Below are positions 1-38,724 of a stretch of DNA of 38,724 nucleotides, piece after piece. The stretch covers positions 1-38,724 of the forward strand of contig JBJFGS010000037.1 in the NCBI GenBank assembly GCA_051892935.1, given 5' to 3'. This DNA comes from Candidatus Coprovivens sp. (GTDB taxonomy: Bacteria > Bacillota_I > Bacilli_A > RF39 > UBA660). Position 1 is the first letter of the stretch, and each line of letters starts with the position of its first letter. A program made the position numbers and the translations under genes. Under the pieces are notes generated by a model that had not been told where the DNA came from, made no database searches, and saw nothing but the letters and a program-made list of their open reading frames with translations.

Positions 1-135
1 TATGAATAAGAAAAAAATCCGTTAAAAAACGGACTTTAGTCTAAAAATTTACGTTCAATTCATGTCATATTGTGATTATTTCATGTCAGAAGAAAAAATC
101 TTGTTTATTTATGAAAAAACTATTATTTTTTTAAA

Positions 136-1401
136 TTATTTATATAAGATTCTTATATCTTGTGGAATTATAGTCCAATGGCCATTATTTAATTCTGGAA
201 TTCCAACACTTTTTGAATCATTTGCTTCATAAAATAATCCAAACTTTAATTGACCTTCTATTAATGTTGAGTTTTTATTATACTTGATATTTACTATAAC
301 CACTTTTAGAGATATAGCTTGATCATATATGCTTTCTAAACTATATTCAATTAACTCTTTATTCTCAAACATTTTTCTGCATTCTAATGCCAATTTACCC
401 TTAGTAGAACAATTATGAAATAAGCTTGATAATCCAAGAGATAAATTGCCATAATTTTTATTTTTCCAATAGTTTAATATTTCAAATAAATATTGAATAT
501 ATGGATATTCTTTATAATCTTCAATTACACCCATTTTAGGAATAGTTTCTCCTACTTTTATATCTTTTCTTTTCCAACTTTCAATTATCTTTCTATCGGC
601 CATTACTTTTGAATATTTTTTTATACTTTCTGTGATAGATGGCGGATTTATTTCTTTATTGTATTTTTCTTTTCTTGAATTCTCGCTGTTTTTATTTTTC
701 ATCCAATCACAAACAGACATTAATAATACAACACACTTACAAGAACAAAAAGCATTTCCATAATTCAAATCTCTTCCATGAAGTATTCCATTTCTATATG
801 GATAATATATAGGATTAGTATTTGTTTTATTTCTTCCAACATTATATAGTTTTTGTAATTTTTGTAAACCATCATTAGCACCAACTAAGCAGTCCCAAAC
901 TTCAACATTTGTACCTTCGGCAAAGAACCCCTTGCTTTTAGTAAAATCATTGACAGCACCATCTATAGCAGTTAAAAATAATACTACACTCTCTAGGTAA
1001 TTACCATTATAATGGTTTTCAAATGCTCTTTCTAAGTTATTTCTTCTAATTCTAAATTCTTCAATAGAATATGTATTTATAATAAAATTGTTTTCTTGAT
1101 TTGTATAATATTTTATGATTTCTTTTTCAGCATCTTTATATCCACTTGTATCAAATATCTCATTTATCCTTTTAATAAAATCAGCATTAATACTATCATA
1201 TGCTATCCATCCTTCATCACTAAAAGTATCATTATATTTTTTAATTGATATAATAAGTTCTCTTAAATCAGAATTTATCTTTTTTACTTCTTCCCCTTTG
1301 CCAAACAAACTGCCTATTAATTTAAAGCTTCTAGTTTGATTATAAAAATGTTCTATACTTGGAAACTGTTCTAAATATTTTGATAATTCTTTTTCAGTCA
1401 T
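136..1401 (-). CDS. HEPN-like (Rx4H) domain protein, putative defence RNase
   Basis: 421-aa ORF with an RNGILHG motif preceded by a helical 'AFENHYNGNYLESVVLFLTAIDG' segment typical of HEPN folds; starts 7 nt after the RM gene stop. Confidence 0.55.
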   Translation of the reverse strand: MTEKELSKYLEQFPSIEHFYNQTRSFKLIGSLFGKGEEVKKINSDLRELIISIKKYNDTFSDEGWIAYDSINADFIKRINEIFDTSGYKDAEKEIIKYYTNQENNFIINTYSIEEFRIRRNNLERAFENHYNGNYLESVVLFLTAIDGAVNDFTKSKGFFAEGTNVEVWDCLVGANDGLQKLQKLYNVGRNKTNTNPIYYPYRNGILHGRDLNYGNAFCSCKCVVLLMSVCDWMKNKNSENSRKEKYNKEINPPSITESIKKYSKVMADRKIIESWKRKDIKVGETIPKMGVIEDYKEYPYIQYLFEILNYWKNKNYGNLSLGLSSLFHNCSTKGKLALECRKMFENKELIEYSLESIYDQAISLKVVIVNIKYNKNSTLIEGQLKFGLFYEANDSKSVGIPELNNGHWTIIPQDIRILYK

Positions 1402-1408
1402 ATTTCTA

Positions 1409-3868
1409 TCAGTTCTCTAAAAAATCTAAATATCTTTTGTATTGATTATACATAATATTTTTGATGTATTGTTCCATATATTCATAGTCAGGATTGCCAT
1501 CTTCATTTATTGGTAACATTATTTTTTCTTTTATGATTCTTTGGTTATTTCTTATATATCCATAACTATAACGTGAAGATTGTTTGTTTATTTGATTAAC
1601 TATAAATAATCCAATATATTTATTAAGTTTATCGCTTCTAATAACTGCAACATTATTAGAAGCAATAAATCTGTTACATTTGTAAACTGCATCTCCTACT
1701 GATCCTTGTCCTGTTTTTATCAAACAAATACAATTACCATCAATTACTAAATGTTTATACTTTTCATCCAAAAAGCCAACACTACCATTATTTTTTGATG
1801 TTGCTCCAACCACATCATAAATACCATCAAAACTCACAATTGAAGTGCTTTTTAATGTAGGAATATTATCTATATAAAACATATTATCTGCAATCAAGGA
1901 AAATTCTTTCCATGATTTATCTTTTAAATTAGAAATATTAATATATTTTAATGAATTGAATAGGTCTTTATAATAATCAATAATTACTTTTGCTCTTTTT
2001 TCTATTACCATCATAAATTCAAATGATAAATACTCATTGACCGTTCTAATAAATTCATTATGATTAGGTATATCATCATTAAAGCAATAAAATGAATATA
2101 ACCACTCATCACTATCATCAATAGTTGTTTTAACACAAAAATTTGAAGATGCTTCTATTCTATCAAACCAAACATCCAGCAAATGTTGCTTTCTATCTTT
2201 TGCTCGTTCTGTTTCTATCAGTCCCTTGTGTTTTTGAACTTCAAAGCCATCGTCTGAAAAATCTATAAACTTACATATTTTATATTTACTATGTGGAATT
2301 CCTGATGTAAATATAGCGATACAAGGATTAGTTCCAACACCATGGAAAGTTTCTACATTAAGTGTTATAACACCTTCTAATGTATGTTTTTTCAAAATGG
2401 ATTTTTTTATATTCTGCTCAAAAGTAGTCTTTCCGGTCATAGAACTTTGAGGAACAATAACAATTGCTTTGCCTCCAACTACTAAGCTGTCTAATAAGTG
2501 TTCAGTAAAACTAAGTTCACACTTTTCAGGGCTCACTTTTCCCATAGAATAAGGAGGATTCATCATTCCTACTGTTGCACCTTTTAATTGTAATCTACTT
2601 GCATCCTGTGTTAAAAAATCATCGCATATCAAATTACTTTTTCCATCTCCACGCAGAATCATATTTGTTGTTGCAATAGTAAACATGTAAGGCTGTAACT
2701 CATAACCATGTAGTTGATTTCTTCTAATTGATATTTTTTCTTGTTCATTATTGGCTTTCTTTAACATATCATGCATTGCCGATACTAAGAATCCCGCTGT
2801 ACCACAACAAGGATCTAATACTATGTCTTCTGGTTTTAAATCAATTAATTCACAAAATAAATTACATATATGTTTAGGTGTTAAAACAATTCCTAAGGAC
2901 TGTCCATCTCCACCAGAATAACTCATAAATTCTCCATAAAATCTTCCCAAATAGTCTTCTGAGGTTTGATTATATCTAATTGTTTTATATAACTTATTAT
3001 ATAAATATTCAGTATAATATTTTAATGGCGTTTTACCTAACACATCATTTATCTCATTTAAAATAACGGTATCTTTAATAATCGCAAATTGAGATAACAA
3101 TTTATCTTTTTTAGTTTCTGGGGATACTTGAGATCTTTTTAAATTATCTTCAATAGCAGCATATATTTTAGAACCATCAGTTTTAAATTTATCTCCAATT
3201 AAATCATCAATAGAAAAATTTTTATATTCAATTTCTTTAAGTGCAAGCAAGATTCCACTAACAACTAGAGGTTTATCTTTATCGCTTAAATTTCCATAAT
3301 TTCTCAAATACTCATGTAATTCCTTTGCATCTTTTAAAATTTCAGCAGTAGTTTTTTCTTCATCAGTATCTTCTTTTAGTATTTCTCTAATATAATACTC
3401 ATCTATATTATTCTCATTAAATGAAATGAAACTTTCTACTTCTGGTAAATCCATAAAATATTCTCTACCATCCAAATAAATAGGTTTTATAACATGGTGC
3501 TTTTCATCACCACTAATACCAAAAGCAATCGCTTTTTTATAATTAGTATTTTCTAATATGTGTTTAGCATAAAAATAGGCACCATTTAAAGCATAATCTG
3601 TAATTGATGATATATTCATATCAAGGAGACCATTATCATCATATTTTGCTTGTCTATCAGTTGATGATTTATCCTCAATTATTATTACAAAATCTTTAAC
3701 AATACCACAATATTCTGGATAACCAGAATTTCCAGTTCCTCTTTTTGAAGCAGTTTTTAAAGCTTCATCTATTTCTTTTATATTACAACCTTGTGGATCT
3801 ATTTTAATATTAGCATCCTTTAATAAATCATATACCCAAAGGTCAGTTCTAATTTCTTTCTTAGCCAT
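1409..3868 (-). CDS. BcgI-like type IIB/IIG restriction-modification enzyme (nuclease + N6-adenine MTase + fused C-terminal TRD)
   Basis: N-terminal GYPEY...IEDK nuclease motif, motif I DPCCGTAGFL, motif IV MNPPY, C-terminal S-subunit-like region (WKEF...LPINEDGNPDYEYMEQYIK); AGGAGG RBS upstream. Confidence 0.85.
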   Translation of the reverse strand: MAKKEIRTDLWVYDLLKDANIKIDPQGCNIKEIDEALKTASKRGTGNSGYPEYCGIVKDFVIIIEDKSSTDRQAKYDDNGLLDMNISSITDYALNGAYFYAKHILENTNYKKAIAFGISGDEKHHVIKPIYLDGREYFMDLPEVESFISFNENNIDEYYIREILKEDTDEEKTTAEILKDAKELHEYLRNYGNLSDKDKPLVVSGILLALKEIEYKNFSIDDLIGDKFKTDGSKIYAAIEDNLKRSQVSPETKKDKLLSQFAIIKDTVILNEINDVLGKTPLKYYTEYLYNKLYKTIRYNQTSEDYLGRFYGEFMSYSGGDGQSLGIVLTPKHICNLFCELIDLKPEDIVLDPCCGTAGFLVSAMHDMLKKANNEQEKISIRRNQLHGYELQPYMFTIATTNMILRGDGKSNLICDDFLTQDASRLQLKGATVGMMNPPYSMGKVSPEKCELSFTEHLLDSLVVGGKAIVIVPQSSMTGKTTFEQNIKKSILKKHTLEGVITLNVETFHGVGTNPCIAIFTSGIPHSKYKICKFIDFSDDGFEVQKHKGLIETERAKDRKQHLLDVWFDRIEASSNFCVKTTIDDSDEWLYSFYCFNDDIPNHNEFIRTVNEYLSFEFMMVIEKRAKVIIDYYKDLFNSLKYINISNLKDKSWKEFSLIADNMFYIDNIPTLKSTSIVSFDGIYDVVGATSKNNGSVGFLDEKYKHLVIDGNCICLIKTGQGSVGDAVYKCNRFIASNNVAVIRSDKLNKYIGLFIVNQINKQSSRYSYGYIRNNQRIIKEKIMLPINEDGNPDYEYMEQYIKNIMYNQYKRYLDFLEN

Positions 3869-3884
3869 TTTTACTTCCTCCTAC

Positions 3885-4736
3885 TTAAACTCCGACTGGT
3901 ACAACAACTTCACTAATTACTTTAATAGCATTTATTGTATCAATAAACTCTATATCTTTTGCATAATCATAGTTACTTGTATAACTATTCCATAGTGATT
4001 TTAATCTTGAATCGTCATTAATTAATTCTATATATTTACTAGCATTATCTATATATTCTAAAGTTTCACGATTTTTAGCAGTGTTTATAATTGCTTTTCT
4101 TAAAGTATCTTTATTAATATCGTCCCACTTTAAATTAACAAACATATATAAATCATAGTAATCTTTCATTCTAGTATTATCTATATTTCTACTAATTATC
4201 GATTCAAACTTTTCTGCTAGTATGGTTTCATAATTATAAGTCATAATATTAATGATTTCATTATCAAATAAAGTATTATATTTAAACTCAACTTCTTTAT
4301 AAGTAATAACATCTCCTGTAGTTATATCAATCATTAAATTAGTTTTCAAACCATCAAATTCTGCTTTTAAATTGACATTAAAACCTGAGTATAATTCTTC
4401 TTCTCTAATATCTTTAATATTTTCTATTTCAAGTTTGATATTATCATCTATTTCAATACTAATAATATCATTAATAACTTTAGTAATTGTTTCTCTATCT
4501 AGTGGCAATCCTTTTATAGTAGTATCTAAATCCATAGTACTTCTTAAATTTACACCAAAGATAGATGATAATAAGAGTCCACCTTTAATTATAAATTTAT
4601 CTTTATACTTAGACTTTGATATTCTTTTTAATAAAGCTTCAAACATAAAGTTTTGAATTAAATATTTATTAGGAATATTAGTTTTATTAGATAAATTAGA
4701 CGCTTTTGCCTTTAAACTATCTCTATTTTTAATCAT
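3885..4736 (-). CDS. abiEii: Type IV TA toxin, AbiEii/AbiGii nucleotidyltransferase
   Basis: FIIKGGLLL, RSTMDLD, AEKFESI and RMKDYYDLY motifs; ATGA overlap with the antitoxin. Confidence 0.9.
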   Translation of the reverse strand: MIKNRDSLKAKASNLSNKTNIPNKYLIQNFMFEALLKRISKSKYKDKFIIKGGLLLSSIFGVNLRSTMDLDTTIKGLPLDRETITKVINDIISIEIDDNIKLEIENIKDIREEELYSGFNVNLKAEFDGLKTNLMIDITTGDVITYKEVEFKYNTLFDNEIINIMTYNYETILAEKFESIISRNIDNTRMKDYYDLYMFVNLKWDDINKDTLRKAIINTAKNRETLEYIDNASKYIELINDDSRLKSLWNSYTSNYDYAKDIEFIDTINAIKVISEVVVPVGV

Positions 4737-5320
4737 TGTAACACCTCAAAAGTATCTCTTACCTTATTATAAATATTCATCTTTTTAGCATATTCGTATA
4801 GTTTTAATGTATTTTTCTTTTTACTATAAAAGTACTCTCTAATAGCTTTATTAAAAATTTCTGCATCTATTTTCTTTTTATTTTTAATGACATCACATAT
4901 AGTTTTATCTAAATCGTAAACTCTAATAATATTGCCAGAATCTAATTTATAATTAATTACTCCTAAATCTAATAATTCATTCTTTGTATAAAATAAATTA
5001 ACATTATCTTCTTTTTGAAGTGAACCTTTATACCCACTTTTAATTGTAATATCATATCTAATAGGAATTCTATTAGAAAATCCATGTAAATAAAGTGCTG
5101 TTGTATTAGAATAAATGGCATATTTACTTTTGCTTTGCAAAACCACAAATTCATCTACTAAAACATTCTTTTTAATATATATTCCACGGCTTACCCTTTC
5201 TATTTTATTTTCTTTAATAAGTTTAGTAAGATAAGTCCTAGGAATATTATTATTAGTAACATCTTTAGTAGTTAAATAACCATTTCTAAATAAATTTAAA
5301 ATTTTATTTTCATATTCCAT
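4733..5320 (-). CDS. abiEi: Type IV TA antitoxin AbiEi (wHTH N-terminus)
   Basis: IERVSRGIY, SNTTALYLHG and YDLDKTICD motifs; start moved from 5356 to the ATG at 5320 because AAAGGA lies just upstream. Confidence 0.88.
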   Translation of the reverse strand: MEYENKILNLFRNGYLTTKDVTNNNIPRTYLTKLIKENKIERVSRGIYIKKNVLVDEFVVLQSKSKYAIYSNTTALYLHGFSNRIPIRYDITIKSGYKGSLQKEDNVNLFYTKNELLDLGVINYKLDSGNIIRVYDLDKTICDVIKNKKKIDAEIFNKAIREYFYSKKKNTLKLYEYAKKMNIYNKVRDTFEVLQ

Positions 5321-5337
5321 ATTCTTTTTTCCTTTCA

Positions 5338-5376
5338 CACTTAAATTATAACACATTTAAGTGCATTTGAAAATAT
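5338..5376 (-). promoter_or_regulatory. abiE promoter (extended -10 TGnTATAAT) overlapped by a 9-bp inverted repeat, probable AbiEi operator
   Basis: CACTTAAAT (5338-5346) / ATTTAAGTG (5355-5363) flank the -10; TTTTCA lies 17 bp upstream on the minus strand. Confidence 0.65.
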
Positions 5377-5378
5377 TT

Positions 5379-5762
5379 TTATATTAAATTACGATCATGT
5401 AATTCAGTTTTCAATTTTTCTGTTTTATTAATTAGACTTTTTTTAAAAGTTTTAACCTTTTTATTTTGTAAATAACCATTAGTTTTAATTGTTAAAGAAT
5501 AATCATTATAATTTGATTGCTCTTTGATGCTTTTTAATAAATCCGTTGAAGAAAACATAAATCTTTCTATATCGTACAAATTGCATATTTTAATATGATT
5601 AGTTAACCATATATATTTTTTATCTTCTTTAGATAAATTCAATTTTTCTAATACTTTATTATAAATTTATTCTCTCCTTATGTAAGATTCTTCAAGTAAT
5701 ACAACTACGCCAAATATTTTTTCAATATTAATTATAGTGTTCTTTGTACTAAAAAAATTCTT
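5379..5762 (-). pseudogene. C-terminal remnant of a larger hypothetical protein
   Basis: The 87-aa ORF has a TTG start; its frame continues upstream through one TAA (5667-5669) as ...KIFGVVVLLEESYIRRE*IYNKVLEKL... until it runs into the 27-bp inverted repeat. Confidence 0.55.
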
Positions 5763-5764
5763 AG

Positions 5765-5828
5765 AGAAGTGATTTGAAGAAAATCTACACGCTTTTTATT
5801 TCGTGTAGATTTTCTTCAAATCACTTCT
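5765..5828. repeat. Perfect 27-bp inverted repeat with 10-nt loop
   Basis: AGAAGTGATTTGAAGAAAATCTACACG (5765-5791) and its exact reverse complement (5802-5828). Confidence 0.95.
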
Positions 5829-5986
5829 TACTGCACTTTGTTCAAAAGCGCAATAAGCGACATTTAGTATTACAATATTATTAATCATTTTTCAAATGTA
5901 TATTATTCATGACAAGACCTCTTTCTGTCGTGCTATACTAAACACTATCTTGTCTTAACATTAATATACATTTCTAATTTTTTTAT
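5827..5986 (-). repeat. Non-coding repeat B, copy 1 (possible structured RNA)
   Basis: Highly similar to 15350-15511; nested stems AAATGTATATTA/TAATATACATTT and GACAAGA/TCTTGTC. Confidence 0.85.
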
Positions 5987-6005
5987 TTGTTAATTTGGCG
6001 AAATA

Positions 6006-6036
6006 AAAAAAAATCGCTAAATTAGCGATTTTTTTA
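6006..6036. terminator. Terminator-like hairpin that is also a TCGC-N7-GCGA palindrome
   Basis: A8-TCGCTAAATTAGCGA-T8 directly after the 6041 stop. Confidence 0.7.
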
Positions 6037-6040
6037 TTGT

Positions 6041-6740
6041 TTAGTCCTCTTTCTTGTAAATTAGAAAATCTATTGTTTCTGCTTTCAACTTTTCGTACGC
6101 AAAATTTTCAAGACTAAATAACGAATTAGAGTAAAGTCTTTTCATATAAACTTTTTGTTCTTTTTCTACTAAATATATTACTAATACAAAATCCTTTTCT
6201 TCGGTAATATCAGAGTCGGCTCCAATATGATTTAAATTCAATATTGTATTTTTTACTTGTATTTCCTCAATCTTTGGTATATATTCCTTACTATAGCAGA
6301 TGATATAATTCCTTTTTGTTATGTATTCGTTATTGCTATTTTTTTCCACTTCTCTCTTAAAATGTTCTGAAATTTTTTCTATATTATTTATTTGATTTTC
6401 ATCTTTTTCAGATATTTCTGCTAAAACATAATTGGTGATAATTGTATTTGATTTTTTTTCTATTTTTTCATACATTTCTAAATTATCTACAATTTTGTGT
6501 AAGAAATTTTCTTTTTTCAATTTTTCTATTATTTTATTTATACTAATAATTCTATTTTCCATTTTTATCGATTTTTTTGAAAACATAGCAATTATTATAT
6601 TAATTAAAGCAATATCAATAATAGGTAAAATTACAACTATCATAAACATGTATATATTTTCCATCTTGCAGCTTATATATATATGCAAAATTGACTATTA
6701 ATATAAGTATTAATACTTTCAAAAAGAATTTATATCTCAT
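6041..6740 (-). pseudogene. Putative membrane-anchored immunity protein of the orphan RHS-CT, frameshifted in a (TA)n tract
   Basis: RBS AGAAGGG + ATG at 6740 gives MRYKFFLKVLILILIVNFAYIY, out of frame with the 215-aa ORF; the junction falls in TATATATATAT (6674-6684); fusion gives two hydrophobic helices. Confidence 0.7.
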
Positions 6741-6785
6741 TATTTTCCCTTCTTCGTTATTTTATAAATACAGGACAGTAATTTA

Positions 6786-8021
6786 TTAAAGGTGTATAAT
6801 TACACGTATTTGTTTTTTTATCACAGTATATGGTGTGTAGCTGCCATTTTTTATTACTGTATATGGTGTATAACTACCATTTTTTATTTTTGTTGTTTTT
6901 TTTGCGCTTTTTTTCTTGCTACTAACCTTGTTTTTTAAGTTACTGTCACCTTCTATTAATCCTCCTTTATAGTTGGATGTAGCTGTTCCTAATATAAAAT
7001 CAGCTTCTTGCTTAGCTAATTCTCTGCTTATTCCTTTATTATAAATATCATCAATCATTTGTGAATTATTAGCACTAATAAACGATAAAGGAATAGATGT
7101 TAAGTATCCCATGGCTGTTTCTTCGGTTGTTGAGATTCCTGCTTGATAACTAAAATAAGTAGTTGTGACATTAGAAGTTATATTTTCTATTACCATTTTT
7201 TCATACGGATTTATTGATGTAACTGGAACATTTTGCAATTTTACTCCAACAAATCCAGATACAGCTCCAGATAGCGCACCAACAGCCATTGCTTTTCCTA
7301 CATTTTCAAATTTTGGTCTTCCGTTAATTCCATTAGCTACTATTTGACTTAATCCATTAACTGCTGCGCCTATTAGTGCTTTAATTCCTACTTTTATAGC
7401 AATTGCTGGTAGTGCAAAGTTCCCTTTGCTATCAATTTTATCAATAAACACATTTTCGCAATAACTAAAAATATTGTTACTTATTAATTCATTTCCACCT
7501 AGTATTATATCTCCATTAATAAACCTTCCCCATTCTGGGTTGTAGTATCTACTATTTAGATAGTATAACTTGGTTTCTTCATCATAGTAATAACTTCTAT
7601 AACGGAATGGATTTATTGTACCTAGATTAATTCCACTATTATCCGTGATATTAGAGATTGCTCCCCAACTATCGTATTCATATGTTACTATTTCTTCATA
7701 GTTAGAGTTTATAATACCAATTATATCTCCAAATACATTTTTATGATAGTAATAAGTATTTCCATTATAAACGAATCCTAATAGTTCATCTCCGTTATAT
7801 AAATAGTATAACATAGTATTATTTCTATCTTCAAATACTATTTTATTACCTTCTAAATAATATTTTGTTTCAATGTTATTAACTACTTTTGATGTACGAA
7901 TACCATTTAAATTATATTTATAACTTATATTATTTGATGAATCTTGATATGAAGATAGTTCTCTACCATTCATCCAAGTTAAAGTTTTATTTCCAATTGT
8001 TAATGGATTACCAATATTATC
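6786..8021 (-). pseudogene. Orphan RHS core + C-terminal toxin module (toxin family unknown)
   Basis: NPFRYRSYYYDEETKLYYLNSRYYNP core, IDSKGN cleavage-site-like motif, Gly/Ala-rich hydrophobic segment; no credible start (the GTG at 8039 lies inside a terminator). Confidence 0.85.
7509..8021. repeat. RHS core direct repeat, copy 1
   Basis: Near-identical to 9416-9928 (I count 3 mismatches over 7509-7988, more divergent after that). Confidence 0.95.
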
Positions 8022-8024
8022 ATC

Positions 8025-8059
8025 AAAAAAATAGAACACGTTTTTACACGCATTCTATT
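8025..8059 (-). terminator. Intrinsic terminator between immunity gene 1 and the orphan module
   Basis: Minus strand AATAGAATGCGT-loop-ACGTGTTCTATT followed by a T run. Confidence 0.75.
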
Positions 8060-8091
8060 AACACAATATATCATTTTTTTAACAATTTTTT

Positions 8092-8769
8092 CTATTCATC
8101 ACCAACATATGTAAGTGTATCTCTATGTCTTTTTGTGTCTGATTTCTTTACAGGATTTTTTTGTATACTTGCCAAGTATTCTTCAGTCATCAATCTAGCA
8201 TTTCTATGAATAAAATTCTGTTTAGCAGAAAACTCATAGTCAAATGCCGGACTTTTTTTAAGATTAAATGCTTCGTAACTTGTAATCATCGAATTAATAA
8301 ATCTTTCTTTTGATAAAAATCCTCTTAAAATATTTAAATAATTTTCAGGAATAAATTCATTTTCTGGAGGAATTAAATCAAAATTTCCCAAATAAATCAA
8401 TTCTTCACAAAAATCTTTTGTTTTTCTTGGAGATAATTCAACTAATTCTATAGTATATATAAATATCATCTTAAATTTGTTCATATACTTTTCTAATTCT
8501 TTTACTTTTTCTGGAGAAATAAAACTACTCCATTCTTCATACCAAAAAAAGAAGGGTTTAACATATTCTAAGGCATTAATAGTTTCTTCATTTATTTGTT
8601 CAGGTAAAAAATTTGCAATTTTAATCCTTACAACATCATGATAATCTCCATTTTCTACTTTTTTTTCGTCAATCTTATTAATTATTAAATATTTACCATC
8701 ATAATTTTTATTCTCAAAAATAATTTTTAAAGCATAAGTATCTCCATTATTCATTTTTAGATGTTTCAA
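8092..8769 (-). CDS. Putative immunity protein for the GIY-YIG RHS toxin
   Basis: Overlaps the toxin 3' end; AGGAGG 8 nt before the TTG start; call is positional only. Confidence 0.65.
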   Translation of the reverse strand: MKHLKMNNGDTYALKIIFENKNYDGKYLIINKIDEKKVENGDYHDVVRIKIANFLPEQINEETINALEYVKPFFFWYEEWSSFISPEKVKELEKYMNKFKMIFIYTIELVELSPRKTKDFCEELIYLGNFDLIPPENEFIPENYLNILRGFLSKERFINSMITSYEAFNLKKSPAFDYEFSAKQNFIHRNARLMTEEYLASIQKNPVKKSDTKRHRDTLTYVGDE

Positions 8770-11700
8770 TTGGCCATCCTCCTACATAATATTCTTCATA
8801 ATAAATATTCCATGAAGCTAACATATATTCATCATATCTTTTATTCTTGATTCCAATTCCATTAATTTGATTGTTCAATGGATTCGATTTATTCAATGTG
8901 CTATATTCTATTATCAATCGTTGTTCTAAACCTCTAGCTTCTTCATATGTCAAGCAAGTTTGCAAACCTTTATCCATAACAAGAGAACTTCTTTTAGATG
9001 CTAAATGTTGACTTTCTCTCAATTCTAAATTTGTTGTTCTACCAACATACATTGTTTTTTTAGTTACTGGTTCTTTCAACGTATAAACATAATGGCATTG
9101 GGAATTCGAAGATTTCTTCTTTTTATTAGCTTTTTTAGTTTTAGATGCAGCATATACTACTGCACCAGTTATAGCAACTGCTGCCAAATATGGTGCTGCT
9201 GCACTTAATGCAGAACTCGCTGCTGTTGCAAGACTACTTCCATAAGCCTTAGCTGCACCGATTCCAGTAGCCACCACATCTCTTACTTTTCCCCAATCGA
9301 GCCAATCTAATGCACCAGCGTTATGTCCATTTGGATCAACACACATAATGTAATTATTACTAACATATTGAAAAAGATTTCCGGAGACAACATCTTTATT
9401 AGCTAACAATATTGAATCTCCATTAATAAATCTTCCCCATTCTGGGTTGTAGTATCTACTATTTAGATAGTATAACTTGGTTTCTTCATCATAGTAATAA
9501 CTTCTATAACGGAATGGATTTATTGTACCTAGATTAATTCCACTATTATCCGTGATATTAGAGATTGCTCCCCAACTATCGTATTCATATGTTACTATTT
9601 CTTCATAGTTAGAGTTTATAATACCAATTATATCTCCAAATACATTTTTATGATAGTAATAAGTATTTCCATTATAAACGAATCCTAATAGTTCATCTCC
9701 GTTATATAAATAGTATAACATAGTATTATTTCTATCTTCAAATACTATTTTATTACCTTCTAAATAATATTTTGTTTCAATGTTATTAACTACTTTTGAT
9801 GTACGAATACCATTTAAATTGTATTTATAACTTATATTATTTGATGATTCTTGATATGAAGATAGTTCTCTACCATTCATCCAAGTTAAAGTTTTGTTTC
9901 CTATACTTAATGGGTTTCCAATGTTATCGTATGTAATTGTTTCATTATTAAATTTAGTTAATAAATCTTGCCAATTACTATTCTCATATGAATATGTATT
10001 TTCTGATAATAATGTAGTCGTATTATACGTATAAACTTTCTTACTTAGTATATTTCCATAATTATCATATAAATATTCAATTGTTTGATTATTAACTAAA
10101 TTATGTTCTTTAATTAACTGAGAATGTTCATCATAAAAGTATTTATTAACAACAGAATTATCTTTTTTAACTTCTGTTATATTACCTAACTTATCATACT
10201 TATATGAATAATTTATACCATTATCATTTACATTATTTAATACTGCAGAAGTTTTCTTACCATTAGTTATATAACTATAAGTTGTTTTATAATTATTATT
10301 AATATTACTTTCTATAAGTCTTCCTAAGTTATCATAAATATAATTGAAATTGTTATTTAAGATATTTAAGTTGGTTAACGATGATTCTTGATTATAAGAA
10401 TAATTATATAAATATGAATAATTACCTAATTCTTCTTTTTTATCGGTAACATTATTTTCACTATCATAGTTATATGATGATTTATAATTATTGAATTTAT
10501 ATTTGCTAATTCTATTAGCAAAATCATATTCATAATTATAATTATCATTATTAGAAGTTAATTTAACTATTCTGCCTAGATTATCGTAATAATTTTTATA
10601 TACATCATTTGTTTTGGTAATTGTCTTGATTCTATCAAATTCATCATATGTATAGTTTACTTCATGATTATTACCGTATTTTATTTTAGTTAAATTACCA
10701 TTATTATTTTCGTAAAAATTTTCTACTAAGTTAGTATTATTTATATTAACTTTTTTATTATTATTAAAGTTATCATATTCAAAGGTATAGTTTTTAGTAC
10801 CATGAGTTATTTTAGATAAGTTATTATTACTATACTCATATGATACGTTATGTTCTCCCTTACTAATATTACTAACTCTAAACTTACTATCGTAAGTATA
10901 GTTGGTAGTATTATCTAGTGGATCAGTAATACTATTTGTTACTTCATTAGTACTATTTATATCGTAAGTAGTAACATTACCTAAACTATCTTTTACTGAT
11001 TTTATAAATCTACCATCATTAGTATATTCAGCACTACTTTCAATAAATAAACTGTTTTCCATTCTTTCAAATAAGAAGTGTTGTGATTCGTTGTTTTCAT
11101 TGTATGTAGTTAAAGATAATGTATTGTCTTCATTTACTGTTACTGATAGTTCATTTGATTTTATGGAGTATGTCTTATCAGAATGTTCGATAAGTTCAAA
11201 TATGTTATTGTTGTCTCCATATTCTATTTTTAAAACTCCACCATTGTCTTTTAAATAATAGTTTTTTAAAACTGTATATTGGAGTTTTATTTTAGAATCT
11301 GGTTGTTTAATAACATTGAACTTATCATGTGAACATTCACATTGTCTTACCATTAAATTTTTATCTGGTTTAATATATAGATAACAATCTGTACCTTTAG
11401 CTCTTATATAATAAGTAGTATCTATTATTTCATCAAATGCTTGAGTATTATTTATAATTGTTTTAATAGGATTATTATTACTATCATAATCAATACTATT
11501 TGTAATACCTGTAGGAGATATAGCTCTTATTAATCTATCAGTTACATTTTCATCATATTCATATTTAAACTTTTTACCTAATGGTGAAATAGCTTCTATT
11601 AATTGATTATTACCATCATAATTAAATGTAGATGTTTCTCTGGATAAATCAGTACTTGAAACTAAGTTTCCTTCATCATCATAGACATAAGAATAACTTT

Positions 11701-14404
11701 CTAAATCTTTGAATATAGATATATTTGTAATATAACAATCTCTACAACTAAATAAATCATTAATATTCAAAGAGATACTATTAAAATCGTATTTAGCTAC
11801 GTATTTTTTAGAAAAATAATGCCAATCTTTATTATATTCTGTTAAATAATCATCTTCTCCATAGCCTTCCCATTCACCATCAACATAATCAAAATATATA
11901 TATCCTGCTATATTGGCTGGTTCTTCTATACTATCTACAGGAGGAATTATTTTTGGTCCTTCATTTTTATACCAGAATGATAATTCAAAGACATCTCCTG
12001 CTTTACCATTTACATTGAAATGTTTAGCTATAGTAGTTTGAATCAATGGATTATTATTTAACTTCAGAGCTTTTATATTATCTATTGTGACAACTTCAGC
12101 TCTAGGTGTTGTTTCTTCAGATTCATAGTTCCATTGTCTTCCTGTTCTTTTATAAGAAGAAATTTCATATCCCGTTGTTCCATTGTTAAAGTTACTATTA
12201 CTTATCATGTTATAGTAATTAGCAACTTCTCCCTCTTCTAACTGAATGGCATCTATCCATATATTACCAATACCTAATGGGGTAATCTTAACTACTAAAT
12301 TAGAAGTTGCTGATTCAGGATAATTAATAGTAACATCATATCTACTATATTTATTATTTATATCATTTATAATAGTTTTTTCTTCTACTGAATCATATGA
12401 TAAAGATATTTCTAAAGGAATATCATTCTTAATATAAGTACTAAATGTATAATATTTTTCTTTGTCTACTTGTTTAGATAAACTAATATAACTATTTAAT
12501 GCTGTATTTGAAATTTTTAATGACTTTAGTCCGTAATGTCCTTCATTTAATACAGATGAAGTAATATTACTATTTGAAGATGTAAATGGATTAGTTCTAT
12601 CTTCAAAAGATGAATTGTCTATTAAGTTATTAACATGCTTAACTAAACTTCCATCTAAAGTTACTTTATTTACCGATGATGTACCTACTTCCCCATAAAC
12701 AGAAGTCTTTCCGTAAGCATTAGTTAGATCATTATTACTATCTATATTAGTAATTACTTCTGTATTAGCATTATTATTAAATACATAAGTATTAACATGT
12801 CCTTTTCTATCTTTAATACTAGTAGATTTTAAGTTATAAGTAAATTCTAAGTAATTACCTTCACTATTATCTTTACCATATTCTATAACTTTAGATACTC
12901 TATAAGTCTTATTATTTATATACTCATACTTAGTATATAAACCATTAGAATTAATAATCTTCTCTATTAAGTTATTACTATTATAAGTAATTGTTGTTAT
13001 ATCTTCTAAATCTTCTATACTAGTTACTAAATTATTAGTTATATTAACTATTGTAGTTTTATAAGGACTTATAAAACTAATTTTATTAGCTTCATAAGTA
13101 ATATTTATTTCATCATTAGATGCATCTATTACTTTGTTTATTCTATTATTAGTATCATATATAATTTGAATTGTTTTATCTGAAGTATCTTTTATTTCTT
13201 CTAAATAATAAGTACCACTATGATTAACATATTTATTAGTATTTTTATCTTTATCAGTCATTATATAGTTATTATCAATTAATTCTACTTTTAATGATAA
13301 ACCATCTTCATCATAATAAATATTATCAGTAGATTTATAAAAATAATGAATAGTTCCATCTTCATCTGTATATTCAAGTACTTCTATATCATCAATTGTA
13401 ACTTCTTTTATAGTTTGTATTAAATTAGGTTTTATTCCTAACCCATAACCATAATTACTACCTAGTACTTTATCTGCAGTATTATATACAAGATATAATC
13501 CAACTGGTAATGGTCCACCTATTGTATTTGCAACATCAAAGGTGCTGGTTAAATTACCATTATAATTATTAATATGACTAGAACCTAATTCATGACTTTG
13601 TGATGTATAAGTTAAATAACTTTCTAATCCATTTAAGTTTTTATAATTAATTACTAATCCAGGTTGCGGATTCCCTGTTTCTGTCTCAGCATTCTTAGTA
13701 TAATATTCACCTATTTTTACATTTGCATTATAGATTTCATCAACAGCTTTTAACATTAAACCATAATTAGGTTCATTATTATACCATCTCTGTACTAAGT
13801 CTGTAACATCTACTTTAGATACTTTACTATTTATTGTAAGTATATCTCCTGAAATTGTCCCAGATGATCTTGTACTATGAAAGTAATTTTCTATATTAGT
13901 ATTATATTTATTATTCATAGATGACCAAGTAGTACTATTTTCAGACCAATCTTGTGTTAGTTGATGTATTGAAATTAAGGTATTTGAATCACTTTCATTA
14001 TAGTTTTCATCATAATAACCAATAAGGTTTAATGTAGCATCAACTATTGTATAACTTGAAGGAATAGTTGGTAAATCGAATTTTAAGAGTGCACGATGTA
14101 TTACATCTGTTCCATTAATTCTTTCTACTCCTATTTTTATTTTATCTTCTTCTCCAGTATTAGTACCATTTGATGATATATAGGTATCTGTTATATAAAA
14201 AGGATTATTATTTCCTGTTATAGCACCCATACCGGCAGTATTATTTGATTCTCCCGGTGTTAAAGTCGGTTCATCAGATAAGAGCATTATTTGATTATTA
14301 TTAATTATTTCATCATATATTTCTATCTGAATAGTCCCATCTTTTTTTAAATATGTTTTTGAATTCGGAGTTTGATATTCTGTTAATTCTATTCGCTTGT
14401 CCAT
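8747..14404 (-). CDS. RHS/YD-repeat polymorphic toxin 1 (DNRLRE/CBM96-like, two CBM-like domains, beta-trefoil-like insert, RHS core, GIY-YIG nuclease CT)
   Basis: DTYISS...RALLKFDLP...VTDLVQRWY; NLIDNSSFE...IQLEEG; YD repeats; RHS core; VDPNG; CT HYVY...YVGRT...R...ARGLEQ...N; no signal peptide. Confidence 0.9.
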   Translation of the reverse strand: MDKRIELTEYQTPNSKTYLKKDGTIQIEIYDEIINNNQIMLLSDEPTLTPGESNNTAGMGAITGNNNPFYITDTYISSNGTNTGEEDKIKIGVERINGTDVIHRALLKFDLPTIPSSYTIVDATLNLIGYYDENYNESDSNTLISIHQLTQDWSENSTTWSSMNNKYNTNIENYFHSTRSSGTISGDILTINSKVSKVDVTDLVQRWYNNEPNYGLMLKAVDEIYNANVKIGEYYTKNAETETGNPQPGLVINYKNLNGLESYLTYTSQSHELGSSHINNYNGNLTSTFDVANTIGGPLPVGLYLVYNTADKVLGSNYGYGLGIKPNLIQTIKEVTIDDIEVLEYTDEDGTIHYFYKSTDNIYYDEDGLSLKVELIDNNYIMTDKDKNTNKYVNHSGTYYLEEIKDTSDKTIQIIYDTNNRINKVIDASNDEINITYEANKISFISPYKTTIVNITNNLVTSIEDLEDITTITYNSNNLIEKIINSNGLYTKYEYINNKTYRVSKVIEYGKDNSEGNYLEFTYNLKSTSIKDRKGHVNTYVFNNNANTEVITNIDSNNDLTNAYGKTSVYGEVGTSSVNKVTLDGSLVKHVNNLIDNSSFEDRTNPFTSSNSNITSSVLNEGHYGLKSLKISNTALNSYISLSKQVDKEKYYTFSTYIKNDIPLEISLSYDSVEEKTIINDINNKYSRYDVTINYPESATSNLVVKITPLGIGNIWIDAIQLEEGEVANYYNMISNSNFNNGTTGYEISSYKRTGRQWNYESEETTPRAEVVTIDNIKALKLNNNPLIQTTIAKHFNVNGKAGDVFELSFWYKNEGPKIIPPVDSIEEPANIAGYIYFDYVDGEWEGYGEDDYLTEYNKDWHYFSKKYVAKYDFNSISLNINDLFSCRDCYITNISIFKDLESYSYVYDDEGNLVSSTDLSRETSTFNYDGNNQLIEAISPLGKKFKYEYDENVTDRLIRAISPTGITNSIDYDSNNNPIKTIINNTQAFDEIIDTTYYIRAKGTDCYLYIKPDKNLMVRQCECSHDKFNVIKQPDSKIKLQYTVLKNYYLKDNGGVLKIEYGDNNNIFELIEHSDKTYSIKSNELSVTVNEDNTLSLTTYNENNESQHFLFERMENSLFIESSAEYTNDGRFIKSVKDSLGNVTTYDINSTNEVTNSITDPLDNTTNYTYDSKFRVSNISKGEHNVSYEYSNNNLSKITHGTKNYTFEYDNFNNNKKVNINNTNLVENFYENNNGNLTKIKYGNNHEVNYTYDEFDRIKTITKTNDVYKNYYDNLGRIVKLTSNNDNYNYEYDFANRISKYKFNNYKSSYNYDSENNVTDKKEELGNYSYLYNYSYNQESSLTNLNILNNNFNYIYDNLGRLIESNINNNYKTTYSYITNGKKTSAVLNNVNDNGINYSYKYDKLGNITEVKKDNSVVNKYFYDEHSQLIKEHNLVNNQTIEYLYDNYGNILSKKVYTYNTTTLLSENTYSYENSNWQDLLTKFNNETITYDNIGNPLSIGNKTLTWMNGRELSSYQESSNNISYKYNLNGIRTSKVVNNIETKYYLEGNKIVFEDRNNTMLYYLYNGDELLGFVYNGNTYYYHKNVFGDIIGIINSNYEEIVTYEYDSWGAISNITDNSGINLGTINPFRYRSYYYDEETKLYYLNSRYYNPEWGRFINGDSILLANKDVVSGNLFQYVSNNYIMCVDPNGHNAGALDWLDWGKVRDVVATGIGAAKAYGSSLATAASSALSAAAPYLAAVAITGAVVYAASKTKKANKKKKSSNSQCHYVYTLKEPVTKKTMYVGRTTNLELRESQHLASKRSSLVMDKGLQTCLTYEEARGLEQRLIIEYSTLNKSNPLNNQINGIGIKNKRYDEYMLASWNIYYEEYYVGGWPIETSKNE
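9416..9928. repeat. RHS core direct repeat, copy 2
   Basis: Matches 7509-8021. Confidence 0.95.
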
Positions 14405-14412
14405 AGAATCAC

Positions 14413-15099
14413 CTAACTAACTCTCTTATAAATATTAACCGCTAAATATGGTGGTAGTGATGATGCATTTCCTGTATTAGGAGGTGTAGTTGAACCGGTA
14501 TTACTTGGAGTAGTAGAACCAGTATTACCATATACTTGAATTCCTTCAGTACGAGTTGAAGATGTTGATACACCTGCTCCTGTATCTTTTTTTCTTTCAT
14601 TTCCTGTAAACTCTATACCTATTTTAGTTTTATAATAAAAGCCATTAGTTCCAGCAAACCGAGCTGCTGTGTATAAACTTCCATATCCATGAGAATGAGC
14701 AGCAGATGTGTGACTATGTGCTGATGATGGATGGTTATGAGTCAATGCACCACCTATTGAATTTAAAGAATAATTATTACTAGATGCTAATAAGAATCTA
14801 TCTTCTATTTTTTCCCATGTACCAGTAAATAATGTACCTGGATTTACATCAGACGTAGTAATGTAAATTGAACCTACTGGATATATTCTATTAAATATTG
14901 CTTCAAAACTGAGTGTGTTATTATTCGCATCACTAATGTTTAAGCTATTTACTGTTAAGTTTCCATTTGTATCTAAACTAAATTTGTTATTTGTAGAAGT
15001 TATACAGTTCGCTTCTATATTATTAGCTACTATATCTAATCCTTCTGTTGTTTCTGTAAAGTATTGATCATATCCTGTTGTATTTGTTTCTTCATTCAT
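14413..15099 (-). CDS. Phage baseplate/tail-fibre tip-like protein (gp10 C-terminal-like), copy 1
   Basis: IYPVGSIYIT...NPGTLFTGTWEKIEDRFLL, three HxH motifs (HNH, HSH, HSH), terminal LPPYLAVNIYKR. Confidence 0.75.
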   Translation of the reverse strand: MNEETNTTGYDQYFTETTEGLDIVANNIEANCITSTNNKFSLDTNGNLTVNSLNISDANNNTLSFEAIFNRIYPVGSIYITTSDVNPGTLFTGTWEKIEDRFLLASSNNYSLNSIGGALTHNHPSSAHSHTSAAHSHGYGSLYTAARFAGTNGFYYKTKIGIEFTGNERKKDTGAGVSTSSTRTEGIQVYGNTGSTTPSNTGSTTPPNTGNASSLPPYLAVNIYKRVS

Positions 15100-15280
15100 A
15101 TTATTTTACCTCTTTCTTTTTCTCTATAATTTATGTTTAAATTAATTTGTTCTTTTTTACTTTCACCTACTTCCACAAGATACTTTCATATCTCTAAGTT
15201 GAGAATAATGGCGAATTGTAAAAAAAGCTATCGCTTATTTAGCGAAAAAGATTCGCTCAAATGGCGAATCTCTTTTAAAT
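15085..15280 (-). repeat. Cassette upstream repeat A, copy 1 (leader with tandem palindromes)
   Basis: Near-identical to 23358-23552; contains TCGC-N7-GCGA at 15231-15245 and 15253-15267, plus an AGAGG RBS. Confidence 0.9.
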
Positions 15281-15349
15281 ATTAATCTATTTGGGCGATA
15301 ATTTATAATAACAAGTGCAACGCTTAATTAATTCATATAAAAAAAATCG

Positions 15350-15511
15350 CTTACTGCGCCTTCATAAAAAGCACAATAAGCGACATTTAGTATTACATGA
15401 TTATTAATAAATATTTTCAAATGTATATTATTAATGACAAGACCTCTTTCTGTCGTGCTATACAAAACACTATCTTGTCTTAACATTAATATACATTTTT
15501 AATTTTTTTAT
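15350..15511 (-). repeat. Non-coding repeat B, copy 2, ending in a terminator hairpin + T run on the minus strand
   Basis: Similar to 5827-5986; minus strand TCGCTTATTGTGCTT-loop-AAGGCGCAGTAAGCGA-T8. Confidence 0.85.
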
Positions 15512-15513
15512 GT

Positions 15514-15538
15514 TGTCTACCATTTGGGGTTCACATCA
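15514..15538. mobile_element. Isolated IS3-family (IS150/IS861-like) terminal inverted repeat
   Basis: Reverse complement TGATGTGAACCCCAAATGGTAGACA resembles IS861-type ends as I recall them (TGAACTGCACCCCAAAAGTTAGACA); no transposase in the window. Confidence 0.55.
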
Positions 15539-15583
15539 AAATTAGCGATTTTTTTACAATACATTGAAAAAATATCATTTTTT

Positions 15584-16402
15584 TTACATCATATTATTCT
15601 TTTTAAAGAAGTTTCTTAATTTCTTTTTACTAGTTGATGGAATATATCTTTCCATTAAATATTTCGATTTTGAAGTATTATAGGTATATATTATATAGTC
15701 ATCATCAAATATAATATTATTTGAACCAATCAGTTCTTCTAATTCGCTAATTTTTTTTTCAGTTAAACACTCTTTTTTAAATGCATTATATAAAAATATA
15801 TCAATAATTTTGTTCTTCCATTCAAACAAATGATTAATAGATTGATCACTAACTTTCTTTTCTTCAAAAGTACTAAAAATATGATCATAACCATTAATTA
15901 GGTATCTATTAGAACTACCACTATAATAATGCATTATAGAAGTGTTTATCAAAAAACCATTTTTAGTAATCAAATCTAAAATTTTTTTATAGTCCGTTAA
16001 CTCTATACATTTGTTTTTTAAAAGTTTTTCTTGTACGACAATTTCCCAACTTAAGTATTCCTGATTTATAGGATAGTTTATTTCTATTTCGAAGTCAGAA
16101 TATTCAGAGTTATTTTGAGGTTTCTGTTCATAAATTAAACTCGGAGCTCCAAATTCATTAGGGTGTTTTTTCCCTCGCATTTTTGATTCTATGTTCACAT
16201 TATAAAATTCTTTTTTATTGGTAAACATTTTACCTATATCCTTAAAATCATAATCTGGATGAAGAAGCATATAACCAATTCTATCATAATTACAATTTAA
16301 TATCTTACATATTTCGTCAACAATTTGTTCTGTTATTTTTTTTTGGTCAATATTCCGATTGTAATCTTCAACGAATATCTTTATTATATAATATTTTTTC
16401 AT
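15584..16402 (-). CDS. Putative immunity protein for RHS toxin 2
   Basis: Starts 12 nt after the toxin stop with an AGAGGA RBS; call is positional only. Confidence 0.65.
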   Translation of the reverse strand: MKKYYIIKIFVEDYNRNIDQKKITEQIVDEICKILNCNYDRIGYMLLHPDYDFKDIGKMFTNKKEFYNVNIESKMRGKKHPNEFGAPSLIYEQKPQNNSEYSDFEIEINYPINQEYLSWEIVVQEKLLKNKCIELTDYKKILDLITKNGFLINTSIMHYYSGSSNRYLINGYDHIFSTFEEKKVSDQSINHLFEWKNKIIDIFLYNAFKKECLTEKKISELEELIGSNNIIFDDDYIIYTYNTSKSKYLMERYIPSTSKKKLRNFFKKNNMM

Positions 16403-16414
16403 ATATAAATCCTC

Positions 16415-19400
16415 TTATTTCCATTTAAATAATTTAGATATTTTTCTAGCAATATCTATGACTTGCTTTTTGCAATTTGGATTACCTGCTGCTATAATTT
16501 CATTTAATTTTTTAGTCATTTGCTTAGCTGTCTGGGATTTACTAACTACTTCTACTAACTTGTTTTTACCAAATCTTGCTTTTCCTATAACATCAGGGCG
16601 TTTAGTTCCTACTAATCCTGCAGCACTTAATGGTTTGTCCAAATATATTTCTTTATATTTTATAGGATTTAATGACATTGAACCTGCTGAAACATTTGAT
16701 GCAAATCTGTGAAGAGCCGTTCCTGTTGCTTGCGCATCTCCTACTACCTTAACTACTCCTGTTTTTATGCCTATAGATGACACAACTGCTCCTGTAACTC
16801 CTCCTGCAAATGATTCTATCGCTGCTCCACTAAGTACTCCATCTACAACATTTTCTCCTTTTTTAGAAGCATTTACTCCACCTGCTACTCCCCCAATAAC
16901 TGCTCCTGCAGATGCACCAATAAATGCTGCTCCTGCTACTACTCCTGCTGGGCCTGTTAGAGTTGCGGCAGCTACTGCAGCTACTCCAATACATGTAGCT
17001 ACTGCAGCTACTTTTACTACTTTTTTCACAATTCTAGATAGTTTCGGTAATTTTGGCCAGTCACCGTCTTCATCAACAAGTGTAATTGGATTATTAAATG
17101 CATATTGATAATTATTGTAACTTAATACTTTTTCTTTAGCGCCGACGTTTTCATCAGCAGTTAAAAATCTTCCTAATTTTGGGCTATAATATCTGGAGTT
17201 TAAATAATATAAATCAGTTTCATTATCATAGTAATACGATCTATATCTAAATGGATTCATGGTTCCTAAGTTAACGTTACTATTATCCACCATTTTTGTT
17301 ATATTTCCCCAAGAGTCGTATTCGTACGTTACTATTTCATTATAATTTGTATCTATTATTCCGACAATGTCTCCTAATATATTTTTATGATAATAATAAA
17401 TATTATTATTTAATGTTAATCCTAATAAATCTCCTTCTAAATCATATATATATATATAACATAGTTCCATCTCTATTTTCAAATATTATCAAATCATCTT
17501 CTAGATAATATTTTGTTTCTATGTTATTTACTTTTTTAGAAGTTCTAATTCCTTTAACATCATAATTAAATTCTATTATGTTATTATTATCAATGTATGA
17601 TGATAACTCATGACCATTAATCCATGTTAAACTTTTATTTCCAATGGTCAATGGATTTCCAATTGAGTCGTAAGTTATGTTATCATCATTATATTTCATT
17701 AATAAATCGTTCAAATTATTATTATATTCATATTTATCCTCTTTTATTAAAAGTTCATCATTAATGTTATAAACTTTCTTTGATAACAAATTTCCGTAAT
17801 AATCATATGAATAACTTTTAATTTGATTATTAATATAATCTTCTTCTTTTATTAATTGAGAATTATTATCATAATAATACTTATTCGTTAACTCCCCATT
17901 TTTTCTAATTTCTGTAATATTATCAAGTTTATCATATTCATATGTATATTCTATTCCGTTATCTTCAATTTTATCTATAGTTGTAGAGGTTTTATTTCCT
18001 TTCGTAATATAATGATACTTTGTTCTTAAGTTGTTATTTATGTTTTTTTCTGAAAGTCTACCTGGACTGTCATATAAATAGTTGAATGAATTACTTAAAA
18101 TACTGATTTTAGTCAAAGTTAAATCATCATTATAATCATAATCATAAGTATAATTTCTTAGTCCTAACTCTTGAATTTTTTTAATAATAATATTATCTTT
18201 TCTATAATCATATTTTGATATAAATTCATTAAAACTATACTTACTTATTCTTTGTGCAAAATCATATTCATAATTGTAAATATCGTTATTGGATGTTGAT
18301 TTTACTATTCTACTTAAATTATCGTAGAAATTAGTAAATGTATTGTTTCCTTTAATTATTTTTTTTACTCTGTCAAACTCATCATAAGTGTAACTGATAA
18401 TATTATTATTACCATATGTTATTTTTTTTAAATTGCCATTATTTGATTCAAATTCTTTATTTATAATAATATTATTATTTAACTTTGTTATATTATTGTT
18501 ATTAAACTCATCATATTCGAAAGTATAAGACTTATTTCCATGGCTAATTGTTGAAAGATTATTGTCATCATCATATTCATAAGTAACTATGTGATTTCCT
18601 TGTTCTACTTTTGTCATTTGTAAATTATCATCGTACATATACGTAGTTATGTCACCATTGGGATTACTCAAACTTTGGATTAATCCGTTTACCGGATTTA
18701 TATCATAAATTATTTCATTATCCAATGAGTCTTTAACACTTTTTATAAATTTACCATCATTTGTATAAGTCGCATAGCTTTCTATATACATTTTATCGTT
18801 GGATTGTTCAAAGAAGAACTCTTGGCGATAATCTTCACTATTGTAGTCCGATAAGATAATATTAAAAGTATCTGTTAAAGTTAATACTTTTTGTTGCTCA
18901 TCTTCACTTTGGGCTAATGCTATGGAATAACTATTATTTAAATTTGATATTAATTCAAATTCATTATTATTATCGCCATACTGAAGTTTTACTTCGCCAT
19001 TATGAACTTTAACAAAGTAATTATTTAAAATTGCATGTTTAATTTTTACTTTGTTTTCATCGTCTTTTATAATGTAAAATTTATCATAAGAACACTCTGA
19101 TTCTTTCATTCTAATGGTTTTATCTGTATTTATAAAGAAATACTTATTTGTTCCTTTAGCCCTTATCAAATATTTTACCTCATTATTTATTTCTGCCAAT
19201 GTTCTTTTATTTGTTACTTTTGTTGATAAAACATTTCCATTATTATCATATTTTATAGAACTCGTTACTCCGGAAGGTGAAAAGGCTCCAATAATTCTAT
19301 CATTTACGTTATTATCATATTCAAAAGTATAATTATTTCCAAGAGGATCTGTCATTCCAATTATTTGATTACTATTATCGTATTTTAAACTGCTTTTCTC

Positions 19401-22400
19401 TTTATTCAAATCAACACTAGAAATAAGATTCCCGTTTTCATCATAATCATATGAATATGCTTCTAAATCTTTGAATAGAGAAAAATTCGTATAATAACAA
19501 TCGTTCGCTCCACCAAAATTATTGATATTTATCTCTAAATAATCATAATCCCATTCTGCTTGAAAATTTTCCGAAAAAAACTGCCAATTATCTGATCCAA
19601 CATTTAAGTATTTTGCAGGAACACACGCTCCAAATTCCATACCATCATTATATCCAAAGAAAATTGTTGCCCAACAACCTGGCATAAGACCTTCTCCACC
19701 ACTCGGATAAATTCCAGAATTTTTGTACCAAAATGATAGATTATATGTATCACCAGCTTTTCCTTTTACGTTAAACCTTTTATCGACTGTTATGCTACCA
19801 ATTGGTTCTGAATGAACCTTCAGTGCTTTTACTCCACAAGACAATTCTTTAATTTCGGCGTATTCTGTTGTCGACCCCGAATCTATAGTCCAGCCACTGG
19901 TTCCTTTTTTAAAACTACTATTATCTACCATATTATAATAATTAGCTACATCTCCTTCTTCCAACTGGATATCATCAAGATATAAACTTATAGGACTTTC
20001 ATCAACATTTTGAATTGTTAATTTAAGGTTATCTGTTGCTTCTGCAATATATTCTATCGTAACTGAGTATCTAACGAAATCATTTGTCAGTTTAGTAATA
20101 TGGGTTACGGCTCTTGTATCATCGTATGATAAAATAAAATCTAAACATAAATCTTCGCTACTTTCAACTAGAGATGTTCCTCTTATATATCCACTGAATG
20201 TATAAGTTTTACCTTTTGGAACTACAAATTCTTTATATATATATCCTCCACCTCTAGGTATCCCAATTTCTAGAGATTTTAAACCACTTCTTGATTCTGC
20301 AGTACTTGTTGTGTTTGTAGAATTAATATCTCCATTTGTAAATCTCATGGATTCCTCGCCTTCAAAAGAAGAATCGTCAATTAGATTATCTATATAGTTA
20401 ATTAAAGAATTGTCAGATATTATTTTATTAGAAGTACCTTCATCTTCATTACCAAATACATATGATTTTCCATAAGCTTGGTTTAAATTATCATTTTCAT
20501 CGATGCTAGTTATTCCAATAAGGTTCCCATAACTATTAAAAATATATGTATTTACATGTCCTTCATTATCAACAATTTTTGTATCTTCTAAGTTATAGCT
20601 AAATACTAAATAATTACCTTCATTTCCTAATTTGCTTATTTCAGAAACTTTTTTTATTCTGAAAGAGATTTGATTAATATATTCGTATTTTATTGCTAGT
20701 CCATTCGAATTAACAATTTTATCTATTAGATTATTATCATTATATATGATATTTTCTGTTATTCCTAGCGAACTAATTTTTGTAATTAAATTATTCTCTA
20801 AATGAACTATTGTTTCTAGATGTGGACTTACAAAAGTTATTTTATTATCGTTATAAGTAACGATTATTTCTTGATTAAGCCCATCAATAACTTTTGTAAT
20901 CCTATTTTGAGTATCATATGTTATTGTTATTTTTTTACCATCAACATTTTGTATTTCCTCTAAATAATATATTTCTCCGTCATTGTGTTTCACAAATTTA
21001 CTTATATTTTTGGCTTTATCAGTCATTACATAATGCTCATCTTTAAATTCAACTGATAAATCTAGTCCATCTTCATCAAAATATTCATTGGAATATGAAA
21101 TTTCCTCATTTTCAGAGTCATTTATTTTTCTATAGAAATAATGTATTGTACCATCTTCATCTGTATATTTTAGTAATTCTTGTTCTTCTATTATTTCTTT
21201 TACTAAAGTTTGTATTAAGCTTGGCTTAATACCTAATCCGTATCCATAGTCATTGTTGAGCTCGACATCGGTTGTATTGTAAACTAAATATAAATTTGCA
21301 GGTAGCCCTCCACCTACTGTATTGGCTACATCATATGTAATCGTAAGATTTCCTGTATAATTATTAATACTTGCTTCACCAAAATTATGTTCTTGAGTTG
21401 TATATGACAAATACGATTCGATACCATTAAAATTTTTATACGTGATGGAAATCAGTGGTTTTGAATAACTAGTATCGTTATAATCTTTCGAAACATAAAA
21501 TGCAGGTCTACTATTATCCGTTACCTCTTCATTATATTCTTTTAGCATTATTCCATAGTTTGGCTCTCCATTATACCATTTTTGAACTAAACTAGTTATA
21601 TTAAATATATCTTTATAATCATCTCCAGGTTCTTGATGAAACGAATCCATTCTATTAGCATAGCAATAATCTTCTATATTACTTGAGTAATTGTTACTCA
21701 TATTTTCCCATTTGGCGCTGCTTTCGTTCCAATTTTGAGTCAGTTTGTGTACTGAAATCATCGGAACTTTATTTTGGTATGCTAAACCAAATTCATCTGG
21801 ATAACAAGACATAACGACACTAGCGTCAACCACCTTGTATCCAGCAGGTATTTTAGGTAATTCAAATTTTAATAATCCTCTGTATATCACATTACTTTTA
21901 TCGGTACCTACGTATAAATATGGCTGATTATATGTAGTACTATTTTCATCACCATCAAAAATATATGTGTCTATTACACTAGAACTTGATTGTACATTTG
22001 TAATTGTTGGATCAATTACTACAGGATAACTTCTACTCTTATCATTTAACCATTCTTTATCTATATCAATTATTAATTCGTATCCATAAATTGTTTTTTC
22101 TAGTTCATATTTTATAGATTCAGAATAAACATTTTTGCTATCAAACATATATGGTTTTTCTATTTTGAAGCACTCTATTTCGTTGTCCATAAAACTTATT
22201 GTATTATCTTCGTTTAAAACCAATCTCAAATTGGTGTTTATATTATAATTAAATCTTTTTTTTGAAGTATTATTTTTTAAAATAATAGATTCTTTCAATT
22301 GATTAGATAGAACTTGATATTTTAGATCTGTATTTATATATATTTCTTCATAAATTATCGAATTAGATGAGTTATTTTGTAATAATTTTTCTTGATTGCA

Positions 22401-22697
22401 ATTACCAATTACAGTGTTATCCGTTTCTTTTGGAATCAATGATAACTTTTTATTTTTATAAGAGATATTAATTTGCAGTGGTTGATTGTTGTCATTAAAT
22501 TCTATTTTAAAGTCATTATCTTTATTTTTATAACCTCTAGGTGTTTTCTCTAAAGAATTATTAATTTCCTTATATTCTCCTTTATCTAAATAATAGATTG
22601 GTTCTTTAAATAATTCAATTTGTATGGTACCATCATGATTTAGAAAACGCTTACTATTAGCAGTTCTAAATTCTTTTAATTCTTTTCTTTTTTTCAT
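16415..22697 (-). pseudogene. RHS/YD-repeat polymorphic toxin 2 (about 2094 aa if joined), split by a frameshift in a (TA)n tract; PD-(D/E)xK-like nuclease CT
   Basis: ORF 17442-22697 is a collinear paralogue of toxin 1; ORF 16415-17482 carries the RHS core, VDEDG, a hydrophobic segment and RPDV...VEVVSKSQ; junction in (AT)7A at 17444-17458. Confidence 0.88.
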
Positions 22698-22709
22698 ATT
22701 TTTACTCCG

Positions 22710-23372
22710 TTAACTAACGCGTTTCCACATATTAACTGGTAAATAAGGAGGAAGTATTGTTGTCTCACTTGTTTGAGGTACTGCTGTCATTGCCCCTGTT
22801 TTACCGCCTAATGCTGTTCCATAAGTACGAGTTTCAGATTTTGAAGCTACTGCTCCACTTATCGTTTTTCTTAAGTTTTGACTATAGCTTACTCCACTCA
22901 CTTCTCTTGTATTAATATATTGTGCAGAGAAATCTACACATGCAAATCCTGAATCTCCTAAATTATGTGTATGTGCTCCTACAGTATGCTTATGTTTAGT
23001 ATCTCCTCCTGGACTTCCTAAAACATAGTTAGAGTTAGCTCCTATTAAAAATTTTCCTTCTATTTTTTCCCATGTTCCACCAAATAACGTTGCTGGATTG
23101 ACTTCTCCTACATTCATATAAATTGAGCCAATTGGATATATTTGATCGAAGTTAATTGTTTGATTACTACTTGTTTCACTTACTGTAGTAATACTATTTA
23201 CAATTAGATTACCTTCACTATCCAAACTAAATTTATCATTATTGGATGTTATACATCCTACGTTAATATTGTTAAATTCTCCGTTTAATCCGTTATCAGT
23301 TGGTGTAAAATATTCGTCATAATAATTTGTAGTAGTTTCTACTGTTTCTGTATTTGTTGTTTCTTCATTCAT
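22710..23372 (-). CDS. Phage baseplate/tail-fibre tip-like protein (gp10 C-terminal-like), copy 2
   Basis: IYPIGSIYMN...NPATLFGGTWEKIEGKFLIG, HKH and HTH motifs, LPPYLPVNMWKR; paralogue of 14413-15099. Confidence 0.75.
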   Translation of the reverse strand: MNEETTNTETVETTTNYYDEYFTPTDNGLNGEFNNINVGCITSNNDKFSLDSEGNLIVNSITTVSETSSNQTINFDQIYPIGSIYMNVGEVNPATLFGGTWEKIEGKFLIGANSNYVLGSPGGDTKHKHTVGAHTHNLGDSGFACVDFSAQYINTREVSGVSYSQNLRKTISGAVASKSETRTYGTALGGKTGAMTAVPQTSETTILPPYLPVNMWKRVS

Positions 23373-23552
23373 ATTATTTTACCTCTTTCTTTTTTTATAA
23401 TTTATGTTTAAATTAGTTTATTCTTTTTTACCTTCACCTACTTCCACAAGATACTTTTCATATCTCTAAGTTGAGAATAATGGCGAATTGTAAAAAAAAC
23501 TATCGCTTATTTGGCGAAAAAGATTCGCTCGAATGGCGAATCTCTTTTAAAT
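23358..23552 (-). repeat. Cassette upstream repeat A, copy 2
   Basis: Matches 15085-15280; palindromes at 23503-23517 and 23525-23539. Confidence 0.9.
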
Positions 23553-23558
23553 TCTAAG

Positions 23559-24512
23559 TTATTTTAAATATTTAGAAATTACCCAAGCTTCTGAATCTGG
23601 TGATATTTTTGACCAACCAAATCTTATACCATATACTTTTACCTTTGTTCCATTTTTCAAACACGCTATTGGTTTGTTACTTTTTTTTGTATTACGTTTT
23701 TTTCTAACATTCAGTCCTTCTTCGTCTGCTCCAGTTATAGTCTTCAGTTTAGGCTGTTTTTTTGATAAATAAGTCGAATAAACATATTTACAATCTCCTA
23801 AATAAGCTCTTCCATCTAAAATTTTTATAACTTTAACTACTGACCCAATAGGTAATAATTCCACAACTTCATTATTTTTAAGTGACCTAACATTTAATCC
23901 CTCGTAATCGACATTGTCTACATACATAATCGTTCTATTTGTAGCAGTTTCCACTTCATCTAATTCCTTGTCAGAATAATCTGGTCTACCATATCCATCT
24001 ATCGATGAAGCATTTAATCGATATTTTTTTGTTCGAACACATCCGCCATTGGATACAACACCTTTTGCACTACTGGTGTTACCTTCAATAGTGTATACAT
24101 ACGTGGCATCTATCTTATATACGAGTCCTGTGTGACAAATTTTATTGTTTTTCTTAAAAAATATTTGATCACCGATTTCTGGACTCTTATGGTATTGATT
24201 TTTTTGGGCATAAAAACTTTTAGAAAAACTTACTCCGGCACCTGTTGATTTATCTGGTTGACATAGTAATTCTTATGCTCTTTTTACTCCAAAAGTTTGA
24301 ACGAAACACCAATCAACAAAAACATCACACCATGAAAAGCTTTGCTTTCTACCATTATAGAAATTCTTTACTTTATCTAAATCTCTAGCATATTTTGTAA
24401 AATTATTTTTACCAGGATTTGCTGTTTTATCATCTAAATAATCGTTACTATTCTTTTCCAAGTACCCTTCTTCATCAAGTGCAATTTCGATTAACTTTTT
24501 TACTGTACTCAT
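23559..24512 (-). pseudogene. CHAP + two SH3b-like domain endolysin with one in-frame TAA
   Basis: The 79-aa and 131-aa ORFs share a frame; reading through TAA 24273-24275 gives WCDVFV...ELLCQP...GDQIFF...HTGLV...TIEGNT...GYGRP, then two LNVR-type repeats (318 codons in total). Confidence 0.85.
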
Positions 24513-24853
24513 TGCTTTTGACCTTCGTCTTTCTTCTTATCCTTTTTTATATTGTTACATGAAGATTCTATCATTACCTCTAATTCTAAATCTGTTATTG
24601 TTATTTTCTTTTCAGTAAGTAAATTTAGTATATTCTCTTTTGCTATATCGTGTTTTTCAATGCTAGATTTATCACTATGTAATTGTTCAACATATTTCAC
24701 TGTATCTTCTATTATATTTTTTTTGATACTATCATTTACATGTTTTTCATATAAGGTCTTTACTCTTAATCCAACATAAGTTAATACTGTTGTTATTATC
24801 GTATATAATAATTCATTTCCGTATGTTGTTATAAATTCTTTTATTAACTCCAT
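24509..24853 (-). CDS. Phage holin, LL-H family
   Basis: Single N-terminal hydrophobic helix, VKYVEQ...EK...IESS pattern, ATGA overlap with the endolysin. Confidence 0.8.
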   Translation of the reverse strand: MELIKEFITTYGNELLYTIITTVLTYVGLRVKTLYEKHVNDSIKKNIIEDTVKYVEQLHSDKSSIEKHDIAKENILNLLTEKKITITDLELEVMIESSCNNIKKDKKKDEGQKQ

Positions 24854-24877
24854 TTTCTACTACTTCCTTTTCTGTTA

Positions 24878-25618
24878 TTACCATGTTCCACTCCAAGTTG
24901 CTTCCGCACTTGAAATAGTATCGTATTTATCTACTATGCTAGCTTCTAATTCAAGCTTATCTAAATCCATAACATATTTTTTTGAATTAGCTAACGATAC
25001 GCTACTTGTAGCATGTGCATAATCGCCGTTTATTGTTTGATTTATAATTGTATATTGAGTATTTTTTTCTACATCAAAATAAAAAGTTTGATCTAGTTGA
25101 ACCAAATCTCCAGTTGGAACTTTAAACGATGTTCCTGCACCATTTGTAAAAATTTTAGGATAATTTGTAGTTGTAGTTGTACATCCTCCATTTGAAACAC
25201 AATATGTTTGACTAAAATGAGTATCTCCTTTTACTTTTACTGATGTTTGAAAACCGATTCCTATAATGTCATAACTTCTTACTTTTGGTATATTCTTCCA
25301 GACTAATCTATTTTTATATCGATAGTAATTTCCATTAGCAGTTATTGTTGCAGTCATCTTCTTATAAGTTGTTTCGATAGTTGTTGAGCTATTAGTTCTT
25401 AATAGTACATCGCTGTTATTATATTCTTCTTCTGTTATTTCAGTTGTTGTTGATATAGAGTTGTTATTTAAACTATAAGTGTTAGCTGTTCCTAGAAATG
25501 TTGCTGTTTTGTAATATTTTGTTGTTTCTGCTAAAACTAATTCTGTTTCAGCTTTTGAAATTTTAGGAAATACTAAAATTCCTAGCATCATAAAAAAAAT
25601 AAATAAACTATGTTTCAT
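24878..25618 (-). CDS. Secreted hypothetical protein (Thr/Ser-rich, probably beta-rich)
   Basis: Signal peptide MKHSLFIFFMMLGILVFPKISKA; AAGGAGG RBS. Confidence 0.7.
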   Translation of the reverse strand: MKHSLFIFFMMLGILVFPKISKAETELVLAETTKYYKTATFLGTANTYSLNNNSISTTTEITEEEYNNSDVLLRTNSSTTIETTYKKMTATITANGNYYRYKNRLVWKNIPKVRSYDIIGIGFQTSVKVKGDTHFSQTYCVSNGGCTTTTTNYPKIFTNGAGTSFKVPTGDLVQLDQTFYFDVEKNTQYTIINQTINGDYAHATSSVSLANSKKYVMDLDKLELEASIVDKYDTISSAEATWSGTW

Positions 25619-25642
25619 ATTTTACCTCCTTTCTTGATAATA

Positions 25643-25708
25643 ATTATATGAATGAGTTTGTTTATTATAAATCGCTTATTTGGCGAAAAAAATTCGCTCA
25701 AATAGCGA
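25643..25708 (-). promoter_or_regulatory. Sigma-A-like promoter with tandem TCGC-N7-GCGA palindromes just upstream of the -35
   Basis: Minus strand TTTATA-17 bp-TATAAT; palindromes at 25672-25686 and 25694-25708. Confidence 0.55.
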
Positions 25709-25714
25709 ATTTCT

Positions 25715-26449
25715 TTATTTTACGTGTAAGATATGACTAGTTTTTTCGTTTGTATTTTTATCTGAATACTCAACTTTTATTTTTAATTTATTCTTCATTG
25801 AATATTCTATTTCTTTACTTTCTATAAATATTGATACATTTTTTAGTGCATCACTTAATAAAATTTCTTCCCTATATTCTACACGTCTAGAACTAACTAA
25901 TTTATCTTCATAAAAAATAGATATTTCTATTTTATTTACAATTGGTTCCATAGTTGTTCCTAGTTTCTCGTCTTTATATATGAAGTTATTAAATAAGATT
26001 ATTGTTTCTTTTTGATTGTAAACAACAAAACCATCGAAATCAAAAATTTTATTTGTTAAACTTTGAACATTTTCCGTGTGCCATTCATTGTATTTTATAA
26101 TTCCAAATGTTATTGAAAATATAAATATTAAGGAAGTTATTATAATTGAAGCTATTTTTAAATTCCTCTTTTGAGTTTGTTTTGTATAATATTTTAAACT
26201 TTTCAATGCTATTTCATCTTGAACAAATTCATTGTCTTTATTTTTCTTTCCTTCTAAAAGTTCTGTTACTGTAACTCCTAATATGGTACTTAATTCTTTT
26301 AACACTGTTATGTCTGGTGCATACCTTCCATTTTCCCATTTTGAAATAATTCTATTGTCTATGCTTAGTATTTCACCTAGTTCTTTTTGTGTTAATCCTT
26401 TTTTCTTTCTTAGTTCGGCTATAAATTTTCCAATTGAATCTAATTGCAT
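25715..26449 (-). CDS. XRE-family HTH regulator with one TM helix and a probable extracellular domain
   Basis: IGKFIAELRKKKGLTQKELG...ISKWENG...PD; hydrophobic IASIIITSLIFIFSITFGII. Confidence 0.85.
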   Translation of the reverse strand: MQLDSIGKFIAELRKKKGLTQKELGEILSIDNRIISKWENGRYAPDITVLKELSTILGVTVTELLEGKKNKDNEFVQDEIALKSLKYYTKQTQKRNLKIASIIITSLIFIFSITFGIIKYNEWHTENVQSLTNKIFDFDGFVVYNQKETIILFNNFIYKDEKLGTTMEPIVNKIEISIFYEDKLVSSRRVEYREEILLSDALKNVSIFIESKEIEYSMKNKLKIKVEYSDKNTNEKTSHILHVK

Positions 26450-26630
26450 ATAATCACCTTTACTTTTAAACTACCACATTTTTTTAAAATTCAAAGGTCT
26501 CTTTTTTTTATACAGCTGATTCAATCGGTATTTTTCCCTGTAATTTAGAGAGTTTAACACGAATACTCTATTTCCCCTAAATTACATTTTTGGGGATTTT
26601 TCAATGAAATAATTATTTCAGGTGAATGAA

Positions 26631-27074
26631 ATGATTGTTAATAAATTTAAGGCTATTCGTGAATACGAATTAAATATGACTCAAATAGAACTTGCTAAAA
26701 TTTTAGGTGTTCATTCCTCTACAATATCTGGATGGGAAAATAGAAAAGATTGGATTCCTATTAAAAGATTAATCGAATTTGCTAATTTATTTAATTATAG
26801 TTTAGATTATCTTTTTGGCTTAGTACCTAAGAATGTTCCGTTTGATAAAATACATGTAGATTTGCCCAGTTTAGCTAAAAATCTTAAGACTTTAAGAATT
26901 ATGAATAATATGACACAAGAACAAGTTGCAGATAAACTAAATACTAATCAAAATAATTACACTCATTACGAAACTGGAATTAATATTATTCCTACAAGTT
27001 TTCTATATGATTTAACAAAAATATATAAGCCTTTTTCAATTGACGAATTATTTAATAGAAAAAGAATTAAGTAG
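26631..27074 (+). CDS. Tandem two-domain XRE-family HTH regulator
   Basis: MTQIELAKILG...ISGWENR and MTQEQVADKL...YTHYETG; ATG 26631 preferred (AGGTGA upstream) over GTG 26622. Confidence 0.85.
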   Translation: MIVNKFKAIREYELNMTQIELAKILGVHSSTISGWENRKDWIPIKRLIEFANLFNYSLDYLFGLVPKNVPFDKIHVDLPSLAKNLKTLRIMNNMTQEQVADKLNTNQNNYTHYETGINIIPTSFLYDLTKIYKPFSIDELFNRKRIK

Positions 27075-27097
27075 AATAAAAAATCATTCTACTTTTT
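27069..27097 (+). terminator. Intrinsic terminator
   Basis: AAGTAGAAT/ATTCTACTT stem followed by Ts. Confidence 0.6.
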
Positions 27098-27306
27098 ATG
27101 TTATCTTTCCATATCCATAAATAACATCTCCAATATTGTTCTCTGTTAAATATGTTTTTATTACGGAGCTTTTTCCTGTTTTATAATTTCTAGTAATAGC
27201 TATATTATTAATATCTTTATTTTTAATGCATAATTTAATAATAAACTGGAATGTTTTTTATAATATACGAATAGTAGTTTATGGTTGTATGTTTGAACAT
27301 TTCCAT
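27096..27306 (-). pseudogene. 5' remnant of a YobI/KAP-like P-loop NTPase
   Basis: Not in the ORF track. Minus strand reads IKNKDINNIAITRNYKTGKSSVIKTY, a degenerate NIAITGxYGxGKSS Walker A; RBS + ATG at 27306 is in another frame. Confidence 0.6.
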
Positions 27307-27332
27307 CACACCCCTTCTTGTAGAAAATTAAA

Positions 27333-27366
27333 AAAAACACTAAAATTTGTCATTTTTAGTGTTTTT
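27333..27366. terminator. rlmD terminator
   Basis: AAAAACACTAAAA / TTTTAGTGTTTTT stem. Confidence 0.65.
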
Positions 27367-27398
27367 AGTATTTTTTTAAGATACGCTTCTACCTAGCC

Positions 27399-28601
27399 TT
27401 AGCGGCGCTTTAGAACACAGAAAGTCTCTATATGCTCTGTGTGTGGGAACATGTCTAAACCTTTTATTTCGATAATGTTATAGTAGGAAGATAGTTCTTT
27501 TAGATCTCTTGCTAGTGTCATAGGATCACATGATACATATATTATCTTATTAGGAGAGAATTCTATTATAGTTTGTTTTGTTACTTTGTCTAAACCTGCT
27601 CTTGGTGGATCTACTATAATAGTATCTATTTTGTCTTTTATTTTAGGTAGACATACTGATACATCACCTAACATATAATATATATTATCTCTTTTATTTA
27701 TTTTTGAGTTGGTTATGGCATTTAATACTGCATTTTTTACTATTTCGATACCGAAGGCTTTTTTAGCTTTCTTAGTAGCATTTATTCCTAATGTACCTAC
27801 TCCACAGTATAAATCTAGTATGGTTCCATCTTCTTCGATATAGTTATTTACTAAGTTAAATAGTTTAGAACATATATCACGATTTACTTGGAAGAATGAA
27901 TCATATGATACTGTAAATAACTGATGATTAATAATTTCTATAAATGATGAATCACCATCGATATATTGATCGTTTAGGATAATACCAGCTATTTTGTGTT
28001 TACTTTTTAAATAAGGTATATCTGGATTTACTTTGTCTTTTGTTTTTATCCATATAAGGAGTTCACTATTGTAGTTAGAACGAATTGTTACCTCACCATT
28101 TTTTATATTAAGTTTTTTTATATCTTTAATAAAATTACTAATTGCTGGTTCTGCAAGTAGACATTCTTTTATTTCTATTAATTTATGAGATTTACTTTCG
28201 TAGTAACCATATATACCTTTTTCGACTTTTAAAGTAATCTTATTACGATAGTTTAAACTATTTTTACTTTTAATTATTTCAATATCTGATTTGATATTAG
28301 CATATTTAGAAAGAATGTCTTCTAGTTTTTCTTTCTTGTATTTACAAGTGTTTTCATATGATAGATTTAGTAGTTCACATCCACCACAAATATTATAATA
28401 TGGACATGGACTTTCTACTCTAGATAAACTCTTTTTTATGTATTCTGTTACTATTGCTTCATTAAATTTCTTAGATTCTTTTGTTATATTAATTTTTACT
28501 ATTTCTGTTGGGAGAGCATTTTCAACAAAAGTAATCTTATTATTTAAGTAACAGATTCCTCGACCTTGATTATCTAGTTTTTCGATTGTGACTTCATACA
28601 T
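27399..28601 (-). CDS. rlmD: 23S rRNA (uracil-C5)-methyltransferase RlmD/RumA
   Basis: TRAM N-terminus, CPYYNICGGC, SFFQVN, DLYCGVG, VDPPRAG, YVSCDP, DMFPHTEHIE; ATG 28601 preferred for its RBS. Confidence 0.93.
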   Translation of the reverse strand: MYEVTIEKLDNQGRGICYLNNKITFVENALPTEIVKINITKESKKFNEAIVTEYIKKSLSRVESPCPYYNICGGCELLNLSYENTCKYKKEKLEDILSKYANIKSDIEIIKSKNSLNYRNKITLKVEKGIYGYYESKSHKLIEIKECLLAEPAISNFIKDIKKLNIKNGEVTIRSNYNSELLIWIKTKDKVNPDIPYLKSKHKIAGIILNDQYIDGDSSFIEIINHQLFTVSYDSFFQVNRDICSKLFNLVNNYIEEDGTILDLYCGVGTLGINATKKAKKAFGIEIVKNAVLNAITNSKINKRDNIYYMLGDVSVCLPKIKDKIDTIIVDPPRAGLDKVTKQTIIEFSPNKIIYVSCDPMTLARDLKELSSYYNIIEIKGLDMFPHTEHIETFCVLKRR

Positions 28602-28751
28602 AACCAACACCTCTTAAGATAATTATACTATAAATAAAATATAAAGGAATGAGTTTTAAGATTTATAATTAATTTTAATCACTAGAATTATTAAATCTCT
28701 TCTTAGATAAATAGTTTAGTAATTATTGGTAATAATATAAATGGTGATTTT

Positions 28752-30134
28752 ATGATAACGGATAAACTAAAAGAAGAGTTTAATAATTCAACAGATTTGA
28801 TACATAAACAATTTAATAAAATTAATATAATATATTTAGAGAGTCTATGTAATAGTGATAAAATTAATGAGTATATATTGCAGAATATTACTTTGGGACA
28901 TAAGTATTTATTTTTAAAAGATATTGTTAGTGGACCAAATGTTATTTATGTTGAAGATTATAATTTAATTAAAGAATATTTGTTAAATGGATTTGCTTTA
29001 GTATATGATAAAAAAGATATGTTAGTTTGTGAAGTTAAAGGTGATCTTTATCGAAGTATTACTCCTCCCACTGCTGAAACAGCAGTTAATGGTCCAAAAG
29101 ATTCATTTAATGAAAGTATTATAATGAATTTAGGATTAATTAAAAGAAGAATAAAGACTTCAAAACTAATTAATGAAGACTTTTCTTTAGGTACTAAAAC
29201 ATTAACTAAAGTATCAATGTTATATTGTGATGACATAGTAAAAAAGGATTTACTTGAAGAAGTTAGAAAAAGAATTAACAAGATTAAAATAGATGGAATT
29301 ATTGATATTGAAGTGTTAATGCAGTATATGAGTGATGATGTTGATAGTTCTCCTATGCCGACATTATTAAAAACTGAAAGACCAGACAGGGTTTCTCAGG
29401 CTTTATTAGAAGGTAAAGTTGTATTAATTGCAGATAATTCACCATATGCTTTAATACTTCCAGCTTTTTTTAGTGATTTTGTTAATCCTCAAGGAGATAA
29501 GTATGTTAGAGCTATAAATGTTAATGCTATAAAAGTAATTAGGTTTTTATGTGTAGTAATTACTATTATACTTCCTTCTTTATATATAGCTATAATTAAT
29601 TATAGTCCTGAGACAATACCTATACAGCTTTTGTTATCTTTTCAAGCAGGAAGAAGTGGTGTACCATTTCCTTCTTCATTTGAATCGTTATTTATGATTT
29701 TTTTATGTACGATATTAAGAGAAAGTGATATAAGGTTTCCTTCTACTTATGGTAGTTCTATTTCAATATTAGGAGCTTTAATACTTGGTGAAGCAGCTGT
29801 TGCTGCTAATATTGCTAGTCCTATTATGATAATAATTATTGGAATTACTTTTGTAACAGGTTTAGTATTTAGCAGTGGTGAAGTTATTGATGGTTTAAGA
29901 ACTTATAGATTGTTATTATTAATACTTACTATAATATTTGGACTTTATGGATTTGTTATTGGATCATTTTTTATAGTTGTAAATCTATGTAATACAGAAA
30001 GTTTTGGTAAACCATATTTATATCCTATAGCTCCTTTTAATAAAAATTATTTTTTTAAAACACTATTAAAAAAGGATAAAGATATGAAAAGAAATAAAAT
30101 GTTAACAGATAATATAACTAGAGGTAATATATGA
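28752..30134 (+). CDS. Spore germination receptor subunit A (GerAA/GerKA family)
   Basis: GPKDSFNE, TERPDRV, LLEGKV, RSGVPFP, SFGKPYLYPIAPF. Confidence 0.92.
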   Translation: MITDKLKEEFNNSTDLIHKQFNKINIIYLESLCNSDKINEYILQNITLGHKYLFLKDIVSGPNVIYVEDYNLIKEYLLNGFALVYDKKDMLVCEVKGDLYRSITPPTAETAVNGPKDSFNESIIMNLGLIKRRIKTSKLINEDFSLGTKTLTKVSMLYCDDIVKKDLLEEVRKRINKIKIDGIIDIEVLMQYMSDDVDSSPMPTLLKTERPDRVSQALLEGKVVLIADNSPYALILPAFFSDFVNPQGDKYVRAINVNAIKVIRFLCVVITIILPSLYIAIINYSPETIPIQLLLSFQAGRSGVPFPSSFESLFMIFLCTILRESDIRFPSTYGSSISILGALILGEAAVAANIASPIMIIIIGITFVTGLVFSSGEVIDGLRTYRLLLLILTIIFGLYGFVIGSFFIVVNLCNTESFGKPYLYPIAPFNKNYFFKTLLKKDKDMKRNKMLTDNITRGNI

Positions 30135-31156
30135 AAAAAATAATTTTTATTATAGGAATAGTTTTGTTGATTAGTGGTTGTTATGATTATAGAGAATTAA
30201 ATGATATGAGTATTGTAAGTGGTATTGGTATTGATTATGTAGATAATCAGTATAAAGTTATTTTTGAAATTACCGAAAGTAAAAAAGATGGTAGTTCAAC
30301 TGAAATAAGTACAAGTATTGTTGTAGGTAGTGATTCTAATATAAGTAAGGCTTTTGATATTGCTAAGAATAAAACTGATAAAGATGTATATTTAGAACAT
30401 ATAGAGTTGTTAGTAATTAGTAAGTCTTTAGGTAAACATGGAATAAATGAATGCTTAGATTATATAATAAGAGATACTTCAATAAATAGTAATTATTTAT
30501 CAGTTATTGCTGATAATCCAGAAGTTATTTTAAAACAAGTAAAAGACAATAAAAGTATGTCACAAACTATAAAGGATACAGTTATTTATACACAAGGTAA
30601 TACAAGTATTGATGATTTGGATATTTTAGCTAGTAAGTATATTACTGGTAGAAAAGATATAGCTCTTCCATATGTTTATTTAGATAGTGATAATATTAAT
30701 TATAATAGTGTTTATTATTTTAATGGGGATAAGATTGTTGATGAAATAAATCAAAAAATGTATTCTTTTTTAGTATTAGATACTACTAATACATTGTTTA
30801 CTAGAAATGGTAATACTATAAAAGTATATAGTAAGAAGATATCTACTGATATTAAAGATAATACTATAACTATTAATATTAAAGTAAATGGACAAATAAG
30901 TAAGATAAATAAAGATATTAATCTTAAGGATACTGATATATATAACGATTTAGAAATATTAATTAATAAACAAATTAAAGAAGAAACAATAAAATTTATA
31001 GATACTACTTTAAATAAGGAATCTGACTTACTGGGTTTTAAAGATATATATTATAAAAAGTATAAAAAGAAGATAAATAGTTTTAACTATAAAGTTAATG
31101 TAGATACTACAATAAGTAAAAATGGGTCTATATATGAGGTGCTAAATGATAAATAA
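30131..31156 (+). CDS. Spore germination receptor subunit C lipoprotein (GerAC/GerKC family)
   Basis: Lipobox LISGC followed by YDYRELND...GIGID; C-terminal SDLLGF. Confidence 0.88.
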   Translation: MKKIIFIIGIVLLISGCYDYRELNDMSIVSGIGIDYVDNQYKVIFEITESKKDGSSTEISTSIVVGSDSNISKAFDIAKNKTDKDVYLEHIELLVISKSLGKHGINECLDYIIRDTSINSNYLSVIADNPEVILKQVKDNKSMSQTIKDTVIYTQGNTSIDDLDILASKYITGRKDIALPYVYLDSDNINYNSVYYFNGDKIVDEINQKMYSFLVLDTTNTLFTRNGNTIKVYSKKISTDIKDNTITINIKVNGQISKINKDINLKDTDIYNDLEILINKQIKEETIKFIDTTLNKESDLLGFKDIYYKKYKKKINSFNYKVNVDTTISKNGSIYEVLNDK

Positions 31157-32102
31157 AAGACAATATAATATATTAAGTTTTTATTTAACTAGATCTCTTT
31201 TTTTAGGGACAGGTTTAAGTTTGTTAGTCGGTTTATCTAATAATGATATACTTATTACTGGTTTTGTCGGATTACTATTAGGATATTTTTTGTTATATTT
31301 GTTTTTTAAGAAAGGATATGTTAATAATATAGTTAATATTATTATAGCTATAAGTGTTTTATTTATTAATACTCTTTCTAATACAATACTTACTAATACT
31401 TTTTTATTATATACTACTCCATCTTTATTTATTGTTTTATTATTCTTTTTAATTTTAATTTATGCAAGCAAGTTTAAGTTTACTATTATAGGGAGAATTA
31501 GTGAAGTATTTATAGTTGTTTCTTTTTTAGAAATATTACTGTCTTTATTAGGATTATTTCCTTTTGTAGAGTTAGATAATCTATTACCTCTTTTTAATAC
31601 AAAGATTATTAATATTATGAAAGGAGTTTTGGTTTTTACAGCTTCAGCTCTTTTACCTAATATACTCTTAATTAATTATAAAGATAATTTAAGATTTAGG
31701 GATGTTCAATGGGGATATATAGTTGGATCATTGCTGATGATTATTGTATTATTTTTAACTATTACTATATATGGTAGTAAGTTTGCTACAATGATTAGGT
31801 TTCCTGAGTTTCTAATACTTAAAAAAATAAATATAATGGGTTATTTTAATAATGTAGAAAATATTTTAGTTGTAGAATGGATGATTAATATACTTATTAC
31901 TGCTTTATTATGTGTTAAAGTTATTAGGGATAGTTGTCCTAAAATATTATTTTATATTATTATAATTGGTTTATTAGTGGGTAGTGAGTTTATATTTACA
32001 AATAGTTATGCTAATATATTGCTTATAAAGGAATATTTTTATTATATTGGATTGATTTTAATTTTGTTAGGATTAATTACTAAAAAAAATAAGAATTATT
32101 AA
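31146..32102 (+). CDS. Spore germination receptor subunit B (GerAB/GerKB family, polytopic membrane protein)
   Basis: Multiple TM segments, IGRISE and NLLPL motifs, position in the operon. Confidence 0.8.
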   Translation: MINKRQYNILSFYLTRSLFLGTGLSLLVGLSNNDILITGFVGLLLGYFLLYLFFKKGYVNNIVNIIIAISVLFINTLSNTILTNTFLLYTTPSLFIVLLFFLILIYASKFKFTIIGRISEVFIVVSFLEILLSLLGLFPFVELDNLLPLFNTKIINIMKGVLVFTASALLPNILLINYKDNLRFRDVQWGYIVGSLLMIIVLFLTITIYGSKFATMIRFPEFLILKKINIMGYFNNVENILVVEWMINILITALLCVKVIRDSCPKILFYIIIIGLLVGSEFIFTNSYANILLIKEYFYYIGLILILLGLITKKNKNY

Positions 32103-32113
32103 ATTCTTATTTT
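32086..32113. terminator. Bidirectional terminator between convergent genes
   Basis: AAAATAAGAATT / AATTCTTATTTT. Confidence 0.6.
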
Positions 32114-33509
32114 ATTTTGCATTAAGATCTACTATGTTTGGATTCTTAAATGATTTTTCATCATTTGTTTTTCCAGTTACTTTGTATACTGTTTTTAGAA
32201 GACTATCTTCTGAACTATCGTATTTATGCATTAAGCTAATTTCATAACCATAGTTGTTTTTATATCCTTTTTCATTTAAAGTATTAAGTATTTCATCTAT
32301 TATTAAAGAATAGTCTGTTGTATTATCATATTGATCATGTATTTCAATAATCATTTTGTATTTTTGACTATTGAAATAATCTTTTTGGGATTTTACTAAT
32401 TCATTTTTGAAATTTAATTCTGTACTTACTTTAAATTGATTTTCAATATTATTTTCTTTTTTATATATTTCATAGTATTCATCACAATCAAAGCAATCTC
32501 CTACAAATGTACAATTTTTTTCTGGATATAAGTATACGTTTATTTCGTCAGGATTAGTTACACTTGTTAATTCACTAATTATGTTCTTTTTTAATTGATT
32601 AATAATTATTGTATCCATATAACTATCTATTACAACATACTGATTTGATCCTTCATTATATGCTATGCTGTTTACTTCGAATTTGTTTCCATAATTATCT
32701 GAACAAATTCTTGTTACAGCTTTTCGATTATCTTTAGTTAAAGAATATTTTTCTTTTGTTTTATCACACGTAAACGTTAGATTATAACGATTTTTTAATG
32801 TTTTCATAACGAATTCTTCTTCTGTTTCAGCTTGAACTACTGTTTGTCTTTGGAATACATATTTATAAAAAGTATCTTTGTAGTTAATATATAAATATGA
32901 TGGTACTGCTATTATAGCAACAAAGAAGAGGAAATATCCTATGGTTTCTAGGGCTTTAATATTCTTGTGATCTCCAACTATTTTTGTTACCATATTTGAA
33001 ATAATTAAACCTAAAAAGGCGGTTATTGCTCCAGCTATAGAATAGTATGTCCATAAGTCCATGTTTTCCTCTTGAAACATTGACATTACAAATGTTAGAA
33101 CTGCTACTATCATTCCTCCTACCATAGTTGTTGATGGGAAGATTGATTCTTTTTTTTCTTTTATAGCAAAGATGATAGAACCTAATACTATGTATATTGG
33201 TATTATAAAGATGAATAATTCGTTTTTATTAATTGTATTGTATAATGAGAAGTATGTTATTATAGCACCAATAATAGTCCAGAAGATAGCTTTGCTTGTA
33301 GCGTTTTTTCTTCTTATTTTTTCTTCGTGTTTTTCTATTGCTTCTGCTTGAGCTTTTCTTTCTTCTTGTTCTTCTTTGGCTAATTGATCATAATATGCTT
33401 GAGGAATTTCAATAAGTGGTTTTTGTTCTGGTTGTTGAGAATTTTCAATGTTATTATTTAATGTTGGTAATTCGTTATTAAAATCATTTTTATTTTCGTT
33501 ATTTGGCAT
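32112..33509 (-). CDS. Hypothetical membrane protein (about 5 TM + C-terminal soluble domain)
   Basis: Charged N-terminus, five hydrophobic segments, Cys-containing C-terminal domain. Confidence 0.7.
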   Translation of the reverse strand: MPNNENKNDFNNELPTLNNNIENSQQPEQKPLIEIPQAYYDQLAKEEQEERKAQAEAIEKHEEKIRRKNATSKAIFWTIIGAIITYFSLYNTINKNELFIFIIPIYIVLGSIIFAIKEKKESIFPSTTMVGGMIVAVLTFVMSMFQEENMDLWTYYSIAGAITAFLGLIISNMVTKIVGDHKNIKALETIGYFLFFVAIIAVPSYLYINYKDTFYKYVFQRQTVVQAETEEEFVMKTLKNRYNLTFTCDKTKEKYSLTKDNRKAVTRICSDNYGNKFEVNSIAYNEGSNQYVVIDSYMDTIIINQLKKNIISELTSVTNPDEINVYLYPEKNCTFVGDCFDCDEYYEIYKKENNIENQFKVSTELNFKNELVKSQKDYFNSQKYKMIIEIHDQYDNTTDYSLIIDEILNTLNEKGYKNNYGYEISLMHKYDSSEDSLLKTVYKVTGKTNDEKSFKNPNIVDLNAK

Positions 33510-33550
33510 TTATATCACCCTATTCTTATTTTATTATATCATAAAAAAGA

Positions 33551-33576
33551 AAAATAACAGTATAAACTGTTATTTT
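33551..33576. terminator. Intrinsic terminator
   Basis: AAAATAACAGT / ACTGTTATTTT. Confidence 0.6.
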
Positions 33577-34907
33577 AACCATTTTAATTTTTTTAATAGT
33601 ATTAATAATGAAGATATTCCTATTATGGTTGTAATACTAACTATAATAATAATATCAGTAGTTTCTGGATTTTCTACAGATACTTTATAGTTTACTGTTA
33701 TATAAATATCATCTTCAGGCATTATAAATTTATTATTAATTACTGGAATTATATTACCTATATTATCTATTATTTCTATATTATCTAATTCATATCCTGA
33801 GTTAGGTATTACTTCTATTGTTAGTTCTTTACCTGGTAGTGAGTCTTTTTCGACGTTTACTTGGCCATATAAATTATCATTAACTATTATAGATATATTA
33901 AAGTTATAAACGACAAATATATTAGTTGTGTCTATTTCTTTTGCTAGCTCTTGGGCATATATTATTAGTTGATTATTTGTTTTAGTTAATTGATTATAAG
34001 ATAAAGTCTTATTATTGTAAGTTCGAGATAATTCTATACTTTCTTCTAATTTACCAGATGTATTATATATTAGAAGATGTTCTCCTTTTTGATTACTTGA
34101 AAGAATAATTATTTTATCTTTAATAAATTCAACATCTAAGTATGTTTCATTATTTGTATCTTCTGTATTTAGTACTATATTACCTTCTTTATCTATAATA
34201 GTAAATCTTGCTCTGTAATCGTATCCAGTTGTTTCATTATATATAGTATTTTCAGAATATCCGACTAGAATACTATAATCTTTTGTATAAGATGTATCTA
34301 AGTAATGAGTTATACGATTGTTTTCTTCTTGATCATTCATTCTAATTAAGTAGTAGTCGCCTTTTAGAATTTTTTTTACTAAACTTGATTCATAACTACT
34401 TAAATTGTTTTCTGTTATATTTAAATTATTATCTATTTCATAAATAGTACTACTTAACATATTTTCATTTTCAAATAACATTAGATATACTTTATTATCA
34501 TATTGATAAGTTTTTATAGTAGCGTCGTTATCTATCATATAAGATGTTTCTTTTTGATTAGTTATTTGGAGATTCTTATCTATAAGGTATACTTTTAGAG
34601 AATTCTTTTCTATTCCAACAATAATAATATTATTATTGTATTTAATGAATTCGGAATTAGATAAAGTAGAAAATTCTTTTGTTAAAGATTCTTCAAATGA
34701 TGAGGTTGTTCTGATTATTTTGGTTGCGTTACTAGATGTTTCTGTTAATATATATTTTTTATCTTCTATAGTAAGGATGTTTTTGTAATTTTCGATATTA
34801 TTGTATTCATAAGTCTTATTATATTTAATTATACTATCAGCTTTAACTGGAATAATAAATATTAAAGAAAGAAAAAATATAAATATTAAATATTTTTTGT
34901 TTTTCAT
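33570..34907 (-). CDS. Secreted/surface-anchored protein with an InlB B-repeat-like domain and NPET sorting-like signal
   Basis: Signal peptide ending VKA; PNSGYELDNI...FIMPEDDIYITVNY; NPET + hydrophobic helix + basic tail. Confidence 0.7.
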   Translation of the reverse strand: MKNKKYLIFIFFLSLIFIIPVKADSIIKYNKTYEYNNIENYKNILTIEDKKYILTETSSNATKIIRTTSSFEESLTKEFSTLSNSEFIKYNNNIIIVGIEKNSLKVYLIDKNLQITNQKETSYMIDNDATIKTYQYDNKVYLMLFENENMLSSTIYEIDNNLNITENNLSSYESSLVKKILKGDYYLIRMNDQEENNRITHYLDTSYTKDYSILVGYSENTIYNETTGYDYRARFTIIDKEGNIVLNTEDTNNETYLDVEFIKDKIIILSSNQKGEHLLIYNTSGKLEESIELSRTYNNKTLSYNQLTKTNNQLIIYAQELAKEIDTTNIFVVYNFNISIIVNDNLYGQVNVEKDSLPGKELTIEVIPNSGYELDNIEIIDNIGNIIPVINNKFIMPEDDIYITVNYKVSVENPETTDIIIIVSITTIIGISSLLILLKKLKWLK

Positions 34908-34970
34908 GTTATCACTATCCTAGTTTAATTATAATATATTTTTTTATAAAAGAAAAGAAAGATAATTGAA

Positions 34971-37900
34971 TTATCTTTCTACATCTATATAGCATTCATG
35001 ACCATTTAAATCACATAATTCAGTTAGATTATCTTTCTTAATGATATCTAGTGATAAAGTTTCTGCTTTAATATATTCTCTAAATTGATCAATACATTTT
35101 TCTATTTCTTCATCACCACTATAGTATAGTGTTATACGATCAGCAACATTAAAGTCTTTAGCTTTACGTAGTTGTTGAACTTTAGATACTAGTTCACGAG
35201 CAATACCTTCTAAGATTAATTCTTCTGTTAATGTTGTATCTAATATTATGAAGTTGTTGTTTTCCATACCAACGTTAAATCCTTCTTTTGAAGAAATACG
35301 TATTTCAACCATATCTGGTGTTATCTCTTTGTCTTCGTTTCCGATATTCATTGTTATATTTTCACCATTTTGTAATTTTGTAATATCTTCTTTTGAAAGG
35401 TTTTCTAATTTAGTTTGGAATTCTTTGATTAATGGTCCGAATACTTTACCTACTTCTTTGAAGTTTGGCTTTACAGATAAATTCATATATTCATTTAAAT
35501 CTTCTGTGAAGATTACTTCTTTAATATTTAATTCTTCTTTAATTAATGGAATTAAATCAGCAATTAAATCTTTGTTTTTACCATCTATTAGGGCTTCACT
35601 AAGAGGTTGACGTACTTTTATTTTGGTTTCTTCTCTTACGTAACGACCTATTGATATTAGATTACGTACTAAATCCATTCTATTTTCGATATGTTCATCA
35701 ATTAGTTTTTTATTAGCTACTGGGAAATCAGCTAGATGTACTGATTTTGATCCAGTTAGTTTGGTATAAATTTCTTCTGTTACATATGGTATTATTGGAG
35801 CACATATGCGACATAATCCTTCTAATACTTCATATGTTGTTATATAAACACTCTTTTTAGAATTGTCTAGTTTTGATGACCAGAATCTATCACGGTTACG
35901 TCTTATGTACCAGTTTGATAAATCATCTGATACGAATGATGTAATTGCTCTAGTTACTAAGTTTAAATCGTAGGCATCATAATATTCTGTTACTTCTTTT
36001 AATAATTTATTATATTTTGATAATAACCATTTATCTATTTCTTCACGTTTACTATATGGTACTTTGCATTTAGTAATATCTATTTCATCTATATTTGCAT
36101 ATGTTTGGAAAAATGAATAAGTGTTCTTTAGAGGATTAAAGAATTTAGAGTATACTTCTTTTACTCCAGACTCTCCAAATTTTAGTGGTGTCCATACAGG
36201 AGATGCATATAGCATATACCATCTAATATTATCTGCGCCATATTTATTCATTATTTCAACTGGGTCAATAATATTACCTGTTGATTTAGACATCTTTTTA
36301 CCAAATTCATCAAGCATCATATCGTTTACAACAACATTTTTAAAACTTGATTTACCAGAAATAATTGTTGAGATAACAAGTAATACATAGAACCAACCAC
36401 GAGTTTGGTCTAATCCTTCAGCTATGAAATCAGCTGGGAATTGTGATTCGAATAGTTCTTTGTTTTCGAATGGATAATGGAATTGGGCATATGGCATTGC
36501 TCCAGAGTCAAACCATACATCCATAACGTCAGTTACTCTGTTCATTATTTTGCCACAATCTGGGCATTTAATATGTAAATCATCTACATATGGACGATGT
36601 AATTCTATATCTCTTACATTAACATTTTCTACTACTTTTTCTTGTAATTCATCTAGTGAACCAATAACTTCTTTGTGACCACATTCACAAGTCCATACTG
36701 GTAGTGGGCATCCCCAGTATCTATTTCTTGAAATACCCCAATCAATCATGTTATCTAACCAATTACCGAAACGTTTTTCACCTACGTATGCAGGATACCA
36801 ATTGATTTTTTCGTTTTCTTTAATAATCTTATCTTTGTATGCAGTTGTTTTAATATACCATGCTGGTTTTGGATAACTTATTAAAGCTGATTTACAACGC
36901 CAACAATGTGGGTAATCATGAGTTATTTTTATCTTTTTAAATAGTTTGTCATTATCTTTTAACCATTTTACTATTTCTATTTCTAAGTCTTTATCAGTTA
37001 CTAAGCGTCCTTTCCATGGCCCATCATTATAACAGCCATCTTCACCTACAGGGTTGACAAAACCGATACCGTTTTTTTGACATACACGATTATCATCATC
37101 ACCATAGGCAGGAGCAATATGAACAACACCTGTACCATCGTCAGCTGTAACATAATTATCAGCGATAACTTCGAATGCTCTACCTTCAACGTTTACAAAT
37201 GGCATTAGTTGTTCGTATTTTAATCCTACTAAATCAGTACCTTTATATGTTTCTAATACTTTATATTCTTCACCTAAAACTTTTGGAGCTAGGCTTTCGG
37301 CTAAGATAAATTTATAGCCCATGGATTCTGCTTTTATGTAAGTTAATTCTGGATTAACACAAAGTGCAACATTAGCTATTAATGTCCATGGAGTTGTTGT
37401 CCATGCTAGGAAATATTCATCAGCATCAACTCTTTTTAGTGGAACGATTACTGTATTAACTGAATCTTCTTGATATCCTTGAGATACTTCATTAGCAGAT
37501 AATTCTGTTCCACAACGAGGACAATACCATAATACTTTATTTCCATGGTATAGTAGTCCTTTTTTATCCATTTCTTTGATAATCCACCATTCTGATTCGA
37601 TGTATTCATTATCACAAGTAACATATGGATGTTCACAATCAATAAATTGTCCCATCATATCAGTAACAGCATTTACTTCATCTATATTAGTAGCAGTTGT
37701 TTTATTACATTCTTTACAGAAGTTTTCAACACCGAATTTTTCGATATCTTCTTTTCCTTTAAATCCTAATTTTTTTTCAACATTTACTTCAATTGGAAGA
37801 CCATGAGTATCAAGTCCTATTTTTCTTAGTACACGATATCCTGTCATTGTCTTGTATTTGCAGAATGTATCTTTAATTGTTTTAGCAAAAACGTGGTGAA

Positions 37901-38069
37901 TACCTGGTTTAGCATTTGCATATATTGGTCCATCATAGAATACCCAATCTTTTTTGTCTTTTCTATTATCAATTGTTTCTTCTAAGATATTTTCTTTTTG
38001 CCATTTTTCAAGAATACTTTTTTCAACATCTGCAATTGGTCTTTTGTCTAATTCAGCAAATCTATTCAT
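34971..38069 (-). CDS. ileS: Isoleucine--tRNA ligase, type 2 (IleRS2)
   Basis: FYDGPIYAN, GIHH, AWTTTPWTL, GTGVVHIAP, EGLDQTRGWF, KMSKS, type-2 C-terminus EGIARELVSKVQQLRK; ATG 38069 with GGAGG RBS. Confidence 0.96.
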   Translation of the reverse strand: MNRFAELDKRPIADVEKSILEKWQKENILEETIDNRKDKKDWVFYDGPIYANAKPGIHHVFAKTIKDTFCKYKTMTGYRVLRKIGLDTHGLPIEVNVEKKLGFKGKEDIEKFGVENFCKECNKTTATNIDEVNAVTDMMGQFIDCEHPYVTCDNEYIESEWWIIKEMDKKGLLYHGNKVLWYCPRCGTELSANEVSQGYQEDSVNTVIVPLKRVDADEYFLAWTTTPWTLIANVALCVNPELTYIKAESMGYKFILAESLAPKVLGEEYKVLETYKGTDLVGLKYEQLMPFVNVEGRAFEVIADNYVTADDGTGVVHIAPAYGDDDNRVCQKNGIGFVNPVGEDGCYNDGPWKGRLVTDKDLEIEIVKWLKDNDKLFKKIKITHDYPHCWRCKSALISYPKPAWYIKTTAYKDKIIKENEKINWYPAYVGEKRFGNWLDNMIDWGISRNRYWGCPLPVWTCECGHKEVIGSLDELQEKVVENVNVRDIELHRPYVDDLHIKCPDCGKIMNRVTDVMDVWFDSGAMPYAQFHYPFENKELFESQFPADFIAEGLDQTRGWFYVLLVISTIISGKSSFKNVVVNDMMLDEFGKKMSKSTGNIIDPVEIMNKYGADNIRWYMLYASPVWTPLKFGESGVKEVYSKFFNPLKNTYSFFQTYANIDEIDITKCKVPYSKREEIDKWLLSKYNKLLKEVTEYYDAYDLNLVTRAITSFVSDDLSNWYIRRNRDRFWSSKLDNSKKSVYITTYEVLEGLCRICAPIIPYVTEEIYTKLTGSKSVHLADFPVANKKLIDEHIENRMDLVRNLISIGRYVREETKIKVRQPLSEALIDGKNKDLIADLIPLIKEELNIKEVIFTEDLNEYMNLSVKPNFKEVGKVFGPLIKEFQTKLENLSKEDITKLQNGENITMNIGNEDKEITPDMVEIRISSKEGFNVGMENNNFIILDTTLTEELILEGIARELVSKVQQLRKAKDFNVADRITLYYSGDEEIEKCIDQFREYIKAETLSLDIIKKDNLTELCDLNGHECYIDVER

Positions 38070-38070
38070 A

Positions 38071-38616
38071 TTATTTCTCCTCCATTTCAAAATTTAAATC
38101 AGCTAGATGTTCACCATCAAATCCATAATGATCATAGATACTAGCAACATCTAGTGTTATTATGTCTTTTTTATCTATTCCTAGTTTAGTAAGTGTTTGT
38201 TCAACATCCTTAACAGATGAACCTTCTATTTCTATGTATTCTGGAATAAGAGGCCATCTATCTAAGTCTATTTCTACTCCATCAAGGATATATTGTGTAC
38301 GTTTATTTTGTTGGAATCCTCTATTTTTAAAGCCAAGTTCTTCTAATACTTGGTTTGTTTTAGCAAAGTCATCTACTACTATTTCTAGTTCTTTGGTACC
38401 ATCTATTGTTTTAGCTTGTAGATCTTTGATTGTTAAGGTTGTTTTTTTACCATCTGTTCTTAGACGAATCCATTTGTTATCCTGTTTAGGTTTTAAATCA
38501 TATACGTATCTTTGTTGTAGTGCTTCAAACTTAAACTCAGCACCAAGACTTTCTAACTTTTTAACCATTTCATCATGATTAATTTCAAGAATTCGTACTT
38601 CGTACTCTGTATTCAT
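38071..38616 (-). CDS. CYTH-domain protein (CyaB/class IV adenylate cyclase-like triphosphate tunnel enzyme)
   Basis: EYEVR, WIRLR, LTIK, KELE, KRTQY and YIEIEG motifs. Confidence 0.85.
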   Translation of the reverse strand: MNTEYEVRILEINHDEMVKKLESLGAEFKFEALQQRYVYDLKPKQDNKWIRLRTDGKKTTLTIKDLQAKTIDGTKELEIVVDDFAKTNQVLEELGFKNRGFQQNKRTQYILDGVEIDLDRWPLIPEYIEIEGSSVKDVEQTLTKLGIDKKDIITLDVASIYDHYGFDGEHLADLNFEMEEK

Positions 38617-38635
38617 TATACCAGTCCCTTCTAAA

Positions 38636-38724
38636 TAAAAAAGTTCATAAATCTAAGGGCGCAATAATGCGTGGTACCACCTTAGTTTATGAACTATATC
38701 ATACACTTTATCTCTTAACGCGAG
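38636..38724 (-). promoter_or_regulatory. T-box riboswitch, 3' portion (runs off the window edge)
   Basis: Minus strand AAGGTGGTACCACG T-box (38670-38683), downstream CGCCCTT antiterminator half, terminator stem and T run; lies upstream of the ileS operon. Confidence 0.88.

Follow-up and report, generated by a model that had tools for sequence, protein, structure and literature searches.

A putative phage-derived tip and lysis module accompanying leaderless RHS toxins in Candidatus Coprovivens sp.

A locus of Candidatus Coprovivens sp. (assembly GCA_051892935.1, contig JBJFGS010000037.1) combines genes for RHS toxins, phage fibre-like proteins, and lysis proteins. On balance, and with modest confidence, it is read here as a siphophage end module (tail-tip protein, receptor-binding protein, holin, and endolysin) that has been turned into a bacteriocin-like weapon. 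A fibre-like gene followed by a DNRLRE-RHS gene encoding approximately 2,000 aa is a conserved pair: an RHS homologue was present at most three genes after the fibre gene, on the same strand, in 73 of the 80 best related loci. The recurrence of the lysis-linked RHS-fibre arrangement in related uncultured gut bacteria suggests release by self-lysis and an aiming that resembles that of a phage tip. If true, giant leaderless RHS toxins are aimed at rivals like a phage tip without a tail. A literature search retrieved no description of such a fibre-RHS-lysis module.

The window, i.e., the whole stretch of 38,724 nucleotides analysed, appears to derive from a gut bacterium of the Bacilli with low G+C that forms spores, as its ger genes suggest. 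Its ORFs and domain matches bore out the gene order proposed in the initial annotation, all genes named there being present on the minus strand (Table 1). These genes formed a compact regulator-lysis-fibre-RHS unit directly abutted by housekeeping genes, with a TRAM/U5-type RNA methyltransferase gene, the gerA operon, and the IleRS gene on one side and AbiEi/AbiEii and N6 methyltransferase genes on the other. The claimed absence of capsid, terminase, tube, sheath, and integrase genes held as well, as the window ORFs that were scanned matched no family of phage structural proteins, terminases, or integrases.

Table 1. Genes and leader elements of the RHS locus, in order of decreasing position in the window.
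Feature	Position	Strand	Length	Evidence or remark
Divergent two-HTH XRE regulator	26622-27074	+	150 aa	HTH_3 1.4e-25, two stretches
Membrane-anchored XRE regulator	25715-26449	-	244 aa	HTH_3 7.3e-16
Leader copy 1	25665-25715	-		Palindrome 25692-25710; upstream of secreted-protein/holin/lysin unit
Secreted protein	24878-25618	-	246 aa	Signal-like N-terminus (by eye)
Holin, LL-H type	24509-24853	-	114 aa	PF09682 8.1e-12, above cut-off
Endolysin, CHAP-like N-terminal domain and SH3_3	23559-24512	-		SH3_3 2.6e-08 (Pfam)
Leader copy 2	23495-23546	-		Palindrome 23523-23541; between lysin and fibre gene 1
Fibre-like protein 1	22710-23372	-	220 aa	Gp10_C PF21939 1.8e-14, 55.3 bits
RHS toxin 1 (RHS1)	16415-22697	-		DNRLRE 2.7e-22, RHS_repeat 2.2e-27, Rhs_assc_core 5.7e-19
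Candidate immunity protein 1	15584-16402	-	272 aa	Position, 12 nt after RHS1
Leader copy 3	15225-15275	-		Palindrome 15251-15269; upstream of fibre gene 2
Fibre-like protein 2	14413-15099	-	228 aa	PF21939 5.8e-11, 43.9 bits
RHS toxin 2 (RHS2), intact	8747-14404	-	1885 aa	DNRLRE 1.3e-26, YD repeats, Rhs_assc_core 8.6e-17
Immunity protein 2	8092-8769	-	225 aa	Overlaps RHS2 end
Orphan RHS core with different C-terminal toxin	6786-8039	-	417 aa	Rhs_assc_core 7.5e-15
Candidate immunity protein 3	6041-6688	-	215 aa	Position only

The RHS genes were identified by NF033679, PF05593, and TIGR03696. That of RHS1 was frameshifted within a (TA)7 run (17444-17458) into a 1751-aa frame (17442-22697) and a 355-aa frame (16415-17482). 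The C-terminal 141 aa of RHS2 matched the GIY-YIG nuclease family (PF01541, 6.8e-07, above the cut-off), and a glycine/alanine-rich hydrophobic stretch was located before each toxin domain. The first 210 residues or so of the orphan were near-identical to the RHS2 core. In other loci, homologues of immunity protein 2 are encoded after RHS genes whose C-terminal toxin is the same (e.g., in L019, at 1e-36); candidate immunity proteins 1 and 3 matched no family. Further, the RHS proteins appeared leaderless, as had been proposed: their N-termini were hydrophilic in all 24 aligned proteins, the absence of a signal peptide being judged from this inspection, and family profiles for PAAR, LXG, and WXG domains gave no match in either protein. 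In a structure model of RHS2 residues 1-260 (pLDDT 77), the DNRLRE domain is predicted to resemble polysaccharide-binding modules.

Both the fibre and the RHS partner look phage-derived, as far as their sequences indicate. Residues 3-420 of RHS1 matched gp018 of Bacillus phage PBC1 (97% coverage, E 3e-07, 23.6% identity), a 1063-aa YD-repeat virion protein whose gene is located directly 3' of the tape-measure gene (record JQ619704). The two fibre-like proteins, 48% identical to each other, were assigned to PF21939, of which the cut-off is 27 bits; in fibre-like protein 1, a family-specific N-terminal part of approximately 70 aa precedes the Gp10_C receptor-binding-type domain. The fibre profile matched the C-terminal domain of T4 gp10 (2fkk/2fl8, 1.5e-06), and residues ~75-220 of fibre-like protein 1 matched the C-termini of Lactobacillus phage antireceptors (L. 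delbrueckii phages; 35-37% identity). The N-terminal part is specific to the RHS-linked family, since 79 of the 80 best viral-contig matches began at residue 29 or later, most of them at 57-79, whereas genome matches began at residues 1-34. In species-representative genomes, the fibre profile had at least 507 confirmed matches. Among the best 80 loci, the seven without a following RHS gene included two cut by contig ends and one with a truncated fibre gene; in L058, L078, and L079, the fibre gene lay beside lysis genes with no RHS gene after it. No fibre-RHS fusion emerged from the 120 best of 241 longer relatives, a search that covered proteins of at most 2000 aa.

As to the regulators, the membrane-anchored XRE protein possessed a single hydrophobic span past residue ~95 (by eye), and its homologues occurred close to fibre-RHS modules in many loci. 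The secreted protein next to it matched no Pfam, NCBIfam, or PHROG family, and only unnamed Bacillota clusters in the protein atlas; its homologues adjoined a membrane XRE gene in 11 of the 80 best related loci. In L004, L012, L016, L043, and L047, an XRE homologue of approximately 150 aa was located divergently beside this pair. The holin gene overlapped the start of the lysin gene by 4 nt. The CHAP label of the lysin derives solely from a protein-atlas look-up of its intact, 97% identical L004 homologue (317 aa), for which 26 of the 30 nearest named clusters were CHAP.

A locus-specific leader element with two hairpins is common to the lysis operon and both toxin operons. Its three copies, which align with one another, are positioned before the lysis operon and before each of the two fibre-RHS operons. 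The pattern had three matches in the window versus none in 100 shuffles, and occurred at only three places in the whole 1.81-Mb genome. The RNA folding z-score of copy 2 was -3.76, and a strong terminator-like hairpin was located near copy 3 (15346-15384). In L004, the leader was present at the same two junctions.

Lysis genes accompany many of the related modules. Indeed, 23 of the 35 fully evaluable loci (hand count) carried a lysin-like gene close by, which in 8 of them was at most 2 kb upstream of the fibre gene and in 15 at most 3.5 kb downstream of the RHS gene; a holin-like gene was also present in 22 of these 23 loci. Similarly, lysis genes were near the module in four of the ten RHS-bearing genomes of an overlapping order-level sample, and 4 of 11 M23-like lysin matches in ten RHS-bearing genomes of that order were within ~5 kb of an RHS gene. 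The initial annotation had considered that homologous cassettes might usually lack such neighbours, which these counts do not support. Lysin-like genes numbered 23 in ~190 kb near the module versus 3 in ~243 kb further upstream, an enrichment that is overstated, because the loci are phylogenetically related and the labels were partly ascertained near modules, the Amidase_2 and unassigned-domain types being annotated there only. The hydrolases belonged to at least five unrelated types, encompassing CHAP-SH3, an M23-like type matching phrog_9066 ('endolysin'), GH25-CW_7-LysM, Amidase_2, an unassigned catalytic domain with SH3_3 or CW_7, and Peptidase_M23 with PG_binding_1, and the holins were of the LL-H, Phage_holin_4_1, Hol44-like, phrog_1299, phrog_199, and XhlA-like types. 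No lysis gene was recognised close to roughly a third to half of the modules (12 of 35 evaluable loci; six of the ten order-sample genomes), so the cassette is not obligatory, is located further away, or was not recognised.

These gaps would also fit an unlikely reading, although the foremost of the alternatives, namely that the fibre, RHS, and immunity genes are prophage cargo or debris, a 'moron' downstream of a temperate-phage lysis cassette, with the holin and lysin being leftovers or the phage's own and the toxin exiting otherwise or upon phage lysis. Every lysis gene is of phage type, and in prophages of Gram-positive bacteria the position following the lysin is a classic site for cargo genes. 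In addition, a KilA-N gene adjoins the module in G081, and L017, L024, L029, and L049 have, upstream of holin-lysin-fibre-RHS, fibre-like genes of 630-650 aa and further long genes, which may represent true prophage tails. One in-frame TAA (24273-24275) interrupted the window lysin, and two other RHS-adjacent lysin matches (G118 and G148) carried an in-frame stop; together with the RHS1 frameshift, these could reflect decay. However, the lysis genes were intact in most loci, and the gap between lysin and fibre genes was 5-70 nt in at least ten. For the window lysin, position 24275 was G in four of four other metagenome runs, giving CAA and an intact gene, in line with the glutamine of the L004 homologue; the lysin of L007 was intact too. 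Furthermore, housekeeping genes directly flank the compact unit in the window and most loci (long flanking genes in the related loci encode, e.g., IleRS and HtpG), with no capsid, terminase, or tail gene detected beside it, and viral collections are essentially devoid of full-length fibre homologues. Independent decay would have had to spare precisely the lysis genes, across many lineages and at two positions. The housekeeping flanks, the lysins intact in relatives, and the leader common to the lysis and toxin units all argue against debris of an adjacent prophage, a possibility raised initially.

It is quite improbable that the RHS proteins leave the cell by conventional export, through a type VIIb system or an unrecognised exporter, with the fibre-like protein acting as chaperone or adaptor while the lysis genes close by either remodel the wall locally or are unrelated. 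The genome does contain two EssC genes of full length (967 and 912 bits; cut-off 778) and ten WXG100 matches, five of them above the cut-off, and lysis genes are missing from many modules. A table in PMC3482391, a source that mentions colicin-type bacteriocins as well, lists RHS-containing toxins of Firmicutes among the proteins exported by type VII systems. However, the type VII genes are on other contigs (C14 and C24), neither RHS protein has an LXG or WXG domain, and their N-termini are homologous to a phage virion protein and are predicted to be rich in beta-strands, not helical hairpins. Equally doubtful is the idea that RHS and fibre proteins are spare tail-tip parts for a helper phage or tailocin encoded elsewhere, whose virion-like particle would deliver the toxin: the N-terminal 420 residues of the RHS protein are collinear with the protein following the tape-measure gene in PBC1-type phages and the fibre protein is kin to baseplate and antireceptor tips, but the former identity is low, no tail, tube, or tape-measure gene adjoins the module in the window or most of the best 80 loci, and nothing homologous to the holin, lysin, or fibre protein of the window occurs elsewhere in the genome.

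In the preferred reading of a phage end module turned weapon, the ~2,000-aa RHS proteins would be made in the cytoplasm without an export signal. Their N-terminal region, with its kinship to YD-repeat tail-tip proteins and its carbohydrate-binding-type domains, may serve as platform for the small, presumably trimeric fibre-like protein, attached through the conserved N-terminal ~70 residues of the latter in a physical complex. The variable gp10/antireceptor-like C-terminal fibre domain would bind a cell-wall receptor on rivals. The local regulators may control holin and endolysin; these would open producing cells, probably those of a subpopulation, and thereby free the toxin. Upon receptor targeting, the RHS shell would deliver its polymorphic C-terminal toxin (the GIY-YIG nuclease in RHS2) into the rival, possibly aided by the hydrophobic stretch preceding the toxin domain, and adjacent immunity proteins would protect kin. 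Of the domesticated phage end module proposed initially, the phage ancestry and the adjacency of lysis genes are upheld; toxin release by holin and lysin, or a T10SS-like export, is what we infer from them.

Among known systems, the Tc toxins of Yersinia entomophaga are, according to PMC10847048 and PMC10847046, released by lysis of a specialised subpopulation through a T10SS lysis cassette. Here too, the gene of a very large leaderless toxin with an RHS-type cocoon adjoins a holin/endolysin cassette of phage origin. The Tc system differs in being Gram-negative and directed at insects, with a pentameric TcA that binds the receptor and translocates, and with a spanin in the cassette. No TcA or SpvB-type domain was matched in the present locus, in which a phage fibre-tip protein of 220 aa takes the partner role; unlike Tc, its toxins are polymorphic and have immunity genes, therefore indicating bacterial targets. 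Similarly, PMC6200909 and PMC12485765, among others, describe the PaLoc of C. difficile as containing the TcdE holin, the endolysin remnant TcdL, and the sigma factor TcdR, i.e., as a Gram-positive locus with large leaderless toxins beside a holin and an endolysin-derived gene under an own regulator. Several of the related loci encode, just upstream of the fibre gene, a small protein containing sigma-70 region 4; it matched this region only, below family cut-offs, and any kinship to TcdR would be speculative. The PaLoc differs in its glucosylating toxin that acts on host cells, and it is not known to have a fibre-like partner or immunity genes.

The WapA-type RHS toxins known from Bacillus and Streptococcus suis have a Sec signal peptide, and LysM repeats anchor them to the wall; those of S. 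suis use a SecF-like protein and a sortase (PMC12704120). Like the present toxins, they occur in Gram-positive hosts, have a DNRLRE domain at the N-terminus and a toxin that varies at the C-terminus, and come with immunity genes and orphan modules, whereas the RHS proteins here lack a signal peptide (by inspection) and LysM, and have fibre and lysis genes as partners. In B. cereus siphophages of 'organization C', such as PBC1, a YD-repeat protein replaces Dit, and the receptor-binding gene of PBC1 directly follows the holin gene (PMC9128512). The homologous YD-repeat and RHS N-termini and the interleaving of receptor-binding with holin/endolysin genes are thus common to both; PBC1 differs in being a complete phage with a virion protein behind the tape-measure gene and no toxin/immunity pair annotated. 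The PBC1 receptor-binding protein and the fibre protein did not connect, no Bacillus phage being among the 36 matched phage records.

Colicins consist of a nuclease-type toxin with an immunity protein, lack a dedicated exporter, are freed by lysis of part of the population, and target receptors of relatives. They are small, plasmid-borne proteins whose single chain unites receptor, translocation, and toxin domains. The present locus resembles them in its nuclease-type toxin with cognate immunity protein and the lack of a dedicated exporter; unlike colicins, its toxin is RHS-caged, its phage-type receptor binder is a separate protein, and its release would use a full holin/endolysin pair.

The window comprised one entire 38.7-kb contig of a 1.81-Mb assembly (26% G+C, 53 contigs, 92% complete), and all genes that the initial annotation had named at the toxin locus were retrieved from it by means of ORFs and domain searches. 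The locus starts with a divergent two-HTH XRE gene, followed by genes for a membrane XRE (HTH_3), a family-less 246-aa protein with a signal-like N-terminus (the secreted protein), an LL-H holin (PF09682) and a lysin with an SH3_3 domain. Next come a Gp10_C protein gene (fibre 1), a DNRLRE-RHS gene (RHS1) and a small gene; this trio is then repeated (fibre 2, RHS2 and a small gene), and the order ends with an orphan RHS core, which carries a third C-terminal toxin, and a further small gene. The flanks contained an RNA methyltransferase gene, the gerA operon and the gene for IleRS on one side, and AbiEi/AbiEii and an N6 methyltransferase on the other. The positions of these features, and related loci carrying particular genes, are listed in the table.

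Both RHS proteins possessed YD/RHS shell repeats (PF05593, 2.2e-27 and 3e-22; also TIGR01643), and the RHS-associated core TIGR03696 was present in RHS1 (second frame), RHS2 and the orphan. The C-termini differed among these three, that of RHS2 matching a GIY-YIG nuclease, and each toxin gene was directly followed by a small, putative immunity gene. Homologues of immunity protein 2 followed RHS genes with the same C-terminus in six related loci. With its repeats, core plus variable C-terminus, putative immunity genes and orphan module, the locus classifies, as judged from sequence features, as an RHS/YD polymorphic toxin locus. No RHS genes other than these three were found in the genome. The reading frame of RHS1 shifts within a (TA)7 run that was thinly covered by metagenome contigs, the metagenome runs containing 0.38-0.40 of the sampled words; the shift may be genuine, phase-variable or an error of assembly. 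Such sparse coverage of the RHS part is expected for a polymorphic region. Glycine/alanine-rich hydrophobic stretches, noticed by eye between the RHS core motif and each of the three toxins, may help membrane passage in the target cell.

Features of the toxin locus in the window and related loci carrying particular genes (L numbers, loci in other genomes matching the fibre-protein profile; G numbers, sampled genomes)
Feature	Position in window	Strand	Related loci	Remarks
Toxin locus	6041-27074	minus, first XRE divergent		ORFs and domain searches
Defence islet	1409-5356			adjoins toxin locus; AbiEi/AbiEii pair, 819-aa N6 DNA methyltransferase-containing protein
Glycine/alanine-rich stretches	7100-7400; 8900-9300; 16700-17050	minus		by eye
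RHS2	8747-14404	minus		
Fibre 2	14413-15099	minus		
RHS1	16415-22697	minus		
Fibre 1	22710-23372	minus		
Lysin	23559-24512	minus		
In-frame stop in lysin	24273-24275	minus	G118:C1:116444-116941 (TAA); G148:C3:195528-195911 (TAG)	TAA in window; one stop in each of three RHS-adjacent lysins
Holin	24509-24853	minus		
Secreted protein	24878-25618	minus		
Membrane XRE-secreted protein pair	24878-27074 (with divergent XRE)	minus	L004, L007, L012, L013, L016, L032, L036, L038, L043, L047, L062	
Leader, XRE/lysis unit junction	25665-25715	minus		
Leader, lysin/fibre 1 junction	23495-23546	minus		
Leader, upstream of fibre 2	15225-15275	minus		
IleRS	34971-38090		L026, L028, L059, L068, L170	adjoins or neighbours module
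Immunity protein 2 homologues			L003, L014, L019, L045, L046, L074	
Two or three tandem fibre paralogues			L022, L035, L044, L046, L074	ahead of one RHS gene
Coiled-coil gene			L003, L009, L015, L020, L026, L028, L051, L057, L059, L065, L068, L071, L081	
Proteins of ~103 and ~114 aa			L014, L027, L035, L044, L045, L046, L053	family-less, just upstream of fibre gene
TraG/VirB4-type ATPase gene			L016, L047, L051, L054, L069	with ~550-aa gene, few genes upstream of module
Sigma-like gene			L009, L011, L020, L023, L048, L051, L065, L069, L078	directly ahead of fibre gene

A search of one-genome-per-species contigs with the fibre-protein profile yielded at least 507 confirmed matches, and ORFs called in the best 80 loci were searched with the proteins of the window. 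These best 80 came almost exclusively from uncultured gut Bacilli, 'Tenericutes' or Erysipelotrichaceae-type MAGs, and the closest related locus among them was L004. In 73 of the 80, the fibre gene was followed on the same strand, at most three genes later, by an RHS homologue some 2,000 aa long. Among the seven exceptions, two run off the contig edge, one has a truncated fibre gene and four are real (L058, L075, L078 and L079), three of the latter retaining lysis genes beside the fibre gene. Judged by this gene order, fibre and RHS genes form a conserved module. In L058, L078 and L079, the fibre gene adjoins holin and lysin genes, no RHS gene following it; the order in L058 is RHS-immunity-holin-lysin-fibre. 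Some loci contained two or three fibre paralogues in tandem, and 13 loci had an extra gene for a family-less, predicted coiled-coil protein of about 120 aa between a long form of the fibre gene (350-430 aa) and the RHS gene. Fusions of fibre and RHS were absent from the best 120 of 241 longer fibre relatives, in a search limited to proteins of up to 2000 aa. Of 151 genomes sampled from the order, 15 (14 of 87 genera) encoded a protein matching the RHS N-terminal profile; the RHS protein is a patchy accessory trait. Two small family-less proteins recurred just upstream of the fibre gene, mostly in loci with no recognised lysis cassette. Elsewhere, genes for a TraG/VirB4-type ATPase and a protein of about 550 aa preceded the module, and some module copies may ride on conjugative elements. 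The frequent vicinity of the IleRS gene suggests a preferred insertion region of the module in this lineage.

Both constituents of the module resemble phage proteins. The Gp10_C domain (PF21939) was found in both fibre proteins (55.3 and 43.9 bits, cut-off 27), and the fibre profile matched the C-terminal domain of the T4 baseplate protein gp10 (E 1.5e-06). Fibre residues ~75-220 resembled the antireceptor C-termini of the Lactobacillus delbrueckii phages LL-Ku, Ld3, Ld17 and Ld25A (35-37% identity), and most of the longer relatives were proteins of about 585 aa that carry PF05895 and lie on contigs of phage size. Of the best 80 fibre matches in viral contigs, 79 started at residue 29 or later, whereas those in bacterial genomes started at residues 1-34; therefore, the N-terminal ~70 residues are specific to the RHS-linked family. 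These residues were also the most conserved part of the protein, the middle of the C-terminal domain being the most variable, as would be expected for an attachment end and a receptor-binding end, respectively. Similarly, residues 3-420 of the RHS N-terminus aligned collinearly with the N-terminal part of gp018 from Bacillus phage PBC1 and from three related phages (E 3e-07, 23.6% identity, 97% coverage). This 1063-aa 'YD repeat / virion structural' protein is encoded directly after the tape-measure gene, and, according to PMC9128512, the YD-repeat protein substitutes for Dit in this B. cereus phage group and the receptor-binding gene of PBC1 lies directly behind the holin gene. A further match to the RHS N-terminus, 'Bacteriophage sp.' MT835902, was a 15.7-kb contig, neither annotated nor verified, whose 2178-aa ORF lay in an uninformative context. 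As to structure, the model of RHS2 residues 1-260 (pLDDT 77) contained the DNRLRE domain as a beta-sandwich, with the polysaccharide-binding modules 8wab and 7vbo as nearest solved structures. The AlphaFold monomer of the fibre was poor (pLDDT 52), and the predicted complex of three fibre 2 copies with RHS2 residues 1-260, run without controls, scored 0.00 and counts neither way.

The initial annotation had further described a holin and a CHAP-SH3 endolysin. The holin (PF09682, 45.9 bits, cut-off 24.9) and the SH3_3 domain were recovered with Pfam, the CHAP domain came from a protein-atlas look-up alone, and the lysin gene in this assembly bears a single in-frame TAA. No PDB sequence was matched by the intact L004 lysin in a phmmer search. 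The lysin was open in L004, L007 and all four metagenome runs. As position 24275 was G in contigs of these four runs, public gut metagenomes from as many studies, giving the codon CAA, and as the L004 lysin, 97% identical to that of the window, has Gln at this site, the stop is private to this assembly or strain. In-frame stops in RHS-adjacent lysins, one of which occurred in each of two further genomes, could mean that a costly lysis gene is repeatedly inactivated; in the species of the window, other strains have a sense codon.

Among the best 80 loci, only the two closest ones, L004 and L007, had homologues of the holin and lysin present in the window. Clustering of the unlabelled neighbouring genes and annotation of the cluster representatives revealed other phage-type lysis genes in the same neighbourhoods of further loci. 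The hydrolases comprised an M23-like group (27 loci; PHROG 'endolysin' family, a label based on the PHROG hits of one representative), GH25-CW_7-LysM, Amidase_2, and an unassigned catalytic domain with SH3_3 or CW_7; the holins comprised Phage_holin_4_1, Hol44-like, phrog_1299, XhlA-like and two families of small membrane proteins. The association of lysis genes with the fibre-RHS pair, as proposed in the initial annotation from the window, recurred in 23 of 35 evaluable loci (those with an entire RHS gene and with upstream and downstream sequence of at least 2.5 and 3 kb, respectively; counted by hand). In eight of the 23, the lysin-like gene lay upstream of the fibre gene, at a distance of up to 2 kb, and in 15 it lay up to 3.5 kb downstream of the RHS gene; a holin-like gene was also present in 22 of these 23. 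Such lysin-like genes numbered 23 in the near zone (~190 kb) versus three in a far-upstream zone (~243 kb), although some lysin types were annotated near modules only and the loci are interrelated. In at least ten loci, the lysin gene ended 5-70 nt ahead of the fibre start. In a second sample, consisting of ten RHS-bearing genomes from the order search, searches with an M23-like lysin found 11 matches, and four of these, spread over three genomes, lay within about 5 kb of the RHS gene; a fourth genome carried a phrog_199 holin gene and a Peptidase_M23/PG_binding_1 gene just after an RHS-immunity pair, and no lysis gene was recognised near RHS in the other six. Three of these six are, judged by their length, the same contigs as L032, L059 and L081, so that both samples overlap. 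Roughly half to two-thirds of the modules have an adjacent lysis cassette of some kind.

That the fibre-RHS-immunity unit represents prophage cargo with hitch-hiking lysis genes is unlikely. The lysis genes are of phage type; the long genes flanking the modules were housekeeping genes, for instance those for IleRS and HtpG, and families of phage structural proteins, terminases and integrases were absent from all scanned ORFs of the window, in line with the initial annotation, which had reported no capsid, terminase, tube, sheath or integrase gene. It is still less probable, despite the baseplate-like fibre, that RHS and fibre are mounted on a helper tail; tube, sheath, tape-measure and baseplate genes, as in a tailocin or contractile injection system, were lacking among the scanned window ORFs.

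A control element specific to this locus is common to the lysis unit and to both toxin units. This leader consists of a 19-nt palindrome (ATTCGCYN5RGCGAAT) and a second small hairpin, each followed by a T-run, and was located at the junction of the membrane XRE gene with the secreted protein-holin-lysin unit, at the lysin/fibre 1 junction and upstream of fibre 2. The pattern matched three times in the window versus none in 100 shuffles, and at no further place in the whole genome. L004 carried it at the same two junctions, the exact palindrome being confined to the window and L004 among 163 loci; in L007, L013, L036 and L043, a search for an analogous repeated leader returned AT-rich noise only, and Rfam gave no family in the window. 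The leader could be an XRE operator or a terminator/antiterminator leader; whichever its role, it precedes all three units. The membrane XRE and the secreted protein formed a recurring neighbour pair in 11 of the 80 loci, often with a divergent XRE of about 150 aa, upstream of fibre-RHS in some loci and downstream in others. In about nine loci, a protein of about 160 aa with sigma-70 region 4 only (Pfam, 6.4e-07) was encoded directly ahead of the fibre gene, and in several other loci it followed the downstream lysin gene. It scored below all NCBIfam cut-offs, with no sigma subfamily assigned, and is possibly a dedicated transcription factor.

Regarding export, the initial annotation had noted RHS proteins lacking a signal peptide and a PAAR, LXG or WXG N-terminus. 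Indeed, all 24 aligned RHS N-termini were hydrophilic upon inspection, with no hydrophobic leader, and domain searches of the RHS proteins returned no PAAR, LXG or WXG domain. Two full-length type VIIb EssC genes, together with several WXG100 genes, occur elsewhere in the genome (contigs C14 and C24), which makes a type VII route conceivable. Type VII RHS toxins are characterized by an N-terminal LXG or WXG100 domain, however, which is not the case here, and it seems highly unlikely that this or another exporter carries the RHS proteins.

On balance, the locus probably represents the end module of a siphophage, domesticated to produce an RHS bacteriocin that is released by lysis and targeted to a receptor. 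It is conceivable, if somewhat less than probable, that the product is a self-contained, tail-less 'phage-tip toxin'. In that case, the N-terminus particular to this fibre family would let a trimeric receptor-binding protein dock onto a leaderless RHS protein, at the N-terminal region that resembles a phage tail tip; the resulting soluble, receptor-targeted bacteriocin would be freed by altruistic holin/endolysin lysis, and its target specificity would be swappable via the fibre gene, consistent with the two or three tandem fibre paralogues of some loci. Such a toxin would represent a previously unrecognised, widespread delivery route for polymorphic toxins in uncultured gut Bacilli. In literature outside subscription journals, no account was found of an RHS toxin accompanied by both a fibre gene of the Gp10_C type and a lysis cassette; the word holin is absent from the 2012 survey of polymorphic toxins (PMC3482391), which mentions lysis for colicins only. 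How leaderless RHS toxins of 200 kDa leave a Gram-positive cell and reach their target is an open question, to which the module offers a testable answer, namely a dedicated phage lysis cassette for release and a separate phage receptor-binding protein for targeting. If true, a phage tail-tip module would have been domesticated without its tail. The module occurs patchily in small-genome gut Bacilli of animals and may shape competition in gut communities, and its modular design of fibre, toxin and immunity could serve targeted antibacterials.

Compared with known systems, WapA-type RHS proteins possess a Sec signal peptide and wall-anchoring repeats, whereas the present proteins have neither, nor a LysM or other anchor domain. 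Sec-dependent WapA is known in S. suis and, according to that report (PMC12704120), even its passage through the wall is still open. Tc (ABC) complexes combine TcA with TcB-type SpvB/mid-N domains, whereas the large proteins found here contain only RHS and DNRLRE and no large TcA-like gene occurs in the window. As in type 10 secretion-like systems, a holin gene, a peptidoglycan hydrolase gene (stop-bearing here) and cargo without an export signal were present together. Holin/endolysin-linked release has been reported for Tc toxins and clostridial glucosylating toxins. If the reading proposed here is true, such assisted release would reach beyond insecticidal Tc and clostridial glucosylating toxins and include polymorphic toxins acting between bacteria.

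Follow-up and report, generated by a model that had tools for sequence, protein, structure and literature searches.

The window analysed here, 38,724 nucleotides (positions 1 to 38,724) of contig JBJFGS010000037.1 of Candidatus Coprovivens sp. (assembly GCA_051892935.1), carries two RHS toxin genes, each directly preceded by a gene for a small protein that we call the partner. Its features are as follows.

6786..8039, minus strand: orphan C-terminal module of an RHS protein, 417 aa long, in which residues 1-170 repeat the core region of RHS1 and the toxin tip differs
8092..8769, minus strand: 225-aa ORF with a 23-nt overlap with the RHS1 end; putative immunity protein by position
8747..14404, minus strand: RHS1, complete (1885 aa), with the N-terminal motif, DNRLRE (72-250), YD repeats, Rhs-associated core (1608-1694) and a GIY-YIG C-terminal toxin
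14413..15099, minus strand: partner 1 (P0001, 228 aa), with an N-module (about aa 8-56) and a Gp10_C head (aa 68-227) containing three HxH
15100..15290, minus strand: leader of partner 1, with a T run behind each of two hairpins and then a further stretch of about 110 nt
15584..16402, minus strand: 272-aa ORF after the RHS2 toxin, of no family; putative immunity protein by position
16415..17482, minus strand: continuation of RHS2 in another frame (355 aa), holding the Rhs-associated core (55-140) and, at the C-terminus, a toxin that belongs to no known family
17442..22697, minus strand: N-terminal part of RHS2 (1751 aa), with the N-terminal motif, a beta-supersandwich (44-240), DNRLRE (243-419) and YD repeats
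17445..17458, minus strand: (TA)7 run at which the RHS2 frame is lost, with the RHS2 stop at 17442 just after
22710..23372, minus strand: partner 2 (P0002, 220 aa), with an N-module (aa 15-64) and a Gp10_C head (aa 75-219) containing two HxH
23373..23560, minus strand: leader of partner 2, the same element as, and nearly identical to, that of partner 1
23559..24536, minus strand: cell-wall hydrolase of endolysin type (CHAP and two SH3), with an in-frame TAA at 24273-24275
24509..24853, minus strand: holin (114 aa), matching the Holin_LLH family
24878..25618, minus strand: protein of 246 aa that starts like a signal peptide and matches no family
25715..26449, minus strand: 244-aa regulator matching the HTH_3 family

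ORFs, coordinates and BLASTP agreed with the earlier note that two paralogues end just upstream of the RHS starts. The stop codons of P0001 and P0002 lie 8 and 12 nt before the RHS ATGs at 14404 and 22697, and both partner genes are intact. The proteins are 43% identical over 221 columns (BLASTP, E = 1e-54), and the motifs that had been quoted as shared (YDxYFTxTxxGL, CITSxNxKFSLDxxGNLxVNS, IYPxGSIY and LPPYL) all fall within this alignment. The reported HxH counts of three and two also agreed with the residue positions, with motifs starting at residues 121, 128 and 135 of P0001 and 127 and 134 of P0002. The wording that each full RHS toxin has its own partner gene holds for RHS1, but RHS2 is broken by a frameshift; one related contig has a different length within the (TA)7 run. 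RHS1 has every hallmark of an RHS polymorphic toxin: YD/RHS repeats, a core, a variable C-terminal toxin and a downstream putative immunity gene.

Pfam searches revealed that the C-terminal two thirds of the partner is a Gp10_C head, the terminal domain of Gram-positive phage receptor-binding proteins. PF21939 (Gp10_C; curated cut-off, 27 bits) matched P0001 with 43.9 bits (E = 5.8e-11, profile positions 1-139) and P0002 with 55.3 bits (E = 1.8e-14, positions 2-139); these are the only Gp10_C matches in the window's 1.8-Mb genome. PHROG tail proteins matched as well. A profile of the partner family matched 7z47_I, a 267-aa chain of a phage SU10 entry (E = 4.4e-6; profile 7-213, chain 37-267), and the C-terminal domain of T4 gp10 (2fkk_A, E = 7.9e-6; 2fl8_A, E = 9.1e-6). 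In Foldseek, the top four rows were gp10 chains (E = 1.8e-3 to 1.4e-2), a weak fold match made with a monomer model of pLDDT 64. A relative of the partner is encoded in 80/80 related loci (tblastn, E <= 1e-3). When longer partners and long relatives were scanned with Pfam-A, PF21939 was found in 9/9 of one set and 4/6 of another, missing P0375 and P0378, in which the head is split by a large insertion or the end is missing. The partners had been described as fibre- or spike-like. Homology to phage fibre and baseplate head domains supports the first term and not the second, since Gp10_C is a head of the receptor-binding type. A puncturing role like that of VgrG/PAAR was not borne out: Gp10_C is the only Pfam family above cut-off in the partners, and no VgrG or PAAR domain was matched in them (E <= 1) or in the window's RHS proteins (E <= 0.001).

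T4 gp10 is a trimer, and T4 gp12 binds metal via HxH. In metal-binding fibres of the T4 gp12/gp37 type, such motifs sit on the trimer axis and hold Zn or Fe. The gp10 C-terminal domain and the related gp12 head belong, above the cut-off, to the same sequence family as the partners, and HxH is present. While the gp10 head is the end of a 600-aa baseplate protein, the partners are free-standing at about 220 aa, have their own N-module, lack a surrounding baseplate and adjoin a toxin gene. By analogy with these relatives, we infer that the partner is probably a homotrimer. HxH is not a fixed feature of the family, as RHS-linked partners contain 0 to 5 copies, with at least one in 73/76.

The best solved match, spanning nearly the full length, was to a small fibre protein, the SU10 short tail fibre gp16, which we take 7z47 chain I to be from its size and name. 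The SU10 paper describes gp16 as a trimer with two His pairs and reports that its N-terminal residues hold one loop of one larger protein in a clamp (PMC9509320). As a working model, a similar clamp could dock three partner chains on one RHS protein. Gp16 differs from the partner in being a virion part of a podophage with a Gram-negative host, and their N-terminal parts are unlike beyond the profile alignment. Partner residues 75-220 were also 35-37% identical to the C-terminal ends of the "putative antireceptor" of L. delbrueckii phages (LL-H Gp71 family), although those proteins are about 650 aa long, lie within tail modules and lack the N-module. Mutations that alter the host range of LL-H lie in the C-terminal part of Gp71, and lipoteichoic acid serves as the receptor (PMC3870949).

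Pairing of the partner with RHS is far beyond chance and, as the earlier note would predict, is kept in other genomes in both directions. An RHS ORF lay directly downstream of the partner in 75/80 related loci. Two of the five exceptions end at a contig edge; partners L059 and L080 are orphans with no RHS downstream. In the reverse test on 14 sister genomes, a partner lay directly upstream in 12/15 RHS matches, or 12/13 if only informative matches are counted: two of the three misses are at contig ends, and the third, L096 (genome G087), has the same RHS type without an upstream partner. Paired loci with open frames are only 32-48% identical to the query, come from at least 14 genera of the sampled order and have housekeeping genes as neighbours, among them ileS and genes for ribosomal proteins and sporulation. 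That the adjacency is a functionless leftover of a decayed prophage would fit the broken endolysin and frameshifted RHS2 of this window, but this breadth of retained pairing and open frames, together with the two intact partner genes here, leaves that explanation with next to no chance.

Partner and RHS gene have the spacing of a translationally coupled pair: in 58 of 80 related loci the interval is -41 to +132 nt, with the genes overlapping or a few nt apart. This spacing bears on whether the partner acts alone, as a released or surface adhesin or a phage-receptor mask merely co-regulated with RHS. The two orphans favour such a role, as do the near-identical leaders of both partner genes, which point to common regulation. 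Against it stand the spacing, the near-exclusive occurrence of the N-module beside RHS genes and the lack of a signal peptide or anchor in the partner as judged by simple hydropathy. We consider a stand-alone role highly unlikely.

The N-module comprises the first ~50 aa of the partner. Of 13 distinct N-module genes in a 150-genome sample, 12 were RHS-adjacent and one was at a contig end. Prophage heads matched the partner-family profile only from position ~50-68 on, that is, without the N-module, which had no tblastn match among 50,697 phage records. Among the best 80 IMG/VR loci, one combined N-module and head, with an RHS fragment downstream, and only 219 proteins among 1.84 billion representatives matched the N-module. 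Its identity tracked that of the RHS N-terminus modestly (r 0.39, computed over related loci that are not independent). No partner-RHS fusion was found among the best 150 N-module proteins (the longest being 723 aa) or in the best 120 of 241 longer relatives (386-2000 aa), and one complex run yielded no RHS interface.

The partners had been said to differ in their HxH-bearing middle, and the middle of the head indeed proved to be the hypervariable, mosaic part of the protein, swapped between otherwise near-identical partners. In P0004 and P0005, the N-module is 90-91% identical to that of P0001 and the variable part 74-75% identical to that of P0002. P0375 carries an insertion of ~600 aa within the variable part, and five loci contain tandem alternative partner copies. 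The partner could instead be a producer-side chaperone or an assembly or export adaptor, which folds the RHS N-terminus or guides it to the holin lesion and takes no part in target choice. In other secretion contexts an adaptor gene as a rule precedes the RHS toxin gene, and this, the tight coupling of both genes and the conserved N-module facing a conserved RHS N-terminus all count for a chaperone. Such a protein would, however, have no need for a mosaic middle, tandem alternatives or a large insertion, and the known use of the Gp10_C domain is in virion fibres and antireceptors. We judge this alternative unlikely.

The N-terminus of RHS is conserved in 34/34 aligned proteins and matched phrog_37549 (E = 1.5e-14) and gp18 of Bacillus phage PBC1 (E = 2.7e-15). 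The RHS N-terminal region is homologous to the first 400 aa of the protein encoded after the tape-measure gene in Dit-less Bacillus siphophages. Like the RHS proteins here, PBC1 gp18 has the N-terminal motif, a supersandwich and a CBM96/DNRLRE-like region; unlike them, it is 1063 aa long and has no RHS-repeat match and no toxin tip. The PBC1 receptor-binding protein, gp22, has a BppU_N domain, whereas the partner combines its N-module with Gp10_C.

These matches raise the question of whether the two proteins form the tip of a phage or of a phage-tail-like particle, with RHS as the tail tip, the partner as the receptor-binding protein and the rest encoded elsewhere or by a helper prophage. The homology of the first 400 aa of RHS to PBC1 gp18 agrees with this, and the Deep-Purple paper describes such phages as Dit-less, with the rbp gene behind that of the holin (PMC9128512). 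Prophages of the same bacterial order commonly have Gp10_C heads in their tail modules, and here a holin and an endolysin adjoin the pair. Set against this, a search of the genome (92% complete) for four families, tape measure PF10145, Dit PF05709, HK97 capsid PF05065 and portal PF04860, gave no match; the loci sit among housekeeping genes; the N-module occurs in only one of the 80 best IMG/VR loci; and gp18 has no RHS-repeat match and no toxin tip. The pair also departs from a tail-module receptor-binding protein in having, within those four families, no tail genes in the genome, and its own N-module in place of a BppU_N-type domain. We judge a particle tip improbable.

How the toxins leave the producer is a separate matter. 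None of 76 RHS proteins reached the hydrophobicity mark of the signal-bearing 246-aa neighbour, Sec-type starts being judged by simple hydropathy rather than SignalP. A holin and an interrupted CHAP-SH3 hydrolase adjoin the partner/RHS unit and are candidates for release. One correction to the earlier reading is that the endolysin-type hydrolase gene carries an in-frame stop codon here; its L005 counterpart is intact (317 aa). Cell-wall hydrolases lie upstream of the partner in at least 12/80 loci, homologues of the 246-aa protein in 6/80 and similar HTH_3 genes (253-277 aa) in 4/78 loci examined. Tc toxins are reported to be signal-less, to have an RHS-type shell and to be released by holin and endolysin (type 10 secretion), and the TcdE/TcdL locus of C. 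difficile is reported to have a holin and an endolysin remnant beside a toxin gene (PMC10847048 and PMC12485765). On these accounts, the large signal-less RHS-shell proteins here resemble Tc toxins, and the nearby holin and endolysin-type hydrolase resemble TcdE/TcdL. Unlike in Tc systems, no TcA translocator or SpvB-type N-terminus was found among the Pfam matches of the window's proteins, a phage fibre head would do the targeting, and bacteria are the likely targets.

Our preferred reading, which we regard as an even call, makes the partner a targeting subunit of phage origin, probably a trimer, that would attach to the N-terminus of the RHS protein. The partner would trimerise, as gp10 and the SU10 short fibre do, and its N-module would dock on the conserved RHS N-terminus. 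The complex could then exit the producer with the aid of the holin and cell-wall hydrolase close by, in loci that have them in unbroken form. By binding a glycopolymer or protein on the surface of a competing bacterium, the variable head would set which cells receive the toxin, which for RHS1 would be a GIY-YIG nuclease. This toxin and its adjacent putative immunity gene make bacteria the likely targets of RHS1. Counting against the targeting subunit are the absence of a partner-RHS fusion in the sets searched, the partnerless L096 and the orphans L059 and L080, as well as the presence of the lysis cassette in a minority of loci, the hydrolase stop codon here and the modest r of 0.39 between N-module and RHS N-terminus identities. 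A separate binding subunit is also not strictly needed, since RHS has glycan-binding-like domains of its own: DNRLRE, the supersandwich and a spike fibre-like region (a weak, sub-threshold match of RHS2 784-918 to a phage head spike fibre domain).

A wider reading, which is possible but which we hold only tentatively, is a tail-less, phage-derived delivery module. Here an RHS cocoon with no export signal would bear a trimeric receptor-binding protein of phage type, mounted on an N-terminal region derived from a siphophage tail-tip protein. It would be freed by a domesticated holin/endolysin in a lysing subpopulation and would find its victim via an exchangeable head whose parts are traded with those of local phage heads. 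If true, this would be a new aiming and delivery route for polymorphic toxins, independent of the T6SS, T7SS, Sec and a contractile tail.

The pairing, retained in many uncultured gut bacteria, suggests that RHS toxins are aimed in a way not described so far; in the literature searched, we found no description of a phage-head-type partner preceding an RHS toxin. How large, signal-less Gram-positive RHS toxins exit the cell and choose their victims is largely unexplained, and the two-gene unit offers a concrete, testable answer, in which a phage receptor-binding head would do the aiming and a phage lysis cassette would probably provide the exit. Work on RHS toxins, on phage host-range proteins and on lysis-based release, usually kept separate, meets in this unit. 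The hosts are small-genome, uncultured gut Bacilli whose competitive tools are almost unexplored, and the family-specific N-module provides a simple marker for such systems in metagenomes.

RHS/WapA toxins, such as those of S. suis, share with the proteins here the RHS shell, DNRLRE, a variable C-terminal toxin with an immunity gene, and orphan modules. S. suis WapA is described as having a signal peptide and LysM and as using Sec, a SecF-like protein and sortase (PMC12704120); in contrast, the RHS proteins here lack a signal peptide and have a phage-like partner instead. The RHS2 supersandwich also matches a 9,447-nt (3,148-aa) gene, labelled "hypothetical protein", in S. suis record OP662532.

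Each of the two RHS toxin genes in the window (RHS1 and RHS2) is directly preceded by a small gene, whose product we call the partner:

14413-15099, minus strand: partner P0001, 228 aa; RHS1 begins at 14404, 8 nt beyond the P0001 stop
22710-23372, minus strand: partner P0002, 220 aa; RHS2 begins at 22697, 12 nt beyond the P0002 stop

The two proteins are 43% identical (BLASTP, E 1e-54). An earlier note had described them as paralogues ending 8 and 12 nt upstream of the RHS starts, with N-terminal and IYPxGSIY...LPPYL motifs in common and three HxH motifs in one against two in the other. These statements were confirmed, the HxH motifs starting at residues 121, 128, and 135 of P0001 and at 127 and 134 of P0002. 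Its wording that each RHS toxin is full holds for RHS1 only, which is complete (1885 aa, with DNRLRE domain, YD repeats, RHS-associated core, and GIY-YIG tip), while the RHS2 frame is broken. It stops directly after a (TA)7 run (17445-17458), and core and toxin carry on in a different frame (16415-17482). When related sequencing runs were compared via contigs (largest share of sampled words in any run, 0.29), one related metagenome contig differed in the length of this run. Thus, the break may reflect phase variation, a difference between strains, or a misassembly.

Both partners matched the phage domain Gp10_C (PF21939), which we call the head, with 43.9 bits for P0001 (residues 68-227) and 55.3 bits for P0002 (residues 75-219), compared to a curated Pfam cut-off of 27 bits. 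Both also matched PHROG tail-protein families. A profile of 33 partner-family members matched a 267-aa chain of phage SU10 entry 7z47 over nearly its full length (E 4.4e-6) and the C-terminal domain of T4 gp10 (2fkk; E 7.9e-6). We infer that 7z47 chain I is the SU10 short tail fibre gp16, a trimer in which two His pairs are thought to bind iron and which grips one loop of a single nozzle protein with its N-terminal residues (PMC9509320). Residues 75-220 of the partner are 35%-37% identical to the "putative antireceptor" of Lactobacillus delbrueckii phages LL-Ku, Ld3, Ld17, and Ld25A; the related antireceptor LL-H Gp71 has lipoteichoic acid as its receptor, and its host-range mutations fall in the C-terminal part (PMC3870949). 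Look-alikes in the ESM Atlas were viral Gp10_C and tail-collar clusters. The AlphaFold monomer of P0002 was mediocre (pLDDT 64), and gp10 chains were top in Foldseek, none at E <= 0.001, a result that an intertwined trimeric head would lead one to expect and that is uninformative either way. Together, the Gp10_C, PHROG, 7z47, 2fkk, antireceptor, and ESM Atlas matches establish that the homology to phage fibres proposed in the earlier note is real and lies in the fibre head. The puncturing role like that of VgrG or PAAR, also proposed there, found no support.

We determined whether partner and RHS genes occur together in other genomes. Relatives were sought in one genome per species; 385 were found, and the best 80 loci were examined. 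All 80 came from uncultured gut Bacilli or bins labelled so, the closest being L005 of Candidatus Coprovivens excrementavium, whose partner is 90% identical to P0001. A same-strand RHS-like ORF lay downstream of the partner in 75 of these best 80 of 385 loci, with a gap of -41 to +132 nt in 58 and of 378-1086 nt in 17. Among the five RHS-less loci, L003 and L004 are contig ends less than 500 nt past the partner, the L075 partner is truncated to 105 aa, and L059 and L080 are true orphan partners. For the reverse direction, the first 700 aa of RHS2 were used as query against 150 other genomes of the order (RF39). There were 15 matches in 14 genomes, 12 with a partner directly upstream; of the remainder, L099 and L100 run off the contig end and L096 truly has no upstream partner. 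Thus, the pairing is conserved both ways. A partner that functions independently of RHS, which we regard as improbable, fits poorly with pairing this conserved and tightly coupled, as does the notion that the pair is prophage debris, to which we give almost no credence.

Ten of the 17 wide gaps were inspected. A coiled-coil ORF of 65-135 aa, in no family, was present in nine (e.g., L009 8588-8995, L021 8766-9131, and L068 8764-9129), with a conserved end (GIExKLxYEIxxxGxNVTKAxDKV...STIWKxYYPxxK); two of the ten contained a second partner-like copy. In four loci, the partner is immediately preceded by a conserved ORF (103-114 aa; MKYIKIKATKYYSN...PLEIINGxSDExIIP...) without a Pfam or PHROG family:

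L015 7645-7986
L048 7022-7330
L051 7648-7980
L052 7036-7350

The partner also carries an N-terminal part of ~50 aa (the N-module), with the consensus FTxxxxxxNLxxNNLxxxCITSKNNKFSLDSEGNLxVNS in the first 50 residues. Gp10_C is present in 35 of 151 genomes of the order. Twenty of the Gp10_C places away from RHS were inspected and had the look of prophage tail modules, with large ORFs and then 1-8 tandem head-only ORFs (124-193 aa) in which the profile match starts only at position ~50-68; none of the 20 had a BLAST match to the RHS proteins of the window. A scan of the order sample with the N-module profile gave 24 ORF entries, which come down to 13 distinct genes once repeats of the same places are removed; 12 of these genes were RHS-adjacent and one was at a contig end. 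The same scan contained 73 further head-bearing ORF entries without the N-module. In a tblastn search of 50,697 phage records, nothing matched the N-module at E <= 1. The best 80 IMG/VR loci contained 100 head-bearing ORFs, only one of which had the N-module, followed by an RHS fragment; a second IMG/VR ORF gave a partial N-module match and had no head. Against 1.84 billion representative proteins, the profile found only 219 at E <= 0.001. Partner-RHS fusions were absent both from the best 150 of these 219 (45-723 aa long) and from the best 120 of 241 longer relatives (<=2000 aa only).

The N-module starts near residue 5 in forms of ~200 aa and near residue 170 in forms of ~380 aa. A long class of ~350-430 aa makes up ~23 of 76 partners (e.g., L009 7464-8606) and has some 170 extra residues, in no family, N-terminal of the N-module, which occurs twice in L097. 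Tandem head-only arrays of up to eight ORFs end the prophage tail modules of sister genomes at L130 (contig G045:C36, 121-4001), L133, L134, and L135, and resemble a repertoire of interchangeable fibre tips.

Conservation within the partner was uneven. In the 33-member alignment, the N-module, the start of the head (IYPxGSIY...GTWE...FL), and the last residues (PPYLxVxxWKRVS) were conserved, but the middle was not. Mean identity across 76 RHS-linked partners was 49% in the N-module, 54% in the head start, and 22% in the middle. In P0004 and P0005, the N-module is 90%-91% identical to that of P0001, while the middle is 74%-75% identical to that of P0002; P0026 and P0042 have the N-module in common but not the middle. 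P0375 (723 aa) accommodates ~600 extra residues in the middle and keeps the N-module, head start, and head C-terminal end. P0378 (445 aa) likewise keeps N-module and head start around hundreds of extra residues; Pfam gave no family in either protein. Judged from these alignments, the middle is mosaic, and the head has the build of a host-range determinant. One of the main rivals, in which the partner serves as an adaptor for export or assembly, does not predict a head this hypervariable and mosaic, and we consider it unlikely. HxH motifs are frequent but not defining, as they occur in 73 of 76 partners, with between 0 and 5 per protein. Tandem partner copies were found in five loci. The best non-self match was a phage or prophage head for 5 of 58 RHS-linked heads, a descriptive figure given the small phage sample. 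The correlation between N-module and RHS N-terminus identities is likewise descriptive only, because related loci are not independent.

To understand where a partner could bind, we characterized the RHS N-terminal region. The motif MKxIELxExRxxxxKxFLxxDGTIxxxIY was kept in 34 of 34 aligned proteins; the RHS1 type has the motif without the next domain. In the predicted fold of RHS2 residues 1-260 (pLDDT 87), residues 44-240 form a galactose-mutarotase-like beta-supersandwich (VIA-align Z 10-12; Foldseek weak), next to which comes the DNRLRE domain. No phage tail protein was among the matches listed for this fold, an absence that is not exclusion. By sequence, the first 260 residues matched PHROG 37549 "virion structural protein" (E 1.5e-14) and, at 24%-26% identity, a protein of Bacillus phages PBC1, Wes44, Carmen17, BCE1, LY1, LY5, and S4-5. 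In PBC1, this is gp18, encoded directly after the tape-measure gene, which aligns to RHS2 residues 3-420 (E 2.7e-15) and has the same starting motif; Pfam gives CBM96 and Ig domains in gp18 and no RHS repeat. These phages have no Dit, and their tmp gene is followed by that of the gp18-type protein, a suggested adsorption helper; the PBC1 rbp gene is placed after the holin gene (Deep-Purple paper, PMC9128512). Thus, the RHS N-terminal region is of phage tail-tip ancestry and the partner of phage receptor-binding protein (RBP) ancestry, and by analogy the partner would dock on the RHS N-terminal region. Complex prediction of three P0001 copies with RHS1 residues 1-300, using separate alignments, scored 0.00 twice and speaks neither for nor against binding.

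The RHS2 supersandwich (aa 76-233) is also 33% identical to the N-terminal part of a 3148-aa Streptococcus suis protein (L152, OP662532.1, 8470-17916, a record filed as phage). This is probably WapA, whose N-terminal domain is called unknown in the S. suis paper.

In the second main rival, partner and RHS protein together form the tip of a phage-like particle with its remaining parts encoded elsewhere. We think this has a small chance of being right: none of four common phage structural families was matched in the source genome (1.8 Mb, 53 contigs, 92% complete), and housekeeping genes surround the loci. On its right side, the window (contig C37 of this genome, G+C ~25%) has genes for spore germination along with ileS and other housekeeping genes, and a genome scan found no Gp10_C or RHS genes beyond these two of each. 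Just past an orphan RHS module, at 1409-5356, the window encodes an AbiEi/AbiEii pair and, fused to a specificity-like region, an N6 DNA methylase, so that the RHS island abuts a defence island.

We asked how such proteins could leave the cell. None of 76 RHS N-termini had a signal-peptide-like hydrophobic stretch; such stretches in four partners were an artefact of over-long ORF calls. Upstream of P0002 are a CHAP-SH3 hydrolase, a Holin_LLH gene, and a 246-aa signal-bearing protein. The hydrolase is interrupted by a single in-frame TAA (24273-24275). Its counterpart in L005 is intact (317 aa), and contigs of two related runs have a sense codon at the site. An alternative genetic code was rejected, given that the stop is TAA and that related contigs have this sense codon. 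A survey of the two ORFs preceding the partner covered 78 loci and 144 proteins. A peptidoglycan hydrolase domain was upstream in at least 12 of 80 loci:

CHAP/SH3: L005, L007, L014
M23: L025, L037, L076; L024 weakly
GH25: L039, L059
M15: L042, L049
PHROG endolysin: L018

Small ORFs with one or two hydrophobic segments lay just upstream of the hydrolase in L014, L018, L024, L037, and L076. As hydrolases are upstream in this fraction of loci, a domesticated lysis cassette would be a plausible release route for some family members, though not a universal one. Other upstream genes encoded a small sigma-70 region-4 protein (eight loci) and an HTH_3 protein of 253-277 aa resembling that at 25715-26449 in the window (four further loci). 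The 246-aa protein (24878-25618, upstream of the holin) belongs to no family and starts like a signal peptide; the partner also has a homologue of it upstream in L005, L007, L014, L039, L047, and L078.

A model that we give an even chance is that the partner is a targeting subunit, probably trimeric, whose N-module docks on the RHS N-terminus; the complex would be freed by lysis or a holin lesion, and the variable head would bind a surface structure of a competing bacterium. The system is an RHS polymorphic toxin with a phage-RBP-type partner. RHS toxins are known, but we found no description of the pairing in the open full-text literature, supplements aside, including the consulted portions of a bacterial teneurin paper. 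Judged by titles, full-text literature on Gp10_C/PF21939 held none on toxins. In the portions of Zhang et al. (2012) considered, tail-fibre repeats are stalks within toxin polypeptides and not a separate partner gene, and "holin" is absent from the text searched (PMC3482391). The only paper found on Rhs with DNRLRE, on S. suis WapA, describes a Sec, SecF-like, and sortase route (PMC12704120), and the literature on type 10 secretion, holins, and Tc toxins includes Yersinia Tc and C. difficile work (PMC10847048, PMC12485765).

The ~190 nt upstream of P0001 and P0002 (15100-15290 and 23373-23560) are near-identical despite the 43% protein identity. Two hairpins open this leader, and a T run comes after each of them. 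Rfam gave no match at the gathering score in the whole window and only chance-level rows for the leader. A DNA pattern search for the leader hairpin found three copies, with a third hairpin pair at 25690-25712, ~70 nt upstream of the gene for the 246-aa secreted protein. The leader element could be an attenuator or operator common to the three units.
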